This document shows positions 1 to 64,000 of a stretch of DNA of 64,000 nucleotides, in pieces. How positions within the stretch are numbered: the first letter of the stretch is position 1; the number at the start of each line of letters is the position of its first letter. This DNA is from Gemmatales bacterium (GTDB lineage Bacteria > Planctomycetota > Planctomycetia > Gemmatales > HRBIN36), in contig JBEPZY010000002.1 of NCBI GenBank assembly GCA_041640595.1, positions 178,984-242,983 on the forward strand, read 5' to 3'. Made by a program: the position numbers and the translations under genes. The notes under the pieces were generated by a model. The model made no database searches, was not told the origin of the DNA, and was given only the letters and a program-made list of their open reading frames with translations.

Positions 1-8
1 AACGAAAC

Positions 9-299
9 GTGGCTTTACCGAACCGTGAGGAAATCGAAAAGCGCGTCATTGAAATGATTGCGCAGCAACTCGGCGTCAACCGCGACGAAATCAAACGCGA
101 AACCAATATCCTCACCGACCTGAACGCGGATTCGCTGGACGTCGTCGAGTTGCTCATGGAACTGGAAGAGGAGTTCCAGATCAAGATTCCGGATGCCGAG
201 CAGGAAAAAATTCAGACCGTCGGTCAGGCCATAGACCTGATCGAACGCCTACTGCAGGAAAAGGCACAGCAGGAAGTGCAACAGCCGGCGGAGCGCTAA
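9..299 (+). CDS. acpP: Acyl carrier protein
   Basis: [20 protein letters not shown] phosphopantetheine motif; directly upstream of fabF. Confidence 0.95.
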
Positions 300-303
300 G
301 ACC

Positions 304-1587
304 GTGGCGGGTCGGCGAGTGGTGATTACCGGGCTGGGCACGTTTACCGCCCTGGGGCCGGATTTAATCCGCGATTTCTGGCAGGGTCTGCTGGCCGGTC
401 GCAGCGGCATCAGTTACATTGATTTGTTCGACACCAGCGCTTTTCGTGTGCGTTTCGGTGGGCAGATTCATAACTTCAATCCCGAGGCGTACATCGAACC
501 GCGTCTGGCCCGGCGACTCGACCGCTATGCTCAGTTTGCGCTCATTGCCGCCATGAGTGCGTTGAAAGACAGCGGTCTGGAGTTCGTTCGCACGGGGGAT
601 GACCAGCCGGGATTCTACCTGCCGCACGAAGACCCCGACCGCGTCGGCGTCGTCATCGGTACCGGCATCGGCGGACTCTCGGAATACGAGGAACAGCACA
701 GCCGACTCCTGAAAATGGGGCCAGACCGCATCAGTCCGTTCACCATTCCCAAACTGATGGCCAATGCTGCGGCCGGACAGATTTCCATCTATTTGCGGCT
801 CACCGGACCGAATATCGCCGTCGCCACCGCCTGCGCTTCCAGTGCCCATGCTATCGGCGAGGCGTTTCGCATGATCCAGCGAGGCGAGGCGGATGTGATA
901 CTGGCCGGCGGTTCGGAAGCGACCATTACGCCGATGGGACTCGGCGGCTTCATTGCTGCGCGAGCACTCTCCGAACGCAACGACGCTCCGCAGCAAGCCA
1001 GCCGACCTTTCGACCGCGACCGGGATGGTTTCGTTCTGGCAGAAGGTGCCGGCGTGCTTGTGCTCGAAGAAGAAAGTCGTGCCCGGCGTCGCGGTGCCAA
1101 TATCTACGCAGAAATTCTCGGTTACGGTGCCACCGCAGATGCCTACAACATCACCGCGCCGCACCCCGACGGTGCCGGGGCTGCCAAGGCCATGCGCAAA
1201 GCTCTCCAGGACGGACGTATCAATCCCGACCAGGTGCAATACATCAACGCCCACGGTACCAGCACGCCGTTGGGCGACGCTGTCGAGACCAAGGCGATCA
1301 AAGCCGTCTTCGGCGATCACGCTTACCGCCTCGCTATCTCCAGCACCAAGAGCATGCTCGGCCACACTCTGGGAGCCAGTGGCGGGATCGAATTGATCGC
1401 CACCGCGCTTTCCATCAAACACGGCGTGGTGCATCCCACCATCAATTACGAAAATCCCGACCCCGAATGCGACCTCGATTACGTTCCCAACACCGCCCGC
1501 GAAATCCCGGTGCGTTACGCCATCTCCAACAGTTTCGGTTTCGGTGGACACAACGCCTGCATCCTTCTGGGCGCGTACACCGGGTAG
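304..1587 (+). CDS. fabF: 3-oxoacyl-ACP synthase II
   Basis: RRVVITGLG, TACAS (catalytic Cys), INAHGTST, SNSFGFGGHN motifs. Confidence 0.95.
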   Translation: MAGRRVVITGLGTFTALGPDLIRDFWQGLLAGRSGISYIDLFDTSAFRVRFGGQIHNFNPEAYIEPRLARRLDRYAQFALIAAMSALKDSGLEFVRTGDDQPGFYLPHEDPDRVGVVIGTGIGGLSEYEEQHSRLLKMGPDRISPFTIPKLMANAAAGQISIYLRLTGPNIAVATACASSAHAIGEAFRMIQRGEADVILAGGSEATITPMGLGGFIAARALSERNDAPQQASRPFDRDRDGFVLAEGAGVLVLEEESRARRRGANIYAEILGYGATADAYNITAPHPDGAGAAKAMRKALQDGRINPDQVQYINAHGTSTPLGDAVETKAIKAVFGDHAYRLAISSTKSMLGHTLGASGGIELIATALSIKHGVVHPTINYENPDPECDLDYVPNTAREIPVRYAISNSFGFGGHNACILLGAYTG

Positions 1588-1680
1588 AATAGTCGGAATG
1601 AAATGCGGCGAATCGCGTAGCTGGTGATGGTGCTGCCAGGCTGCGCGCCGCCGGAGACGAACCACCATCGAGCTTCCCCT

Positions 1681-2805
1681 ATGAGTGCCTCACGCATCCC
1701 GGCTAAGCTGGCCCTGGAAGATGGACTGGTTTTTAGCGGCTTCGCTTTCGGAGCCGAGGGCGAACGTTTCGGCGAAGTCGTGTTCAATACCAGCATCACC
1801 GGTTACCAGGAAATCCTGACCGACCCGTCTTACAAGGGTCAGATTGTGGTGATGACCTATCCGCATATCGGCAATTACGGAGTCAACGCCGAGGATCGGG
1901 AGTCGTCCCGGCCGCAGGTGGAAGGTTTCGTCGTTCGGGAATTTACTCGCCAACCCAGTAACTGCCGGGCCGAGCAAGCCCTGGAAGAATACCTCCGCGC
2001 CTACGGCATCATTGGCATCGAGGGCGTGGACACGCGGGCCCTGGTTCGGCATATCCGCATTCGCGGGGCGATGATGGGCGTGCTCTCCGCCGTGGACCTC
2101 GACGATGCCTCGCTCGTCGAAAAAGCTCGCCGAGCGCCTCCCCTGGTGGGGCGGGACCTGGTGCGGGAAGTCCTTACCAGCGAAGTACGCACCTGGCAGG
2201 AGGGATTCACCAGCCGCTTTGCCGCCGACTTGTTGCCTGCCCGTCCGGCAACGCATCATGTCGTCGCTCTCGATTTCGGCATGAAATGGAACATTCTCCG
2301 GTGTCTGGTGCAGGTGGGTTGTCGTGTGACCGTGTTGCCGGGCACCGCCAGCGCAGAGGAAGTGTTACGGCACAACCCGGACGGTATCTTTCTGTCTAAC
2401 GGTCCCGGCGATCCAGCGGCTCTGGGTTACGCCATCGAAACCATCCGGCATCTCGTCGGCAAAAAACCGATCTTCGGCATCTGTCTTGGGCACCAATTGC
2501 TGGGTCTGGCGCTGGGCGGCGAAACCTTCAAGCTCAAGTTCGGGCATCGCGGGGCCAATCATCCCGTGCTGCACTACGCCACCAACCGCGTGGAAATTAC
2601 CACGCAAAATCACGGTTTTGCCGTCCGTCTGGAAACTTTACCCCGCGACCTGGAACCGACGCATATCAATCTCAATGACCGAACACTGGAAGGCATGCGG
2701 CACCGACGTTTGCCCGTCTTCAGCGTGCAGTACCATCCCGAAGCCTCCGCTGGACCCCATGACAGTTACTACCTGTTCGAGGAATTCCGTCGGCTCATGG
2801 GTTGA
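1681..2805 (+). CDS. carA: Carbamoyl-phosphate synthase small subunit
   Basis: [34 protein letters not shown] motifs; start taken at ATG 1681. Confidence 0.95.
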
Positions 2806-2925
2806 TGTGCCGCGGCGACGGCCTGGCTTGCCCGACCGAACCGCATAGCGGCTCAGGTCTTTGTGAGCTAGAATGACGCGGGCGAAGTCTCGGCGGACTG
2901 CTGGCTGCACTGCTGGGATGCGAAC

Positions 2926-4404
2926 ATGACAGCGACGCAGGCTTTGACCAGGCAAACTATCGCCAACCAGCTGAACGGTGTCTCAGCCGAACTGCTGGCG
3001 GCACTGCGAGCGATTGTCGGTGCGGACGGGGTGCTGACGGCTCCCAGCGATCTGGCGGTTTATGAGTGCGACGGTTACACCATTGCCAAAAATCGCCCCG
3101 ACGTGGTCGTCTTCCCGACCAGCACCGCCCAGGTCGTGGAAATTGTCCGCGTGTGTAACCGTTACAAAGTTCCCTTCCTGCCGCGCGGAGCAGGAACGAG
3201 TTTGTCCGGCGGATGTTTACCAGTTGGTGGCGGCGTGCTGATATGTTTGACACGCATGAAACGCATACTGGAAATCAATTACCGCGACGGTTACGCCGTC
3301 GTTGAGCCGGGCGTGGTCAATCTGTGGCTGACACGGGAAACCTCTCCGCGGGGCTGGCATTTCGCTCCCGATCCGTCCAGCCAGGGAGCGTGTACGATCG
3401 GGGGAAACGTAGCCACCAATTCCGGTGGGCCGCACACGCTGAAATACGGCGTCACCGTCAACCATGTGCTCGGTCTGGAAATTGTCCTGCCCGACGCCAC
3501 GGTGGTTCGCGTGGGCGGGCCGCCTGACGATTTGCCCGGTTACGACCTGACCGGTGTCCTGGTCGGTTCCGAGGGAACACTGGCGATCGTGACGAAGATA
3601 TGGGTGCGACTGACGCGCAATCCGGAAAGCTGGCGGACGCTGCTCGCCGTCTTCGATTCCGTGGACGATGCCACGCAAACTATCAGTGCGATTATCGCGG
3701 CCGGCATCATCCCCGCTGCTCTGGAGATGATGGACCAGCTGATTCTTCAGGCAGTGGAAGCGGCTTTTCACTTCGGCTTTCCTCTGGATGCGGGAGCGGT
3801 TTTGCTCATCGAAGTGGACGGTTTGCAGACCGGGCTGGATGAGGAGGCGGAGCGAATCATGGCTCTGGCTCAGGCTCATCACGCTCGCTCTGTGCGTCTG
3901 GCACGCGATGAGGCTGAGCGCCAGCTTTTGTGGAAATGCCGCAAACAGGCTTTCGGTGCCGTCGGCCGTCTCGCTCCCAGTTATTGCACCCAGGACGGAG
4001 TTGTGCCACGAACGCGTTTACCGGAAATGCTGCGACTCATTCGGCAAATCGGCGAAAAATACCAGATTCGCATCTGCAATGTCTTTCATGCCGGCGACGG
4101 CAATCTTCACCCCATCCTGCTTTTCGATGAACGCGACCCGGATCAGGTTCAGCGCGTGCTGCGAGCCAGCGAGGAGATTCTGGACGCCTGTTTGCAGATG
4201 GGCGGCAGCGTGACCGGCGAACATGGGATCGGCGTCGAAAAGCTGGATTTCATGCCCCGCATGTTCAGCCCCGCCGATCTGGCGATGATGGAGCGGCTCC
4301 GTCGGGCCTTCAATCCTGAAAATTGCCTCAGCCCGGGCAAGATGCTTCCCACAGCCGGTGCCTGTATCGAACCGACACGCCCGGGTCGTCGCGCTGCTCT
4401 CTAG
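2926..4404 (+). CDS. glcD: FAD-linked oxidase, glycolate oxidase subunit GlcD-like
   Basis: PRGAGTSLSGG, APDPSS, GSEGTL, HAGDGNLHP, GEHGIG motifs. Confidence 0.85.
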   Translation: MTATQALTRQTIANQLNGVSAELLAALRAIVGADGVLTAPSDLAVYECDGYTIAKNRPDVVVFPTSTAQVVEIVRVCNRYKVPFLPRGAGTSLSGGCLPVGGGVLICLTRMKRILEINYRDGYAVVEPGVVNLWLTRETSPRGWHFAPDPSSQGACTIGGNVATNSGGPHTLKYGVTVNHVLGLEIVLPDATVVRVGGPPDDLPGYDLTGVLVGSEGTLAIVTKIWVRLTRNPESWRTLLAVFDSVDDATQTISAIIAAGIIPAALEMMDQLILQAVEAAFHFGFPLDAGAVLLIEVDGLQTGLDEEAERIMALAQAHHARSVRLARDEAERQLLWKCRKQAFGAVGRLAPSYCTQDGVVPRTRLPEMLRLIRQIGEKYQIRICNVFHAGDGNLHPILLFDERDPDQVQRVLRASEEILDACLQMGGSVTGEHGIGVEKLDFMPRMFSPADLAMMERLRRAFNPENCLSPGKMLPTAGACIEPTRPGRRAAL

Positions 4405-4482
4405 GCGTGCCGCCTGCTGACGGAAGGGAAAGTTGGTAGTAGTCATGGGCGTCGTCGCGCTGCTCTCTGGGCGTGCTGCTTG
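4385..4482. repeat. 32-bp direct repeat (glcD 3' end duplicated) with a 34-bp spacer
   Basis: 4385-4416 vs 4451-4482, 3 mismatches, period 66. Confidence 0.85.
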
Positions 4483-4502
4483 AACCAACCGCTACCGCCA
4501 TC

Positions 4503-4685
4503 CTCGCCGACACCGTCAGCGTCTGAGCCCCGGCAACCACACGGACTAGCAGCTGGGGACTCACTCCGCCGGGATTCTCGCCGACACCACCAACGTCTGA
4601 GGCCCGACAACCACACGGACTAGCAGCTGGCGACTCACTGCGCCGGGATTCTCGCCGACACCACCGGCGTCTGAGGCCCGGCAAC
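4503..4685. repeat. 74-bp tandem repeat, about 2.5 copies (three 35-bp repeats with a duplicated 39-bp spacer)
   Basis: CTCGCCGACACC...CGTCTGAG at 4503, 4577, 4651. Confidence 0.9.
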
Positions 4686-4722
4686 TCCATCACCGTCGTC
4701 AGCGCTTGTGGAAACCCGCTGC

Positions 4723-4891
4723 ATTGCCGGAAAAGCCGTGCTACCCCTCGGCTGATATCAATTCCACCCACCGGGACCGCGCCAATGGCGTGGCTGGTTC
4801 ACCCTCGTTCATAATCAACTCGGCCGATACCAATTCCACCCACCGGGATTGCGCCTGCCTGATTGCCGGAAAAGTCGTACTACCCGTCGGC
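4723..4891. repeat. Two nested direct-repeat pairs
   Basis: ATTGCCGGAAAAGYCGTRCTACCC at 4723/4862 (offset 139); TCGGCYGATAYCAATTCCACCCACCGGGA at 4748/4820 (offset 72). Confidence 0.85.
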
Positions 4892-4896
4892 CCCCT

Positions 4897-5078
4897 GCCA
4901 ACATCGAAAACCGTCCTAATGCACACCACGCCGCGAGAGCGACTTACGGCTTTTTCGCCGGGGCTTTCCTGCGAACATCGAAAACGGTCCTAATGCAAAC
5001 CACGCACCGCGGATTGCGGAATTCAGCTCCTCGCGGGATGGCTGCCAACATCGAAAACCGTCCGGATGCAAACCACGC
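4897..5078. repeat. CRISPR-like mini array: three 35-bp repeats, two unique spacers (39 and 38 bp)
   Basis: Consensus GCCAACATCGAAAACCGTCCTAATGCAAACCACGC at 4897, 4971, 5044; no cas gene nearby. Confidence 0.8.
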
Positions 5079-5222
5079 ACGCGTTTGTAGTGTGCCCGCG
5101 GAGTTAGCAACCGTTTCTGGCCACGAACTGACGCCCACCGCTCCTGGTTGTGTGGTCGCTAGTCGCTGAATGTCATGCGGCTTCCGAGTGCGTGCGGTTT
5201 TTCGGGGTGGGTTAGCGTTCGC

Positions 5223-5401
5223 AGCGTTCGCTCCAACAACAAAGTGATCTAGCGCAAGCCCCCATGCCGCGACCGCCAGACGGGTCAGATGTGGGTTAGC
5301 GTTCGCTCCATCAACAAAGCGATCTAGCTCCATTGATGATGACGGCACGATCGTCGGTCGCGTTGAGGTTGGCGTTCACTCCGTCAACAAAGTGATCTAG
5401 C
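5223..5401. repeat. CRISPR-like mini array: three ~31-bp repeats with unique spacers
   Basis: AGCGTTCGCTCCATCAACAAAGTGATCTAGC-like at 5223, 5298, 5371 (periods 75, 73). Confidence 0.8.
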
Positions 5402-5417
5402 TCCCGTCGGCTTCCGA

Positions 5418-5515
5418 GTGTGGGCGCTTATTCGGGAAGGTTAGCGGCCTAGCTTTGACTGGCACAAAGTTTGATAACGAAGCCGTGCGGGCGCTTATCC
5501 GGAAAGGTTAGCGGC
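5418..5515. repeat. 31-bp direct repeat overlapping the parB stop codon
   Basis: 5418-5448 vs 5485-5515, 3 mismatches, period 67. Confidence 0.8.
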
Positions 5516-6389
5516 GGAGGTGTTCGAGGAGGCGTTCAAAATCGTCGTTGTTCTGGAAATGGAGAATAATCTGGCCTTTTTCCCTGCCGCGGAGACGGAT
5601 TTCGACACGCGTCGCCAGGCGTTGTCGCAATTCTTCTTCGATGGCCTGAACATGCGGAGTCTTTTCTGCACTCGGGCGGGTGGTGTACCCCTGAGCGTTG
5701 GGGTCGGAAGGATGGCTCTGGACTTCTTCCCGGACAAGCTGTTCGACCGCCCGCACGGATAAGCCGCGGGCAATGATTTCCTGGCAGACTTCTTCCTGGC
5801 GTTGCGGTGAGGGCAGGCTGAGCAAGGCACGGGCATGGCCGAAACTGATTTGTCCAGTACGGATGGCGTCCTGGACACTGGGCGGCAAATCGAGCAAGCG
5901 AATGAAGTTGGTAACCGTGGTGCGATCCACGCCAATTTTGCGGGCCAGTTCTTCATGAGTAACGCCATAACGCTGGATATATTCGGCAAAGCCCTGGGCC
6001 TTTTCGATAGCGTTCAGGTCGCTGCGTTGCAGATTTTCGACGAGAGCGGCCTCGAAAACCTGCTGGTCGTTGAAATCCACAATGCGGACGGGAATCTCCT
6101 TCCAGCCCGCTTCCCGTGCGGCACGAAGGCGTCGTTCACCGACCACCACCTGGTAGCCACGCTCGGTAGGCCGAACCAGAATCGGTTGCAACAACCCGTG
6201 CGTTTGCAGGCTCTGTTTCAGAGCTTCCAGCTCTTCCGGATCGAAATCGCGGCGGGGTTGTAGCGGATTGGCTTCGATCTGATCGAGGGGGACCTGCAGA
6301 ATCGCCCCGGCTGGGTGTTCCGGGGAGTGTTTGTCCACAGCACCGAGCAGAGCTTCCAGCCCTTTTCCGAGCCGACGTTTTTCGGTCAC
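5508..6389 (-). CDS. parB: ParB/Spo0J chromosome partitioning protein
   Basis: RRLGKGL N-terminus, NPLQPRRDF, GERRLRA, ENLQRSDL, HTH region; GTG start at 6389 with GGAGG upstream. Confidence 0.93.
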   Translation of the reverse strand: MTEKRRLGKGLEALLGAVDKHSPEHPAGAILQVPLDQIEANPLQPRRDFDPEELEALKQSLQTHGLLQPILVRPTERGYQVVVGERRLRAAREAGWKEIPVRIVDFNDQQVFEAALVENLQRSDLNAIEKAQGFAEYIQRYGVTHEELARKIGVDRTTVTNFIRLLDLPPSVQDAIRTGQISFGHARALLSLPSPQRQEEVCQEIIARGLSVRAVEQLVREEVQSHPSDPNAQGYTTRPSAEKTPHVQAIEEELRQRLATRVEIRLRGREKGQIILHFQNNDDFERLLEHLRR

Positions 6390-6796
6390 GGCGTTCCTCC
6401 CGGCTTCCGACGGGTCGTGGGGAATGCTTGCGGCGATCAAAATGGCCTCGCGTCCGGCGCAGGTCGGCTTCCCGGCTGCGCACTTGCCGGCACCAACCAC
6501 TGAAAGGCTCAGCAGCAGGCCGGCCGCGACGAATGCGCTTCTTCCGCTACCGCCTTATACCACGTGCCGCCCAGCTATGGCAACGCGAATTTACCGTGTC
6601 GCCTGGCCAGACCATTACGCCAGCGGCGCACCGCGTGCGTTTCCGTGAACGCCTGTTATTGGCACGGCCGCAATGTCGTCTAATCGGTTGCCGATACAGC
6701 GTGCGGCAGGTGTTTTTGCCGGCCATCGGTTTGGGATACAATCGGAATAGACCGCGTGGTCGAGGGCAATCCTCAGCAAGCGGAGCGTGATTGGCG

Positions 6797-8134
6797 ATGC
6801 GCATGCGGATTTTTGCGGGGCTGATGGTGGCGGTGTGGTGGTGGGTCGGGCCGACACAGGCGCTGGCAGGAGTGCATTGTTCTGCGGAGACCTATGCCGC
6901 TTTGCCATGCCAGTGGTCCGGCTTCCTGAACGACTGGCGCACGCTCCGCACTATCGCGGTGCCCGACAGAACCGCTGGTTTGGCGGGTAGCCCCGTCGGT
7001 AGCAGCGAAAGACGCCGGCTCTATCAGCAGCGCGTCGAACGCCTGGAAGATCGGCGAAAGCAAGGCCAACTGAGCGCGGATGAGTGGGCCGATCTGGGAG
7101 CGTATTATCTGCGGCTGGGCGAAGTGCATCGGGCGGCCGAGGTGCTTCAGCAGGCGTATCAACGCCACCCGCATCACTTTGCCGTCGTCGCCAACCTGGG
7201 CACTGCCTGGCAACGGTTGGGCAATCTGGAGCGCTCGGCGGCATTGCTGGAGCAAGCCGTCTCGCTGGCCCCGCCTCGCTGGCGCAGGTTTGAGGAATAC
7301 CACTGGCGATTGGTGCAGCAGCGGTTGAAGAGCAACAATGCTGGCCAGCTGATGCTGGACGACCTGTTCGGTGTGCACTACGGCCAGCTCAACGGTTCGT
7401 ATGAGCCGGGCCGATTGCCTCCCGAACAACGCCAACGCCTGCCGGAGGATGCGCTGGCTATTGTGCAGCAACTGGTGTTGTGGTTACCCGAAGATGTGGC
7501 GCTGGTGTGGCAACTGGCGGAACTGGCGGCTGTGTATGGCGACCTCAAGACGGCCGGGCTGCTGTTCGACTGGCTGGTAACTGCTGCTGCCGTGGCTTCG
7601 CCGGAAGTGCGAGCACGACGCCAGATCGTTCGGCAGCGGTTGCAGGAAATGGCCAATAAGCCGGATTCGCCAGCGGGTCATGCGAATCACCCACCGATCG
7701 CGTTTCGCTCGCGGCGAGCCTTGCTCGGCAGTCAGTTCGATGCCAGTTCTCTGCCTCCGGTGCGACGCGATGACGTCAACCCGTTGCCCTGGGGATTGCT
7801 GCTCGACACGCATCTGGATCAACGGTTACGCCCGACTTTTCCCCAACGGCTGCAAGATTTGAACGGCCACCTGGTGAGCATCACCGGCTTTTTGCAGCCG
7901 CTGGGCGAAGAAATCGAAGGCCGGCTCTTTATGCTCCTGGAATATCCTGTCAGTTGCTGGTATTGCGAAATGCCGGAACCGACCGGGATTGTTCTGGTGG
8001 AAATAGCCGAGGGAAAAACTGCCGCATGGCAACCACATCTGGTCAAGGTGGTTGGTCGGCTCCGTCTCAACGCCAGCGATCCGGAAGATTTCCTGTTCCA
8101 GATCAAAAACGCCACCATTACAACGCCGGACTAA
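6797..8134 (+). CDS. Exported TPR protein with C-terminal DUF3299-like OB-fold domain
   Basis: Signal peptide, TPR-like helices (DLGAYYLRLG, NLGTAWQRLG), C-terminal 'LNGHLVSITGFLQP...CWYCEMP...VKVVGRL'. Confidence 0.6.
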   Translation: MRMRIFAGLMVAVWWWVGPTQALAGVHCSAETYAALPCQWSGFLNDWRTLRTIAVPDRTAGLAGSPVGSSERRRLYQQRVERLEDRRKQGQLSADEWADLGAYYLRLGEVHRAAEVLQQAYQRHPHHFAVVANLGTAWQRLGNLERSAALLEQAVSLAPPRWRRFEEYHWRLVQQRLKSNNAGQLMLDDLFGVHYGQLNGSYEPGRLPPEQRQRLPEDALAIVQQLVLWLPEDVALVWQLAELAAVYGDLKTAGLLFDWLVTAAAVASPEVRARRQIVRQRLQEMANKPDSPAGHANHPPIAFRSRRALLGSQFDASSLPPVRRDDVNPLPWGLLLDTHLDQRLRPTFPQRLQDLNGHLVSITGFLQPLGEEIEGRLFMLLEYPVSCWYCEMPEPTGIVLVEIAEGKTAAWQPHLVKVVGRLRLNASDPEDFLFQIKNATITTPD

Positions 8135-9459
8135 TGCAGTCGGCGGCGGATTTCGTTTTCCAGCTGGGCTAACTGCGAGCTATCCAGCCCTTCCGTTCGC
8201 CACAGGATGTTCCCCTGTTCGTCGAGGAGAATGAGTGTGGGAAAGCTGTGCACTGCCAGGGCGTTTTTGACCGGGCAGTGGTCACCCTGGCCGAGCAAAA
8301 CGCGGTAATTCAAACCCAAACGCTGGCGGACGAAATTGACCCGTTGCTGCTGCTCCGCAGGGGAACCGTCCTCGTAAGCAATGCCGATCACCTGCAAGCC
8401 ACGCGGACCGTAACGCCGCTGCAAATCTACCAGATGCGGCAGGCTGTTCAGGCATGGACGGCACCAGGTGCCCCAGAAATCGAGCAACGTCAGTCGCGCC
8501 GGGGCTTCTCGCCAGTGAAACGCCTGCCCGGAAAGATCGAACAGGGCGAAATCTTCCAGCCGATTGGCAACGACGCGGCACGCCGGCACCGACAATAATT
8601 GCGGCGTGGCCGACCTCTGCGGCCCAGCAGCCGCGCCAGGCCACGGAACGGAATTGACCAGCGGCCCTGCGGGTACCTCCTTCAGCATCGGTGAGCCAGC
8701 CGGCGAGCCGATATTTGGAGCCAAACCGCGACCGGGAATCTCCAGGCGAGGCGAAACCGGCGACGGATTCGGTTTCGGGCCCGGTGCACCGACAGGGATA
8801 GCGGGAGTGGCTGGGCCGTCTCCGTTGGGTTGACCTGCACCCTTGGCCGAACCCCAGTTGCCTGGGCTCCAGGGACTTCCATCCATGCGCTGAGTGTTGG
8901 CCGGACGCCAGCTCTGCGGACTGGCTGTAGGCGAACCACTTTCCTCCGGCTTACGGGCTGCGTTGTTGCCGGGGCCATGACCCGACTCGTTCTCGGACAA
9001 ATCTTCGCGGACGATGATGTTGACCACGACATTCGGCGGAGTGGCATAAGTAACGCCGGTCAAGAGCTTCTCCCCCAGCCGGACTTTGGCGACGAGCTTG
9101 TAACGCTGTCCTGGTTTCAGCCCCTGGACGACGAAGTAACCCTGAGCATCGGTTTGCACCTCGCGGGGAGCCTCACCGCCATCCGCTAGGCTGACCTGAA
9201 TGGTAGCGTAGGGCCGGCGTTGATGATACACGTCAATCACCTGCCCCGCCAGAATTCCGCTCCCCTGACTGGACGTGGTGCGACCGGGCGGTGAGGGTGG
9301 CGGCGGCGATGTCGGGCTTTCGGGAACGAGAGTGGTATTTTGTTCCGGCGGTTTATTCCCCTTCTGGCCGGAGAAAACGGGCCAGTTTTTCGGGTTCAGG
9401 GCGGCACAACTGCACAACCCGAAGCAAATCGCCAGTCCCAGAATCCCTAGCCGACGCAC
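8131..9459 (-). CDS. Lipoprotein with carboxypeptidase-regulatory-like domain, Pro-rich linker and TlpA-type thioredoxin
   Basis: Lipobox-like GLCSC; TDAQGYFVVQGLKPG; LLDFWGTWCRPC, FPTLILLD; start inferred at GTG 9459. Confidence 0.8.
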   Translation of the reverse strand: MRRLGILGLAICFGLCSCAALNPKNWPVFSGQKGNKPPEQNTTLVPESPTSPPPPSPPGRTTSSQGSGILAGQVIDVYHQRRPYATIQVSLADGGEAPREVQTDAQGYFVVQGLKPGQRYKLVAKVRLGEKLLTGVTYATPPNVVVNIIVREDLSENESGHGPGNNAARKPEESGSPTASPQSWRPANTQRMDGSPWSPGNWGSAKGAGQPNGDGPATPAIPVGAPGPKPNPSPVSPRLEIPGRGLAPNIGSPAGSPMLKEVPAGPLVNSVPWPGAAAGPQRSATPQLLSVPACRVVANRLEDFALFDLSGQAFHWREAPARLTLLDFWGTWCRPCLNSLPHLVDLQRRYGPRGLQVIGIAYEDGSPAEQQQRVNFVRQRLGLNYRVLLGQGDHCPVKNALAVHSFPTLILLDEQGNILWRTEGLDSSQLAQLENEIRRRLH

Positions 9460-9755
9460 CTGGTGGCCCTCACAGGAAAGTTCCTCCTGGACCGCTGCTG
9501 CTTCAATCTTTCCCTCACCTTGGCCCAGGTGCAACCTCGCCGGTGCAAAACGGGAATATTTTGGCCGGGGCTTAGCAGCTAAGTCGGCTAAGCTCCGCGC
9601 AGTTGCTCTGCCCGCCCTCTTTTCTGCCATCGGAATTTCCATACAAGAGTCATCAAAAAGCCATGGCGTCCATCGCTGCCGCGACGAATTTCCCGGTGGG
9701 AATGCGAGCGTGGCAGCGACCCGCGCGAAGCGCACAAAACGAAGGGAGAATCGCA

Positions 9756-10205
9756 ATGCAACGAGTCTATCGAATTTGCGGCGGGTGCGTGATGATTCTG
9801 GTCGTGGCGATGGTGTGGTTGAAGCAAACGGCTCCGCCCTCTGTCGGCCCTGCCGATGCAACCGCCGCGGATGCGAAGCCATCGGCACGCTTGCTGGCCC
9901 ACAACGTTTATTTCGCCCTCAAAGACAACTCTCCCCAGGCGAAACAGGCACTGGTGGACGCGTGCAAAAAGTATCTCTCCGGGCACGAAGGAACGGTCTT
10001 TTTCGCCGCCGGTGTCCTGGCCGAGGATTTAAACCGCCCCGTCAACGACCGTGATTTTGACGTAGCCCTGCACATCATTTTTAAGGACAAGGCGGCCCAT
10101 GACCGTTACCAGGACCACCCGCGACACAAACAGTTCATCGAGGAAAACCAGGCCAACTGGAAGAAAGTCCGCGTTTTCGATTCCTACGTCGAGGCAAGCC
10201 CGTAA
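9756..10205 (+). CDS. Dabb family (stress-responsive alpha/beta barrel) protein
   Basis: HNVYFALKD...FDVALHIIF...YQDHPRHKQF...VRVFDSY; N-terminal hydrophobic segment. Confidence 0.8.
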   Translation: MQRVYRICGGCVMILVVAMVWLKQTAPPSVGPADATAADAKPSARLLAHNVYFALKDNSPQAKQALVDACKKYLSGHEGTVFFAAGVLAEDLNRPVNDRDFDVALHIIFKDKAAHDRYQDHPRHKQFIEENQANWKKVRVFDSYVEASP

Positions 10206-10285
10206 AACGGACAGCGGGCCAAGGGTTTGCCTGTCGAGCACGCATCTCTTGTACACCGCAGGAAAAATTTTTTTACAGAGAGCGC

Positions 10286-10313
10286 TTGCATTACCAGCCG
10301 ATGGGGATATAAT
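10286..10313 (+). promoter_or_regulatory. Putative sigma70 promoter
   Basis: TTGCAT-16 bp-TATAAT upstream of the RRM gene. Confidence 0.5.
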
Positions 10314-10660
10314 GCAACATAGCAAGGCAGTCTGGGGGACTGCCCGGAAGAAGGGATGGGTGCCGGTGCTGTGGAACTGACCTGTCTGCCATTCGGTCTC
10401 ACGGGGCTTGACCGCGAGCGTGCTGGGCTGGTCGGAACCAGGTTTCCGGGTCAGGGAGAAACGGTTGCCGCGGTAGCGTGAATCCAACGATTCAGTCGGG
10501 GAATCGCTGCGAGTTCTGCTTGCCGTGTCAGACGTTGCCCTGAATAACCCATACTCCTTCCGCAACCGGAGCACCGGTTGTCGAGTGTCCGTAGGGGATC
10601 AGCGCGGCTGATCCTTTGGTCTGTGTGCCCATCCAGTGGGCCTTTGAGGAAGGTACGGCA

Positions 10661-10951
10661 ATGAAGAATCTGTATGTGGGCAATTTGCCCTTCAGCGCCA
10701 CTGCGGATGACCTCCGGGAAGCCTTTTCGCGGTTTGGTACCGTGACCCGTGCTCAGATCATCGTGGATCGAGAGACCGGCCGGTCGCGGGGATTCGGATT
10801 CGTGGAAATGGCTGACGGTGCCGATGAAGCTATCGCCCAGATGAACGGCGCGGTCTTCCAGGGTCGGCAATTGACGGTGAACGAAGCCCGTCCACGCGAA
10901 GAACGTCCACGTGGTCGTGAACGTCGCGGCTACGGAAGACGCGGCTACTAA
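10661..10951 (+). CDS. RRM-domain RNA-binding protein
   Basis: RNP2 LYVGNL and RNP1 RGFGFVEM; Arg/Gly-rich tail. Confidence 0.93.
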   Translation: MKNLYVGNLPFSATADDLREAFSRFGTVTRAQIIVDRETGRSRGFGFVEMADGADEAIAQMNGAVFQGRQLTVNEARPREERPRGRERRGYGRRGY

Positions 10952-10991
10952 TCCATCGCAGTTGCCCAACGCTCAGGTCCAAAAATCCTGC

Positions 10992-11018
10992 TGCCCGGAT
11001 GACCCGACCGTCCGGGCA
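10992..11018. terminator. Hairpin between convergent RRM and WD40 genes, possible terminator
   Basis: TGCCCGGATG / CGTCCGGGCA inverted repeat; no strong U tract. Confidence 0.35.
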
Positions 11019-11038
11019 CGCTGGATTGGATATTTGCC

Positions 11039-12919
11039 TCAAGCCTGACTGCTTTTGCCGAAACCCAGCTGGGCAGCATCGAGCTGGTAGCAGGTTTGGT
11101 CGCCGTTGGCGGTAAAGACAAACCTACCGTCGCTGCTGAAGCAGGCGTCGTGCACGGCCACTTCCAGGTCGGTTGCACGCATCCATCGTCCTTCGGGCGA
11201 CCAGAGCGTCAGCAGATGATCCTCGCTGGCTGTCAGTATTTCACCGGTTCGTGGATGAAACGCCAGTGCGAAAACCGGTTCGCTATGCCCGGCAAGTTCG
11301 GCCAGGATTTTCCCCGACGGTAGCTCCAGCAGCCAGGCGGTACCGGAAAGATCGGCGAAAACGGCACGGCGACCGTCCCCGCGAACGGCCAGGCGCGTTA
11401 CTCCCTGACGCAGCACGATACGCCGTTGCCAGCGGTCACAGTCCCACCAGAACAGGCCGCCTTCGTTACCGCTCTCGGCGAGCCAGTTGACCCCGCCCAC
11501 CAGCAATGCGTGATAACCGGGCACGAACGCCACCGTTTCAGCCGAAAATCCCCCGGCTGCTTCGGGCAAGAGCAAGGTCGGTTGCGGTTGTTCCCAGGTC
11601 CAGAGATAGACGTAACCGTCGCTGCCCCCGGCGGATGCCAGCACGTCGCCGTTTTCGTGCCAGCTGAGTTCGCGTATCGCTGTGTGGTGTTCCTGCCAGG
11701 CGTTGTGCCAGCCGCCGTCACTGACACGCCAGATGTGAATACTGCCCACGCCGTCAGCCGTCAGCAAGAATTCGCCGCTTTTGTGAAAAGTCGCCACGCC
11801 CGCTCCGTGAGGGTGGTCCAGAGCAAAACACTTGCGGCCCTGCTGCCAGTCAAAGACATGAACCTGGCGACCGGTAACCAGAGCCAGATATCTGGAACTT
11901 GCTGCCAGCCGAACCATCAGGGCTGCTCCTCCACCGCAACCCAAACAGGGCTGGCCCGTAGCCACGTCCCAAACGATCAGTCGCCGGTCTTCACTGGCGC
12001 TGAGCAGCTGGCGACCGGCAGGGTCGAAGGCCAGTCCGACAATTTCGCCCCATCCGGCCGACATTTCGTGCAGCAGCTGCCGCCGATCGAAATCCCACAA
12101 CCGCACCACCCCCGCATTGTCGCCCGTGGCCAGTAACTGTCCATCCGGAGCGAAGGTGAGGGCAGTTACGCATTCAGCGTGGGCATTGAACAGCGCGATC
12201 GGTTCGGGTTGTTGCAGGCTCCAAACATGGGCATGCGTGTCCCATCCTGCCGAGCAAAGTAACGGCGCCTGCGGATGCCAGGCCAGCGCGGGAATTCTTC
12301 CGCCGGGCACAAGGAATGTCTTCAGGCGTGCCCCATCGAATCGTCGCCAGATCACCAGTTGCCGCGATTCATCCGCAGCAGCCAGATATTCGCCATCGCT
12401 ACTGAAAGCCACGGCGCTGACGGCCTGGCGATCCTGCACCAGGGTGCGACAATGGGTCAGCCCCGGAACGCTCCACAGTTCAATGGTGCCGTTTTCATGA
12501 CCGGTAGCGAGCCAGCGACCGTCAGACGACCAGGCCAGCGAAGTTACCCAGCGATCGGGCTGCGTGCAGGCGAGTTCCTCTCCCGTGGCTGGTTCAAACA
12601 ATGTCAATTGCTGACCGGCGGCGGCGAGAAATTTTCCGTCCCGACTGAATGCCCACAGCGGTTCCACTTCACCCAAATACTGCCGCTGCACGACCCGACC
12701 GCTGATGAGCGACCATTGCCGCACAATCCCGTATTCTTCCACCGACCACACACCCCGTTCGTCGAGAAACACAGCGAGCAAATCCGACTCCACTGCCAGC
12801 CGGTTGTCACCGAAAACGCGCAGCACTCCCTTACCGCTGCGGCCAGGCTGCGAACCGTTTTTGCCATTGGTATGTACCATGAGCGGCTCGATTCGCCGGG
12901 GCGGGTAGCGACTGCTCAT
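11039..12919 (-). CDS. WD40-repeat protein (probable double beta-propeller)
   Basis: Many 'V..LAFSPDG..LA.G......WD' repeats; start uncertain (12973, 12919 or 12880). Confidence 0.88.
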   Translation of the reverse strand: MSSRYPPRRIEPLMVHTNGKNGSQPGRSGKGVLRVFGDNRLAVESDLLAVFLDERGVWSVEEYGIVRQWSLISGRVVQRQYLGEVEPLWAFSRDGKFLAAAGQQLTLFEPATGEELACTQPDRWVTSLAWSSDGRWLATGHENGTIELWSVPGLTHCRTLVQDRQAVSAVAFSSDGEYLAAADESRQLVIWRRFDGARLKTFLVPGGRIPALAWHPQAPLLCSAGWDTHAHVWSLQQPEPIALFNAHAECVTALTFAPDGQLLATGDNAGVVRLWDFDRRQLLHEMSAGWGEIVGLAFDPAGRQLLSASEDRRLIVWDVATGQPCLGCGGGAALMVRLAASSRYLALVTGRQVHVFDWQQGRKCFALDHPHGAGVATFHKSGEFLLTADGVGSIHIWRVSDGGWHNAWQEHHTAIRELSWHENGDVLASAGGSDGYVYLWTWEQPQPTLLLPEAAGGFSAETVAFVPGYHALLVGGVNWLAESGNEGGLFWWDCDRWQRRIVLRQGVTRLAVRGDGRRAVFADLSGTAWLLELPSGKILAELAGHSEPVFALAFHPRTGEILTASEDHLLTLWSPEGRWMRATDLEVAVHDACFSSDGRFVFTANGDQTCYQLDAAQLGFGKSSQA

Positions 12920-13070
12920 CGTCGCCAGGCTCCTGCTTTCCTGTCCGGTTCCATACAACGTTTCGCATGCCAACTATAGCACACAATTGCCCGGCCCAGG
13001 TGCTGATGGAAATTGTGTTGCCATGCTTGTCCCAACTGCCACGCCCATCACGACCAGCTGACATAGGCCC

Positions 13071-13673
13071 ATGACTGCTCGAAAGCATCGGCCTCGATTG
13101 CCCCAGACCCGATCATGCCCACGCTGGCACATCGAAATCGCCGACCGGCAGAACTTCGTTCGCATACCGAAAAAATTACTCCGCCGGCTCATCGTTACCG
13201 TCCTGGCTGGCGAAAATCGGCCTGGATGCCAGCTCAGTCTCGCCCTGGTGGACGACCAGGTCATAACCGACCTGCACCAGCGATTTCTGGGTCTGGCCAC
13301 TCCGACCGATGTGCTGACCTTTCCACTGGACGATGACGTGGGGAACTCGCCGAACGATTCGATTACGTCGTCCAGGAATCGCATGCAGGCAACGACGCAA
13401 CCTGCCAGGAACTCGCTGAACCAGGGGGATACGTCGTCTCGAATAGTATGCGGGGAGATCGTCATCAGCACGCAAACCGCGCTGCGTCAGGCCCGGCAAC
13501 GCCGCCACGATCCCGCCACCGAGACCCTGCTTTACGTCATTCACGGCTTGCTGCACCTGTGCGGTTACGATGACACCACGCCCGCCGCCCGCCGCATGAT
13601 GCAACGCCGACAACTGCACTATCTCCACCAACTCGGCCTACGCCTGCGGCAACCCCCTCCCCACGGCAACTAA
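13071..13673 (+). CDS. ybeY: rRNA maturation endoribonuclease YbeY
   Basis: PTDVLTF, GEIVIS, HGLLHLCGYDD. Confidence 0.88.
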   Translation: MTARKHRPRLPQTRSCPRWHIEIADRQNFVRIPKKLLRRLIVTVLAGENRPGCQLSLALVDDQVITDLHQRFLGLATPTDVLTFPLDDDVGNSPNDSITSSRNRMQATTQPARNSLNQGDTSSRIVCGEIVISTQTALRQARQRRHDPATETLLYVIHGLLHLCGYDDTTPAARRMMQRRQLHYLHQLGLRLRQPPPHGN

Positions 13674-13674
13674 C

Positions 13675-14035
13675 ACCGGCGACCGTAGGCCCGCCGTGCC
13701 AAGTATCGCGAACGGTGTGCAACAGCAATCCAGTCATGTTCGTGAACCATCGAACGCGCACCAAAAGCGGCGGGCGTGAGCCCGCCGTGGATTGCTAACG
13801 CCGGTGCAATCGCGGACGTTTTCCACGGTCGGCTCACGCCGACCGCTCCTGATGCACGACGTTCGTCCGCTGAACAACGCGCCACCGGCAGTGCACAAAC
13901 GCACGTGCACAAGAGCGGCGGGCGTGAGCCCGCCGTGGTGTGCGGGATACGACCGCTGAGCAGTGAATATCCGATTTTGTTCAACGAGCACCGAACCGGC
14001 AATCGAGAGCGGCGACCGTCAGCCCGCCGGGGTGT
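13675..14035. repeat. REP-like palindrome cluster (BIME-like)
   Basis: GCGGCGGGCGTGAGCCCGCCGTGG hairpins near 13767 and 13915, an inverted copy near 13823, degenerate copies near 13675 and 14007; between convergent genes. Confidence 0.8.
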
Positions 14036-14107
14036 GCGGGACACGATCGGTGAGCATCCGATTTTGTTCAGCGCCCAGCAGGCTGAAAATCGAGAATGGC
14101 GGGCCCT

Positions 14108-14510
14108 GTTCAACGAGCGCACGGCAACGTTCGCAGAGATTACGCCTGCCGCATTGCTACGCCGAGAAGGAGGGACACAGTTCAACGAGCGCACGGCAAT
14201 GCTCGCAGAGATTATGGGTCGAATTTGGGCGGACAGATTGCAGGTTGGGGCTCGGACCGGTTGAGCGCCCACTCTAAGGAGAATACGGGTCGAATTGGCA
14301 CGGACGGATTGCATGGCCGCTGGCCGCATTTGCGCTCGCCGTCTGCAGATTACGGGTCGGATTTGCACGGACAGATTGCAGGTTGGGGGCCTCGGACCGG
14401 CCGAGCGCCCACCCTAAGGAGATTACAGGTCGGATTGGCGCGGACGGATTCCAGGAGCACAAACGCTGTATGCGAGGTCGAGCTGGAGTTAGAGGTCGCA
14501 GGTCGAATTT
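14108..14510. repeat. Chained direct-repeat arrays, period 67-73 bp
   Basis: 37-bp pair at 14108/14180; GATTACGGGTCGRATT.G..CGGAC.GATTGCA-like units with GGTCG cores at 14217, 14288, 14355, 14428, 14501. Confidence 0.85.
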
Positions 14511-14605
14511 CCGCGCGCCGCTAAAAAGGCCAGGTGCAGTGGCGCCAACGCTGGCCGGTTTGTTTTCGTGACACGCGATCAGCGATACCAAGCGAGGCGA
14601 CGTTC

Positions 14606-15586
14606 TCAGCGATAACAGGCGAGGCGCTGTTCGGCAGCGGGACCGACGCGCAAACTGGCCAGCGCTGCCGACTTTGCCTGCTCAAGGCGCTGGCTATCCA
14701 CCGTGGGTAACCAGCGGAAAATGCTGGCGGCGTTGTCGTTTTTGCTTGGCGGGCTGACTGCGGGAGGTTCTGCCGAGCCGGTGGTGGCTGGCGGTTGCTG
14801 CGATGCTGAGGCGGACGGCGAAGGTGGTGTTTCGGAGTCCGCCTTGGTCGCAGGACTCTGGCTAGCCTGAGCCTCCAGCACTTTCTGCCACTGTTGTCGT
14901 GTTTCCGAGGCTGCCAGTTCCCGAAACACAATCGCCAGCAGGAATCGCCCCGCCTGGCTACTGGTTTCAGATGTGTCCAGGGTGCGAAGGTAGATTTCGT
15001 AGCGGTACGTTGCGAAACAATCCTTCGGCACGGGAAGGGGTTTGCCGTGGCGATCTCGCGGTGGTTCCTGGTCACTCCGCCAGATTGACCTGCCGTAACG
15101 AACAGGCAGGTTCGCCTGCAACAGTTGGGGACTTTCCCAGGATCGGCGAAAGATGGCATCCTCGTCCTGGGCTAATGGTTCAAACGGTTTGCTGCTGCCA
15201 CTGGCGGCTTGCAGATCGGGGACCAGCTGTTCGAGAAACAGGCTGGCCGTGCCCACTTCTGCCAGAGGTACGATACCGACATGGGCTTCCAATACGGGCA
15301 AAGTGGCGGTCTCCTGCCGGGGTGGAAAATACGCCAGGCGTGAGACGACTCCCTGCTGTGCCGGCGTAGAAGTTACCTCCCGCGGCAAGCGCAGGTAAAC
15401 CGCAAAAGGCACATGCGGGAGCGAAATTGGTTCGCCGAGGAGTTGGTCGTCAGCATCATATTGCTGCAAGCGCAGGCGAGTGCGTTCGATGCGCTCCTCA
15501 TATTCACGCACCCCGCAACCGCTCACTGTCAGCACGATGACACACAACCAGCACCACTGGTGCCACGTTTTCGCACGAGGGATCAT
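14606..15586 (-). CDS. Hypothetical lipoprotein
   Basis: Hydrophobic leader with lipobox VSGC followed by GVREYEER; start inferred at ATG 15586. Confidence 0.65.
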   Translation of the reverse strand: MIPRAKTWHQWCWLCVIVLTVSGCGVREYEERIERTRLRLQQYDADDQLLGEPISLPHVPFAVYLRLPREVTSTPAQQGVVSRLAYFPPRQETATLPVLEAHVGIVPLAEVGTASLFLEQLVPDLQAASGSSKPFEPLAQDEDAIFRRSWESPQLLQANLPVRYGRSIWRSDQEPPRDRHGKPLPVPKDCFATYRYEIYLRTLDTSETSSQAGRFLLAIVFRELAASETRQQWQKVLEAQASQSPATKADSETPPSPSASASQQPPATTGSAEPPAVSPPSKNDNAASIFRWLPTVDSQRLEQAKSAALASLRVGPAAEQRLACYR

Positions 15587-16315
15587 CGCAACGCTCACTT
15601 CTCCCGGTTGGCCTGCGTGGGCAGTTGCTTTTCTATGCGAAAGCCAGCTCTCCGGTAGATTGTAGCACTCGCGGTGAACACGGAGAGCGGGCGTTTTTGC
15701 ACGCCGCATTGGGCGCGATGGCGAGGCAGTGTATCGGATTGCCTCATGGTTCGGGCAAATCGCGGAAGTGTCGGCGGAAATGTTGTAATTCCCGGAACAC
15801 ATCGCCATCCTCGCAGAAAGTGGGCGATGTCGCCATCCTTGGCTGGCAAATCGCTGTAGTAATTCGCGGCTTGTCCGGCTGGCCAATTTTATGGGCGACT
15901 TCTCCGGGTGACTGGGTCGGTGCCGTAATTTCGGTGCAGGCATTGGTGGGGGCCAATCTCTCCGCAAGTGTTCGGGGCGGTGATTGTCGGCGAGGATTAT
16001 GGCGGTGGTGATAATGGCGGTTGGGGTGCTGGTCGGGCGAAGTGCAACCGCTAACATTGACGCTGGGTCGTGGCTTTCCCATGACATAAGGAAGTCGAAC
16101 GATGAAGTCGGCCGGCATTGCGGCAGAAACATCCGGACACGGATGCGGGAAGACCTGGCAGGTCGCCAAACGCACTCGCTGTCCGAGCTTGACGCCGTAA
16201 GTGCCGGGACAAGTCGTGAGGACCGGGGAGCAGAAACGATCTTCCCGTCCGGCCCTGCTTCGGCGACAAAGCAAACAGTGAGAATTCGGTCCGGCCGTAT
16301 GACGGAGAGCAGAAG

Positions 16316-16747
16316 ATGCGAACATGGCTAGGGGCATCCGGGATTGTGGGAGTGATAACCATTGCCGTGGCGGGACTGCTTGCCCAGGATAAGCCGGTCT
16401 TCCCGCCGGAATTGACCAAACTCATGGAAGAGGTGCAGGTGCTTTTCAAGCCCTTGCAGGAAGCCGCCCGTTTCAGCAAGGCGAAGTTTGAGAGCGACGC
16501 CAAGCATGAAGAACTGGCCCGGGCAGCCAATCGCCTGGCGGAGTTGATGAAGCAAACGGAGAAATTCTCGCCTGAGAAAGACGCCCCCGACAAACCGAAA
16601 AAGGACTGGCTCGACACCTGCCAGGCATCTGCGCAGCATGCCCGCGAACTGGCGGAAGCTGCCAAAAAGAAAGATTACTCCGCTTACCGCGGTGCGTTTA
16701 AGCGAATGGATGCCGCGTGCACTCGCTGCCACGAGATTTTCCGATAA
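16316..16747 (+). CDS. Exported class II (c'-like) cytochrome c
   Basis: Signal peptide, helical body, C-terminal heme motif CTRCH. Confidence 0.85.
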   Translation: MRTWLGASGIVGVITIAVAGLLAQDKPVFPPELTKLMEEVQVLFKPLQEAARFSKAKFESDAKHEELARAANRLAELMKQTEKFSPEKDAPDKPKKDWLDTCQASAQHARELAEAAKKKDYSAYRGAFKRMDAACTRCHEIFR

Positions 16748-16879
16748 GCCGCCGGAGGGTTCCTGAAACGGACAGTGTAGCAGGATGCATGCCCGGAGAT
16801 GGTTGCCACTACCCGATGAGTTTGCCCACTGGTAACCGCAGTATAACAATCCCAGTGGCAGCGGATGGCCTGGGGTGAA

Positions 16880-16966
16880 GGCGAACCGGTAAAACTCCGT
16901 TACGCGGTAAGCACCGCAACAAAGACGGTCGCTACCGGCAACCACGGCGAACCGGTAAAACTCCGT
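16880..16966. repeat. Exact 21-bp direct repeat, period 66
   Basis: GGCGAACCGGTAAAACTCCGT at 16880 and 16946. Confidence 0.85.
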
Positions 16967-17066
16967 ACCGGATCGGCCAACATTGCCGGTTTGGAAAAGA
17001 GACGGCCCCAGCATCGAATCAAGCCTTCTGCGGGCCTCGCAGGGCCTCTAAAGCAAGGAGACAGGC

Positions 17067-19556
17067 ATGCTACGGAGAACGTTGAGGGTGGTTGTCTTCG
17101 GAACGGTAACGCTTGTGGTGGCAGCAGCAACTGCCGGGTTGTGGTGGGTGATTCTCCAGGAAACCGAGCCAGTTTTGGCAGATCGCTCAGCTCCCCAATC
17201 TAGCGGAGTCCAGCAATCTGACCCGGAACGAAGCAAATCCTCTGCACCATCGGAAGCTTCGCAAATATCCTATCGCACCTCAAATCCCCTGTTTCACGTG
17301 GAACCCTATCTTCAATATCCTACGCCAACTGCCATTTCTATCCTCTGGGAGACAACGGAGCCGTTGCCGGGAGAGGTCGAGTTTGGCGAGACGGAGGCCC
17401 TGGGCCAGAAAGTTATCGAATCCGACAAGCCACGAACTTTCCACGAAGTTCGGCTAACCGGCTTGAAACCGGGCACGCTTTACCATTACCGGGTTCGGAG
17501 CGGTGAGGCTGTTTCGCCTATATACACGTTCCGCACTGCACCGCCGGAAGGAACCCGGCGTTGGCGATTGGCGGTGTACGGCGACTCGCGATCCAACCCG
17601 GCTGTGCATCGCGCCATCGTCGAACAAATCGCCCGTAAACAGGTGGACCTGATCGTGCACACCGGCGACATGGTACTGAACGGAAAAAATCACGCTTTGT
17701 GGGCGCGGGAATTCTTCGGGCCACTGACGCCGCTTGCCTGTCGCGTACCGATCATCGCGGTGCCAGGCAATCACGAAGGCGATTCGCCTTATTACTTCCA
17801 GTATTTCGCCCTGCCGGGCAACGAACGTTATTACCATTTCCGCTACGCGAATGCTCGCTTTATCTGTCTGGACAGCAATATACAGTTCGCCAGCAGCTCG
17901 GGCAGCAGTTCCGGTACAGTGGCAAAAACGCCGTGGGCCAAAGAGCAGTTCGCCTGGCTGGAGAAACAACTGCAGGAACTGGACGATCAGACCTGGAATT
18001 TCGTCGTCTTCCATCAGCCGTTGTTCAGTGCCCATGCCACCAGACCGATTTCGCCCCTTCGCTGGCAATGGACTTCGCTCTTGCTCGATCCGAAACATCC
18101 GGTGGACGCGGTGTTCAACGGTCACGATCACTTTTACGCCCGCACCTGGCCGATCGCCAGCTATTCCGAGTTACCGACGCGGGGCGTGGTGTTCGTGACC
18201 ACAGCCGGAGGCGGAGCGCCGCTTTATCGCATTCGGCCACGCAGTTACATTGCGGCAGCAGTGCCTCTGCATCATTTCACGCTGCTGGAGTTTCACGACG
18301 AGGAGGTAACGGCGACGGCTTATTCAACATCAGGCCAGATTTTAGACCGATTTGTGCTCCGTAAACGGTCTGAACCAAAAGAGTATTTCTGCTGGGAAGT
18401 CGAACTGTTCCGGGAGAACCTGAGGCAGGCGTTGAGCCAGATGCCGGTTTTGACGGTCTCCGGAGAACGAAGCAGTCTGCGCGGGCATCTGGAAGTGGCG
18501 AATCCGTTTCGTCGGCGCCTGCGAGTGCTGTGCCGATGGACGATTCCGCCCGGCTGGCGGTTTCCCGCAACGGAAACGACGTGGACTCTCGAACCAGGAC
18601 AACCCCTGCGTATTCCTCTGGAAGCCGAGGTGCATGAGGAATCGGTGCATCTGCTGCCACGCCTGCTGCTGGAATTTCTGCCACCGGCAGAAAAAGCTGG
18701 CTCGCAAACCGAGCCCGCGAACCAGGCTGCTTCATCCGCCGGGGAAGCGTCATCCGCAGCGCTGCCGTTTCGCAATCGCACGGTGGCACTTTATCCGTTC
18801 AAACTCGCTGGGCCGGATTCGTACACACTGACCCGCGTGGAGCGTGTGGATGTGGATGGCAAAGCCGATGAGCCAGTCTGGAAGCAGACACGTGCAGTGC
18901 GTTTGCCCCGGCTCGGTTTTGGTTCACTTACCTCGGCCAGCAGCGCTGTGAGCGATTGGGCTCCCGGATTGGGTACCGGGCTTGGTACGGGGTCCCGGCC
19001 AGGAACGCGGCCACTCGAACCAGCAGCCAGCAGCGGCAAAGATTTCCCTGCCCTGCCGGTTGCCGAAGCTCCACCGGAAGTGCGTCTGGTGGCCAGCGAG
19101 CATCAACTGTTTGTGCTGGTGCGAGTGCCGGACAAGCAGCGTCGCATTACTGTCCAGCCGCCCGATTCCACCCGGGAGAGCAGTGCCCTGGTCCTTTACG
19201 ACAATCATGTCCGCGTGGAATTGTTTGACGGCAAGCGAATTTGCAGTTACGCGCTATCGGCAGAAAACGTGCCTTATCACGGCGTGGATGGCCGAATGCA
19301 GGAAGCGGCCTGGCTGGGAGTGTGCACGCATGACGGTCAGGCCTGGATCAGCGAACTGGCCATTCCGCTGGAGCGAAACCAGGCCCAGTCGTTGCGCTGC
19401 AACGTGGTCGTGTATTTGAAAGATGGCCCGACACAGTACGAATGGCGAGCACAACGCCCAGCGCTCGCCGACACGGAATGGTTGCCGATCTGGGATTTGC
19501 GGGGAACGAGTCGGCCCGATGGATTTGCCCGGTTACGCTGGCCGGAATCGAACTGA
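17067..19556 (+). CDS. Purple-acid-phosphatase-like metallophosphoesterase with FN3 domain and C-terminal beta-sandwich domains
   Basis: YGDSR, HTGD, PGNHE, FHQP, NGHDHFY motifs; N-terminal membrane anchor. Confidence 0.85.
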   Translation: MLRRTLRVVVFGTVTLVVAAATAGLWWVILQETEPVLADRSAPQSSGVQQSDPERSKSSAPSEASQISYRTSNPLFHVEPYLQYPTPTAISILWETTEPLPGEVEFGETEALGQKVIESDKPRTFHEVRLTGLKPGTLYHYRVRSGEAVSPIYTFRTAPPEGTRRWRLAVYGDSRSNPAVHRAIVEQIARKQVDLIVHTGDMVLNGKNHALWAREFFGPLTPLACRVPIIAVPGNHEGDSPYYFQYFALPGNERYYHFRYANARFICLDSNIQFASSSGSSSGTVAKTPWAKEQFAWLEKQLQELDDQTWNFVVFHQPLFSAHATRPISPLRWQWTSLLLDPKHPVDAVFNGHDHFYARTWPIASYSELPTRGVVFVTTAGGGAPLYRIRPRSYIAAAVPLHHFTLLEFHDEEVTATAYSTSGQILDRFVLRKRSEPKEYFCWEVELFRENLRQALSQMPVLTVSGERSSLRGHLEVANPFRRRLRVLCRWTIPPGWRFPATETTWTLEPGQPLRIPLEAEVHEESVHLLPRLLLEFLPPAEKAGSQTEPANQAASSAGEASSAALPFRNRTVALYPFKLAGPDSYTLTRVERVDVDGKADEPVWKQTRAVRLPRLGFGSLTSASSAVSDWAPGLGTGLGTGSRPGTRPLEPAASSGKDFPALPVAEAPPEVRLVASEHQLFVLVRVPDKQRRITVQPPDSTRESSALVLYDNHVRVELFDGKRICSYALSAENVPYHGVDGRMQEAAWLGVCTHDGQAWISELAIPLERNQAQSLRCNVVVYLKDGPTQYEWRAQRPALADTEWLPIWDLRGTSRPDGFARLRWPESN

Positions 19557-19630
19557 TCACCCATTCCGGAAAATCGAGAACTGTTCGGTTGAGCCGCGGG
19601 CAGAGCTGTCGAAGGCCACCGGGAAATCGG

Positions 19631-19778
19631 TTCATCGTGCGTTGTGCGAAATTGCGAGTGCCCAGGTGCGGAACACGCGAATCCCGATTCCGCGGCGAAA
19701 CAGATTCATCGTGCGTTGTGCGAAATTGCGAGCGCCCCGGTGGGGAACACGGGAAGCCCGATTCCGAAGCGAAACGCA
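19631..19778. repeat. 74-bp tandem repeat, 2 copies
   Basis: TTCATCGTGCGTTGTGCGAAATTGCGAG at 19631 and 19705. Confidence 0.9.
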
Positions 19779-19879
19779 TTGACCGCCACGGCCAAAAATG
19801 GACGGATTGCCGGTTGAAATCGTTGCGCTGCGTTTGGGCCCGAACCAGTTCCCCCGCGCTAAGGCGAGAATGGATCGAT

Positions 19880-19984
19880 CGGCGTTCCTAGTCGTGAGCT
19901 GGCACCGTGAAACCTACGCAAATCTTTATTGCCTTGGAGGGCTATGCGGCGTTCCTAGTCGTCGTGAGCTGGCACTGTGAAACC
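19880..19984. repeat. About 35-bp direct repeat, period 67
   Basis: CGGCGTTCCTAGTCGT(CGT)GAGCTGGCACYGTGAAACC at 19880 and 19947. Confidence 0.85.
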
Positions 19985-20099
19985 GTGCGATCGGTCCGAG
20001 CGAAACGTCGCTAACAATGAGACATGGGGGCATGATTCGCACGTGACTGGCGATTCGGCGAGCACCTGGAGCCAGCGTTGGGATCACCGTCACCGTGCG

Positions 20100-20203
20100 G
20101 TTCACTCACACAGAAAGCAGTGTGCGCGGCTCGAGCACGACGAGAGCGGTTCGGTTTCGGGTAGCGGCGTTCGCTCACGCAGAAGGTAGTGTACGTGGTT
20201 TGA
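20100..20203. repeat. Degenerate direct repeat, period 69
   Basis: TTCRCTCACRCAGAARGYAGTGTRCGYGG at 20101 and 20170. Confidence 0.65.
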
Positions 20204-20543
20204 CGTTCGAGCGGGTGCAGTCGATTCGTTGCTGCGGCGCGGTTTGCTCAGTAGCTTACGCAACAGCACCACGGCCCGTAACAATCTGCTCCCGGTTGCT
20301 CCGTTGCTGCTGAGCGGTTTGCTCATGCGGAAAGGGGAAATGTCCGGGAGGGCGAGAGTTGACGAACCCCGTAGCGATGTGATAGCTTGAAATAGTAGTG
20401 CCCAGGGAGAGCGGTGGGCACGACTGGTGTGGGAAACGAGAGGGGCCGCAGGGCTGGGCGCTGAGTTTGCGCCCGGTATAAAATGAACAGGAGCACAAGC
20501 GTCACCAATCCGGACGAGCACGTCCACGAGGAGTGGCATCCTC

Positions 20544-23210
20544 ATGCCAGAAAAACCGACCGGGGTCTGGGGTATTGATGTTGGTCAGTGCAGTTTCAAG
20601 GCGCTGCGCCTGGAGAACCGCGACGGCGAAGTCGTGGCGACCGCCTTTGACTTCATTGAATATCCGAAAATTCTCAGTCAGCCGGATGCCGATCCCGACG
20701 CACTGGTGCGGCAAGCTCTGGAACAATTCCTGGCCCGCAATAAAGTCAAAGGCGATCTGGTAGCGATCTCGGTGCCCGGCCAAACCGGCTTGGCACGCTT
20801 TGTCAAACTGCCTCCGGTGGAAGAGAAAAAGATCCCCGACATCGTCCGTTTCGAGGCCAAACAGCAGATTCCGTTTCCTCTGGATGAAGTGGTCTGGGAC
20901 TGGCAAACCATCCGTCGCGGCGAGGTGGCCGAGGGATTCGTCGAAAACGAAATCGGTTTGTTCGCCTTGAAGCGCGAGGTCGTGCTAAAGGCGTTGCAGG
21001 TGTTCCGCGATCTCAAAATCGAAGTGCACATTGTGCAAATGACGCCGCTGGCTTTGCTCAACTTCGCGGTGTTCGATCTGCTGGGGCGCAGCGGAACCGC
21101 CCAGGACGAGCCACCGGAACCGGATCGCGAAGGCAAAGTCCCGTGTCTGGTGGTGCTCGACATGGGCACCGATAGCAGCAACCTGGTGATCACGGATGGG
21201 TACCGCATTATCTGGCAGCGTCCGATTCCGGTAGGCGGCAACCATTTCACCCGTGTGCTCAGCAAGGATATGAAGTTGACGTTCGCCAAAGCAGAGCATT
21301 TGAAGCGCAACGCCACCAAGGCCGAAGACCCACGCAAGGTTTTCCAGAGCATGCGGGCGGTTTTCAGCGACCTGGCCGGCGAAGTGAGTCGGTCGCTGGG
21401 CTATTTCGCCAGTCAGCATCGCGATGCCAAAGTCGAACGCCTGGTCGGTCTGGGCAACGGTTTTCGTTTGCCCGGTATGCAGAAGTTCCTCGAACAGGCC
21501 CTGGAATTGCCTGTGGAGCGACTGAGCCAATTTCAGCGTTTGAAGGGAGAAGAAGTACTCAAGGCCCCGACTTTTTACGAAAATACGCTGACGTTTGGGG
21601 TGGCTTACGGGTTGGCCCTGCAGGGACTGGAACGGGCGAAGATTCACACCAATTTACTGCCTCCGGAGTTCCATCGCGAGCGATTCATCCGTGCGAAAAA
21701 ACCGTGGCTGGCAGCGACAGCCGCGGCGTTGCTGGTGGGTGTAACCGTTTATGCGGTTTCCGCAGCCGACAAGCTGGCGAAAGCCACCGCCCTGTTCAAC
21801 ACGCGATCGCATCTCGACGATGCCGAGGCTGAGGCACGCAAGCGGGAACAACAGGCGCGGGAGGAAATGGAGAGAACCCGCCGCGCCCTCGAAGCCGCCG
21901 AGGCGATGTTGCGTGGCAACCGCGAGCGCATCAACTGGTTGTTGCTGCACAAATTTATTGTTGATTGCCTGCCCCAGCCCAACGGCGTCAATGTGCCCAG
22001 GCAATACCTGGACAAATACTGGACCACGGCTCGCGGAGAAGCCCAGCAAGCCTATTTACGCCTGCGGCAACTGGAAGAGCGCGATCAGAAATATCGCATT
22101 GACCGCAGCCACCTCATCGAAATCAACATCCAGGCAGTTTTCGCCCGGTATGTCACCCCGCCCGTGGCCGAGGTGGCCCTCAACCGCATCTATAACGAGA
22201 GCACCTACGGAATCAACCAGTTCGCCGGCTGGCCGGACTGGGATGTGACTCCTGGTCAGCCACCGCGACTGAAAAACCCACCCCGACAGGACGGCTGGCT
22301 GATCGAAATTCAGGGGTTCACCTATCATGACAAAGGTGTGGACTTCGTGCTGGAGACCCTGGTTCACAATTTGCGCGACCCGTCCAAACGCAGTGTGCGT
22401 GTGCCACGAGATGCTCACGAACTGAGGCGGTTTTTGCAAAGCCTGGCCGAAGCTCAGCGCAATCGTGCTCTGCTGGGCCAGGCCCAGGCCGATTTGCGGA
22501 AATCGGAATCGGTGCTGCCTCCGTCCGGCGGAACCAAACCGTCGGGTGGTTCGCCAGCGGGTACGGCTGAACCGCAGCCCGGTGATGCGGATTACCGTCT
22601 GGATATTGGTTATGTGGCGTTATTCCAGCATCGCGTGGACATAGTTCGGCAAAACCAGGCCAAACCGTTTTACAAGATCGGTCGGCAAATCTGGCTGAAC
22701 GGTTTGCTGCGTGGAGGAGGCGGTCTGGATTCGGGATTTCGGCCTGGCTTTCCCGCGGGCGGTGGGGGCAGTGCGCCGGGCGGCGGTGGTATGGATGCGG
22801 GGGGACGGGGACCGGGCAGTTTTGGTGGTGCCGGGCAGGACTGGGTGGGCCTGGGGCAATCGTTTGGAGTGGGCGGGCCCATGGGCGACGCGGCTCCGGG
22901 AAGAGGTGGTGGCGGGGCAGTTGCTGCTGAGCCGACCCCGGAAAAAGACGCGGCCACGCGACCCCTGGCGCCCGGCGAACTCCGTCGCACCGAGTTTGTC
23001 ATCATCTTGTTCTGGAACGAACCGCGACCGACCGAGGCCTCGTGGGAACAATGGCAACGTGCCGTAACGCCCCCGGCAGGCGGTGCGGGTATGCCGGGCG
23101 CTGTGCCCGGAGGTGGGCCAGGACCGGGAGCCCAACCGCCACCAGCACCGGCCGCACCACCGGAACAGAAACCTGGCGGGTTCGGCCGCAAGATTGATGT
23201 GGACGTCTGA
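20544..23210 (+). CDS. pilM: Type IV pilus assembly protein PilM with fused PilN-like transmembrane/periplasmic extension
   Basis: WGIDVG, FEAKQQIPFPL, LDMG, GGNHFT actin-like fold; internal TNLLP plus TM helix (PilN-like); Gly/Pro-rich tail. Confidence 0.85.
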   Translation: MPEKPTGVWGIDVGQCSFKALRLENRDGEVVATAFDFIEYPKILSQPDADPDALVRQALEQFLARNKVKGDLVAISVPGQTGLARFVKLPPVEEKKIPDIVRFEAKQQIPFPLDEVVWDWQTIRRGEVAEGFVENEIGLFALKREVVLKALQVFRDLKIEVHIVQMTPLALLNFAVFDLLGRSGTAQDEPPEPDREGKVPCLVVLDMGTDSSNLVITDGYRIIWQRPIPVGGNHFTRVLSKDMKLTFAKAEHLKRNATKAEDPRKVFQSMRAVFSDLAGEVSRSLGYFASQHRDAKVERLVGLGNGFRLPGMQKFLEQALELPVERLSQFQRLKGEEVLKAPTFYENTLTFGVAYGLALQGLERAKIHTNLLPPEFHRERFIRAKKPWLAATAAALLVGVTVYAVSAADKLAKATALFNTRSHLDDAEAEARKREQQAREEMERTRRALEAAEAMLRGNRERINWLLLHKFIVDCLPQPNGVNVPRQYLDKYWTTARGEAQQAYLRLRQLEERDQKYRIDRSHLIEINIQAVFARYVTPPVAEVALNRIYNESTYGINQFAGWPDWDVTPGQPPRLKNPPRQDGWLIEIQGFTYHDKGVDFVLETLVHNLRDPSKRSVRVPRDAHELRRFLQSLAEAQRNRALLGQAQADLRKSESVLPPSGGTKPSGGSPAGTAEPQPGDADYRLDIGYVALFQHRVDIVRQNQAKPFYKIGRQIWLNGLLRGGGGLDSGFRPGFPAGGGGSAPGGGGMDAGGRGPGSFGGAGQDWVGLGQSFGVGGPMGDAAPGRGGGGAVAAEPTPEKDAATRPLAPGELRRTEFVIILFWNEPRPTEASWEQWQRAVTPPAGGAGMPGAVPGGGPGPGAQPPPAPAAPPEQKPGGFGRKIDVDV

Positions 23211-23333
23211 AATGGCACGTGGGAGCGGGCAATCTGGCGAACTGAAACTATCGGAATATTCGCCTGGTAACCGATACGGGCCGGGCCAACCGATGGGTCA
23301 GCGCGGATGCCATCGAGCTGGCGGGGCTGAATC

Positions 23334-25976
23334 ATGAAACTGGACAAGGACACACTGGTCAAACAACGGTTCTGGTTTCTGTTGCCGCTGGGCCTGGTGC
23401 TGATTTTCATGGCCCTGGGCTCGGTCTGGAGCATTAACAGCGAAGCCGAGCAGAAGTATCGGGAAGTCGTAACCAAAGTAAATTCGGTTCTGCAGGCAGG
23501 TTATAAACCGGTTGTCAGTGACCAGCTCATTGAGATTCTCCGCAAGCAACGCGAAGATGCAGAGCGGCTGAAACAGCAGTTGTGGGAGCAGTTGTTCGGT
23601 TTGCAAAACCAGGTGGAGCTGGAAGGTGAGGTGCGGGTGATTCGGCGACCGTTCATTATCTGGCCGGAACACGAGGCTTTCCAGGAGTTTGCCGTTTTCG
23701 ATTTCGGTGAGCCACTGGATCGCAAGAAATTCCCGCATGAGCTGTTTCGTAACTTTTTCCCGCGGTTGTACGAGGACTTGCTGGGAATCCTGCCGCTTTA
23801 CGACGAAAAGACCGGACGCGGTGCGGTGCGCGCCAATCCCCACGCAGGTGCGGTCCGCGGAGGTGGCGGTCCAGGAAAACCGCGCGGCTTGTTCGGAGCG
23901 GCTCCTGGAAATATTGCGGTCGCAGAAGGAATCACCACCCGGGAGCAAATGCTGGCCGTGCTCGACCCGCCCACTTTCGGTGAGGGAACGCTTACCGCGG
24001 ATGAAATCTGGACGGCTCTGGAAGATGTCGCCATCAAACGGGAACTGTTGCTAACCCTGGCCAGCGTCCTGGACAATTTCGCCACGCTCCATCCCGAGTT
24101 CCAGCCCCTGATCGAATCGGAGAGCGAATCCGCGAAGCCGCCGGAAAAGACGCCCGCCAAGCCGGATAAAGTCCCGCCGGGAGTACCTGTAAAGGCGCCC
24201 TTTGGCGCCAAGCCGACCGAACAACCACCAGTCAGTCCTGAGGGCATCAAGCCAGCCGGTCAGGAATCTGCGGACAAACCTGCCGAGAAAGCGGAGACTA
24301 AAAAGCCCGGCCCGTCCAAACCCCAGCGGCGTGTCCTGTTCCGCGAGCGCTTTTACAACACCGTCTGGCACTATGACATTGCTCCGCCCGAATTGAAAGA
24401 CCCTCAGCAGCCCCTGCCTGTGCTTGGACGCGAGGAAGGCTGGTTGCTGGAGGTGCAGGTGAGTACCGAGTTGGCCGAGGCGGAGGCGAAGGCCACCGCT
24501 AAAAAGCCCGCTCGCGAATACTACCTGGAGATCACCAGCTTCAATTACTCGCCCCGTTTCGAAATACCAAAGATGCCGCTGCGTATCTGGCTGGAAACAA
24601 CGCAGGGGCAGCGGTTTTATGTAGATGTTCCTGATGCCGGTAGTGTGGCGAAAGCGGCAGCGGAGACCGGTAAACCTGCAACGTCGGCCAGTCCGCCGCC
24701 GGCTATGCGCACGGTAGAGCCAGTTCGATTCCAGTTGCCCCCGGCACCTGCGAAGCCGGACGGGAAACCTGCCGGCGACGACGAACCGGAGGCTATTCTG
24801 GGTATTCAGCGACCGCCTCCTGCTGGGGCGCTGGATTACCATCGGCTTGCCAATCCGCACTGGATTGTGGACGTGGAACTGCGGCGGGCCAAGGAAGGGG
24901 CGGGGTACCAGCTGATCGGCGTGCTGTACAACCGCAGTGGTCGCCGACAGATCCCACCCGCCTTCGAGTTCACACTTTCCGATGGTACAAACGAGTTGAA
25001 GCGCGAACTGCGGCCAGTCAAAGAACCGCTCGACAGCTATCACGCGAGAAAGTTTGAGGAAACGTTCTTGCTGGCCCAACAGGTACGCCAGATCGTCGGC
25101 GTCAAACAGGTGCTCGATTGGCAAACCGCACCGATTAAGCGAATTGACACGATCCGGATCGGAGAACCGGCCCTGGCTCAGGCTGACCGTATCTGGCATG
25201 TCCGGCTGCAGTTTTATCCATTCCACAAAAAGCAACGGCCGGGGCAGGAGGATGTTCTCGGTTACAGCGAGGTGCTCTTACGTTATATCGGTGGTGGCGG
25301 GGCGGGGTCTGCCGGTGCAGCACCGGGTGCAGGTCCCAAACCGGGCTTCGGTGGTGGAACCGGGCCGGGTGGTGATGCCGGTTTTGGCTTCGGCCAGCAG
25401 CAGGCCGGGGGTGAAACTTCCCGCAACGGCATTGCTCTGCGCCGCTATTTCCCGCAAGGTCCGAGCGATACCCGCGACATGCCAGACACGCTTCCCGAAG
25501 TGCGACGGTTGCCAATCGCTCTGGTCGTGATCGCCGACTACCCGGCCATGAGCGACATCCTGACGGCGATGGCCAATTCACGCTTGCGGATTCAGGTGAC
25601 GCAGGCGGTTTGGGCTCGCACGCCGCCGCTGGGCCCACCGCCACCCCCTGCGGGTACCAAACCGGCACCCGGAGGCACCAAACCGGGGGCAGCGACCGCT
25701 CCGAAGCCTGATACCAGTGGCGCCGCGGGAGCGGATGTTGTCGGTAGCGAAGCCGCCGAGGTGAACCTGATCGAGCTTCAGATTTACGGTCTGGCGACCA
25801 TTTACGAAAATCCCTACCGGCGGGAGGAATTTCAACAGTCCGGTGGCGGTGGTCCTCGCATCGGGCCACCGGGTGGCGGCGGACGACCTGGGGAGTGGCG
25901 ACCGTGGGGAGGAGATTCGCGGGGACGCAGCTCGCCATTCGGTGGCGGATCCCGCCGATTCCGCGGCCGGCGATGA
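23334..25976 (+). CDS. Large membrane-anchored hypothetical protein (pilM operon, PilO-like position)
   Basis: 880-aa ORF, N-terminal TM helix, coiled coil, Pro/Gly-rich linkers. Confidence 0.7.
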   Translation: MKLDKDTLVKQRFWFLLPLGLVLIFMALGSVWSINSEAEQKYREVVTKVNSVLQAGYKPVVSDQLIEILRKQREDAERLKQQLWEQLFGLQNQVELEGEVRVIRRPFIIWPEHEAFQEFAVFDFGEPLDRKKFPHELFRNFFPRLYEDLLGILPLYDEKTGRGAVRANPHAGAVRGGGGPGKPRGLFGAAPGNIAVAEGITTREQMLAVLDPPTFGEGTLTADEIWTALEDVAIKRELLLTLASVLDNFATLHPEFQPLIESESESAKPPEKTPAKPDKVPPGVPVKAPFGAKPTEQPPVSPEGIKPAGQESADKPAEKAETKKPGPSKPQRRVLFRERFYNTVWHYDIAPPELKDPQQPLPVLGREEGWLLEVQVSTELAEAEAKATAKKPAREYYLEITSFNYSPRFEIPKMPLRIWLETTQGQRFYVDVPDAGSVAKAAAETGKPATSASPPPAMRTVEPVRFQLPPAPAKPDGKPAGDDEPEAILGIQRPPPAGALDYHRLANPHWIVDVELRRAKEGAGYQLIGVLYNRSGRRQIPPAFEFTLSDGTNELKRELRPVKEPLDSYHARKFEETFLLAQQVRQIVGVKQVLDWQTAPIKRIDTIRIGEPALAQADRIWHVRLQFYPFHKKQRPGQEDVLGYSEVLLRYIGGGGAGSAGAAPGAGPKPGFGGGTGPGGDAGFGFGQQQAGGETSRNGIALRRYFPQGPSDTRDMPDTLPEVRRLPIALVVIADYPAMSDILTAMANSRLRIQVTQAVWARTPPLGPPPPPAGTKPAPGGTKPGAATAPKPDTSGAAGADVVGSEAAEVNLIELQIYGLATIYENPYRREEFQQSGGGGPRIGPPGGGGRPGEWRPWGGDSRGRSSPFGGGSRRFRGRR

Positions 25977-26077
25977 CCTTGCCGTGCCGCCCGTGCGTCG
26001 CCATAATCAAGAGTAGAGGGGGACTCGCGCACATTACTGCCCGTCTCTGACGGGTTTACGTTCCGAGGGACCTGGCC

Positions 26078-28444
26078 ATGAAGAACCTGCAGATCGGCAA
26101 GTGGTTGGCGGAATACGGCGAGCGGATTGCTCTGGGCGTGGCCCTGGTGATCATGCTGCTGTTGTCGCTATGGGGCCTTCTCAGCTCCGGTCCCGACCTG
26201 ACACCAGACAAAGCCAGGCAAGTGGCCGATGACCTCAAACGCAAGTTGCGAACCCAGCCAGCTAGCGAACAGATGCTCCGCCAGTACCTGCCGGTCAGGG
26301 TCGAGGAAATCGAGCGGAACACAGAAGGCGTCATCAACGCGATTCCTGCCGGTGCCATCAACCTGGATAAACGGATAGGCCGGCCCGGAGAACTGGGCGG
26401 ATTATTCCGGCGAAATCCGAAGGTCCTGGAGCCAGTGGCTACGAAAGGTGCCCCGGTTTTCGTCGTGCACAGTCGTTATGAGGTGGTCTGTGAACGGGAC
26501 CGGAAAACCAATCAGGTTGTGTGCTATACCTGGGTCGTGCAGCCCAAACCGGGCGTGAAAGCACCGGAATTGAAGGCCACTCCGACCAAGCCCAACGATC
26601 CCCGACAGCAGTTGCTGCAACAGCGGCTCGAAAACTGGCGGCGATTCTTCTCAGGAATGGGAGCGATGGCTGGGCCCGGAGGCGTGCCAGGACCGGGCGG
26701 ACCTATGTTACCGCCTATGGGAGCCGGTGGGGCAGAAGGAAGCGGACCGGGCGGATCCGCTGCTGTGGCCGGTGTCCAGAACGTGAATGTCGAGACCCAG
26801 TATGAACTCAAGCTGGTTCCCGTAACCGAATCGGCAAAATATCCCCTGGCCGAGTTCCTCAATTGCCGCGAAGCAGTGTTGCTGGTGGCTGCTTTCCCGT
26901 ATGCGGAGCAGATGCAGGAAATTGCCGATGCCCTGCTACTGGAACGGCATCAGGCTCCCAGCCTGTTCAAAGGAATCGAGGTGCAGAAGCGTGTTTTTGC
27001 CCTGGGCGATAACCTGCGGGGTATTCCCGACGAGTTGATTATCTGGGACCCGCAAACCAATGACCTGCGTCGGGTTGCTTACACACCGGATTTGCCCAAC
27101 CGCGAGGAACTCGGCTGGCTGCCGGTCAATGTTCAGGCCGCCGCTTTGCAGGTCGCTTCCGCGGTTGATTTTGAACAGGAAGAAGACCCGTTGTGGCAGG
27201 TTTTGCTGAGTTTTTCCCGGCGGCTGGTCATGCGCCTTCCGAAAATGCACGGTTCCGGCACCTATCCGTGGAAAGAGTTAGCGCAGAGCATCCCGCAAAT
27301 CCGCGAAACGATCAAGAAAATCGAAGAGAATCAAAAGCTCTTCCAGAAACCGCCCGAGGAAGATCCGCGTCTCAAACCGAATGTCAACGAAGCTTTCGAG
27401 GACGTAAGCCCAGTGCGGCCGGCAGTCGGTCCGATGGGCGAAGGGAGTGACGCCGGGCCTCATCCAGGCGGTTTCGGAAGCGCTCCGGGCGGGCCGGCAA
27501 AACCACCGCAACTGCTCAAACCCAACCTCGGCGGTGGCAGTGCTCCAGCCGGGCCGAAAATCCCTGCTGAATCCAACCAGCCGGCAGCCGCCCCGGCTCC
27601 CGTCATTGTGACCGAATGGCCGGACTACTGCCTCATTCGTTTCCTCGACATCTTCGATCGCCGTGCGGACATGCGTTTCTACCCCCACGCATCGGGAGGC
27701 AGACCTATCGGTGTGCAGTACCGCATCCGCGTCGTTCTCCAGAATCCCAATTTCCGCGAAACCAGGGTGCAGCGACCGGAGATGGCTTTGCCCGAAACTC
27801 TCGAAGGCCCGTGGAGTCCGCCTTCGGAAATTATGCCGCTCCATTACGCCACCTATCTGTATGCCGAACCGCGCGACACTAAGGTGACCGGCCGGCTCGA
27901 CCAAACCCCGGTGCAAATCCATCGCTGGCTGGGTATCATCTATCAGCTCGACAAGCGTGATGCCGAGCTGGCCGTCGGGGATTGGGTAGTCGGCTCCACC
28001 TGGGTGGGTCGTGGAGAATACGTCGGCCAGTATGCAGAAGTGCCCCTGGCTGTCTGGGCCCCGCATGTACCGGCCGAGCCCGCCGCAGGCGTCGGTGGGG
28101 CTGTGGGGCACCGCTTTGGCCGATTCATTTACGTCCACAACGTCAAAACCGACGCCTTCAAAACCGGTTCCATTTTGCTGGATTTCGACAACAACTACAC
28201 CTGGAACGACTATGCCCGCCAGAAACTGAACAATTCGCTCAACGTCACCACCGATCTCGTGCCGCAGGAGGTGCTCATCTTCACTGAAGATGGCCGCATC
28301 ATTGCACGCAACGCCCAGCGCGACGCCAGCGACGCCGATCGCAAGAAACGCGAGGAAACCTGGAAAAAACGCCTCGAGGAACTGCAGAAAACTTCCGCTC
28401 CTGGCGGCCCGAGCAAACCTTTCAATCCCTTCGGCGGCTCGTGA
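26078..28444 (+). CDS. Large membrane-anchored hypothetical protein (pilM operon)
   Basis: 788-aa ORF, N-terminal TM helix, FN3-like YRIRVVLQNPN...GPWS segment. Confidence 0.7.
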   Translation: MKNLQIGKWLAEYGERIALGVALVIMLLLSLWGLLSSGPDLTPDKARQVADDLKRKLRTQPASEQMLRQYLPVRVEEIERNTEGVINAIPAGAINLDKRIGRPGELGGLFRRNPKVLEPVATKGAPVFVVHSRYEVVCERDRKTNQVVCYTWVVQPKPGVKAPELKATPTKPNDPRQQLLQQRLENWRRFFSGMGAMAGPGGVPGPGGPMLPPMGAGGAEGSGPGGSAAVAGVQNVNVETQYELKLVPVTESAKYPLAEFLNCREAVLLVAAFPYAEQMQEIADALLLERHQAPSLFKGIEVQKRVFALGDNLRGIPDELIIWDPQTNDLRRVAYTPDLPNREELGWLPVNVQAAALQVASAVDFEQEEDPLWQVLLSFSRRLVMRLPKMHGSGTYPWKELAQSIPQIRETIKKIEENQKLFQKPPEEDPRLKPNVNEAFEDVSPVRPAVGPMGEGSDAGPHPGGFGSAPGGPAKPPQLLKPNLGGGSAPAGPKIPAESNQPAAAPAPVIVTEWPDYCLIRFLDIFDRRADMRFYPHASGGRPIGVQYRIRVVLQNPNFRETRVQRPEMALPETLEGPWSPPSEIMPLHYATYLYAEPRDTKVTGRLDQTPVQIHRWLGIIYQLDKRDAELAVGDWVVGSTWVGRGEYVGQYAEVPLAVWAPHVPAEPAAGVGGAVGHRFGRFIYVHNVKTDAFKTGSILLDFDNNYTWNDYARQKLNNSLNVTTDLVPQEVLIFTEDGRIIARNAQRDASDADRKKREETWKKRLEELQKTSAPGGPSKPFNPFGGS

Positions 28445-28553
28445 AGCTCGCGGCAGGACTCTTTTGCGCAGGTTAGGATAACAGCTCCCCCAGCAATTTC
28501 CTTGACTCGGTGGATTCCGCGTGATTTGCGGACATGCGACACCGAATGCGGTT

Positions 28554-29525
28554 TCAACAACAACCGGTCCATCGGGCGTGCCAGGTCGGTGGCGTGTACG
28601 CAATGAACGGAAACTGCTTCAGCCTCCGGGCAGCGTTGCGGGAGACGGGCATCGGCACGCCGCGCGGCAAACAGGTTCCGCTCACCGGATCACGCCAGGC
28701 GGGTTCGCTTCCGATATAAGTTACCGTCTCGCCGACAAACACGGCCGGCCCATCCGCTTCGCCCGCGCACTTGTGCGCCACGATTTCGACGCTTTCCAGC
28801 AACACCGGCTCCTGCAGTTGGGGAAACTCCGCCGGAGTCAGTACGCGATAGGGAAATCGTGCCCGCACTTCGATTCGGCCAAATCCCGCCTCGCCCAGCA
28901 ACTCCAGATATCGTTCCAGCGTCGTGCAGCCGGAAATGCAGCGCGCCCGCAGGCGATCGTCTTCGGTCAGGCTGGCCGGCAGGGGCACCGGCGTAATCGG
29001 GTCGCTGGTGAAAAATCGGCCCTGCGGTCGCAGGACACGAACGATCTCCGCCAGAGCCTGCCGCAGTTCGCTTTCGCGGAAAACGTTGAACAAACAGTTC
29101 TGTGCCGCCACGCTGACACTGCTGTCGGCCAGCGGCAAAGCCAACGCATTTCCCTCGCGGATATCCACGAATTCCAGCCGGAACCAGGGATTGAGCGATT
29201 CGGCCAGGCGGAGGTTTTCGAGAGCGGCCTGGCGCATCTCCGCCACCGGGTCCACGCCGATCACACCACCCGGCCGGCGTACCAGATAGGCGAATTGCAA
29301 CAGCTCCAGCCCACCTCCCACGCCCACATACAGCACCGTATCTTCGTCCCGCACCTCTCGCGGATCTACCGTGCTACCGCAACCGTAATTCATTTCCAGC
29401 ATCCGCTGCGGATAGTGTAATCCGGGCAAACGCCAGACCGCATTCGGCAAGCAACACAGCCCCGCATCCGGTTGCCGTGCCGCCTCCGCATACACCTGCT
29501 CCACAACCCGCAAGTAATCCTGCAT
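28554..29525 (-). CDS. arsM: Arsenite S-adenosylmethionine methyltransferase, cyanobacterial/arsenosugar-type ArsM
   Basis: GLCC, MNYGCG, LYVGVGGGLE, AQNCLFN, LRARCISG, C-terminal GCC. Confidence 0.8.
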   Translation of the reverse strand: MQDYLRVVEQVYAEAARQPDAGLCCLPNAVWRLPGLHYPQRMLEMNYGCGSTVDPREVRDEDTVLYVGVGGGLELLQFAYLVRRPGGVIGVDPVAEMRQAALENLRLAESLNPWFRLEFVDIREGNALALPLADSSVSVAAQNCLFNVFRESELRQALAEIVRVLRPQGRFFTSDPITPVPLPASLTEDDRLRARCISGCTTLERYLELLGEAGFGRIEVRARFPYRVLTPAEFPQLQEPVLLESVEIVAHKCAGEADGPAVFVGETVTYIGSEPAWRDPVSGTCLPRGVPMPVSRNAARRLKQFPFIAYTPPTWHARWTGCC

Positions 29526-29594
29526 GGCCAACTCCCAGAATGTGTCCGGATAAGCCTGCCCGGTTACAGAATCATACGCAGCGTTCCGCGAGAC

Positions 29595-30887
29595 TTACCA
29601 GCCGGTGGGGAAGCGGCCGGGGTTAAAGAGATATTTCGGGTCGAAGGTCTCTTTGATGCGGCGTTGCAGAAAGGCATCGGCACTCGGTTGGCCCCAGACG
29701 AGTTCCGGCGTCTTCCATGCGCTGGGACAGCGGAGTAACACTACCCGTCCGGGCGACGGTGCGGATTCGGGCGACGCCTGGTAAAACCCCGCGGCCGTCG
29801 CACGCAATGCTTCCAGATGCCGCGCCAGCGTTGCCGGATCGGGCATTTCCGACCAGTGTCCGTACACCGTGCCGCTGGTGGCATGGGCCAGCAGGGCTGG
29901 TGGGCCCAGATGCTGAGCGGCTCGCAAGAGGGCGGCAACCTGGCTCGGCAATACCTGAGCGCGAAACGTCGCCTGAGCGGAGGGGAAAAGTAGAAAATCC
30001 GCCAGTTGCTGCCACAACGGCGATTCGGGATCGTCCCAGACGGCTAGCACGGCCACGCCAGGCAGATCGGCCAGTTCGCTTTGCCAGTGTTGCGTTTGCC
30101 AGCGAACCGTGGTGGTTTTTTCCTCAAAACCGACCAGCGCGAGATACGCCTGCGGTTCGGCCCAGGATCGCAGAAGTTCGAAATGGTCAGCGGCAGGAGC
30201 GTTGAGCACGGCCACGCCCACCGGTCGCGTGCGCGATTGCTGACATCGTTCCAGAAAACCCGCCAGCCCTTCCTGACCGACCCGGCAAAGCACCAGGGCC
30301 CGGCTTTCCGGTAAAGGGCGCACCTTGAACGTTACTTCGGTGATGATGCCCAGCGTACCGAGCGCCCCGATGTGGAGTTTGTGCAAATCGTAACCGGCAA
30401 CATTTTTTACCACCCGCCCGCCGGAACGCACCGCTTCGCCCTGGTCGTTGATCACGGTCATGCCGAGCACATAATCCCGCCAGGAACCATAACCAGCCTT
30501 TCGCCAGCCCGGCAGGTTACACGCCAGCGTTCCGCCTACGGTGGCCTGCTCCGCGAACGGTACATCGAGCGGCAACCATTGCCGATTCGCGCGCAACGTC
30601 CGTTGCAGTTCCGCCAGGGCGATTCCCGCCTGAACGGTGATGGTCATGTCAGCGGCGGGATAATCCAGCACACGGTTCAGCCCGCGCAAATCCACCGCCC
30701 GACCCGAACGAGTCGGCGGCAGGCCATACTGGAGCATCGTCCGGCCACCGACGGGAAAAACGGCTTCCCCGACCTGGGCGGCATGTTGCACCACTTCGGC
30801 CAGTTCGGTTGCCTGGCTCACGGCATGGACCGGAAATGGGCCCGCGTCATCCAGGAACAATTCCTCGTGGACCTGTGCCGACGACAT
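29595..30887 (-). CDS. glcE: FAD-binding oxidoreductase, GlcE-like
   Basis: GGRVVKNVAGYDLHKL, GTLGII, FDPKYLFNPGRF. Confidence 0.8.
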   Translation of the reverse strand: MSSAQVHEELFLDDAGPFPVHAVSQATELAEVVQHAAQVGEAVFPVGGRTMLQYGLPPTRSGRAVDLRGLNRVLDYPAADMTITVQAGIALAELQRTLRANRQWLPLDVPFAEQATVGGTLACNLPGWRKAGYGSWRDYVLGMTVINDQGEAVRSGGRVVKNVAGYDLHKLHIGALGTLGIITEVTFKVRPLPESRALVLCRVGQEGLAGFLERCQQSRTRPVGVAVLNAPAADHFELLRSWAEPQAYLALVGFEEKTTTVRWQTQHWQSELADLPGVAVLAVWDDPESPLWQQLADFLLFPSAQATFRAQVLPSQVAALLRAAQHLGPPALLAHATSGTVYGHWSEMPDPATLARHLEALRATAAGFYQASPESAPSPGRVVLLRCPSAWKTPELVWGQPSADAFLQRRIKETFDPKYLFNPGRFPTGW

Positions 30888-30986
30888 GTTCAGCTTCCTG
30901 GCTTGGTGTTAAATCGGCTGGGCGAGCGGGCGAGTATCAGGAGAGACAATGATTCCAGCCCGTTGGGTGTGCTCGGCGTGTTCGGT

Positions 30987-31874
30987 TCAGGTGGACGCTC
31001 GGGGAATCAGCCGGGCCGTGCATTGCCGAATCGCCAGCGGCAGGTAATCGGCAAAATCGCTGGCGATGAGACCGATTTCTCCTTTCGCTTCACGAGCCAG
31101 ATCGCCAGCGCGACCGTGAATAAAGACCGCCAGTTGAGCGGCGGTGAACGGTTCGAGGCGTTGCGCCAGCAGAGCCGCCAGGAGTCCCGTGAGCACATCG
31201 CCGCTTCCGCCCGTGGCCATACCGGGATTGCCGGTACTATTGCGATAAATCCGCTCGCCATCGGTCACAATCGTGCCGTGTCCTTTGAGCACGACGATTA
31301 CGCCATATTCGCGGGCAAACCGAGCCGCCAGTTCTTCCCGCTGCGTCTGCACCACGGCCGTGGAAACGCCCAGCAGACGGGCAAATTCTCCCGGATGCGG
31401 CGTCAGGATACGCACCGCCGATGTGCTTCGCAGCACCGAACTGCCGAGCTGGGCCAGATTGTTCAGCGCATCGGCATCCAGCACCAGCGGACGGGCAAGT
31501 TCGTTGAGCAGTCGCGCCAGCAGAAATTCCAGGGCTGCACTCTGACCGAGTCCCGGCCCGATAGCCACGACCGTGGCCAGGCTCGCCAGTTCGCGGATAT
31601 TGTCCAGCGCCCGCACGCTCAAGCGACCGGCATTATCCTGCGGCAGGGCTGCCGTCAGATAACACGGATTGGCCTGGGCGACGATCGGTTGCACCTCCTG
31701 CGGACTGGCCACCTGCACCAGTCCCGCACCACCACGTAACGCTCCCAGTCCGCATAATATCGCCGCTCCGCTCATCCCGCGACTGCCGGCGATCACCAGC
31801 ACCCGGCCGAATGTCCCCTTGTGGCTATCCGGCGGTCGCGGCGGCAGCAACGGCAACGTATCCACGATGGTCAT
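30987..31874 (-). CDS. nnrD: ADP-dependent NAD(P)H-hydrate dehydratase
   Basis: HKGTFG, IGPGLG, DADAL, LTPHPGE, VLKG, ATGGSGDVL. Confidence 0.92.
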   Translation of the reverse strand: MTIVDTLPLLPPRPPDSHKGTFGRVLVIAGSRGMSGAAILCGLGALRGGAGLVQVASPQEVQPIVAQANPCYLTAALPQDNAGRLSVRALDNIRELASLATVVAIGPGLGQSAALEFLLARLLNELARPLVLDADALNNLAQLGSSVLRSTSAVRILTPHPGEFARLLGVSTAVVQTQREELAARFAREYGVIVVLKGHGTIVTDGERIYRNSTGNPGMATGGSGDVLTGLLAALLAQRLEPFTAAQLAVFIHGRAGDLAREAKGEIGLIASDFADYLPLAIRQCTARLIPRAST

Positions 31875-32221
31875 ATTCGCTTGCGTGCCTCTGTCTTTGC
31901 AGGCCCTCGACGAGCATGAGCCGATCCACTGGCGATGGCCCGTTGCTTGCTTCAGGCCATTGTATTTATTGGCGGGAAAACCGTTCGCCCAGGCGGAACC
32001 GCAACCGCAAACGCATCATGGCGCGGAGGAGAGCAGGAATCCCGTTGAGAGAGGGCACTTGACCGACGTGGGGGCAAACACGAAGTCATCAGAGCGTGAC
32101 GGAAAAGCCCGACCAATTAGGAGCCGCAAACCGCAAAAACAGAGCCAGTGTAAAGCTGGAAATCACGACGCGGAGAAAATCCCCATGTCCTGCGGAGTTG
32201 CTTACACCGGCATTCACGCAC

Positions 32222-34387
32222 TTAGAAGCGGTCCAGGGAGTCGAGCCAGCGGACGATTTCCTCGAGCAGACGCGGATCGGGAATGTAACCGGTGCCGTGT
32301 TCCGGCAGTTCGCGGAAGATGCAGGGGTAATGTCGGCGTTGCAATTCCCGCGGCAGATTGCGGACAGTTTCGATGTTGGGGTCGCGTCCACCGGCAACGC
32401 AGAACACCGCCAGCGGTTGGCCAGGATCGTAGTCCGGAATGCGAGTGCCCAGCGAGCCGCCTACCAGCACCGCTCCCCGCACCAGTTCGCGGGCGTCGAG
32501 GGCCAGATAAAGCGCGAAGCTGGCACCGTTACCCAGACCGTGTGCCACCACGCGGTGCGGGTCGAGACGGTATTGCTGGGCCAGTTGTCGAACGTCCTGC
32601 ACGATCGCATCGCTGTCACTGGCCAGCCAGCCGCCTGGGTTGACCGCCTTCGGTGCATACAGTATCCAGTGATGCGATTTGCAGATCGGCTCCCAGACTT
32701 TGCGGATGGTTTCCTCCATGGTGTCGCCGGTGGGGTGCAGCCAGATGAGCAGCCCGTGGGCGACGTTCGGCGTATAAGAGTCCGGAACGTAGAGCCAGGA
32801 TTCCCGACCACTGGCCGCATCGCGTTGTCGGAACAGACCGGGTTTGCCCGGCGGCTCGGGTAATGGTTTGGCACCTTTCGGCAACTCGAAGAACGGAGGT
32901 TTCCCGGCCAGGATATTCTTGGTGTAGAGCAGACGCGGTGCCAACCCCTGTTTGCTGCTGGCTGGAGGAAGTTGCTCGGGAACATCGCTGCTGAATTCGC
33001 CAAGTTTGAGCGTAACCGGCAGCAATTGTGGCTCGGCTTTCTGCGTTTCGCGGATGATTACGAGCTGCACTTCCGAGCCGGGGCGAAAACCGGCCAGCAG
33101 ATTCCGCAACTGACCGTAATCGCGCAAATACGTCCCATCCAGCCGCACGAGGTGATCACCGGGACGCAGACCGGCAGCCTCGGCGGGACTTTTCGGGAAC
33201 ACGTAACGAATCACCACGCCGGGACGCGGATCGTCGCGGAGCGGCAAAAGCCCGGCAAATGCGGGTCGCGGTGATTCTTGCGGTGTGGTGAGCGGAATTT
33301 TGGGAAATTCCAGCACCTTGTCGCCGCGACGAACCTTCAAGCTCACGGTGTCGAAATCGTACTTCGGGCCGAGCACATGCCGCAGTTGTAGTTGCCAGCG
33401 AACCGGCTGGCCATCCGCCTCGATGATCACATCGCCGGGCTGCAAACCGGCTCGCGCTGCCGCACTGCCAGGGAGTATGCGACCGATGCGGCATTCGCCG
33501 AACATACCGCCCTGAACGCCTGGTTTCGTCGGATCCAGACCGATCACGGGCGGCGGCTGTTCAAAGACGACGCCCAGCTGACCGGGACGCAGATTCTCTC
33601 CCTTTTGCAGACGCGGCAGGACACGATAAATGTCTTCCAGGGGAACGGCGAAGCCGATGCCGGAATCGTACCACTCCACGCCGGCCAGTTCGCTATCGCC
33701 GCGGGGCGACATCGGCACTAAAACGCCCATGACCCGCCCGCGAATATCAATCAGCGGGCCGCCATAGTTGACCGGCGAAACCTTGGCATCGGTCTGAATT
33801 GCCTTGCCCCAGATGCGGTTGAGGGCACTGACAATGCCGACGCTGACCGACGGCGGTGCGTTCGGGTCTTCCGAGAAGGTTCGCCCCAGTGCCAGCGCCC
33901 ACTGCCCCACACGGATTTCTTTGACCGGAACGAACGTCGGCACGGGCAGACCAGTTGCTTCCACTTTCAACAGTGTCAGCATCCGCGTTTCATCGCGGGC
34001 CACGATCCGGCCAGGGAGCGGTTCACCCCGACCAGGAATGCGCACCAGAATGGTCGGCTGGATTTCCGCCGGAATGTGTGCGAAATTGAACGAACTGGTG
34101 ATGATGTACCCGTCCGAAGTCAGGATCAGGCCGGTGGTTGGTCCCTGACCGCGAAGCAGAAAGCTACCGGTTATCGGCTTGGCCCCAGGTTTGCCGCCTG
34201 GTTTACCCGCTACGGGAATCGTCTCCAGACCGAGGTTGGTAACGATTTGCACTACGCTGGGAGCGACGCGGTGGACCGCTTCGCGGGTGGCTTGTTCCCA
34301 GGCTTCATCGAGTTGCGTCGGCTGAGCCAGTACCAGGCCGAACACGCTCAAGGCTGTCGTCAAAAGCGCAGCTAGTATCACACGCAT
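32222..34387 (-). CDS. Exported HtrA-like protein (inactive trypsin domain, two PDZ domains, alpha/beta-hydrolase-like C-terminus)
   Basis: VSVGIVSA, IQTDAKVSPVNYGGP; two 'SAAA/SPAE-AGL-PGD' PDZ motifs; C-terminal LLIWLH...HGLGNGA. Confidence 0.8.
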   Translation of the reverse strand: MRVILAALLTTALSVFGLVLAQPTQLDEAWEQATREAVHRVAPSVVQIVTNLGLETIPVAGKPGGKPGAKPITGSFLLRGQGPTTGLILTSDGYIITSSFNFAHIPAEIQPTILVRIPGRGEPLPGRIVARDETRMLTLLKVEATGLPVPTFVPVKEIRVGQWALALGRTFSEDPNAPPSVSVGIVSALNRIWGKAIQTDAKVSPVNYGGPLIDIRGRVMGVLVPMSPRGDSELAGVEWYDSGIGFAVPLEDIYRVLPRLQKGENLRPGQLGVVFEQPPPVIGLDPTKPGVQGGMFGECRIGRILPGSAAARAGLQPGDVIIEADGQPVRWQLQLRHVLGPKYDFDTVSLKVRRGDKVLEFPKIPLTTPQESPRPAFAGLLPLRDDPRPGVVIRYVFPKSPAEAAGLRPGDHLVRLDGTYLRDYGQLRNLLAGFRPGSEVQLVIIRETQKAEPQLLPVTLKLGEFSSDVPEQLPPASSKQGLAPRLLYTKNILAGKPPFFELPKGAKPLPEPPGKPGLFRQRDAASGRESWLYVPDSYTPNVAHGLLIWLHPTGDTMEETIRKVWEPICKSHHWILYAPKAVNPGGWLASDSDAIVQDVRQLAQQYRLDPHRVVAHGLGNGASFALYLALDARELVRGAVLVGGSLGTRIPDYDPGQPLAVFCVAGGRDPNIETVRNLPRELQRRHYPCIFRELPEHGTGYIPDPRLLEEIVRWLDSLDRF

Positions 34388-34437
34388 GGGGATTGCACCA
34401 GAAAAAGCCCGGACCGAACGCCTGCGGAAAGCCAATG

Positions 34438-35610
34438 TCAGTCGCTTTTGGCAGCTTTTTCACCCGCCGGCTTTTTCGGCCGGAAATCGCTTCGTCGCTC
34501 TACTTCCAGTTCCATCCGCAGTAATTGCTGTTGTCGGCGGACGACCACCTGCACTTTCGCTCCGGGTTCGACCGGCAGGATCAGGTCGTGCCACTGCTTG
34601 ACGCTCTGGACGACGTGTTCCTCATAGGTACCACTACCGTCGCGTGCGGGAATGCGTACCAGGACAATGAGATCGTCCGGTCGCAGTCCCGCTTTCTCTG
34701 CCGGCGAGCCAGGGAGCACTTCGTCAATGTACGGCGGAGTACGTTCCAGCAGGTTGGGTACCAGCACGATGCCCGTGTAACCACCGCGATCTTCCACGAT
34801 AGGCTTCTTGCGTTCCAGCGGTTTGTAATTGCCGCTTCGCGCTTGCTTGACGAAATCGCGGAGACCTTCGATGGGAATGGCGTAGTTGACCCAGGTCTCG
34901 GTGAGAGTGTTGCGGACTTCTTTGCCGATCAGCCCGATCAGTTCGCCGCGACGTGTCACCACTGCCCCGCCGTGGGAACCGGGATTATTGGTAATGCCAT
35001 CCAGGATGTACACCGTGCCCTGGTACGGCAATTCGTGAATGCCACGCCGGGCGGACAGATTCGTGATGGCGGCAACGACGCTGCGTTGCACCGAAAGCGG
35101 TTCCTCACGCGTGGCGATCTGGAAACAGTTGCTGAAGGCCAGCACCCAATCGCCAACCTGCACTTTCGGCGTGGGCCTATCCAGGTCGAAATACGCCAGC
35201 GGCAGGTCGCGGAATTTTTTCTCGCCGTCGCGGATTTTCAATAGCGCAGCATCCAGGACCGGTTCGGCTGCCAGCAAATCGCATTCATGCCGCGTGCCAT
35301 CGTACAGATGCACGCGCAGGTTTTCCGTATCCAGCGTCGGGGAATAAACCGTCAGGATCAGGCCGTCCGGCGACACCAGCACACCGCTGCAATAATCAGT
35401 CACGCCGATATAACCGCCGGCTCCGTAAATTTTGACCAGTTTCGGCTGCACTTCCTGCACCAGTCGGGCGAACGAACCCCGGTCGGGCGTGATTTGGCCG
35501 TCGCACACCAGCGCCAAAACCACCCAGACCGCAAGGGCCAGCGTCAGTGCCGGCCAATTTCCACGCAGGTCGCGGTTACTTTTTCCCAGGTAAAGACAGG
35601 TTCGGCTCAC
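34438..35610 (-). CDS. HtrA-like protein (degenerate trypsin domain plus PDZ)
   Basis: CSGVLVSPDG, TNNPGSHGGA, VLPGSPAEKAGLRPDD. Confidence 0.8.
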   Translation of the reverse strand: MSRTCLYLGKSNRDLRGNWPALTLALAVWVVLALVCDGQITPDRGSFARLVQEVQPKLVKIYGAGGYIGVTDYCSGVLVSPDGLILTVYSPTLDTENLRVHLYDGTRHECDLLAAEPVLDAALLKIRDGEKKFRDLPLAYFDLDRPTPKVQVGDWVLAFSNCFQIATREEPLSVQRSVVAAITNLSARRGIHELPYQGTVYILDGITNNPGSHGGAVVTRRGELIGLIGKEVRNTLTETWVNYAIPIEGLRDFVKQARSGNYKPLERKKPIVEDRGGYTGIVLVPNLLERTPPYIDEVLPGSPAEKAGLRPDDLIVLVRIPARDGSGTYEEHVVQSVKQWHDLILPVEPGAKVQVVVRRQQQLLRMELEVERRSDFRPKKPAGEKAAKSD

Positions 35611-37520
35611 GGCATCTCCTGCTCACACTGCTGCACGTGCAGAGTAGCCCAGCGGCGATCGCCGAAACGCACCTCGATCCGTGCCGGCACCCCAGGTTTC
35701 GGTCCCATTTCCGGCGAGAAAATCAGTTCGCACGGATCGGCGTCTTCCTCGACATAGCATTCCAGTCCGCAAAGGCGTTTGTGGTGCGGCTGGCAGAAAA
35801 TTTTGATCTCGAACGGGCCGCTCTTGCCGTGCAGCACTTCGGTCATAATGCGGGATTGGCTTGTCCCATCGGGATAAAACGGTTCATAGCCGCCATAGAC
35901 CAGGCCATGCTCGAAACCTTTTTCCTGCTCGGCCAGAAAAGTCCGCAGATAATGCAGGGCCACCAGCAATCCACCGCTCCCGGCAGGTTGACGCAGATTG
36001 GCGACCGCTTCGCCGACCCGCAGCGGTTCCACTTCATATTGCAACGGCCCCAGACTCAAACGCACCGTGCGACCGTCCAGCCGGACCGTGAACGCGTGCC
36101 GCACCGGTTTGCCCGTGGTTTCATCGTAAAGTTCCGCCTCGCCTTTCCACACCCAGACCTGGCCCTTGTCGAGATCGTTCGGGCGTGGCAACGCTGAAAC
36201 TACCCGCTTCCGCTCCTGTTCGTTGAAATAGTAATTGCCGAATCCGGGCCGGGCGACGTAGTATTTCGCACCTTCTCCCTCCGGTTTGACCGGTCGGCCT
36301 GGCAGTTGGGGCTTGGCTGGCTTTTTCTCCGGCGGTTTCGGTTCACGTGGGGCCCGTGGTTTCTCCTCGTCTTCTTCCTTCTCGCTCACCTCGCGGGGAA
36401 TGAGGCCCATCAGGCGAACCAGGATTTCCCGCCGCACAGTGCGATTTTGCTCCTGATCGAATCGCTCATACAGCACCGGAATCCGCCAGCCCTTCGGAAA
36501 GATGCCAAGCACATTCTTGAATTGATTGGCGTTGCCGATGGGTCGGCCGTTCAGTGCCAGAATAACGTCGCCGGCACGCAAACCCCGACGGTAGGCGTCG
36601 GAGCGTTCCAGGATATCGAAAACCACGGCTCGCCCCTGCTCATCGGTACGTGCCGCCGCTCCCAGCGTGGCATGATCCACCACTAACCCACCCCGCAAAT
36701 GGCCGAGGAAGTTTTTGATCTGATTGATGGAGATGGCGTAACCGACACCGCTATTGACCCGACCACGTTTCTCGATGGAGACACGACCATTGATGCCGAT
36801 CACCTCGCCCCGCAAATTGAACAGTGGCCCACCGCTGTTGCCAGGATTGATCGAGGTATCTATCTGGATGCAATCTGTGTATTCGAGGATGGTTCCTTCC
36901 GGGTACTGGTAGCGGTGTATGCCGGAAACCAGCCCGAAGGTGATCGTCGGGCGGAAATCGGTCGCCAGCAAAAACGGATTGCCGGCGGCAATGGACCAAT
37001 CCCCGGCCCGAACCGTGTCGCTATCTCCCAGCGGTGCGTAAGGGAATTTGTGGTCGGGTTTGGGCGGGATCAGTTTGATAAGTGCCACGTCACCCACCGG
37101 ATCGAGACCGACCACGACCGCATCGTAGAGTTGACCATCGGACAAACCACAACGCGGTGTCGGGCCGGTTGGTTGTACCACGTGAAAATTGGTCAGTGCG
37201 TATCCCTGCTCGTCAATGAGCACACCGGAACCGCCGCCGCGACCGTTACGGTCAAAAACCGCGACCACGCTGGGCGTCAGCTTTTCGATCACGGCCAGAC
37301 GTTCGTTTTCTTCTTGCAGCACCAGCGGGTCAACCGCCCAGCCGAGAATCGCAGACCAGCCGAGAAAAACAAAGATGCTGCACGACACGTATCCCAGCAC
37401 ACGCCGGGCGGACGGCCGAAACGATTTCACCCGATCGATTGCACGGATGCTGGCCCGACCGGATAACCCAGCCGACTCGATTACCACGCCCAAGCCAGGC
37501 AGTGTCGCATGTTGTCGCAT
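35607..37520 (-). CDS. HtrA/DegP-like serine protease with PDZ and C-terminal extension
   Basis: Intact triad motifs TNFHVV, DVA, INPGNSGGP; start uncertain. Confidence 0.88.
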   Translation of the reverse strand: MRQHATLPGLGVVIESAGLSGRASIRAIDRVKSFRPSARRVLGYVSCSIFVFLGWSAILGWAVDPLVLQEENERLAVIEKLTPSVVAVFDRNGRGGGSGVLIDEQGYALTNFHVVQPTGPTPRCGLSDGQLYDAVVVGLDPVGDVALIKLIPPKPDHKFPYAPLGDSDTVRAGDWSIAAGNPFLLATDFRPTITFGLVSGIHRYQYPEGTILEYTDCIQIDTSINPGNSGGPLFNLRGEVIGINGRVSIEKRGRVNSGVGYAISINQIKNFLGHLRGGLVVDHATLGAAARTDEQGRAVVFDILERSDAYRRGLRAGDVILALNGRPIGNANQFKNVLGIFPKGWRIPVLYERFDQEQNRTVRREILVRLMGLIPREVSEKEEDEEKPRAPREPKPPEKKPAKPQLPGRPVKPEGEGAKYYVARPGFGNYYFNEQERKRVVSALPRPNDLDKGQVWVWKGEAELYDETTGKPVRHAFTVRLDGRTVRLSLGPLQYEVEPLRVGEAVANLRQPAGSGGLLVALHYLRTFLAEQEKGFEHGLVYGGYEPFYPDGTSQSRIMTEVLHGKSGPFEIKIFCQPHHKRLCGLECYVEEDADPCELIFSPEMGPKPGVPARIEVRFGDRRWATLHVQQCEQEMP

Positions 37521-37698
37521 GGCTGCTTCGCCTTCTTGGTTACCGGTCAAAATGTTTGCCCTTGCTGGAAAAGTGCAGGCCTTTTTGTGTACCTGACCGT
37601 GCAGCGTCACAGAAAAAGCTGCAACGCCTGGATGCACTGGATTTCGCAGGTCGGACACAAGCTCACCGACCGATGGGAAGCATTGGTAGCGGGTGCCG

Positions 37699-38952
37699 TT
37701 ATTTGAGCAGGCGGGCCTCGGCAAAAGCGACATGGTCGCCCAGATCGAGGTCGTCGCCGTAATCCACCACCAGACGGAGCCGCTCGACGTTTTCCAGATT
37801 CAATCGCACTTCCCGCGGTTTGTCGCCGGTGCGAATGGTGGCGTGGAATAATTCGCGTCCATCTCCTTCGATGCGTACCACCGCCTGTGCCGACACGTTG
37901 ACACTGTCTTCCATGCCGAGCACACAGCGAAACTCACGATAGCCGGTCACTTCGTATTCCAGCACAGTGCGGGAATGCACGGTGATTCCTTTGCTGTACA
38001 TTTTCTGGCCAAGCGAGATCGGCCCACCGGACAGGTTGCGGTCGCGGCGAAACCGCCAGACATCGGCCAGTAAGGGTTTTTCCTCGACCCGCAGCGGTTC
38101 GAGATCGGAAAGATAGACAAGCCGGCCCTGGCTGAAATCTACGCTGGCCAGCTGGTCGAAGGGGAGTTCTGCGGTCAGCCCGTCGCCGGTTCGAAACCGC
38201 AAACGATTCGCCTCCCAGGTGATTTCCGCAGCCAGCCAGGTATTGCCGAATCGGTCCTGCACACGCACACCATCACTGGAGCCTGTACGTTCACGCTGAG
38301 CCAGCACCAGACCCCTCAACCGGGCCATGTCAATGGGCACAACATCGTCTTCGAGGCGAAAATTGAGGCGGGCACCCTGCTCATCGCCCCCCAGCACCAC
38401 GCCCAGGAACGTGTTGATGGCTTGCCCATCGCGGCTGAGCAGAAGAACAACGTCCTGGGCGTGTTTTTTGGCCAGGGCCTGCTGCAATTCCTCGCGGGCT
38501 TTCCCGTCCTGAGCTGTTACCAGCAGCCAGTGCAGACGGTTGAGCGGAACGGAAACCGCCTGGCCGTTGAATAGCTGGCATTCCACCTGCTTCTGCTTCA
38601 GCGAAAATTTCTGTGCCAGCAACGTGGTGCCGTCAAGCAGGCGCAATTCGGTTCGCGGAGCATCGGCAGCGACTGGTGTTTTGCTGCCGCTGGCCGGAAA
38701 GGTTATGCCCAGCAATTCGTTGAGCGCTTTGGTGATGCGGTCTTTGCCCGTCTGGAAGACGGCCTCTTTTTCGTTGACGGAGACGAGCTGGCCTCGCAGC
38801 GTTTCGCCGCTGAGCAAACGTGCTTCGACCTGGACAGCGCTGGCTGTCTGCGCTGAGCTATTGCATGCGTGCACCAGCAAGCTGACAGCTACGGCCAGCC
38901 ATCCCGCCAATGCGAAAGGCACCAGGGGCAAGTGCGGACTCGGTTTCATCAT
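37699..38952 (-). CDS. Exported protein with C-terminal NPCBM/NEW2 domain
   Basis: YLSDL, RDRNLSGGPISL, KGITVHS, RLVVDYGD, FAEARL. Confidence 0.8.
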   Translation of the reverse strand: MMKPSPHLPLVPFALAGWLAVAVSLLVHACNSSAQTASAVQVEARLLSGETLRGQLVSVNEKEAVFQTGKDRITKALNELLGITFPASGSKTPVAADAPRTELRLLDGTTLLAQKFSLKQKQVECQLFNGQAVSVPLNRLHWLLVTAQDGKAREELQQALAKKHAQDVVLLLSRDGQAINTFLGVVLGGDEQGARLNFRLEDDVVPIDMARLRGLVLAQRERTGSSDGVRVQDRFGNTWLAAEITWEANRLRFRTGDGLTAELPFDQLASVDFSQGRLVYLSDLEPLRVEEKPLLADVWRFRRDRNLSGGPISLGQKMYSKGITVHSRTVLEYEVTGYREFRCVLGMEDSVNVSAQAVVRIEGDGRELFHATIRTGDKPREVRLNLENVERLRLVVDYGDDLDLGDHVAFAEARLLK

Positions 38953-40013
38953 CGGGATTCGCTGCTTCTGGCGATTTGTTGCAGGTAGGCTTCGATGGCT
39001 TCGGCGACGTGCGGGGGATATTCGCGGCGGATGGCTTCGAGAACCTTCACCCGCTCCTTTTCCGGCAACTTGCCCCAGAGATCGGGTCGCTTCACGAGTT
39101 CCTTCATGTCCACCTTACCTTCGCCCCGCCCGCCTAAGATCGCGCTATCCCCAGCCGGGCTGGATGGCTTCAACGCTCCCGGACCAGTTCCTCGGCTACC
39201 CCCGGCCTGCCCGCCACCACCACCGCCACCGCTTCCTTGCTGGAGCTGGTCTTCGAGGTCTTTCACCATTTTGGCGAGCAAATCGAGGATTTCCTTTTGT
39301 TTCTCCTGCGTTTTCGGGCCACCCCGAGCGTTATCAAGGCGACCAGCGATTTCCTCCATGCGGCGAGCGACGTAGTCGAGGTTCTTCTGACCGTTCCAGC
39401 CTTCGAGATCGTATTTCAGAAGCGCAGCCAGAACGAAGTACCGTTCCGGCACCTGGTCGCGTTCCTGCAACAATCGGTCGGCACTGCGTAACGTCTCCGT
39501 GCGATGCAGGGTCTTGTGTTCGGCTATGCAGCGGAAAAAGTAATAAGCAGCCGGGTCAGCGGTGTGTTCGGGCTGAATAGCTCGCAGCACCTCGAGAGCC
39601 TCTTCGTAAGCCTTGCGCAGACACAGCAAGCGTGCATAAGCCAGAGCCAGATTGGCCCGGAAAAACGCAGGCTGAGCCTGGCGCAACACGGCAGGCACTT
39701 CGGTCGGCACTACCGCTTGCGGATCGTTCGCCTGGGCCAGCAGCTTCCGGGCATCGGCACTGGCCAGGGCGAAGATGTCGGCCAGCCGGACCAGCACCGG
39801 ACGGTTTTCCTGGGCCCAGATCTTCTCCGCTTGCTGCAACGTCTGCTCATCGGCGCGGACATGCTCTTTGAGCCATGCGAACAGCTCCGCCCGCACCTGG
39901 TCGGCTGGTGGAGCCTTGATTCGCTCGAACGAGGCCTGCTGAGCGCAGATCAGGCCGCACATCACCCCCAGGCAAACCGCCACGACGCCGTTTCTCATCA
40001 AGACTCGCATCAT
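38949..40013 (-). CDS. Exported helical/TPR-like hypothetical protein
   Basis: Signal peptide, helical repeats, Gly-rich linker, WGKLPEKER...YPP...IEAY C-terminus. Confidence 0.7.
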   Translation of the reverse strand: MMRVLMRNGVVAVCLGVMCGLICAQQASFERIKAPPADQVRAELFAWLKEHVRADEQTLQQAEKIWAQENRPVLVRLADIFALASADARKLLAQANDPQAVVPTEVPAVLRQAQPAFFRANLALAYARLLCLRKAYEEALEVLRAIQPEHTADPAAYYFFRCIAEHKTLHRTETLRSADRLLQERDQVPERYFVLAALLKYDLEGWNGQKNLDYVARRMEEIAGRLDNARGGPKTQEKQKEILDLLAKMVKDLEDQLQQGSGGGGGGGQAGGSRGTGPGALKPSSPAGDSAILGGRGEGKVDMKELVKRPDLWGKLPEKERVKVLEAIRREYPPHVAEAIEAYLQQIARSSESR

Positions 40014-42250
40014 CGGTTCTTCCCCTTGACGATATTTTCGGTGATCTGGTGCAACTGTAATTGCCGGGCGGCCAGTTCCCGCAGTTCTGCTGCAATGTCA
40101 GGCGCTGTCGCCGCTTCACCCTGGTATTTGCGACCGTACATCACCGTCCGCTGGTAAATGCGTTTCTGCATGGCGTGGATCATTTTCAATTCCTGCAGCA
40201 GGTCAATCAGCCGCTCGTTGCGATTTGGATCGCCGCCACCACCCTGATTCCCGCCGCCACGGTTATTTTGCCGCTGCTCGATCTCCTTTTTGAGGGCCTC
40301 GATCATTTCCTTGAGGGTCTCGATGATGTCCTGCTCAATGGCCTGAGTTTCGGGGCCAGGATCAGTCTTGTACAGCCGGTTGGAAACGCGTGCCATATCC
40401 TGGCGAAGTTGCCGCATCACTTCCGCAAACGCCACCGAGGAGCCTTCGGCCTGGAGCAAAGCGATAGCCCGATCCGCCTCGGCTACGATCTCATCTTCCC
40501 GCCGCGACAGCACTCCGGAAAGTATTTCTTCCTCGCGGGTAGGCTTTTTGTCGGGATTGGTTTGAATGCGCTGGTCGAGCTTGACCGTATCCTGATAAAC
40601 GGCTTCCTGCATGGCCAGCATCTTTTCGCAGCGGCGTTGCAGGTCGGCCAGCACACGCAACTGTTCCTCTTCGCGGTATTGCCGTAACAACTCCTCTAAC
40701 TTTTGCCGGGCTTGACGGAGCAAGTCGGCGGCTTTGGCTTGATCATCGGAAGCGGGCTTCCTTTCATCCTTGGCGATGCGGTTTTCGGCACTGCGCTGGT
40801 AGCCGTGAGCGTCTTCGATGCGTTCGCGGCCAGGCACACCGGGTTGCTGCTGGCCTTGCTGACCGCCACCGCGTGCTTGACCCGACTGCCCACCACCTTG
40901 CTGACCACCACCCTGCTGCCCGCCCCCTTGTTGACCGCCAGCTTGACTGCCACCCTGTTGCCCACCGCCCTGTTGACCACCACCTTGTTGCCCACCGGCG
41001 CCACGGGTCTGTGGATTGGCGGCACCTTCTCCCGGACCTCGTGCCTGAGCGCCCTGGCTACCCTGATCTCCACCAGGCTTGCCACCGCCGGCTTGACCAC
41101 TGCCCGGTTTATCGCCCGGCTTTCCGCCGCCGGCCTGACCGTCGCCCGGTTTGTCCCCAGGTTTTCCACCGCCGGCCTGACCACTGCCCGGTTTATCGCC
41201 CGGCTTTCCGCCGCCGGCCTGACCGTCGCCCGGTTTGTCCCCAGGTTTACCACCGCCGGCCTGACCACCGCCGGGTTTATCACCGCCCTGTCCGCTGTCG
41301 CTGCCCCCGCGAGCCTGGCCGGGCTTCGAACCGTCACCGGACTGGTTGCCGCCACGTGCCTGCGAACCGGACTCGTTGGGCGAGCCACCGCGCGCCTGGC
41401 CGGTCTGTTCGGAACCAGGTTTACCGGAATCGGGAGTGCGTGCCTGAGGATTGGGCGCTCCCCGACCTTCATCGCGGGCTTGACCGGGTTGTCCGGAACC
41501 GCTCCGTCCCTCGCCGCGTGCTTGCGCTTCTGGTCGTTCGTTTTTGCCGGCATCACGTGCTTCACCGCGGCTCGGATCACCCTGGCCGGAACGAGCCTGT
41601 TCAAGTTGCCGAATCTGGTTCAGGATTTCCTCCACTCTTCGGCTGGCGGCTTCCTGAGCTTTCTTGGCGTCCTCCTTGCTGATATTGGGATTGTCGTTGC
41701 GTGCCTGAGCAACACGCTGGGCCCGTTCCGCTTCCTCCAGCCGACGAATCAACTCCGCGTAGAGCTCCATTTCCTTTTTCTTGAGCGATTCGTCGTCGGG
41801 GGACATGAGGATATCGAGCAAGCGTTGCATGGCTTGCTGAACATCGCCACCCTTTTCGACGACCTGCTGGATTTCTTTCAAACTGCTCAGCGTACCGGGT
41901 CGTTTGAGCCGCTCTGCCAGGTCGCTGACATTGAGCCGGACGTTGCGTTCACGGGCTTCCCGCAGGGCACGGTAAATGATGCGGGCTTTTTCGACGTCGC
42001 CGGGATTATTGCGCCGTTCCATCAATTGAGCGATGCGCAACAACTGCTCTTCGAGCTGAGCGTAGCGGGCTGCCACGACCGCCTGATTGGCGGCCAGTTC
42101 GTCGGTCAACTGATTGCTGGGCTGCTTCGGGGCAGGCTGGCCTTTCTCATCGGGATTGCCAGTTGGCTGAGCCAGTACTGCCAGGGTCAGGCTCCACGTC
42201 AGCACGGCAACCAGCGACACCAGCAGCGTGAGTTTGTGGCTTGTCAACAT
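40010..42250 (-). CDS. Exported coiled-coil protein with long Gly/Gln-rich repeat linker (DUF4175-like)
   Basis: Signal peptide from ATG 42250 (alternative start 42304); GQAGGGKPGDKPG and GGQQG repeats between coiled coils. Confidence 0.75.
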   Translation of the reverse strand: MLTSHKLTLLVSLVAVLTWSLTLAVLAQPTGNPDEKGQPAPKQPSNQLTDELAANQAVVAARYAQLEEQLLRIAQLMERRNNPGDVEKARIIYRALREARERNVRLNVSDLAERLKRPGTLSSLKEIQQVVEKGGDVQQAMQRLLDILMSPDDESLKKKEMELYAELIRRLEEAERAQRVAQARNDNPNISKEDAKKAQEAASRRVEEILNQIRQLEQARSGQGDPSRGEARDAGKNERPEAQARGEGRSGSGQPGQARDEGRGAPNPQARTPDSGKPGSEQTGQARGGSPNESGSQARGGNQSGDGSKPGQARGGSDSGQGGDKPGGGQAGGGKPGDKPGDGQAGGGKPGDKPGSGQAGGGKPGDKPGDGQAGGGKPGDKPGSGQAGGGKPGGDQGSQGAQARGPGEGAANPQTRGAGGQQGGGQQGGGQQGGSQAGGQQGGGQQGGGQQGGGQSGQARGGGQQGQQQPGVPGRERIEDAHGYQRSAENRIAKDERKPASDDQAKAADLLRQARQKLEELLRQYREEEQLRVLADLQRRCEKMLAMQEAVYQDTVKLDQRIQTNPDKKPTREEEILSGVLSRREDEIVAEADRAIALLQAEGSSVAFAEVMRQLRQDMARVSNRLYKTDPGPETQAIEQDIIETLKEMIEALKKEIEQRQNNRGGGNQGGGGDPNRNERLIDLLQELKMIHAMQKRIYQRTVMYGRKYQGEAATAPDIAAELRELAARQLQLHQITENIVKGKNR

Positions 42251-42548
42251 CGTTGCGATTCCTCCCAATCCGGTCTGCGAGCAAACCATTCCCCGTCGGT
42301 GCATGATTGTCTCCCTCCAGGACATTGTAGGCATACCTGGAACCTGGCGCTGGCGAAATTCCGAGCCGTTTCACGAAGCGGGACGGTTCTGGCAGCCTGG
42401 CCCGCTCGCGCTTGCCGCTTGACCCTCATCCTGCGGTCAAGGATACATCGTCTGGCGGGCGTTTGCCAGTGCAGGCCCCACTGATAAGACGAACCACTTG
42501 CTTTCGCGCAACAGGAATTTTCTCACCGGGGGTGCTTGGTTCGGTCGG

Positions 42549-44684
42549 CTAGGGATAAAACTTGCCGTTGGCATCGGCGAGCTGGCGGAGCAATTCGGTC
42601 GGCTGGAAGCGGACACCGAGGTCCTGATAGCGCTGGCATTTTTCGAGAATGCTTGCGAGGCCGATTTCGTCGGCCCATCGCAGGATGCCACCTCGCCAGG
42701 CTGGGAAACCCGTACCGAGAATCAGACCCATATCCACATCGCCGGCGTCGCGGACGATTTGTTCGCTCAGGACGCGGGTCGCTTCCAGCAACATGGGCAA
42801 GAACAACCGGTCGGTAATCTCCTCGTTGCTGAGCGAACGCTTACCGCGACGGCAGCGTTCGAGGATCGGCTCCAAAGCCGGGTCGTCGCTGCCGTGTTTG
42901 GGATCGCGGGAGTAATTGTAAAATCCGGCACCGCTCTTCTGACCGAGTCGGCCAGCCTGTACCAGTTCGGCGACGATGCGGCTTTCGACGAAGCGATCGG
43001 GAAACGCCTGCTGCAGGACCCGGCCCGCATACAGAGCGGTATCCAGCCCGACCACATCCTGCAGTGTCACCGGCCCCATCGGCATACCAAACTCCACTGC
43101 CGCCTGGTCAATCTGGCGCGGCGTGGCACCCTCCTCGAGCATCAGCATGGCCTCGTTCAGGTACGGAAACAGCAGGCGGTTCACCAGAAAGCCGGGACTG
43201 TCCCGCACCACGATCGGCGTTTTGCCGATGCGCTTGGCAAAGGCCACCAGCGTGGCGATGGTGACATCGTCGCTCGCCTCACCCCGCACCACTTCCACCA
43301 GGGGCATGCGTTCAGCCGGGTTGAAGAAATGCAGACCGGCAAACCGCTGCGGCTTCTGCAACGTCCGAGCCATCCGCGATATGGACAGCGTCGAGGTGTT
43401 GGAAACTATCAGGGTCTCCGCACCGACATGGGTTTCCAGTTCGCCCAAGAGCCGCGTTTTCAGGTCTTCGTTTTCGGTAACGGCCTCGATAACCAGATCA
43501 CGATCGGCCATAGCAGCCAGGGTCTGCGTGGTGCCGATCCGAGCCAGGGTGTCGGCAGCTTCTTGCGGTTTCATTCGCCCCAGCTGCACTCGTTCGAGCA
43601 GACCGCGTTCGATGCGTTGCAGGGCGTTCTGGAGAATTTCCGCGGAAACGTCCAGAAGTTGCACCAGGCAACCTCGCCGTGCCAGCACGCTGGCAATTCC
43701 GCATCCCATCACGCCGGCACCGAGCACTCCGACCCGCTCGATAGTTCGCGGCACCACTTGCGGATTGGCCACACCGGGGTCTTTCTGCAGACGCTGTTGC
43801 TGAAAGAAAACGGCAATGAGATTCCGCGCTTCCGAGCCGACCGCCAGACGTAAAAAAGCCTCCCGTTCGTGCTGCAGACCGTCGGCCAGAGGCAAATTCA
43901 CCGTCTTTTCCACCACCTCTAATGCCACCAGCGGTGCCTGGGGACGCCCGCGGGTTTTCTGCCAGACCTGACCGCGAGCCACGGCAAAGGTGTAGGCGTG
44001 TTGCTCTTCCGATAAGCCGACCGGTTGCTGTTTGCGGCGACGTATCTCCGGCCAATCGTTGAGCTGGCGAGAAAGCAAAAGCAGGCGTTGGGCTTCTTCC
44101 AGCAGCCGATCGCCAGGCACCGCATCGAAGGCCAGGCCGATTTCCACTGCCCGATTCGCGGTGATACTCTCGCCAGTGCATATCATCTCCAGGGCCAGCG
44201 ATGGGCCGATCAGTCGCGGCAAGCGTTGCGTCCCGCCCCAGCCCGGAATCAGACCGACCTTGACTTCCGGCAGTCCCAGTTCGGTGCGCGGATGCGTGCT
44301 GACCAGGCGATGGTCGAACGCCAGGGCGATTTCCAGTCCGCCGCCCAGACACGGCCCCTCGATAGCCGCCACCGTGGGACATGGGAGGCTTTCGATCCGC
44401 TGCAATAACGCTTGGCCACGCTCCAGCAGTTGTCGCACCAGTTCCGGATACCGCCAGGCCTGGGCCAGCTCCCGCAGGTCGGCCCCGGCCAGAAACATGC
44501 CCGGTTTGCCACTGGTCAAAATTACCCCCGCCAGAGGCGCCAGCCGGGCTATCTCGGCAACGGTTCGCTCCAGTTCGGCCAGCACTGCCTGGCTGACGAC
44601 GTTGACTTTGCTCTCCGGCTGATTGATGGTAATCAGGATTTCACCGCCGGGCAGTTGTTGCCAGGTTACGGCTTGCTCGGCCAC
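42549..44684 (-). CDS. fadB: Fatty acid oxidation complex subunit alpha (enoyl-CoA hydratase / 3-hydroxyacyl-CoA dehydrogenase)
   Basis: GGGLE, LPEVKVG, GAGVMG, SNTST, GLHFFNP, PGFLVNR, PMGP motifs. Confidence 0.9.
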   Translation of the reverse strand: MAEQAVTWQQLPGGEILITINQPESKVNVVSQAVLAELERTVAEIARLAPLAGVILTSGKPGMFLAGADLRELAQAWRYPELVRQLLERGQALLQRIESLPCPTVAAIEGPCLGGGLEIALAFDHRLVSTHPRTELGLPEVKVGLIPGWGGTQRLPRLIGPSLALEMICTGESITANRAVEIGLAFDAVPGDRLLEEAQRLLLLSRQLNDWPEIRRRKQQPVGLSEEQHAYTFAVARGQVWQKTRGRPQAPLVALEVVEKTVNLPLADGLQHEREAFLRLAVGSEARNLIAVFFQQQRLQKDPGVANPQVVPRTIERVGVLGAGVMGCGIASVLARRGCLVQLLDVSAEILQNALQRIERGLLERVQLGRMKPQEAADTLARIGTTQTLAAMADRDLVIEAVTENEDLKTRLLGELETHVGAETLIVSNTSTLSISRMARTLQKPQRFAGLHFFNPAERMPLVEVVRGEASDDVTIATLVAFAKRIGKTPIVVRDSPGFLVNRLLFPYLNEAMLMLEEGATPRQIDQAAVEFGMPMGPVTLQDVVGLDTALYAGRVLQQAFPDRFVESRIVAELVQAGRLGQKSGAGFYNYSRDPKHGSDDPALEPILERCRRGKRSLSNEEITDRLFLPMLLEATRVLSEQIVRDAGDVDMGLILGTGFPAWRGGILRWADEIGLASILEKCQRYQDLGVRFQPTELLRQLADANGKFYP

Positions 44685-44769
44685 GCCTTTCTCCTTCGCC
44701 TGACGCTATGGCAGTGCCGCTTCGCTCGATGGGATTCGCGTATTTTACAACTCTGGCATGGATTTTTGG

Positions 44770-45350
44770 GTCCGCTCTGGTCTTCTTGTGCCGGTGCGCA
44801 GATACGTCCCGAGGCTTCCTGATGATTGCACCCTAGTCCGCCTTGGTCTTCTTTGTGCCAGTGCGCAGATAGTCCTCATAGAGTTGCGCGAACCTCTCCA
44901 AGTCCGCTTTTGGTGTTCTTTGTGCCAGTGCGCAGATACATCACGAGCCCTCTTGAGGATTGCACCCTAGTCCGCCTTGGTCTTCTTGTGCCGTTGCGCA
45001 GATAGTTCTCGTAGAGTTGCGCGAACCTTTCCAGGTCCGCTTCTGGTGTTCTTTGTGTCGGTGCGCAGATACATCACGAGTCTTCTTGAGGATTGCACCC
45101 AGGCCCGCTTTGGTCTTCTTGTGCTGTTTTTGGTCTTCTTGGGCCGTTGCGCAGATAGTTCTCGTAGAGTTGCGCGAACCTTTCCAGGTCCGCTTCTGGT
45201 GTTCTTTGTGCCGGTGCGCAGATAGTTTCCATAGAGTTACGCGAACCTTTCCAAGCCCCCTTTGGTCTCTTTTCTGCCGTTGCGCAAATAGCTCTCAGAG
45301 TTGCGCGAACCTCTCCAAGCCCGCTTCTGGCGTTGTTTGTGTCGGTGCGC
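44770..45350. repeat. Array of 9 degenerate ~35-bp repeats, period 65-67 bp, two spacer types
   Basis: GCGCAGATA-type cores at 44796, 44863, 44930, 44996, 45063, 45149, 45216, 45282, 45347 (one interval lengthened by a ~20-bp duplication). Confidence 0.9.
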
Positions 45351-45502
45351 TCGAGGTGATTGGCACATTTTACGACCAAACCGGCCGCAGGCCAGGCAAC
45401 TCGCCGCAACACCTGCCGCCAGCCCGGCGGCTCCCCCACGCGCCGACGGCTAAAGCGGCGGTGCGAAGTAGCACCTACCAACACGCCGTGCCTGGCGCCG
45501 GT

Positions 45503-45610
45503 TCGCTAGTTCACCAGAACGGCGGTGGTGCTGGGCTGATTGTGACGGCGATGACGACTGGTTTTTCGACGGGGAGTCGCTAGTTCACCAGAACGCCGGT
45601 GGTGCTGGGC
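45503..45610. repeat. 34-bp direct repeat duplicating the 3' end of the ELWxxDGT gene
   Basis: 45503-45536 vs 45577-45610, 1 mismatch, period 74. Confidence 0.9.
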
Positions 45611-48438
45611 GGGGTGAAGCTCACGATCGCGTCGTTGCCGGCCATGTCGCGGATGAACGTGCCCGCTGGCCGCATAATCGGCGAGAGTATCTCTATCCCG
45701 TTCGTGTCGCGGTCGGAGGACTGAATCACATAGCGGAACCGCAGCGTTCTCGAGTCCGGTTGGCTGTAGAAAACCGCGTTGCGAATCACACTGCCGATAC
45801 GCAGCTGGATAAATGGTTTCGCGGTGCTGGTGGTACCGACGTTGACCGACTCACTGAATCGCACCACGATGTCCAGCGCCTGGCCGGTTACATAATGCCC
45901 GTTGGCCGGCGGTGTTACCAGCACAATCGTCGGGGCCACCGCATCCACTTTCACGTTCGGCGTGCTCGGATTGGTGAAGGTCGTGATAGCATCGTGCCCG
46001 GCCTGGTCGCGGATGAAAGTTCCCGCAGGCAGCAGAATCGGCGAGAGGATTTCGATCCCGTCGGTGTCCAGATCGCCGCTTTGCACTACGGAGCGGAAGC
46101 GCAGCGTGGTGGGGTCCGGTTGGATGTCGAAAAGCGCATCAGCAGTCCGCGAGCCAATCCGCACCTGCAGATGTGGCCGAAGGGTGCTGGTGGTGCCAAC
46201 GGTGACCGGCTCACTGAAGCGAATTAAGATTTCCAGTGCCCCGCCGGCACGATACCAGCCGTTGGCTGGCGGCGTAACCTGAACGATGCTCGGCGGTACA
46301 GTATCCACCAGAACGCCACTGGTATCCGGCGGTACAAAAACCAGGGCCGCAGCGTTGTCCGCGGTGTCCTTAATCGTTCCGCCGTTCAGGTCGAGCGGCG
46401 AAACTACGGTGATCCCATCTGTGTCCAGGTCGTCTGACTGCACAGTGTACCGGAAGAGCAAACTGCTCGAGCCGCTGCCGGACTGAAAGGTCGCGTAACG
46501 CGTCGCGTCGCCGATGGTCAGTTGCAAGCGCGGTGTCCCGAAAGTGGTGTCCACCACCACCGGACGGTCGAATACCACGGTGAAATCGAGGTTCTGGCCA
46601 AGCTTGTAAATGCCGCTTCCGGGGCCGCTGACGCTGTCAATCACCGGGCCCTGGTGATTGACCAGCACGACACTGAGCGGAGGCGTAAAGTCCAGCTGAG
46701 CATGGTTGCCTGCCCTGTCTCTGATGCTCCCCCCATTGAGGTCAATAGGCGTAACCAGGGTGATGCCATCCGAGTCCAGGTCTTCTAGTGCCACCGTATA
46801 ACGGAAGCGAAGAGTAGTTGTGCCACTGCCGGACTCATAGGTCGCATACCGGACCAACGGGGGAATGCTTTCGCCCACGTTGCTGCCGAACCTCAGCACC
46901 AGTCGCGGCGTGCCCGTAACCAACACTGGTTCGCTGAATTCCACCTCGAAATAAAGATCGTCCTCCACCGAGTAGTTGCCATTAGCCGGTGGCGAGACCC
47001 GGATAATTTCAGGCTCCAGCTCGTCGCTGGCCCAGAGTTCCATGCCATGCGTGCCATCGCTAGCAGCGAAAAACAGCGTGCCGTTGACGTTGGTGAGCCA
47101 CGTGGGACTGGAGCCAGCCGAACCCGGCCGGATATCTTGCACCAGGTAGGTGCTGTTCGCATCGCCATAACTGAACCAGAGTTCCCTGCCATACGTGCCA
47201 TCGTCGGCCAGGAAGAACAGCACACCGTTGACGTTGGTCAGCCCGGAGGGCTCAGAACTAGCAGAACCCGGCCGGATGTCCTTGACCATCACGGTGCCGC
47301 CGGACGTGCCATCACTCTTCCAGAGTTCGAGGCCATTCGTGCCATCGTTGGCAGCGAAAAACAGTGTGCCGTTGACGTTGGTGAGCTTGTTAGCGCCGGA
47401 CCCAAACGGACTCGGCCGGAAGGCCTTGACCATCACGGTGCCGCTGGATGTGCCATCGCTTTTCCAGAGTTCGATGTTGGAGGAGAAGGACCCAAGGCCA
47501 GTCCAGAAAACCAGTGTGCCGTTGACGTTGGTGAGATAGCTAGGATTGGAGCTAGCCAAGCCCGACCGGATGTCCCTGACCGGCACGGTGCCGGTGGACG
47601 TGCCGTCGCTTTTCCAGAGTTCGTAGCCGCTGGTGCCGTCGTTGGCCCGGAAAAACAACGTGCCGTTGACGTTGGCGAGCCACGCAGGGTTGGAATCAGC
47701 CGAGCCCGGTCCGATGTTCTTGACTAGCACGGTGCCAGTGGAAGTGCCATCGCTCTTCCAGAGTTCGTAGCCGCTGGTGCCGTCGTCGGCCCGGAAAAAC
47801 AGCGTGCCGTTGACGTTGGTGAGCGACACAGAACGCGAATCACCTGAGCCCGGCCAGATGTCCTTGACCAGCACGGTGCCAGCGGAAGTGCCATCACTCT
47901 TCCAGAGTTCTCTTCCCTTCGTGCCGTCGTCGGCGGTGAAAAACAGCGTGCCGTTGACGTTGGTGAGATAGCGAGGATGGGAGCGAGCCGAGCCCGGCCA
48001 GATGTCCCTGACCAGCATGGTGCCAGTGGAAGTGCCATCACTCTTCCAGAGTTCTCTTCCCTTCGTGCCGTTGTCGGCCGTGAAAAACAGCGTGCCGTTG
48101 ACGTTGGTGAGCCAGTAAGGATTGGAGCCAGCCGTGCCCGGACGGATGTCCCGGACCATGACGGTGCCGGAGGACGTGCCATCGCTCTTCCATAGTTCCG
48201 CACCGAAACGCCCCTGGCGGGCTACGAAAAACAGCGTGCCGTTGACCTCGGTGAAGTTGCTGGGCGAGGAGCTTCCTGCCCCAGGGAAAATGTTTCTGAC
48301 CAGGAATGTGGCCGGCACGGTGCGGTCTTCGAGTTGCTCGAAACCCAGTTGGGCCTTGTGAGACGGGCGGGATGGTTTCGGTTGCTCCGCCACGAATCCC
48401 AGACACATCCGCCACACGTTGAGCAGCCACTTGCGCAT
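45580..48438 (-). CDS. Secreted ELWxxDGT-repeat protein with four C-terminal Ig-like repeats
   Basis: FEQLEDRTVPA planctomycete export motif; 7 exact ELWKSDGT plus 2 variant repeats; four Ig-like repeats (PPANG / LRFRY / DLDTDGI); AAGGAGG before ATG 48438. Confidence 0.9.
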   Translation of the reverse strand: MRKWLLNVWRMCLGFVAEQPKPSRPSHKAQLGFEQLEDRTVPATFLVRNIFPGAGSSSPSNFTEVNGTLFFVARQGRFGAELWKSDGTSSGTVMVRDIRPGTAGSNPYWLTNVNGTLFFTADNGTKGRELWKSDGTSTGTMLVRDIWPGSARSHPRYLTNVNGTLFFTADDGTKGRELWKSDGTSAGTVLVKDIWPGSGDSRSVSLTNVNGTLFFRADDGTSGYELWKSDGTSTGTVLVKNIGPGSADSNPAWLANVNGTLFFRANDGTSGYELWKSDGTSTGTVPVRDIRSGLASSNPSYLTNVNGTLVFWTGLGSFSSNIELWKSDGTSSGTVMVKAFRPSPFGSGANKLTNVNGTLFFAANDGTNGLELWKSDGTSGGTVMVKDIRPGSASSEPSGLTNVNGVLFFLADDGTYGRELWFSYGDANSTYLVQDIRPGSAGSSPTWLTNVNGTLFFAASDGTHGMELWASDELEPEIIRVSPPANGNYSVEDDLYFEVEFSEPVLVTGTPRLVLRFGSNVGESIPPLVRYATYESGSGTTTLRFRYTVALEDLDSDGITLVTPIDLNGGSIRDRAGNHAQLDFTPPLSVVLVNHQGPVIDSVSGPGSGIYKLGQNLDFTVVFDRPVVVDTTFGTPRLQLTIGDATRYATFQSGSGSSSLLFRYTVQSDDLDTDGITVVSPLDLNGGTIKDTADNAAALVFVPPDTSGVLVDTVPPSIVQVTPPANGWYRAGGALEILIRFSEPVTVGTTSTLRPHLQVRIGSRTADALFDIQPDPTTLRFRSVVQSGDLDTDGIEILSPILLPAGTFIRDQAGHDAITTFTNPSTPNVKVDAVAPTIVLVTPPANGHYVTGQALDIVVRFSESVNVGTTSTAKPFIQLRIGSVIRNAVFYSQPDSRTLRFRYVIQSSDRDTNGIEILSPIMRPAGTFIRDMAGNDAIVSFTPPSTTGVLVN

Positions 48439-48648
48439 GCAATCCTCCTTTCTACGGGTGGGTCGATGCGGAAAAGCCGCCGCAAAGTATTGGGGATGTG
48501 GCAACGGGCTCCAGATGCCAGACAACTGGAAAGGAGAGCGCGAACGGCTGCACGGGCCAGCGATTCTCACCCGCCCGGCCAGTTGAATGACAACCGTGGC
48601 TCGATGCCAGGTTTCGATGTTACCAGACCCGCCAGCCACCGTCAAGGG

Positions 48649-48901
48649 AAAACTGGCGATGAGTCAGAACTTGCGGCCGGCTTCGGCAAAAATTGGTGTC
48701 GCGGCCATGATTCGAACGCATGGGACGAGTCAGAACTTGCGGCCGCCTTCGCCTGGCTAACGACCGAGTATCAGCTCGACCGTCAAACAAAAACTGGGCA
48801 TGGGTCAGAAGTTGCGGGCAATACAAATTTCGACTTGATGAAGGCAGTGTTTACGCAACGCCACAAATTAGTCAGAAGTTGAGGGCAATACAGGTTTCGA
48901 C
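48649..48901. repeat. Four-copy degenerate repeat array with unique spacers
   Basis: GTCAGAASTTG cores at 48663, 48729, 48804, 48871 (periods 66, 75, 67). Confidence 0.85.
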
Positions 48902-48976
48902 GGCGGGCTCACCTCCGGATAGTGCGGTCATCGGACCGGCAGCAGGTCGTTCGCCGAGCGACGACTGCCAAATCAA

Positions 48977-50092
48977 GAGCGGCGGGCGTTATCCCGCCGT
49001 GGTATCGAAAAACGCATCTGCAACGGCGAGTGATCTTCGTGGAGTGGTTACGTTTGCCACTGCACAATCGGCTCCCGCACTACGGGGGGCTTACGCCCCC
49101 CGCTCTTGGTGAACGGTGTCCGGTCGGTGAGGAAATGGGGATTTTTGCGATACACGAACGCACGTTCCCAAGAGCGGCGGGCGTCAGCCCGCCGTGGTGT
49201 GGTAACGCCATTGCAATTGCGGACGCTTGCGACCAGCGACCCGCGTTAGGCTGCCGCTGGTCGGAAACCACGGTTGCAATGGCAAGGCACTGGATTTCCG
49301 CGTTTCGGATTCGCTTACCGAGTACATCCCACGGGGGGCTTACGCCCCCCGCTCTTGTTCCGACTACGACGACCGTCTGCCGAAAGAATGACGATTTTTG
49401 CGATGCACGAACGCACGTTCACAAGAGCGGCGGGGGTCAGCCCGCCGTGGTACGGTGAACCGAACGCCGTGCCGCAGGAATCACGCACTGTGCAGCGACT
49501 ATGCGACACGGAATCAAGAGCGGCGGGCCTCAGCCCGCCGTGGGTGTAAGTAACGCAATTGCAATTGCGGACGCGTTCGTCCAGCGGCGGGCGTGAGCCC
49601 GCCGTGTGTGTTGGGGAAGCGCACTTGCAAGAGCGCTTCCGCAAAGTCGCGGGGGACTGCCGACGGTGTGCTCACGAACGCCGGTGGAGTCGCAGTAGCG
49701 AACCCACGGGGGGCTTACGCCCCCCGCTCTTGTTCCGACTACGACGACCGTCTGCCGAAAGAATGACGATTTTTGCGATGCAGAAACGCACGTTCACAAG
49801 AGCGGCGGGGGTCAGCCCGCCGTGGTACGGTGAACCGAACGCCGTGCCGCAGGAATCACGCACTGTGCAGCGACTATGCGACACGGAATCAAGAGCGGCG
49901 GGCCTCAGCCCGCCGTGGGTTTGCAAATCGCGTGTGCGACGGCGATGCGATGAATTTCGGCGTCTCGAACTCGTGTGCGGAGCGCACTCCACGGGGGGCT
50001 TACGCCCCCCGCTCCTGGTTGCACGACGTGCGTTCGGCACAAGATGCGCGGTTTGCGATGCGAAGACGCTCGTCCGGCCAAGAGCGGCGGCG
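48977..50092. repeat. Large REP/BIME-like cluster (about 11 full palindromes plus one partial)
   Basis: Plus-strand GAGCGGCGGGCGTNAGCCCGCCGTGG type and minus-strand GAGCGGGGGGCGTAAGCCCCCCGTG type interspersed; includes a 218-bp duplication. Confidence 0.88.
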
Positions 50093-50110
50093 CTTTCGTG
50101 AGCTGGCGGG

Positions 50111-50596
50111 ATTTTCCACCAGCTTGCTACGTTCCGAATTGGTAACGCTGGGCTCAGCCTAGCAAAACCCGCCCCGGCCATGGCGATTTTGCATCGGCTT
50201 GCTTCTTTCCGAATTGGCAACGGCGGTGCGATTTTGGTTCGGCTCCTTGGGCTTTCGGCGACTTTACACCTGTTTGCTACGTTCCGAATTGGTAACGCTG
50301 AGCTCAGCGTAGCAAAGCCCGCCCCGGCCATGGCAATTTTCCATCGGATTGCTTCTTTCCGAATTGGCAACGGCGGTGCGATTTTGGTTCGGCTCCTCGG
50401 GCTTTCGGGGATTTTGCACCGGCTTGCTACGTTCCGAATTGGTAACGCTGGGCTCAGCTTAGCAAAGCCCGTCCCGGCCACGGCGATTTCGCATCGGCTT
50501 GCTTCTTTCCGAATTGGCAACGGCGGTGCGATTTTGGCTCGGCTCCTCGGGCTTTCGGCGACTTTGCACCAGCTTGCTACGTTCCGAATTGGTAAC
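50111..50596. repeat. Exact 75-bp-period array, 7 repeats, alternating A/B spacers (150-bp higher-order unit)
   Basis: TTCCGAATTGG at 50132, 50207, 50282, 50357, 50432, 50507, 50582. Confidence 0.93.
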
Positions 50597-51066
50597 GGCT
50601 ACACAGAGCCTGGCGGCTTGCCGTCGCAAACGCCGGTTCGAGAAATCGGTCGAAGATTGCGACGTGTGGGCACAGCTTGCCCCAAACCGTGGACGAGGGC
50701 GCGGAGGATACGTGATGCCCCAGGTTGCTGGGGTCGTCCTTGCCAAAGGTAGTGCGGGGACGAAGGTGCGTGCCATGTGGGGTGCCCTGGGTTGTTGCGG
50801 TTATCGTTGCCAAGGGGTGATGCCTCAGAGGGCTTATCAAACGTCGCGCCTAGACGAAGGTGCGTACAATGCTTGTTGCCCTGAACCACGCCGGAGCGGG
50901 AAAAGTTCTCGTCCGCGGAAGGTATTCACGCTGCCGCACAGTGCGGTGTGATTTGAATCTGGCCGGGACAGGTCAATTTTGCGTCAGCGCAAGATGTCCC
51001 CAGAGGCCGTAGTCTCGCCTGATGCTGAGCGAGACTGCGAGGGTAAAATTTTTCGTCGGGGACTGC

Positions 51067-51094
51067 TTGACGGCAGACAGGCGGTTTGTACATT
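51067..51094 (+). promoter_or_regulatory. Putative sigma70 promoter of the S10 operon
   Basis: TTGACG-16 bp-TACATT about 65 bp upstream of rpsJ. Confidence 0.45.
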
Positions 51095-51160
51095 ATGTCT
51101 TTCCCGTTACCTGGCGTCGCGGCGAGCGAGGTCAGGACGGGTCAGCAGGGAGTGTCAGAC

Positions 51161-51487
51161 GTGGCGGCCATTGCCCAGGAGCGGATTCGCATTCGAATGG
51201 AGGCTTACGATCACAGCATCCTCGATGAATCCGCCAAGCGCATTGTCGAAACTGCGGAGCTGACGGGAGCGAAGGTGCATGGGCCGATTCCTCTGCCCAC
51301 CCGCATCGAGCGCTACACCGTCCTGCGCAGCCCGCATATTGACAAAAAATCCCGGGAACAATTTGAGATTCGCACGCACCGCCGGCTCATTGATATTTAC
51401 GAGCCGAACTCCCGTACTATTGAGGCTCTGAACAAACTCACCCTGCCGGCGGGCGTGGATATCAAAATCAAAGCCAGTGCTGGCTAA
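51161..51487 (+). CDS. rpsJ: 30S ribosomal protein S10
   Basis: [36 protein letters not shown]. Confidence 0.97.
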
Positions 51488-51661
51488 GCGAAAGGGCTGT
51501 TCCCGGGGGGAGAAGCAGGCGAGCCTGGCATTCGGCGCGTTGTGGCCGATCACGGCATCAAGCGAGTGTGCACGGTCGGGCTGGCGGCTGACCGGAACCG
51601 GCAGCGCAGCGGTTAGGAAAGTCGCCACGATCGCTGTGACTATTTCTTTGACGAGAGGCCC

Positions 51662-52378
51662 ATGATTACGCTGAATGTGTATAACCAGCAGGGAGATGCG
51701 GTCGGCACCGTGCAGGTGGACCCGGCGGAATTCGGCGGTCGGGTCAACAAGGTGTTGCTGCACGAGGTGGTGTTGATGCATCTGGCCAATCGTCGCCGCG
51801 GTACTCATTCCACCAAACGGCGCGGTGAAGTCGAAGGAAGTACACGCAAACTCTATCGGCAGAAAGGAACCGGACGTGCTCGCGTGGGTTCCCGGCGAAC
51901 CAACAAGCGCGTCGGTGGCGGCACCGCCAAAGGTCCCAAACCACGCGATTATCACTATCGCCTGCCCAAAAAAGCCGTCCGCATGGCCATCTGCCAGGCG
52001 ATTCTCAGCAAGCTCCTGGATGGCGAAACCGTCATTGTGGATGACCTGCACCTGCCGGAGGTGAAAACCAAACACATGGCGAAAATTCTCAAAAACCTCC
52101 GGCTGGACGGTATTTCCACGCTTATTGGCCTGGACGACTACAACCAGGACCTGTACCGTGCGGCACGGAATATCCCCAACGTGCTGCTGTATCCGATCCG
52201 CGAATTCAATACGTATGTGGTGCTGCGGCAGAAACGATTGCTGCTGACGCTGAAGGCTCTGGAGGCGCTGCGGGCCAGGGCACGCGCCATCGTCGGATAT
52301 AACGGCGAAACCGCGGGCGAGTCAGCAGCCGTTTCGCAGGAAAAGACGCCGGCGGCACTGGCAACGTCGGCCACGTAA
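51662..52378 (+). CDS. rplD: 50S ribosomal protein L4
   Basis: RRGTHSTKRRGEV, RQKGTGRAR, GPKPRDY. Confidence 0.96.
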   Translation: MITLNVYNQQGDAVGTVQVDPAEFGGRVNKVLLHEVVLMHLANRRRGTHSTKRRGEVEGSTRKLYRQKGTGRARVGSRRTNKRVGGGTAKGPKPRDYHYRLPKKAVRMAICQAILSKLLDGETVIVDDLHLPEVKTKHMAKILKNLRLDGISTLIGLDDYNQDLYRAARNIPNVLLYPIREFNTYVVLRQKRLLLTLKALEALRARARAIVGYNGETAGESAAVSQEKTPAALATSAT

Positions 52379-52518
52379 TGCTTTCCTGGCCGGCCCACCA
52401 GGAAATCGGCGTCGCCGGAAAAATTGCGAGGGTCTGGCACCTCGGCAGGGAAACCAATTATGGCAGCTAAGGCCGGTGGTTGTGCCATCGGCTCTTCATG
52501 ACCGGGACACGGATTACC

Positions 52519-52842
52519 ATGCTCCGACTCAAACCAGGCGAACAGCGCACGAAAGGCCCCAAGCTCCAGCCGTATCAGATTATCCTCCGCCCGATTATCA
52601 CGGAAAAAAGTCTGCACCAGGCGGAGCGCCGGCGGCATTATACCTTTGAAGTCAACCAGTATGCGACCAAGCCGGAGATCAAGGCGGCCGTCGAAGAACT
52701 CTTCCATGTACGGGTGCTGCGAGTCCGCGTCATGAACCGTCTGGGCAAGCCGAAACGGTTTCGCGGCATTGAGGGCCGCACCTCCGGCTACAAAAAAGCC
52801 ATCGTCGTGCTTCATCCGGAAGACCATATTGACCTGTTCTAA
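52519..52842 (+). CDS. rplW: 50S ribosomal protein L23
   Basis: RPIITEKS, ATKPEIKAAVE, KKAIV. Confidence 0.95.
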   Translation: MLRLKPGEQRTKGPKLQPYQIILRPIITEKSLHQAERRRHYTFEVNQYATKPEIKAAVEELFHVRVLRVRVMNRLGKPKRFRGIEGRTSGYKKAIVVLHPEDHIDLF

Positions 52843-52928
52843 GCGGAACGCAACAGCGAAACCGAATCAGCGTACAATGCCTGGCCAGATAACCTGCTGA
52901 AGACGGAAACATAAACGGGAATATCACC

Positions 52929-53783
52929 ATGGGCATTCGCTATTACAAGCCAACCAGTCCCGGTCGTCGCCACGGTGCCGTGAGCGATTTCGCAGAGATT
53001 ACCGACCGGAAGAAGGAACCGGAAAAGAGCCTGCTCGAACCTTACGTTCGCAGTGGCGGTCGCAATAACCAGGGAATCATTACCTCGCGGCATCGTGGTG
53101 GCGGGCACAAGCGGATGTACCGCATCATTGATTTCAAGCGCGACAAGGACAACGTCTGGGGCACGGTGCTGGCGATCGAATACGATCCGAACCGGTCGGC
53201 CCGGATTGCCCTGGTGGAATACGAAGACGGCGAGCGTCGCTATCACCTGGCCCCGGAAGGCTTGAAAGCCGGCGATAAGATCATTTCCGGCGAGAATGTG
53301 GAGCCGCGATTGGGAAACTGCCTGCCGCTCCGCAAAATCCCGCTGGGTATGGAAGTGCACAACATTGAACTGACGCCGGGACGCGGCGGGCAACTGTGTC
53401 GCAGTGCCGGCACCAGTGCGACGTTGACGGCCCGCGAGGGAAAATGGGCCCAGCTGACCTTGCCGTCGGGGGAAATGCGGCGGGTACCGGCCGATTGTCG
53501 CGCTACCATCGGGCGGGTCAGCAATCCCGACCACATGAACATTCCGCTGGGGAAGGCGGGACGGAGTCGCTGGCTGGGAATTCGCCCACATGTCCGCGGT
53601 GTGGCCATGAGTCCTTACGCCCACCCGATGGGAGGCGGTGAGGGTCGCACCAAAGGCGGTCGGCATCCGTGCAGCCCCACTGGGGTGCTGGCCAAAGGCG
53701 GCAAGACTCGCAAACCTCGCAAGCCTTCCAACAAATTCATCATTCGTCGCCGTCCGCCGGGACCTCACTATCGCCAGGGCTAA
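52929..53783 (+). CDS. rplB: 50S ribosomal protein L2
   Basis: [23 protein letters not shown]. Confidence 0.97.
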
Positions 53784-53840
53784 GCTGAACGTGAGCATTC
53801 CCAGCTTCGGGCGAGTGCCAGAGCATAGTGGAGCGATCCT

Positions 53841-54125
53841 ATGAGCCGATCGCTGAAAAAAGGCCCTTACGTAGATGCCAAGCTGCGCAAAAAAGTCATG
53901 AAGCAGATGGAGTCCAGGAAAAAAGAGCCCATCAAAACCTGGGCCCGTGATTGCACGATCATTCCGGAATTCGTGGGATTTACTTTTCTGGTGCACAACG
54001 GTCGGGTCTTCAACAAGGTGTTCGTAACGGAAGACATGGTGGGGCATAAACTTGGGGAATTTTCCCCGACCCGCATCTTCCGTGGGCACAGCGGTCAGAA
54101 AAAGGCGGCCACTGGACAGAAGTGA
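53841..54125 (+). CDS. rpsS: 30S ribosomal protein S19
   Basis: [22 protein letters not shown]. Confidence 0.97.
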
Positions 54126-54146
54126 ATACAATATAATGGCTGGCAT

Positions 54147-54218
54147 CGCGGGGTGGAGCAGTGGCAGCTCGCCAGGCTCATAACCTGGAGGTCGCGGGTT
54201 CGAATCCCGCCCCCGCAA
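54147..54218 (+). tRNA. tRNA-Met (CAT), initiator type; CCA not encoded
   Basis: Cloverleaf with C1:A72 mismatch, anticodon arm CCAGG-CTCATAA-CCTGG, T arm GCGGG-TTCGAAT-CCCGC. Confidence 0.93.
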
Positions 54219-54289
54219 TTTCTCAAGCCTAGCAGCCATTGGAGCCCTCCTTTCGTCCAGGTCGGCCGTGGCAGCCGACCTCAGCTCCC

Positions 54290-54325
54290 GCGACGTTCCC
54301 CTTTCCGGGGAACGTCGCTTTCTTA
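54290..54325 (+). terminator. Intrinsic-terminator-like hairpin between the tRNA and rplV
   Basis: 12-bp perfect stem GCGACGTTCCCC/GGGGAACGTCGC followed by TTTTCTT. Confidence 0.65.
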
Positions 54326-54353
54326 GTCTTTTCGGGCAAATGCGGAGCGTCGC

Positions 54354-54707
54354 ATGGCCAAGGCAAACTTAGCTAGATATCGGCTCTATACTGCCCACCA
54401 TTACTTCGCCGACATGGGGGCACGCAAGGTGCGCCCATTTGCCCGGCTGATTACCAACAAAAACGTCGAGGAGGCGCTGGAACTGTTGCGTTATTATCCG
54501 AATCGTGGAGCGCGGCTTCTGGAAAAGGTGCTGCGCAGTGCCATCGGCAACGCCGTGGACCAGGGAGCGAACCGGCCGTATGACCTCAACGTCTTGGAAG
54601 CGCGGGTGGACGATGGCCCGATGTGGAAACGTGTGCATCCCCGAGCCCGAGGGATGGCGTATCTGGTCCGCCGAAGGCTCTGCCATATCCACGTAACCAT
54701 CGGCTGA
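54354..54707 (+). CDS. rplV: 50S ribosomal protein L22
   Basis: ARKVR, KVLRSAIGNA, VDDGP..KR..PRARG, HIHV. Confidence 0.94.
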   Translation: MAKANLARYRLYTAHHYFADMGARKVRPFARLITNKNVEEALELLRYYPNRGARLLEKVLRSAIGNAVDQGANRPYDLNVLEARVDDGPMWKRVHPRARGMAYLVRRRLCHIHVTIG

Positions 54708-54729
54708 TTGCAGACCCGGAGAACCGCAG

Positions 54730-55446
54730 ATGGGACAGAAAGTTTGTCCGATCGGCTTTCGCGTCGGCGTCATGGAAGACTGGCGTAGTCGCTGGTACGC
54801 CGGCAAACGGGAATTCGCCGACCTGCTCGTCGAAGACGAGCAAATTCGCCGCTATATCAAGAAAAACTACGCAGAAACCGGTATCGCTCGCATCGAAATC
54901 GAACGCACCCGCGAGGCGGTAAAAGTCTTCGTGCATGCCGCTCGCAGCGGTATGCTCATCGGAAAACGCGGCGCGGAAGCCGATGAGCTTACCCGCAAAC
55001 TCGAAGACCTCACCGGCCGGAAAATTGACCTCAAAATCCAGCCAGTGGACAAACCGGAACTGAGTGCCCAGCTGGTGGCAGAGGATATTGCCGAGCAGCT
55101 GGTCAAACGTGCCAGTTTCCGCCGCGCCATGAAACGTGCCGCCGATCAGACCATGGAAGCGGGAGCGCGCGGTATCAAGATACAGCTTTCCGGTCGGCTG
55201 GCGGGTGCGGAAATGGCACGGTGCGAAAAGGAAATTCGCGGTCGCATCCCGCTGCAAACGCTGCGGGCGAAAATTGACTACGGCTTTGCCATTGCCCGCA
55301 CCACGCTGGGTGTGATTGGCGTGAAAGTGTGGATCAATCTCGGCGATTATCTGGAGGAGGCCAGCCATGCCCCTGATGCCCAAGCGGGTCAAGTATCGAA
55401 AAAGCCAGCGCGGGCGCGTGCGCGGCAACGCCTGGCGGGGGAATGA
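54730..55446 (+). CDS. rpsC: 30S ribosomal protein S3
   Basis: MGQKV.PIGFR, IGKRG, SGRLAGAEMAR, PLQTLRA. Confidence 0.97.
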   Translation: MGQKVCPIGFRVGVMEDWRSRWYAGKREFADLLVEDEQIRRYIKKNYAETGIARIEIERTREAVKVFVHAARSGMLIGKRGAEADELTRKLEDLTGRKIDLKIQPVDKPELSAQLVAEDIAEQLVKRASFRRAMKRAADQTMEAGARGIKIQLSGRLAGAEMARCEKEIRGRIPLQTLRAKIDYGFAIARTTLGVIGVKVWINLGDYLEEASHAPDAQAGQVSKKPARARARQRLAGE

Positions 55447-55792
55447 AGTCGCTTTCGGTGAGTATGGATTGCAATCGCTGGAAGGGGGCTGGCTCAGCGC
55501 CCAGTGCATCGAAGCCGGCCGCGTTACCGCTTCGCATTTCCTTCGCGGCGAGGGACGCATTTACATCCGCGTCTTCCCGCACAAGTCGGTTTCCGCCAAG
55601 CCCGCCGAGACCCGCATGGGCAAGGGAAAAGGCGAACCGGAATACTGGGCGGCCGTCGTCAAACCCGGACAGATTCTTTACGAGATCGGCGGCGTGCCCG
55701 AAGATGCGGCGCGGGAATGCCTGGCACGAGTCGCTCACAAAATGCCTTTCAAGTGCCGCTTCGTAACTCGCCGTCCCAGCATTGGAGGCTAG
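55367..55792 (+). CDS. rplP: 50S ribosomal protein L16
   Basis: PKRVKYRK, ETRMGKGKG. Confidence 0.97.
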   Translation: MPLMPKRVKYRKSQRGRVRGNAWRGNEVAFGEYGLQSLEGGWLSAQCIEAGRVTASHFLRGEGRIYIRVFPHKSVSAKPAETRMGKGKGEPEYWAAVVKPGQILYEIGGVPEDAARECLARVAHKMPFKCRFVTRRPSIGG

Positions 55793-55795
55793 CCC

Positions 55796-56038
55796 ATGGC
55801 CAGGCCCTTGAAAGCACGCGACCTGCGGCAGATGAGCGACGAACAGCTGGATTTGCTGTACCAGGAGCGCACCCGCGATCTGTTTTCCCTGCGGGTACAG
55901 GCCTCGACACAGCGGCGGGATGTGCCCATGGAAATCCGCAAGGCTCGCCGCGACATCGCCCGTATCCTGACCGTCAAACGCGAACGGGAGCTGCAACGGC
56001 AAGCGTCCGCGGCGGGTGCAGGTAACACCGCTTCCTGA
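55796..56038 (+). CDS. rpmC: 50S ribosomal protein L29
   Basis: [15 protein letters not shown]; operon position. Confidence 0.93.
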
Positions 56039-56148
56039 ACCGCCAGGGACACGACTGCGGAATCCGTCCGCGGATGCGTGTTGGGGCATTGGCACTCCCA
56101 CGCTTTCCCCTACCGACACGGGAACAAATCCGAGGGTGGATGGAAATT

Positions 56149-56472
56149 ATGAGCGAAGCAACACGTGGCCGACGCAAGGTGGCTATTGGCATCGTCACCA
56201 GCGACAAAATGAACAAGACTCGGCGGGTCGAGATTCCCCGTCTGGTGCAGCATCCCCGCTACGGTAAATACATTCGCCGCCGGACCGTCTGCTACGTGCA
56301 TGATGAGAACAACGAGTCGCGTGTGGGCGACACCGTCAAGATTATGGAAACTCGACCGCTGTCGAAACTGAAACGGTGGCGGCTGGTGGAAATCGTTGCC
56401 CGAGCCGCTACCCGTCAGGTGCTCGCCAGCACCACGCCGGCCCAGGAAAATCCGAACACAGCCAACCCGTAA
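56149..56472 (+). CDS. rpsQ: 30S ribosomal protein S17
   Basis: SDKMNKT, HPRYGK, HDE, ETRPLSK. Confidence 0.96.
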
Positions 56473-56526
56473 TATCGGGCCGGCTTCGCATTTTCCGAGC
56501 CTCTGGACATAAACGGGAGCGCCACC

Positions 56527-56895
56527 ATGATCCAGATGACGACTTATCTCGATGTCGCTGACAATACCGGTGCCAAAGAGTGCATGTGTATCAAAGTGCT
56601 CGGCGGCAGCAAACGCCGCTACGGTGGGCTTGGCGACATTATCGTCGCCAGTGTCAAGAAGGCGATCCCGGGCGGCGAGGTCAAGCCGGGCGATATTGTC
56701 AAGGGCGTCATTGTCCGCTGCAAGAAGCCGTATCGTCGGGAAGACGGCAGCTACGTCCGCTTCGACAGCAACGCCATGGTGCTGATTGACAACGAGAAGA
56801 ACCCGCGCGGCACACGCATCTTCGGTGCGGTGGCACGCGAGTTGCGCGAAAAAGGATTCATGAAAATCATCAGCCTGGCGGCGGAGGTCGTCTGA
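56527..56895 (+). CDS. rplN: 50S ribosomal protein L14
   Basis: [21 protein letters not shown]. Confidence 0.97.
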
Positions 56896-56937
56896 ATGCG
56901 CCTCCCCGAGCCGGAGCACCTGCGCGGAGAAACTGGC

Positions 56938-57303
56938 ATGCATATCCGCCGAGGCGACACCGTCGTGGTCATCAAAGGCAGCGATGCTTCTCCTCAGCAT
57001 AACACCATCGCTCGCGTGCTCCAGGTTTTCCCCAAAGAGCGGAAGGTGCTCGTGGAGGGAGTGAACCTGGTGTGGAAGCATGTCCGGCCGTCCAGGCGAA
57101 ACCCCCGCGGTGGTCGTATCCAGAAGGAAATGCCGATCAGCGTCGCCAACGTCATGCTCTATTGCCCGCACTGTCAGCGGGGCGTGCGAGTCGGGCGTCG
57201 CTATCTGCCTGACGGCACGAAAGAACGCTACTGCAAAAAGTGCAAAAACAGCCTCGGCGTCATCGCCCGCAACAAGCGTGTCGCCAGCACTGGCGCTTCC
57301 TGA
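56938..57303 (+). CDS. rplX: 50S ribosomal protein L24
   Basis: [23 protein letters not shown]; two CxxC motifs. Confidence 0.95.
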
Positions 57304-57378
57304 CCTGAATAGCCAGCACCGGCACCGACGCCGGATGACAATGCCAACGTCGAAAGCCTGAAAGCCAGCGAGGAACCT

Positions 57379-57921
57379 ATGGCCCGCTTGCTCGAAAAAT
57401 ATCGGCGTGAGGTCGTCCCCGAGTTGCAGAAGCGACTCGGTCGGTCCAACATCCTCAGCCTGCCCCGCCTGGAGAAAATCACGGTCAACATGGGTGTGGG
57501 CAAGGCGACGCAGGAACGGTCGCGGTTGGAAGAAGCGGCCCAGCACCTGGCACTCATTACCGGACAGAAACCGATTATCACCAAGGCGAAAAAATCGGTG
57601 AGCGGTTTCCGTCTTCGCAAGGGGATGGAGATCGGCTGCAAAGTCACGCTGCGCGGCAAGCGGATGTATGAGTTCCTCGATCGGCTCATCAGCATTGCCC
57701 TGCCGCGTATCCGTGATTTTCGCGGTCTGAATCCGCGTAGCTTCGACGGACACGGCAACTATTCCCTCGGACTTCCGGAGCAAACGGTCTTCCCCGAAGT
57801 GGACCCGGACAAGGTGCGCTACGCCCAGGGCATGGATGTGTGCATTACCACCACCGCCAAAAACGACGCCGAGGGACGATTACTGCTGCAATTGCTCGGC
57901 CTACCCTTCCGGGCTGAGTAA
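57379..57921 (+). CDS. rplE: 50S ribosomal protein L5
   Basis: KITVNMGVG, ITGQKP, LPRIRDFRG. Confidence 0.97.
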   Translation: MARLLEKYRREVVPELQKRLGRSNILSLPRLEKITVNMGVGKATQERSRLEEAAQHLALITGQKPIITKAKKSVSGFRLRKGMEIGCKVTLRGKRMYEFLDRLISIALPRIRDFRGLNPRSFDGHGNYSLGLPEQTVFPEVDPDKVRYAQGMDVCITTTAKNDAEGRLLLQLLGLPFRAE

Positions 57922-58050
57922 GCGCGGTATCCGAAGAACGAAAAATCCCGGGCGTAAAATGCCAGATCAGGGAAGGAAAATTGCATCACCGAACCGACAA
58001 GCCGTCGAGCAATTTGGAAGCATCCGCTGGTCGGGTGAGGAATAAAAAGC

Positions 58051-58287
58051 ATGGCGGTCAAAGCGAAAAAGGCGAAATTTGCCAAACAGCTGCAACTTCT
58101 GGAAATCTATCGTCGCCAGCGTGAGCAAGCGAAGATTCCGCCACGGGAACTGATCCGCATACGCCTGCGGTGTCGGCTGTGTGGTCGGCCACGCGGTATT
58201 TACCGGAAATTCGGTATCTGCCGCATCTGCTTCCGCAACATGGCCAGCTGGGGTTTGATTCCCGGCGTGCGGAAGGCCAGCTGGTAA
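58051..58287 (+). CDS. rpsN: 30S ribosomal protein S14, Zn-binding type
   Basis: [24 protein letters not shown]. Confidence 0.95.
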
Positions 58288-58520
58288 GCCGACATCCAGG
58301 CCGAACAGCGGTGTTTGCTGCTTCGACGGCAGCGAACCTGGTTCGGGAATTCGCTCCGGATCGCCAGCGGCTTCACCCGCCCGCTTCGCCATCAACCGCC
58401 GCGAGTGCGGTTGAAAGGATCAGTGCTGAACCGTCTTTCTCTGCAAGGACTCGCTTGCTTCCTCACGGCAGGGGTCTTCGCTAACGTGCCTGCCATCCAG
58501 CACGATCAGGAACTGCCAAG

Positions 58521-58964
58521 ATGATGACCGACCCGATTGCCGACATGCTGACCCGCATCCGCAATGCCTTGCGCATCGAGGCCCCGTATGTGGATATGCC
58601 CTCCTCGCGCGAAAAAGTTGGCATCGCCCAGGTGCTCAAAGAAGAGGGCTACATTCTCGATTACCAGGTGGGACGGATTCGCCTGGACGAGCAAACCGGT
58701 CGCAAGGAGTTCTTCCCTGGCGAAAAAGACGCCAAGCCGATCCTGCGAATTTTCCTGAAATACGGCGACCAGGGCGAACAGGTGATTCGCTCCATCGAGC
58801 GGGTAAGCAAACCGGGCCGGCGGATCTATCGCGGTTACCGCGACCTCAAGCCGGTACTCAATGGTCTGGGCATCGCGGTGGTGAGCACCAGTCGGGGCAT
58901 CATGAGCGACCGGCAGGCACGCCGTCGGCATCTCGGCGGCGAAGTTCTGTGCGAAGTCTGGTAA
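58521..58964 (+). CDS. rpsH: 30S ribosomal protein S8
   Basis: [31 protein letters not shown]. Confidence 0.97.
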
Positions 58965-58985
58965 CGGCCGATCAGGAGAGGAGCC

Positions 58986-59555
58986 ATGTCGCGGATTGGC
59001 AAGCAACCTGTACCGGTGCCGGAAAACGTCAAGGTACACCTCGAAAATGGCACCCTGCGGGTGGAAGGCCCGAAGGGAAAGCTGGAATTGCGTTACCATC
59101 CCAATATGCAAGTCGTTTACGACGCCCAGGCGCGGCAGATTCGCGTGCAGCGTCCCAATGACGAACGGCTCAACCGCGCTCTGCACGGGCTGACCCGCAG
59201 TCTGATCAACAACATGGTCATCGGCGTGACCCAGGGATTTGAGAAGCGGCTGAAGATTGAGGGTATCGGTTACCAGGCCCGGCTGGAAAAAGACAAAAAG
59301 GGCCAGAGCAAGCTCGTGCTCAGTGTCGGCTTTTCGCATCCGGTGATCGTGGACGTTCCGCCCGACCTGACCGCCGAGGTCCCCGACCCGAACACCATTA
59401 TCATCCGCGGCTGCGATAAACAGAAAGTCGGGGAATTTGCCGCTGAAGTTCGTCGGGTGCGACCCCCGGAACCTTATAAGGGCAAAGGAATTCGCTACGA
59501 AGGCGAAGTGGTCCGCCGCAAGGCCGGCAAGGCTCCCGTTGGTGCCGGTGGATAA
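58986..59555 (+). CDS. rplF: 50S ribosomal protein L6
   Basis: MSRIGK, GPKG, PEPYKGKGIRY. Confidence 0.97.
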   Translation: MSRIGKQPVPVPENVKVHLENGTLRVEGPKGKLELRYHPNMQVVYDAQARQIRVQRPNDERLNRALHGLTRSLINNMVIGVTQGFEKRLKIEGIGYQARLEKDKKGQSKLVLSVGFSHPVIVDVPPDLTAEVPDPNTIIIRGCDKQKVGEFAAEVRRVRPPEPYKGKGIRYEGEVVRRKAGKAPVGAGG

Positions 59556-59752
59556 CAGCCGCGGCCCAGGGATTTTCGCATTGGTGGAGTGGAAGGAGAA
59601 ACCCACTTCTTCCTTCCCGGGTGCTGGAACGAACCAAGTGGACAAACATCGGCCGATTTTAGTAGCTCTTGCGTGTGGAAACCCGGCTTTCCGGTCGGCC
59701 ATCGGAAAGCCTCAGCATCGTCGGTGGAAAGCCGACGAAGAGGTGTGGCTGC

Positions 59753-60115
59753 ATGAATCCGCAGAAACAAAAAGCGCGTCAACGGCAACGGCGTGCCTGG
59801 CGGGTACGCAAACGGGTTTTCGGCACCCCGGAGCGTCCCCGTCTGTCCGTCTTTCGCAGCAACAAACACATTTACGCCCAGATTATTGATGATTTGCACG
59901 GCGTGACCCTGTGTGCCGCCTCCAGCTGCGGCAAGAATTCCGGTCTGAAATACGGAGGCAACATCGCTGCCGCTCAGGAAATCGGCAAACGCATCGCCCA
60001 GGCGGCACTGGCCAAAGGGATCACCAAAGTCTGCTTCGATCGCGGCCCGTACAAGTACCACGGACGGGTCAAGGCGCTTGCCGAGGCGGCTCGACAAGCC
60101 GGGCTGCAATTCTGA
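59753..60115 (+). CDS. rplR: 50S ribosomal protein L18
   Basis: [25 protein letters not shown]. Confidence 0.96.
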
Positions 60116-60137
60116 CCGCTACTGAAGGGGAACCAGC

Positions 60138-60629
60138 ATGGCCTCGGGCTACACCGAACCGGTTACCGGACAACTCGAAGACCGCGTCATCAAGATTCGC
60201 CGTTGCGCCGCGGTTATCAAAGGCGGCCGACGGTTCAGCTTCAACGCTTTGGTAGTGGTGGGCGATAAAAACGGCCGGGTCGGCTACGGATACGCCAAGG
60301 CCAACGAAGTGCCTCCGGCCGTGGAAAAAGCCACCTCCCTCGCCCAGCGCAATCTCCATCGCATCAGCCTCAAAGGCGATACCATCCCGCACAAAGTCAT
60401 TGGCAAATTCGGCACCACCAAAGTCATTCTGGTTCCTGCTGGCCCCGGTACAGGCGTGAAGGCTGGGCCAGGCGTGCGCCAGGTGCTGGAACTGTGCGGC
60501 ATTCGTAACATTCTCACCAAGGTACACGGCAGCACCAACCCGCTCAATGTCGTCAAGGCGACCATCCGGGGCTTACGGCTACTACGCACGAAAGAGGAAG
60601 TGGAGCGACTGCGTGGTGTGAAGCTGTGA
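60138..60629 (+). CDS. rpsE: 30S ribosomal protein S5
   Basis: KGGRRFSF, VVVGD, PGTGV, GSTNP. Confidence 0.97.
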   Translation: MASGYTEPVTGQLEDRVIKIRRCAAVIKGGRRFSFNALVVVGDKNGRVGYGYAKANEVPPAVEKATSLAQRNLHRISLKGDTIPHKVIGKFGTTKVILVPAGPGTGVKAGPGVRQVLELCGIRNILTKVHGSTNPLNVVKATIRGLRLLRTKEEVERLRGVKL

Positions 60630-60739
60630 TGGCGACGATATCCGCAGCGTAAGCCAGTCGCCGACTTCTCGCAGGCAGCGCTTCTCCAGGCCAATCGTGT
60701 GGAAACAACGTATTTGCAGCAAGCTTCGTGGAGCAGACC

Positions 60740-61249
60740 ATGGATTTATCGCAGGTTCATGTAGGAGTGCCACGGCGGAAACGCAAGAAACGGGTCGGGC
60801 GAGGCATCGGTTCCGGCCACGGCAAAACGAGCACGCGCGGCCACAAGGGACAGCGTAGCCGTGCCGGCACCAACAAACCCCATCCGCTTTCCGAAGGCGG
60901 TCAGATGCCCATGATCCGCCGCGTACCCAAGCGGGGTTTCAGTCACGCCACCTGGCGTCGGGAATATGCCATTGTCAATGTCGGCGACCTGGATCGCGTC
61001 TTCCAGGATGGCGACACCGTGGATATGGAAGCGCTGCGGCAGAAACGCCTTTTGGATGGGCAGTACGATGGTCTGCGGGTGCTCGGCGACGGCGAACTCA
61101 CCAAACGCCTCATCGTCAAGGCGCATCATTTTTCGGCCTCCGCGCGTGCCAAGATCGAAGCCCGAGGCGGATCGTGCGAGCTATTGCCCGGCCCCAAACC
61201 GGTGCCACGCAATAAAATGAAACCGCGGGCCCCGAAATACGCCTCTTGA
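60740..61249 (+). CDS. rplO: 50S ribosomal protein L15
   Basis: RVGRGIGSG.GKT, RGHKGQ, EGGQMP..RR.PKRGF. Confidence 0.96.
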   Translation: MDLSQVHVGVPRRKRKKRVGRGIGSGHGKTSTRGHKGQRSRAGTNKPHPLSEGGQMPMIRRVPKRGFSHATWRREYAIVNVGDLDRVFQDGDTVDMEALRQKRLLDGQYDGLRVLGDGELTKRLIVKAHHFSASARAKIEARGGSCELLPGPKPVPRNKMKPRAPKYAS

Positions 61250-61393
61250 CCGGAGCCTGACCAGTTGCTCTTACTAAGAGAATCGCGCTGAGGGCTGTCG
61301 GCCGGGTGACCGGGTCGTTATTCGCCTGTGCGAAGAGCGGCCGGCGCGGGCCGACGCTGACGAGAACAGTGAGCGCGATGGGGAGAGCGGCCT

Positions 61394-62776
61394 GTGAATT
61401 ATCTGCTCAACATCTTCAAAATTCCTGATCTGGCTCGCAAAATTGGCATTACCCTGGTGTTTCTGGCCATTTATCGCATGGGTTACCACGTTCCCTTGCC
61501 CATCGTGGATCAGAAACGCATGCAGGAATGGGCGGAGCAGATGGCTTCCGGACAGTTCGGCCAGCTGTTTGCCGTCGCCAGCATGTTCAGCGGCACCAAC
61601 CTGGGAATGCTGACCATCTTCGGGCTGGGTATCATGCCCTACATTTCTGCTTCCATTATCATTCAGCTTTTGGCCAGCGTCATCCCGGCTCTGGAGAAGT
61701 TGCAAAAAGAAGGGGAAAGCGGTCGCAAGAAGATCAACGAAATCACACGGTACCTGACCGTGGGCATTTGCATCATCCAGAGCGCCATGTATTTGCGGAT
61801 GCTGGCGCCCGCCGGAGCCGCCGGCGAAAATGTTTTCCGTCCCGATCTGTTTCAGAGCTGGTTTTATTATCTGACCGCGGTGATCACCATGACGGCGGGA
61901 ACCGTTTTCCTGATGTGGCTGGGCGAACAGATTGACGAATACGGTATCGGCAACGGCATCAGTTTGCTGATCATGGCCGGTATCATTGCCCGCATGCCCG
62001 AGGCGCTTTTAACGTTCCTGTTTGATTCGAGTGGCGGGACGTATCGGCTGAAAGAAAGCCTGTTCCGTCTGGGTGGCGGCAGTGGTACGGAACCGACGGT
62101 GGAAATCGTGGTGGTCATGGTGCTGCTCTTTCTGGGAGTGGTGCTCGGCGTCATTGCCATGACCAAGGCACAGCGACGTATTACCATGCAATCGGCGCGG
62201 CATGTTCGCGGCCGGCGGATCATCGGCGGGCAAAGCAACTGGTTGCCCCTGCGTGTCAATCAGGCCGGTGTCATGCCCATCATCTTCGCCGGAAGTTTGC
62301 TGATGATCCCGGCCTTCCTTTTCGACTTCATTGCTTCCCTGAGTCCGCGAGGTGCCGGCTGGGCAGCGGCTCTGGCAGATGATTTCCGCAACCACCGCTA
62401 CCTCTACACGCTCTGCTACATCGCCCTGATTTATTTCTTCTGCTACTTCTGGACGGCGATCACCTTCAATCCCAAAGACATCGCCGATAACCTCAAGGAG
62501 TACGGCAGTTTCATCCCTGGCTATCGGCCTGGCAAAAGCACCGCCGATTACCTGGAAAAAGTGATGGTGCGCATCACGTATGTTGGAGCAGCGTTTCTGG
62601 CGGTGGTGGCCATTGTACCGACCCTGATCACCGCGACCCTGCAGGTGCCTCCAATTGTCTCGCAGTTTTACGGCGGAACAGGACTGCTGATCGTGGTCAG
62701 CGTCGCCCTCGACCTGATCCAGCGGATCAACAGCCACCTGGTGATGCGCAACTACCCCGGCCTGACCGAAGATTGA
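61394..62776 (+). CDS. secY: Preprotein translocase subunit SecY
   Basis: LGIMPYISASII, GIGNGIS, GVMPIIFA, IPGYRPG, GGTGLLI. Confidence 0.97.
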   Translation: MNYLLNIFKIPDLARKIGITLVFLAIYRMGYHVPLPIVDQKRMQEWAEQMASGQFGQLFAVASMFSGTNLGMLTIFGLGIMPYISASIIIQLLASVIPALEKLQKEGESGRKKINEITRYLTVGICIIQSAMYLRMLAPAGAAGENVFRPDLFQSWFYYLTAVITMTAGTVFLMWLGEQIDEYGIGNGISLLIMAGIIARMPEALLTFLFDSSGGTYRLKESLFRLGGGSGTEPTVEIVVVMVLLFLGVVLGVIAMTKAQRRITMQSARHVRGRRIIGGQSNWLPLRVNQAGVMPIIFAGSLLMIPAFLFDFIASLSPRGAGWAAALADDFRNHRYLYTLCYIALIYFFCYFWTAITFNPKDIADNLKEYGSFIPGYRPGKSTADYLEKVMVRITYVGAAFLAVVAIVPTLITATLQVPPIVSQFYGGTGLLIVVSVALDLIQRINSHLVMRNYPGLTED

Positions 62777-63089
62777 ACGCCGTCCAATTGCCCGTCGGAA
62801 AATGATCTGCAAGTCAGTAGCTTACCGCTGATTTCCAGCGCCGATCTGGTACAGTTTCGTTTTCGGAAGCGGCAGAAACGCACAAAGTAACAGTAGCTAA
62901 TCGCCCATTCGGAAAGCCGAGCACGCGGGCAGTCAGGTCATGGTCGGCGTAAACTGGTTTTAGAACCCAATGGCTCGGGGCTCGGACACCCGGTTTCAGC
63001 GCTCGCTAAAGGTGCGGCTTAATTGCGACATGATGAAAGGGCGACTGTCAGCCGCTGGGGTCAGGTTGTTGCCGGGGGGAGGTCCGGTC

Positions 63090-64000
63090 ATGCGAAACTC
63101 CTCGGATGAACGCGATCGTCTGGCGAAACAGTTGACGACAGCGGTGCGGCAAGCGCTGACGCAAGCCGGCGTGGTCGGCGAACCCGTGCTCGTGGCCGTC
63201 TCCGGTGGGCCGGACAGTACCGCCTTGCTTCGGGTTTTGCTGGAGATTCTCGGTTCTGGAGTCATTCACGCCGCCCATTTCAATCACCAGTTGCGTGGCG
63301 CGGAAAGCGACGGCGACGAGGCTTTTGTCCGCGACCTGTGCCAGCAGTGGAACGTGGCTTTGACCGTAGAACGGCGAAACATCGGCCAGCTGCTGCAAAC
63401 TCGCGGTGGCAATCTCGAAGCCCTGGCGCGACGCGAGCGCTATGCCTGGCTGGCCGAACTCGCTAACCATCTGCGGATTCGCTGGGTCGCCACTGGCCAC
63501 ACCGCCAACGATCAGGCCGAGACTGTGCTTTTCCGTTTGCTACGCGGCAGCGGTCTGCGGGGGCTTCGCGGTATCGCACCGCAACGACGCCTGGCCGACG
63601 AGGTGCAGCTGGTGCGTCCCCTGCTTCGTGTGACCCGCCAGGCCGTGAACGCTTACCTCCAGTTGCACGGCATCCAGGCGCGTACCGATAGCAGCAATTT
63701 CGACCTGAGCCGTCTGCGTAACCGCATCCGCTGGCAATTATTGCCCCTGTTAGAACGGGAATACAACGCCAGTGTGGTCGTGCACCTGGCGACACTGGCG
63801 GAACACGTGCACGAACATTACGCCTGGCTGGAACGGCAAGCCTGGCAGCTGCTGCAACGAATAGAGTTGCCCCGTTTCGGAGAGCAGGTGGTGCTCGATG
63901 CCCATCAGCTTCGGCAGGCCGAGCCGTTTCTGTTGCGGCAAGCGTTACGCCTTTTGTGGGAACGCGAGGACTGGCCAACCGGCAACATGACCACCCGACA
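63090..64000 (+). CDS. tilS: tRNA(Ile)-lysidine synthetase, 3'-truncated by the window edge
   Basis: Not in the ORF track because there is no stop in the window; translation gives VAVSGGPDS, HFNHQLRG, TGHTANDQAET, RPLL, DSSN..RNRIR. Confidence 0.9.
   Translation, partial: MRNSSDERDRLAKQLTTAVRQALTQAGVVGEPVLVAVSGGPDSTALLRVLLEILGSGVIHAAHFNHQLRGAESDGDEAFVRDLCQQWNVALTVERRNIGQLLQTRGGNLEALARRERYAWLAELANHLRIRWVATGHTANDQAETVLFRLLRGSGLRGLRGIAPQRRLADEVQLVRPLLRVTRQAVNAYLQLHGIQARTDSSNFDLSRLRNRIRWQLLPLLEREYNASVVVHLATLAEHVHEHYAWLERQAWQLLQRIELPRFGEQVVLDAHQLRQAEPFLLRQALRLLWEREDWPTGNMTTR

Follow-up and report, generated by a model that had tools for sequence, protein, structure and literature searches.

Spacer-length inserts in repeat-length duplications across a Gemmatales genome: probable scars of ectopic integration by two Cas1-Cas2 modules

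Introduction

Nivala, Shipman and Church, writing in Nat Microbiol in 2018, reportedly described non-canonical spacer integration that gives rise to neo-CRISPR loci in E. coli. Isolated or orphan arrays are said to have been surveyed by Shmakov et al. in CRISPR J in 2020, with retention of arrays whose repeats resemble cas-adjacent ones and with off-target integration into repeat-like sequences as one proposed route to their de novo formation; PMC8616872 cites this survey. In E. coli, type I-E Cas1-Cas2 gives rise to neo-CRISPR loci when it integrates spacers off target (10.1101/148544, PMC7054753), and the evidence for natural neo-CRISPR loci, drawn from two other species, is termed circumstantial (10.1101/148544).

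Here we describe repeat-spacer-repeat units in a stretch of 64,000 nt from a Gemmatales bacterium (the window) and in the genome to which it belongs. A sequence-only reading of the window had proposed large-scale off-target integration. The follow-up supports that proposal through array-like geometry, cas modules, empty sites, a few spacer origins and depletion from long ORFs; with a probability that we put at roughly 0.88, the units would be scars left where the two Cas1-Cas2 integrases of this genome inserted spacers at ectopic sites.

Repeat-spacer-repeat units in the window

A sensitive, ungapped diagonal scan (score at least 15, offsets 40-120) returned 41 segments in the window and none in the shuffled window; offsets of 64-75 hold 32 of the 41. 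Two of these 32 were set aside: the segment at 40887 is a Pro-rich repeat within coding sequence, and that at 49519 a REP-like hairpin. The other 30 fall at the places where units had been claimed, namely 4385-5515, 14108-14455, 16880-16966, 19631-20325, 44786-45610, 48661-48901 and 50110-50599 (Table 1), and Tandem Repeats Finder (TRF) reports periods of 74, 73, 74, 67/133 and 75/150 at these places. The sequence-only reading was right about the period classes and too generous with its repeats of 21-37 nt and spacers of 31-45 nt: the true repeats are ~30 nt at period 66-67 and ~37 nt at period 72-75, with spacers of ~35-38 nt. Its observation that a repeat can include the 3' end of a gene also stands, the repeat at 4385 taking in the stop codon (TAG) of the FAD-oxidase gene at 2926-4404.

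Table 1. Units and empty site in the window (positions of the 64,000-nt stretch)
Position	Feature	Particulars
4385..4476	30-nt-class unit, period 66	strict extension: repeat 26 nt, including the FAD-oxidase TAG stop
4503..4685	period-74 unit, amplified whole	2.5 copies, ~90% identity, spacer common to all copies
4747..4855	37-nt-class unit	period 72, repeat 37 nt, unique spacer 35 nt
4894..5080	37-nt-class mini-array	2 different spacers, 3 repeats of 38-39 nt, periods 74 + 73
5223..5404	mini-array	periods 75 + 73, 3 repeats of 31-38 nt
5418..5515	30-nt-class unit	period 67, repeat 31 nt
14108..14455	unit, then decayed 4-repeat array	unit: period 72, repeat 35 nt; array: periods 71, 67, 73, repeats 34-36 nt, identity 83-88%
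16880..16966	period-66 unit	exact repeat 21 nt
19631..19775	period-74 unit, duplicated whole	71/74 nt aligned, identity 90%
19880..19984	unit, period 67-70	repeat 16-24 nt
20176..20213	empty site, 38 nt, single copy in window	compared with contigs of X3, X5, X6
20227..20325	period-75 unit	repeat 24 nt, identity 92%
44769..45326	series of period-67 (64-67) units	repeats 19-48 nt; part amplified (TRF periods 67, 133)
45503..45610	37-nt-class unit	period 74, repeat 34 nt, 1 mismatch
48661..48901	two 30-nt-class units	periods 66, 67; repeats 25, 31 nt
50110..50599	37-nt-class array, period 75	7 repeats (24-44 nt) with alternating spacers (TRF period 150), so a two-unit block was amplified

Two period classes across the genome

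Genome-wide, direct-repeat offsets show the period peaks that the sequence-only reading had led one to look for, at 65-68 and 72-76 bp. With canonical arrays, a REP-like family and LRR repeats excluded, offsets 64-69 hold 79 repeat-spacer-repeat pairs and offsets 71-77 hold 77, against 32 spread over the remaining 68 offsets of the 40-120 range. In all, 13 of the 81 offsets examined contain 156 of the 188 pairs, compared with a single pair in the whole shuffled genome. Outside the canonical arrays we catalogued 159 stray units with mutually unrelated repeats, a figure that is only approximate because part of a simple-sequence family (GGCCAGTG-like) is still in the catalogue. Among units of periods 64-69 (n = 80) the commonest repeat length is 30 nt, and among those of periods 71-77 (n = 79) it is 37 nt, with many units measuring 22-29 or 31-45 nt because repeat boundaries are blurred by mutation and chance matches. 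Most loci (144/151) have a single spacer; in six of the seven multi-spacer neo-arrays neighbouring spacers are 24-39% identical, and in the seventh 62%, so that the spacers do not look like copies of their neighbours.

A third offset peak, at 88-93 bp, is a separate phenomenon and comes from a single dispersed palindromic family with a paired 29-nt core. That family has one consensus, whereas the 66/74-bp units share none, as the earlier argument against a MITE or REP origin had it.

Whole-unit tandem repeats are present at 42 loci (13 at periods 64-69, 29 at 71-77). Their periods, exactly those of the units, are what one would cite in favour of a copying error, in which slippage or unequal recombination with a preferred step of ~66-75 bp made the units and part of each copy decayed into a pseudo-spacer. 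Whole units lying head to tail, as in a slippage minisatellite, are found at these 42 loci and not among the 159 units, which duplicate only 30 or 37 nt, and the units with 0-1 repeat mismatches already carry unrelated spacers. Slippage also leaves unexplained why two repeat lengths should pair with two periods equal to those of the arrays. The amplification at the 42 loci is read as a secondary step following integration, with which it is compatible.

The genome's own arrays and adaptation modules

The genome has two canonical arrays, both very large. In array A, 344 repeats, each 30 nt long, alternate with spacers of 35-38 nt (mode 36); array B comprises 247 repeats, each 37 nt long, separated by spacers of 35-39 nt (mode 37). 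Both repeats terminate in GAAAC. The stray period peaks equal the unit lengths of these arrays (30+36 and 37+37), and the periods of the stray units are distributed like those of the arrays. Measured by the identical procedure, the canonical arrays give repeat modes of 30 and 37 nt, so that in each class the duplicated segment has the length of a canonical repeat; the stray inserts (period minus repeat) are ~35-38 nt, against canonical spacers of 35-39 nt. A search of the whole genome found only two cas1 and two cas2 matches, one pair adjoining each array, which supplies the two cas1-cas2 modules that an origin in Cas1-like integration calls for. Module A, at the 30-nt-repeat array, is type I-B (cas4, cas1, cas2), its Cas1b scoring 425 bits against a cut-off of 304; module B, at the 37-nt-repeat array, consists of cas2, a group-II-intron-like reverse transcriptase and cas1.

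A working array has one conserved repeat with a Cas6/effector handle (...ATTGAAAC), several units and a leader; the stray units are not built in this way. Only two stray repeats are canonical-like: that of C3:328836, which differs from repeat A at 3/30 positions, and that of C7:236291, which has its first 9 nt in common with the reverse complement of repeat B. These two would suit an origin of the units in decayed, horizontally acquired ordinary CRISPR arrays, or in canonical-array fragments moved by recombination. For the remainder, ~150 unrelated repeats would require ~150 donors, all of exactly 30- or 37-nt type; the repeats are moreover local sequence (a gene stop codon, transposase segments that are uninterrupted in paralogues), and no Rfam CRISPR-DR family matched within the window. 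We regard array remnants as extremely improbable.

Empty sites and variation between strains

Five stray arrays have paralogues with one repeat copy and the spacer absent; the overlaps are 30, 30-32, 31-32 and 34 nt in the 66-class and 41 nt in the 74-class. In one paralogue pair an older unit is common to both copies, and two further spacers have been gained in one copy only. Repeats include segments of transposase and other genes that are uninterrupted in the paralogues. An empty site also separates strains: in contigs of the hot-spring runs X3, X5 and X6 the 38-nt segment at 20176-20213 is doubled around 36 new letters, with period 74, whereas it is single in the window and in a 27-kb contig of run X2. 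The search for empty sites, suggested together with the sequence-only reading, has thus yielded single-copy, spacer-less sites in both paralogues and sister strains, and stray integration has apparently occurred in recent wild strains as well.

Whole steps are likewise gained and lost between strains, as copying error would have it: one X3 contig has an extra step at the 4894..5080 mini-array (it goes back 73), and an 84-nt step (5206-5291) is missing from one contig of the RNA-library run X6. Against this, the empty paralogues have one repeat copy and no trace of a spacer, the extra unit in the other strains adds 36 letters foreign to the window, and for some spacers the source is a mobile element or a remote locus that has the array's PAM (see “Where the spacers come from”). 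As an account of the repeat-spacer-repeat class, copying error is largely refuted and is in our view very unlikely.

Given a genome of 42 contigs assembled from a hot-spring metagenome, assembly or binning might be thought to have created the units. The same units emerge from independent runs of other studies: a 27,208-nt contig of X2 spans window positions 13916-20500 with 0 differences, another of 9,288 nt spans 4633-13920 with 19, and metagenome contig L143 reproduces the C2:174386 unit letter for letter. Units are present on every large contig, the array carriers included, and a congener bears both array types with near-identical repeats. An artefact is scarcely credible.

Where the spacers come from

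Thirty-one spacers of array A match the mobile contig C15 (32 matches), with a PAM of 5'-CC followed by A, G or T (C at -3 in 28/32 and at -2 in 29/32). The same contig is matched by two stray spacers, C3:328836 with CCG and C3:561426 with no PAM. Canonical spacer C8:12371 and the stray spacer at C2:174386 agree over 31 nt with 1 mismatch and a 2-nt offset, and the protospacer of the latter is found, preceded by CCG, in metagenome contig L142. Two further stray spacers correspond to other loci of the genome, in each case with CCG available: C3:643266 to C1:732922-732959 (38/38 nt) and C2:136237 to C3:406663-406698 (34/36 nt). Agreement with the source pool and PAM of the canonical spacers can be seen only in the few stray spacers that are traceable: 5/159 have a source that is traceable and confined to the spacer, 154/159 have no traceable source, and no spacer of the 37-nt class was traced.

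Relatives and the choice of enzyme

Unit density tracks the presence of the array types among the three relatives sampled. Congener G003, with both types, has ~10 units in the 489 kb covered, each with a period of 66-67 or 73-75; congener G002, with only the 37-nt type, has 1 unit in 437 kb (period 76, repeat 39); and relative G010, with no cas1 match, has 1 doubtful unit in 359 kb. Because stray units are almost lacking in G002 despite its large array and its module of the 37-nt type, promiscuity is not a simple property of that module.

The near absence of units from a genome with 37-nt-type cas1 is also the point in favour of some other ruler integrase or mobile element, distinct from CRISPR Cas1-Cas2, that makes ~36-nt inserts and 30- or 37-nt target duplications. 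No transposon is known to us whose inserts are unique 36-nt sequences. The only two Cas1-family matches in the genome both lie inside CRISPR loci, the duplications and the inserts have the same lengths as the repeats and spacers of the two arrays, and stray spacers share a protospacer, a mobile-element source and a PAM with array A, all of which makes a different enzyme highly improbable. From geometry and spacer origin, then, we infer that Cas1-Cas2 would be the responsible enzyme.

Genomic location and target preference

As the earlier reading had suggested, long ORFs hold few of the units: ORFs of at least 200 aa contain 16% and 23% of them, compared with 76% of random 100-nt segments. Within such ORFs, periods that are multiples of three are not favoured, and most of the ORFs concerned are tentatively read as spurious. 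Units survive mainly in non-coding DNA, a pattern that may reflect selection or target preference. The repeat starts with GT or ends with AC in 14/30 units of the 66-class (p = 5e-7) and 16/30 of the 74-class (p = 1e-8), against an expected 10-11%; about half of the units lack such an end.

Proposed mechanism and significance

Since the scar dimensions match the two arrays, spacer-inserting enzymes would often have placed spacers outside them. Each Cas1-Cas2 complex would take up a prespacer of 35-38 nt, the two ends of which would normally be joined to both borders of the leader-proximal repeat. On the stray route, joining would occur at chromosomal targets that resemble the repeat in little except a terminal AC, with the joins staggered by 30 or 37 nt, a distance fixed by the complex's own ruler. 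Gap repair would then copy the segment between the joins, leaving local sequence, spacer and local sequence again; this chemistry of stray integration is our presumption. Some scars may gain more spacers and turn into multi-spacer neo-arrays, and recombination between the two copies may amplify or delete whole units to give period-66 and period-74 minisatellites, with mutation subsequently eroding the units.

A more far-reaching suggestion, possible and on balance doubtful, is that both adaptation modules serve as a permanent insertional mutagen throughout the genome, one that continues to operate in wild hot-spring populations, with some scars on the way to becoming arrays. Were this true, the mutagen would build a measurable share of intergenic DNA, seed the period-66 and period-74 minisatellites and occasionally break genes; scars already gaining spacers would later be expressed and used as arrays; and the genome would offer a natural system for watching the birth of CRISPR arrays.

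Comparison with known systems

Other short repeats of bacterial genomes share single features with the units. REP/BIME and MITE elements are also short repeats in intergenic DNA, and differ in that the 66/74-bp units have no common consensus. Intergenic minisatellites or VNTRs (e.g., MIRU-VNTR) vary between strains in whole steps, as seen here with 42 whole-unit loci; unlike them, the step in this genome would be set by a CRISPR ruler, and the founding unit would combine foreign DNA with a duplicated target. Orphan arrays lie away from cas genes and share unit geometry with cas-adjacent arrays, as the stray units do, whereas nearly all repeats here are unrelated to the canonical ones and mostly flank one spacer, for which reasons CRISPR finders would discard them.

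The closest match is with the neo-CRISPR loci of E. coli. In both cases a spacer-length insert lies between repeat-length duplications of the local target, the units have the geometry of the array already present in the cell, and re-integration at the new repeat can extend the array. The E. coli events came from Cas1-Cas2 overexpressed in the laboratory; those described here are natural, number ~150 plus amplified derivatives, fall into two geometries with two modules (type I-B and RT-associated cas1-cas2), are polymorphic among wild strains and occupy a visible share of intergenic DNA. The mechanism is already known from the E. coli experiments; what is new is its scale, its two rulers and its natural polymorphism.

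Fixed distances between repeats in the window

Many short direct repeats occur in the window, with unique sequence between them and a few fixed distances separating them; arrays reported by Tandem Repeats Finder are listed in the table, together with loci on other contigs of the genome (C1, C2 and so on; window coordinates are given bare). An ungapped diagonal scan (score at least 15, offsets 40-120) returned 41 segments in the window and 0 in the shuffled window, and offsets 64-75 hold 32 of the 41. Two of these 32 were rejected as units (repeat-spacer-repeat structures outside canonical CRISPR arrays), the segment at 40887 being a coding Pro-rich repeat and that at 49519 a palindromic element. 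The others fall in the intergenic stretches where the sequence-only reading had placed them. That reading had also included gene 3' ends among the repeats, and the TAG stop of an FAD-linked oxidase gene does lie inside the repeat at 4385. Genes flanking the window units are ordinary chromosomal ones: FAD-linked oxidase, parB, WD40 protein, metallophosphatase, pilM and fadB-like. Rfam matched only a tRNA in the window. Coding tandem repeats are also present, as eight 144-nt units (47032-48303) in a 1021-aa ORF (45580-48645) whose C-terminal end carries a Big_5 domain, and as 42/84-nt Pro/Gly-rich units (40886-41281) in ORF 40010-42334.

Locations of repeat arrays, stray units, spacer matches and empty sites
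Feature	Location	Class or period	Match or detail
Tandem Repeats Finder array	4503-4685	period 74	
Tandem Repeats Finder array	14208-14455	period 73	
Tandem Repeats Finder array	19631-19775	period 74	
Tandem Repeats Finder array	44769-45128	period 67/133	
Tandem Repeats Finder array	50113-50599	period 75/150	
Array A	C8:1-21080, continuing C10:65235-66999	344 repeats of 30 nt	spacers 35-38 nt, mode 36
Array B	C1:359748-377935	247 repeats of 37 nt	spacers 35-39 nt, mode 37
In-frame unit	C3:377530/377801		kinase tail, low complexity
In-frame unit	C3:60599		Pro/Ser-rich protein, low-complexity tail
Multi-copy element family, copies	C1:321500-322000, C1:329400-330000, C3:418900-419450, C8:39000-40250, C2:80200-80500		
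Stray spacer	C2:174386		canonical spacer C8:12371, 31 nt, 1 mismatch, shifted 2 nt
Stray spacer	C3:328836		C15, 31/34, CCG PAM; repeat differs from repeat A at 3/30 positions
Stray spacer	C3:561426		C15, 28/30, no PAM
Stray spacer	C3:643266		C1:732922-732959, 38/38, CCG available
Stray spacer	C2:136237		C3:406663-406698, 34/36, CCG available
Occupied site, paralogue comparison	C1:1188682	3 repeats, 2 spacers	empty: C1:12146-12177, C10:64930-64960
Occupied site, paralogue comparison	C1:329026		+2 spacers relative to C1:296756-296785; older upstream unit common to both
Occupied site, paralogue comparison	C3:568849		empty: C2:398300-398333
Occupied site, paralogue comparison	C1:321769		empty: C3:113111-113140, C2:80306-80337
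Occupied site, paralogue comparison	C3:419213	37-nt class	empty: C2:80334-80374

Two rulers across the genome

The window corresponds to C2:178984-242983 of an assembly of 4.45 Mb in 42 contigs. Exact direct-repeat offsets over the whole assembly form a histogram with sharp peaks at 65-68, 72-76 and 88-93 bp. Part of this signal comes from two giant loci, which are ordinary CRISPR arrays (A and B); peaks persist once both are taken out. The 88-93 bp peak was considered as a third ruler and rejected: it is a single dispersed palindromic family with a common core and conserved inter-hairpin sequence, REP- or MITE-like and separate from the 66/74-bp units. Copies of its GC-rich hairpin core of about 29 nt are spaced 88-93 bp from one another, as direct pairs or short tandems, with about 190 pairs in all (e.g., window 49519-49611, C1:327326-327650 and C6:252623-252947). 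Part of the period-72 bin was likewise discounted, being inflated by leucine-rich-repeat genes with 72-nt (24-aa) units, such as C2:81029-83823 and C4:156438-157654.

With the palindromic family and leucine-rich-repeat genes removed by motif, and with repeats of 22-45 nt, 79 repeat-spacer-repeat pairs lie at offsets 64-69 and 77 at 71-77, against 32 across the other 68 offsets and 1 in a shuffled genome. Whole-unit tandem repeats number 13 at offsets 64-69, 29 at 71-77 and 23 at the other offsets examined. X-drop extension, which on the canonical arrays returns repeats of 30 nt (A) and 37 nt (B), chance matches adding short tails, gives for the non-canonical pairs a repeat-length peak of 29-31 nt at period 65-68 and of 36-38 nt at period 72-76. 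In a catalogue of 159 units, left after 7 of 166 were excluded by motif, those of period 64-69 (n=80) have a modal repeat of 30 nt and those of period 71-77 (n=79) a modal repeat of 37 nt, the same lengths as in arrays A and B. Because the modes sit at these periods, the stray insert (period minus repeat) is about 35-38 nt in both classes, which is the canonical spacer length. The two repeat copies of a unit differ by 0-6 mismatches; between units the repeats are mutually unrelated, as first noticed in the window, and they are also unlike the canonical repeats, bar two exceptions. Slippage alone, as an origin of the units, does not account for two duplication lengths each going with its own period.

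Canonical arrays and resident integrases

Cas1 and Cas2 have exactly two matches each in the genome, and one Cas1-Cas2 pair adjoins each array, in keeping with the one or two integrases first proposed. Array A is neighbored by cas2, cas1, cas4, cas3, cas5 and cas7, then a Cmr (type III-B) module, and its Cas1 and Cas7 are type I-B by NCBIfam, over curated cut-offs; array B is neighbored by cas2, a 550-aa group-II-intron-like reverse transcriptase and cas1. In the sense set by the cas genes, both canonical repeats end in ATTGAAAC.

When both CRISPR leaders were searched against the genome, no leader-like sequence was found beside the units. On the leader side of array A, C8:21189-21226 is a 38-nt exact copy of C1:622934-622971 (within a 587-aa ORF), with 12-nt direct repeats on both flanks about 67 nt apart, and a clean period-66 unit lies in the leader region at C8:21408-21507; thus the leader itself also carries stray-looking units. 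A third small array (C20:1210-1512, on a 4.7-kb contig), with a different, AT-richer 30-nt repeat, may come from another organism in the bin. Transposase-like gene copies lie at C10:64779-65102, immediately upstream of where array A continues on C10, and at C1:12004-12327; a third copy, at C1:1188612, holds an in-frame 135-nt two-spacer neo-array.

Empty sites and strain polymorphism

Intergenic empty sites could not be taken from other species, since flanking genes in the nearest genomes compared are only 74-77% identical and synteny is broken; paralogues and strain contigs were therefore used. For units in multi-copy elements, other copies of the element serve as the unoccupied reference. 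The search for empty sites, proposed at the outset, found five arrays with spacer-free single-copy paralogue sites, the duplicated overlap being 41 nt at C3:419213 and 30-34 nt at the other four. Such sites, like the unrelated spacers of young units, are left unexplained by slippage alone.

Polymorphism is also visible among contigs from independent metagenome runs, whose hot-spring habitat is taken from the run records. At window 20176-20213, contigs from three runs, two of DNA and one of an RNA library, pass 20213, add 36 letters absent from the window and resume at 20176, which amounts to duplicating 38 nt and inserting 36 nt; the site is empty in the window and in a 27-kb contig of a fourth run. 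The RNA library may itself contain DNA, and presence among its contigs carries no expression information. Elsewhere, one contig gains a 73-nt step at 4993-5065 and one lacks an 84-nt step at 5206-5291.

Origin of the spacers

Thirty-one leader-proximal array A spacers match contig C15 (9.6 kb; L141:1-9585), with 32 hits, 29 of them on one strand; the protospacers follow 5' CC and then A, G or T, with C at -3 in 28/32 and C at -2 in 29/32. This pattern resembles primed adaptation against a co-resident mobile element. Being targeted by spacers is what suggests that C15 is a virus or plasmid. None of 9 ORFs searched matched a PHROG family, the Pfam matches are limited to a matrixin-like peptidase and, below threshold, a protein-primed polymerase B, and viral contigs searched for a relative of the polymerase-B-like protein yielded none.

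BLAST of the 159 stray spacers against the genome, a check suggested by the sequence-only reading, gave 27 rows with matches elsewhere, mostly whole-locus paralogues, and five spacers whose match is confined to the spacer (see table). The protospacer of canonical spacer C8:12371 occurs in a non-CRISPR context, preceded by CCG, on metagenome contig L142, which is identical to that spacer across the 36 nt compared and matches the stray spacer at C2:174386 at 33/36; another metagenome contig, L143, also bears the C2:174386 stray unit. Among genome and metagenome-contig matches, a source was traced for none of the 37-nt-class spacers. Nor does slippage alone account for traceable spacers being of foreign origin and having a PAM.

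Target preference, location and fate

A GT start or AC end is found in 14/30 canonical-length repeats of the 66-bp class (p = 5e-7) and 16/30 of the 74-bp class (p = 1e-8), against 10-11% of random segments; no other repeat position stands out among the 30 canonical-length units per class. At C2:174386, the common protospacer orients the unit so that AC falls at the spacer-proximal end, which is also where the canonical repeat has it.

ORFs of at least 200 aa contain 16% (66-bp class) and 23% (74-bp class) of the units, compared with 76% for random segments. Those few units that occupy credible genes are in frame in low-complexity tails, with periods 66, 72 and 75, and a 67-nt unit breaks a paralogue of an Ig-like-repeat gene. 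Two or three spacers are present at 7/151 loci, and 57/159 units have a neighbor unit no more than 600 bp away. At C10:38659-38830, one local sequence is the repeat of a period-75 unit (34 nt) and then of a period-67 unit (28 nt) with a common left border, and it looks as if the site was used by both integrases. One multi-copy element family carries unusually many independent units of both classes across its copies and may be an integration hot spot.

Relatives

Cas1 was matched in 19 of 30 relatives. Three of the 30, not independent of one another, were sampled (0.36-0.49 Mb each). In the congener G003, both array types occur with near-identical repeats; its 489-kb sample yielded about 10 non-canonical units, with periods of 66-67 and 73-75, and beyond these offsets a single pair, at 45. 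A second congener, G002, has only the 37-nt type (periods 75-76), and the 437 kb sampled held a single unit, with a 39-nt repeat and a period of 76. The same-family relative G010, with no Cas1 match, has one doubtful AT-rich pair in 359 kb. The contrast between G003 and G002 could serve to find what holds integration on target.

Interpretation and comparison with known systems

The units are most simply accounted for if the two resident Cas1-Cas2 complexes integrated spacers ectopically. Each complex would keep its own ruler while requiring little of the target sequence; the new repeat would occasionally be re-used, whole units would be amplified or lost, and decay would follow. The excess of units here relative to the clean G002 might be driven by prespacers that primed type I-B adaptation supplies, or by loss of a fidelity factor.

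This account explains otherwise puzzling fixed-period intergenic repeats, and the genome shows a path from single scars both to multi-spacer arrays and to minisatellites. The cost of adaptation can be estimated here through gene disruption and self-derived spacers. A warning also follows, as CRISPR finders and repeat annotators will misfile such units.

The units bear on two questions, the origin of CRISPR arrays and the natural fidelity of spacer integration. According to one study (10.1101/148544), off-target integration gives rise to neo-CRISPR arrays in E. coli, and the natural evidence for it, from two other species, is circumstantial; PMC7054753 mentions rarer off-target events seen when Cas1-Cas2 is overproduced, and PMC8616872 cites orphan arrays. 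Full-text literature searches turned up no natural genome described as carrying many such units. As far as we have seen, printed evidence consists of a laboratory overexpression study and circumstantial natural cases; about 150 independent natural off-target events are available in this genome, for two different integrases that share a cell. That number is sufficient for target rules to be read, and those seen are a terminal AC and rulers fixed at 30 and 37 nt.

Follow-up and report, generated by a model that had tools for sequence, protein, structure and literature searches.

Length-ruled repeat-insert-repeat units, some of them nested, recur across the non-coding DNA of a Gemmatales genome segment

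The long intergenic gap between a GlcD-like oxidase gene and parB has grown by the repeated gain of small units, most of which have the layout A-B-A, in which sharply bounded copies of a sequence A flank an unrelated segment B. The copies of A are 21-43 nt long and about 80-100% identical to one another, B measures about 29-52 nt with a mode of 35, and each event in the gap has added 66-75 bp. Later units lie inside earlier ones in an order that can be read back, and units of the same kind occur throughout the 64-kb stretch of DNA analysed here (the window), where they are confined to non-coding DNA and the very ends of genes.

The gap lies between two convergent genes, that of an FAD-linked oxidase (GlcD-like; 2926-4404, forward strand; Pfam PF01565, E 1.7e-41, and PF02913, E 6.2e-71) and parB (5508-6500, reverse strand; Pfam PF02195, PF17762 and PF23552). 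Its first repeat holds the final 17 coding bases and the stop codon (4402-4404) of the GlcD-like gene, and its last repeat copy holds the parB stop codon (5508-5510) together with 5 coding bases. A repeat search of 4300-5600 returned eight direct-repeat families, among them those at 4385/4451 (period 66), 4495/4569/4643 (periods 74 and 74, the full 74-nt unit being present at 4495/4569), 4723/4862 (offset 139), 4747/4819 (period 72), 4894/4968/5041 (periods 74 and 73), 5219/5294/5367 (periods 75 and 73) and 5188/5418/5485 (offsets 230 and 67). All of the families with periods 66, 74, 72, 74/73, 75/73 and 67 that had been described in a sequence-only reading of this DNA were recovered, and its statement that they fill most of the gap is borne out by a hand count from the repeat boundaries, which leaves 148 of the 1131 bases of 4385-5515 outside the arrays (4483-4494, 4686-4722, 4892-4893 and 5081-5177). 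Over the same 1131 bases, 13 local-repeat segments (ungapped, score at least 14, offsets 15-399) were found, against none in each of 60 dinucleotide-preserving shuffles. In the gap, Tandem Repeats Finder picked up only two features, the 74-bp array with its 2.5 copies and, at 5214-5231, a duplication of 9 bp; the other families escaped it because they are built as repeat-spacer-repeat and lack a head-to-tail layout.

Read from the GlcD-like end, event 1 consists of A at 4385-4416 (32 nt), B at 4417-4450 (34 nt) and A' at 4451-4482, with a period of 66, and in the second copy the stop codon TAG is replaced by TGG. The 74-bp array at 4495-4685 has the layout A-B-A-B-A, and since its two B segments are alike, it is read as a single insertion followed by duplication of the whole unit. 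Next comes a nested pair, the outer A of which (30 nt) lies at 4723-4752 and 4862-4891, while in the inner event (period 72) B at 4784-4818 is enclosed by 37-nt copies of A at 4747-4783 and 4819-4855; the target of the inner event was made up of the final 6 nt of the outer A and 31 nt of the outer B, which is 37 nt long. The three-copy array at 4894-5080 (A of 38-40 nt at 4894, 4968 and 5041) carries B segments, at 4932-4967 and 5006-5040, that are unrelated to each other. Beyond it, 5081-5177 is taken as an ancestral part of the gap, and holds a decayed copy of the REP-like hairpin element of the window (5113-5150, its extent judged by eye), in which 5131-5150 matches 50002-50021 at 19 of 20 nt, with weaker matches at 13836 and 49187. 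This REP-like hairpin family is an element separate from the A and B units.

The remainder of the gap is occupied by an outer family at 5178-5515, with A at 5178-5218, 5408-5448 and 5485-5515. In the 5178/5408 pair, A is 41 nt long and about 80% identical, whereas the 5408/5485 pair shares an A of 31 nt at 90% identity, with a period of 67 and B at 5449-5484. Nested within this family is a three-copy array at 5210-5404, the A copies of which (38-41 nt) end at 5253, 5331 and 5404 and enclose B segments at about 5254-5290 and 5332-5366; its first copy bears the 9-bp tandem duplication. The right boundaries of two events next to parB coincide to within 2 nt, and of the two copy pairs the one closer to parB is the younger, as judged from 90% against about 80% identity. 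Such re-use of a junction with polarity is the manner in which a CRISPR array gains units at its leader-proximal repeat.

The order of these events can be recovered by subtraction. The 4723/4862 offset had been explained in the sequence-only reading as 67 + 72, with a later unit landing in an earlier one, and removal of the inner event (139-72=67) indeed gives an outer period of 67. The 5178/5408 pair, which that reading took to bracket an inner array, is an exact 13-mer match, and its offset falls to 230-75-73-9=73 once both inner units (75+73) and the duplication of 9 bp are taken out. Both un-nested offsets, 67 and 73, lie within the 64-75 range of all other events in the window. Because the sums close only if each inner event contributed its full period, the gap was lengthened and its sequence was not overwritten; about 797 of its 1103 bases were added, and about 306 bp are left after subtraction. 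The reduction of 230 to 73, the unrelated B within A-B-A and the overlap of the outermost repeats with both stop codons are additions to the earlier account.

That account also inferred iterative, nested events at a hot spot. Iteration and nesting stand, as both sums close, whereas the hot spot does not, as A-B-A units are present in at least five further non-coding regions of the window (14108-14455, 16880-16966, 19616-20325, 44769-45610 and 48661-50597). In the first of these, an A-B-A event at 14108/14180, with a 37-nt A and a period of 72, overlaps by about 8 nt with an array of four copies at 14209, 14280, 14347 and 14420 (A 36 nt; periods 71, 67 and 73). The second, 16880-16966, is a short-A event (A 21 nt, 100% identical; B 45 nt; period 66), and the ORF that overlaps it is without a Pfam match. 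The third lies in a 987-bp gap between a metallophosphatase gene and a pilM-like gene, and comprises a whole-unit 74-bp duplication at 19616-19780 and events at 19880/19947 (period 67, shifting to 70 past an indel of 3 nt), 20100/20169 (weak, period 69) and 20227/20302 (period 75). At 44769-45350, about eight copies with a period of 66-67 and two alternating B types form a higher-order unit of 133-134 bp, followed by an event with A at 45503-45536 and 45577-45610 (34 nt, period 74). The second of these A copies holds the stop codon (45580-45582) and the final 28 coding bases of an ELWxxDGT-repeat protein gene (45580-48645, reverse strand). The last region has four related copies at 48661, 48727, 48804 and 48871 (periods 66, 77 and 67) and a seven-copy array at 50108-50597 (A 40 nt, period 75), in which two alternating 35-nt B types, one of them partly like its own A, give a 150-bp higher-order unit.

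In all, the 64 kb of the window retain about 26 events, spread over almost all of its long non-coding regions, and three A copies span a stop codon. Offsets of 64-75 make up 36 of the 47 repeat segments in the non-coding DNA (7.36 kb of the window) against 2 of 16, both chance 10-mers, in the coding DNA (35.7 kb). The A-B-A events are a general property of the non-coding DNA of this genome, as seen in this window.

The units are regular in length. A census of local direct repeats in the window, which leaves out two coding-repeat regions, gave none at offsets 15-63, 27 segments at 64-75, and then multiples. In 21 of the 26 curated events, A measures 30-41 nt (s.d. 3.2) and B 29-39 nt (s.d. 2.5), the two being only weakly correlated (r = -0.32); within these main events an A of about 30-32 nt goes with periods of 66-67, and an A of about 36-41 nt with periods of 71-75. 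This is one ruler for the insert and two for the target, of sizes within the range of CRISPR spacers and repeats. The other five events combine a short A (21-27.5 nt) with a long B (40-52 nt), and their total is still 66-75. When the 26 events are taken together, A and B show a strong anticorrelation (r = -0.81), and the s.d. of the period is 3.5 against 8.1 expected if A and B were independent, a spread as small as this being reached in 0 of 100000 permutations. A strict gap in the periods at 68-70 was also considered and is weakened by the weak event of period 69.

The similarity between copies of A stops sharply, to within 1-3 nt. By eye, no common motif was seen at the boundaries of A, and leader polarity in the three-copy arrays was uninformative except at the parB end. 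The A repeats are unstructured, with fold z-scores of -0.9 to +2.0. The units had earlier been taken for duplications, a description that suits only 2 of about 20 families (4495-4685 and 19616-19780), as the others hold an unrelated insert of about 35 nt between the copies of the target.

The B segments do not derive from nearby sequence, and we infer that they may be of foreign origin. No copies of B were found elsewhere in the 64-kb window, and the B segments are unrelated to one another beyond chance, 3 of 1256 comparisons lying just above the shuffle maximum. Barring six spacers duplicated within their own array, B and its own flanks of 400 nt on either side show no excess of common 7-mers, and likeness of B to its own A was seen in one of about 22 distinct B types. 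The codon-likeness of B (0.18) is close to that of non-coding A (0.15), with coding DNA at 0.37 and random composition at 0.01. Searches of phage and plasmid collections with 4385-5515 gave best E values of 1e+0 and 9e-2, respectively, in collections from which phages of this lineage are probably absent.

The same signal was sought around parB in other species. A ParB search of reference species genomes yielded 19 loci, the best match being 80% identical, and in 296 kb of these 19 control loci, related Gemmatales included, there were no repeat segments at offsets 64-75. The two closest relatives (ParB 80% and 78% identical) carry parB without an adjoining GlcD-like gene. At the syntenic metallophosphatase-pilM-like region, the interval is 987 bp in the window against 140 bp in Gemmatales MAG L002, a difference which supports the gain of length per event.

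A literature search found no account of an A-B-A pattern in Planctomycetes or of genome-wide A-B-A scars, and the units display individual features of several known systems. One of these is neo-CRISPR formation, in which Cas1-Cas2 integrates off target and so founds new arrays; according to Nivala et al. 2018, as cited in 10.1101/148544, PMC7054753, PMC6546382 and PMC6698737, this occurs in E. coli, and two further species offer circumstantial cases. Some of the citing passages describe the E. coli events as rare and dependent on over-produced Cas1-Cas2. In both cases a spacer-sized insert sits between duplicated, repeat-sized stretches of ordinary chromosomal DNA, and repeated use of the new pseudo-repeat can found a small array. 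A spacer-sized insert together with a target duplication of repeat length is present in 21 of the 26 curated events. The window differs in that its events are numerous, retained and nested, gene ends included, in that it is without a cas gene or true array, and in that a minority of its events conserve the total length and not that of the parts.

Canonical CRISPR arrays likewise alternate direct repeats, here of 21-43 nt, with unrelated spacers of about 35 nt, and the periods of 66-75 bp have a counterpart in the arrays with 66-67-nt periods mentioned in PMC6749651. Such arrays are marked by near-identical repeats of about 23-47 nt at regular intervals, parted by unique spacers of much the same length, and the window shows this layout, though with only 2-8 copies and with some spacers recurring. 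In contrast to canonical arrays, each locus has its own repeat sequence, 80-100% alike between copies and unrelated to those of other loci, so that there is no one common repeat, and no cas genes adjoin. Some repeats are the ends of protein-coding genes, and spacers are duplicated within higher-order units. Rfam holds families for CRISPR direct-repeat RNAs, and none of these matched (cmscan, E<=1, over 3500-7000 and the whole window). Minisatellites and the MIRU-type units of mycobacteria are repeated as whole units head to tail, often as one family over many loci. They share with the units described here an intergenic period of tens of bp, sometimes reaching over gene ends, and a copy number that shifts by recombination; in the window, however, just half of the unit is repeated, with a different family at each locus. 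Outside 4495-4685 and 19616-19780, no whole-unit head-to-tail repetition was found, the matches being of 21-43 nt at offsets 64-75, and the A and B of the gap do not recur elsewhere in the window as a dispersed repeat (REP/BIME, MITE or MIRU-like) would. Casposons, which use a Cas1-family transposase, make target-site duplications of about 14-15 bp. As with these and other transposons, a duplicated target around inserted DNA implies staggered cuts and fill-in, whereas the inserts of the window are about 35 bp long, unrelated and without shared ends, and duplications of 30-41 bp far exceed any transposon target-site duplication known to us.

We tentatively propose, with slightly less than even confidence, that the units are the work of a CRISPR integrase of the Cas1-Cas2 type that integrated off target in series ('neo-CRISPR'), and that unequal recombination came afterwards. 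On this model an ancestral intergenic region of about 0.3 kb would have reached 1.1 kb through some 10-12 small insertions and one whole-unit duplication. At each insertion about 35 bp of unrelated DNA would enter a staggered opening of the target, leaving a local stretch of about 31 or about 38 bp on either side of the insert; the resulting A-B-A is the product that would be expected of a Cas1-Cas2-type integrase acting outside a CRISPR array. Later events would strike DNA added by earlier ones and give nesting, further use of the same junction would give three-copy mini-arrays, and unequal recombination between A copies would amplify whole units. In A-B-A an intact copy of the target remains beside each flank, so that an event across a stop codon does not alter the protein. 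Selection would purge events that fall within genes, and scars would therefore be kept only in non-coding DNA and at gene ends; the distribution of the events fits random hits with selection. Both the identity of the enzyme and the role of selection are what we infer from this pattern. No cas genes, canonical CRISPR arrays or defence genes were detected in the window (Pfam with 60 ORF queries, NCBIfam with 18 and PADLOC with 18), and the density of events is far above any known to us for off-target integration. The lack of phage and plasmid matches for B, its likeness to the non-coding DNA of this genome and the absence, by eye, of a common motif at the boundaries of A may also count against it. 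The short-A events, which conserve total length, also point to a ruler for the sum, unlike what independent spacer and repeat rulers would predict.

A serious rival is a length-ruled insertion process apart from Cas1-Cas2, which we regard as possible if doubtful. Each event would add a fixed quantum of 66-67 or 71-75 bp, composed of a variable copy of the target and non-local DNA, as might result if a small circle of constant circumference integrated by a single crossover, or from a template switch over a protein-defined footprint. The total is indeed conserved far better than the parts, as seen in the period spread and in the anticorrelation of A with B, the five events of short A still sum to 66-75, both whole-unit duplications keep an identical 74-bp period, and the lack of a cas gene in the window is in keeping with it. 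Against a strict quantum, the 21 main events behave as two nearly independent rulers and the 14209 array pairs a single A with periods of 71, 67 and 73, so that the sum is not wholly constant; the whole-unit duplications could equally well stem from an earlier A-B-A whose A copies crossed over unequally. We know of no enzyme or process that gives a fixed-quantum product.

Duplication of 66-75-bp units by slipped-strand or unequal crossover, with subsequent decay of one half and retention of the other by selection or gene conversion, draws on the two families that are truly head to tail and on the 133 and 150 bp higher-order units, which show that recombination amplifies arrays. It is disfavoured, and we hold it unlikely, since neutral decay cannot yield an A that is 80-100% identical beside a B at shuffle level with boundaries sharp to 1-3 nt, the sequence that follows the last A copy is unrelated to B, and slippage would have no reason to skip all offsets below 64. 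Moreover, A differs at every locus, includes gene ends and is unstructured, and so offers no common function for selection to keep. The same diversity of repeats, and the presence of the same architecture far from parB, make it quite improbable that the units are arrays of functional cis-elements (iterons, a centromere-like site for ParB, or small-RNA or terminator arrays between convergent genes), despite a gap that adjoins parB between convergent genes and a regular spacing that is typical of iterons. The site parS is a 16-bp palindrome, and a search with its consensus gave no match in the gap with up to 3 mismatches and a single parS-like match in the window, at 17290 with 2 mismatches, where at least one match arises in 26 of 100 shuffles. 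An RNA-family search (cmscan, E<=1; 3500-7000 and the whole window) returned only a chance miRNA match and one tRNA, terminator-like sites numbered 1 against 1.5 expected from shuffles, promoters were not above shuffles, and the repeats are again unstructured. An artefact of metagenome assembly comes to mind because the nearest named relatives of the SecY of the window are metagenome-assembled genomes, which suggests that the window too comes from one, and is very improbable: the copies differ by 0-20% and have indels of their own, the nesting order is consistent, its arithmetic closes and the gene ends are intact, and assemblers do not create diverged copies parted by unique 35-mers. Scarcely credible, finally, are the remains of a decayed repeat-protein gene, which the sequence-only reading had named among the findings that would overturn its own account. 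Reading frames of 95-147 aa do run through the gap, yet none of the four ORFs there has a Pfam match, the repeat families are mutually unrelated, and most periods, 67, 73 and 74 among them, are not multiples of 3.

Direct evidence on the origin of CRISPR arrays, as presented in some of the citing passages named above, comes from E. coli over-producing Cas1-Cas2, and a few natural cases are circumstantial. A wild genome with dozens of dated, nested repeat-spacer scars would bear on how such arrays originate, since sequence alone would suffice to measure rates, target preferences and rulers. We know of no other direct evidence of this kind, and such a genome would point to an enzyme for testing. 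It would also show a new route for the growth of bacterial non-coding DNA, from 140 to 987 bp at one syntenic site. It is conceivable, although we consider it doubtful, that a lineage of Gemmatales possesses an insertion machine that is promiscuous and independent of arrays, either a Cas1-type integrase that no longer has site specificity or a novel enzyme. Such a machine would add DNA at any chromosomal site in quanta of 66-67 or 71-75 bp, would be chiefly responsible for the long intergenic regions of the lineage and would continuously make proto-CRISPR arrays from ordinary sequence, gene ends included. If so, this would be a natural, ongoing birth of repeat-spacer arrays from scratch, and if the enzyme is not Cas1-Cas2, the length ruler would be a new mechanism in itself.

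The gene for a GlcD-type FAD-linked oxidase (2926-4404, plus strand) and parB (5508-6500, minus strand) are convergent, and the gap of 1103 bp between them (4405-5507) is filled with eight direct-repeat families, recovered by a repeat search with the coordinates and periods that the sequence-only reading had assigned and each clear in ungapped self-alignments. The patchwork of repeats described in that reading is well founded, since 4385-5515 holds 13 local-repeat segments (score at least 14, offsets 15-399) against none in each of 60 dinucleotide-preserving shuffles. Its description as duplication does not fit, as the sole head-to-tail family within the gap is that at 4495-4685, which is also the only multi-copy array that Tandem Repeats Finder reports there at such a period. 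The remaining families consist of a local copy (A), an unrelated segment (B) and A again. The A copies are approximately 80-100% identical and have sharp edges, with the background level reached 1-3 nt beyond A. Examples are the event with A at 4385-4416 and 4451-4482 around B at 4417-4450 (32 + 34, period 66), a family with three A copies at 4894, 4968 and 5041 separated by two different B segments of 35-36 nt (periods 74 and 73), and the 5294/5367 pair, whose B lies at 5332-5366. The first A of the gap includes the stop codon and last 17 coding bases of the oxidase gene, and the last A the stop codon and five coding bases of parB.

For 26 curated events, with boundaries read off alignments and ranges entered as midpoints, A measures 34.2 ± 5.9 nt, B 36.5 ± 5.5 nt and the period, A + B, 70.7 ± 3.5 bp; a period spread this small was seen in 0 of 100,000 permutations. 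The periods fall at 66-67 (n = 10) and 71-75 (n = 15), with a single event at 69. In the 21 events with A of at least 30 nt (standard deviations of 3.2 for A, 2.5 for B and 3.4 for the period), periods of 66-67 belong to an A of about 30-32 nt and periods of 71-75 to one of about 36-41 nt, three exceptions apart; B measures about 35 nt either way. The strong overall anticorrelation between A and B (r = -0.81, against -0.32 in the 21) is due to the other five events, in which A is short (21-27.5 nt) and B long (40-52 nt), the sum still being 66-75.

Nested, iterative events, as also proposed from the sequence, are confirmed by the arithmetic of the offsets. The 4723/4862 pair (offset 139) surrounds a 72-bp event at 4747/4819, which leaves 67; the 5178/5408 pair (offset 230) surrounds events of 75 and 73 together with a 9-bp tandem duplication (5214-5231, Tandem Repeats Finder), and subtraction of these 157 bp leaves 73. 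Both values lie within 64-75, the range of every other event. Overwriting would leave such sums not closing; that they close shows that the events added sequence, each lengthening the gap by its full period. Summed over the gap, 797 bases were added and 306 bp are residual. In both nests the inner target takes in the final 6-11 nt of the outer A and nearly the whole outer B; the next event landed in DNA that the previous one had added.

The gap is not the hot spot it was taken for, as A-B-A units of the same dimensions occur in seven other stretches of the window: 14108-14455, 16880-16966, 19616-20325, 44769-45350, 45503-45610, 48661-48902 and 50108-50597. A whole-window ungapped scan, leaving out two coding-repeat regions, found no local-repeat segment at offsets 15-63, 27 at 64-75, and then multiples. 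The identical scan of 296 kb from the 19 loci fetched by ParB search, 56 kb of which belong to five Planctomycetota loci (three titled Gemmatales or Gemmataceae), returned no segment at 64-75. When the threshold was lowered, 7.36 kb of non-coding DNA gave 47 segments, 36 of them at offsets of 64-75, and 35.7 kb of coding DNA gave 16, of which two fall in that range, both chance 10-mers; ORFs overlapping the arrays have no Pfam family. The stretches at 44769-45350 and 50108-50597 are mini-arrays of 7-8 copies with two spacer types in alternation, evidently an A-B1-A-B2 unit that was later amplified. In the 45503/45577 event the duplicated target includes a gene end and stop codon, and the copy lies 74 bp downstream. 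The gene in question (45580-48645, minus strand) encodes a protein of 1021 aa with ELWxxDGT repeats (NCBIfam TIGR04534, 10 stretches), and its coding repeats are 144 nt long. An ORF without a family match (40010-42334) carries low-complexity coding repeats of 15 and 42 nt at 40880-41324, which have nothing to do with the 66-75-bp process and do not enter the offset counts.

Other elements share these regions. REP-like G+C-rich hairpins are dispersed through the long non-coding regions that also hold A-B-A arrays (13764, 13912, 14006, 48976, 49171, 49424, 49581 and 49799; opposite-strand form at 49080, 49329, 49704 and 49989), and a decayed copy lies in residual gap DNA at about 5113-5150. Upstream of the S10 ribosomal-protein gene, 2.5 kb without a recognisable gene (48646-51180) are largely made up of such elements, of A-B-A arrays and of two copies of a 218-bp segment (49328-49545 and 49703-49920; 99% identity, 375 bp apart). 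Long minus-strand ORFs at 51155-59702 match no family and were rejected as genes, being antisense to a plus-strand ribosomal-protein operon (S10, L4 and L2 by Pfam); longest-ORF gene calling is misled by them in this G+C-rich genome. A tRNA gene (54147-54218, plus strand; Rfam, 67 bits) lies within the ribosomal-protein gene cluster.

The window falls among Gemmatales MAGs by SecY, and a SecY 96% identical to its own is known from another contig. In the genome collection, ParB finds its best matches in 'Bacterium HR36' (80%) and in a Gemmatales MAG, L002 (78%); in neither does the oxidase gene adjoin parB. In L002 the metallophosphatase gene directly adjoins parB, so in the window these two genes have come to lie about 11 kb apart. 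No parA lies directly upstream of parB in the window (5508-6804) or L002 (9722-9995); the one parS-like site of the window, at 17290, has two mismatches and falls within the metallophosphatase gene. The pairing of this gene with a following pilM-like gene is kept in L002, where the intergenic region measures 140 bp (7177-7316) against 987 bp in the window (19557-20543), and only about 25 nt ahead of the pilM start align. Of the 847 extra bases, recognisable events account for about 360 (summed by hand); the remaining 490 or so may stem from insertions of another type or from older events that have since decayed.

As to the origin of B, no second copy was found elsewhere in the window, the segments are not related to one another above chance, and 7-mers are not shared in excess with the flanks, save for spacers duplicated within their own array. 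B is also unlike its own A; only the even spacers in the array at 50108 resemble theirs (p = 0.005). In codon-likeness B (0.18) is near non-coding A (0.15), compared with 0.01 for random composition and 0.37 for coding DNA, and lies marginally under the value for coding DNA carrying 10% substitutions (0.26, p = 0.049).

An insert between two copies of its target implies that the target was cut in a staggered way, the insert joined to it and the single strands filled in. To our knowledge, Cas1-Cas2 is the only enzyme that makes target duplications of about 30-40 bp around inserts of about 35 bp. We tentatively propose, at a little under an even chance, that the A-B-A units derive from off-target activity of this CRISPR adaptation integrase: the target would be opened by staggered cuts, an insert of about 35 bp joined, and fill-in would leave a target of about 30-40 bp on both sides. 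According to Nivala et al. 2018, as cited in 10.1101/148544, PMC7054753, PMC6546382 and PMC6698737, off-target Cas1-Cas2 integration gives rise to new arrays in E. coli. Such an origin would account for a single insert length alongside targets of two length classes, for three-copy arrays with different spacers, and for the parB end, where one junction was re-used and the younger copy pair lies nearer to it. However, the window contains no cas gene, true CRISPR array or CRISPR repeat family, comparison of the gap with phage and plasmid collections gave no meaningful match, no protospacer was found, the event density is extreme, and the short-A events keep the sum of A and B constant. That some unknown mechanism ruled by length made the units instead is a less likely but serious alternative. 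Plain tandem duplication followed by decay, functional binding-site or RNA arrays, an assembly artefact and a decayed repeat-protein gene were each contradicted by a test.

Selection would retain the scars only in non-coding DNA and at sites spanning stop codons. Our literature search found no description of such growth of non-coding DNA by CRISPR-like units. The gap between the oxidase gene and parB exemplifies a process acting across the genome, by which repeat-spacer units resembling those of CRISPR are added to non-coding DNA.
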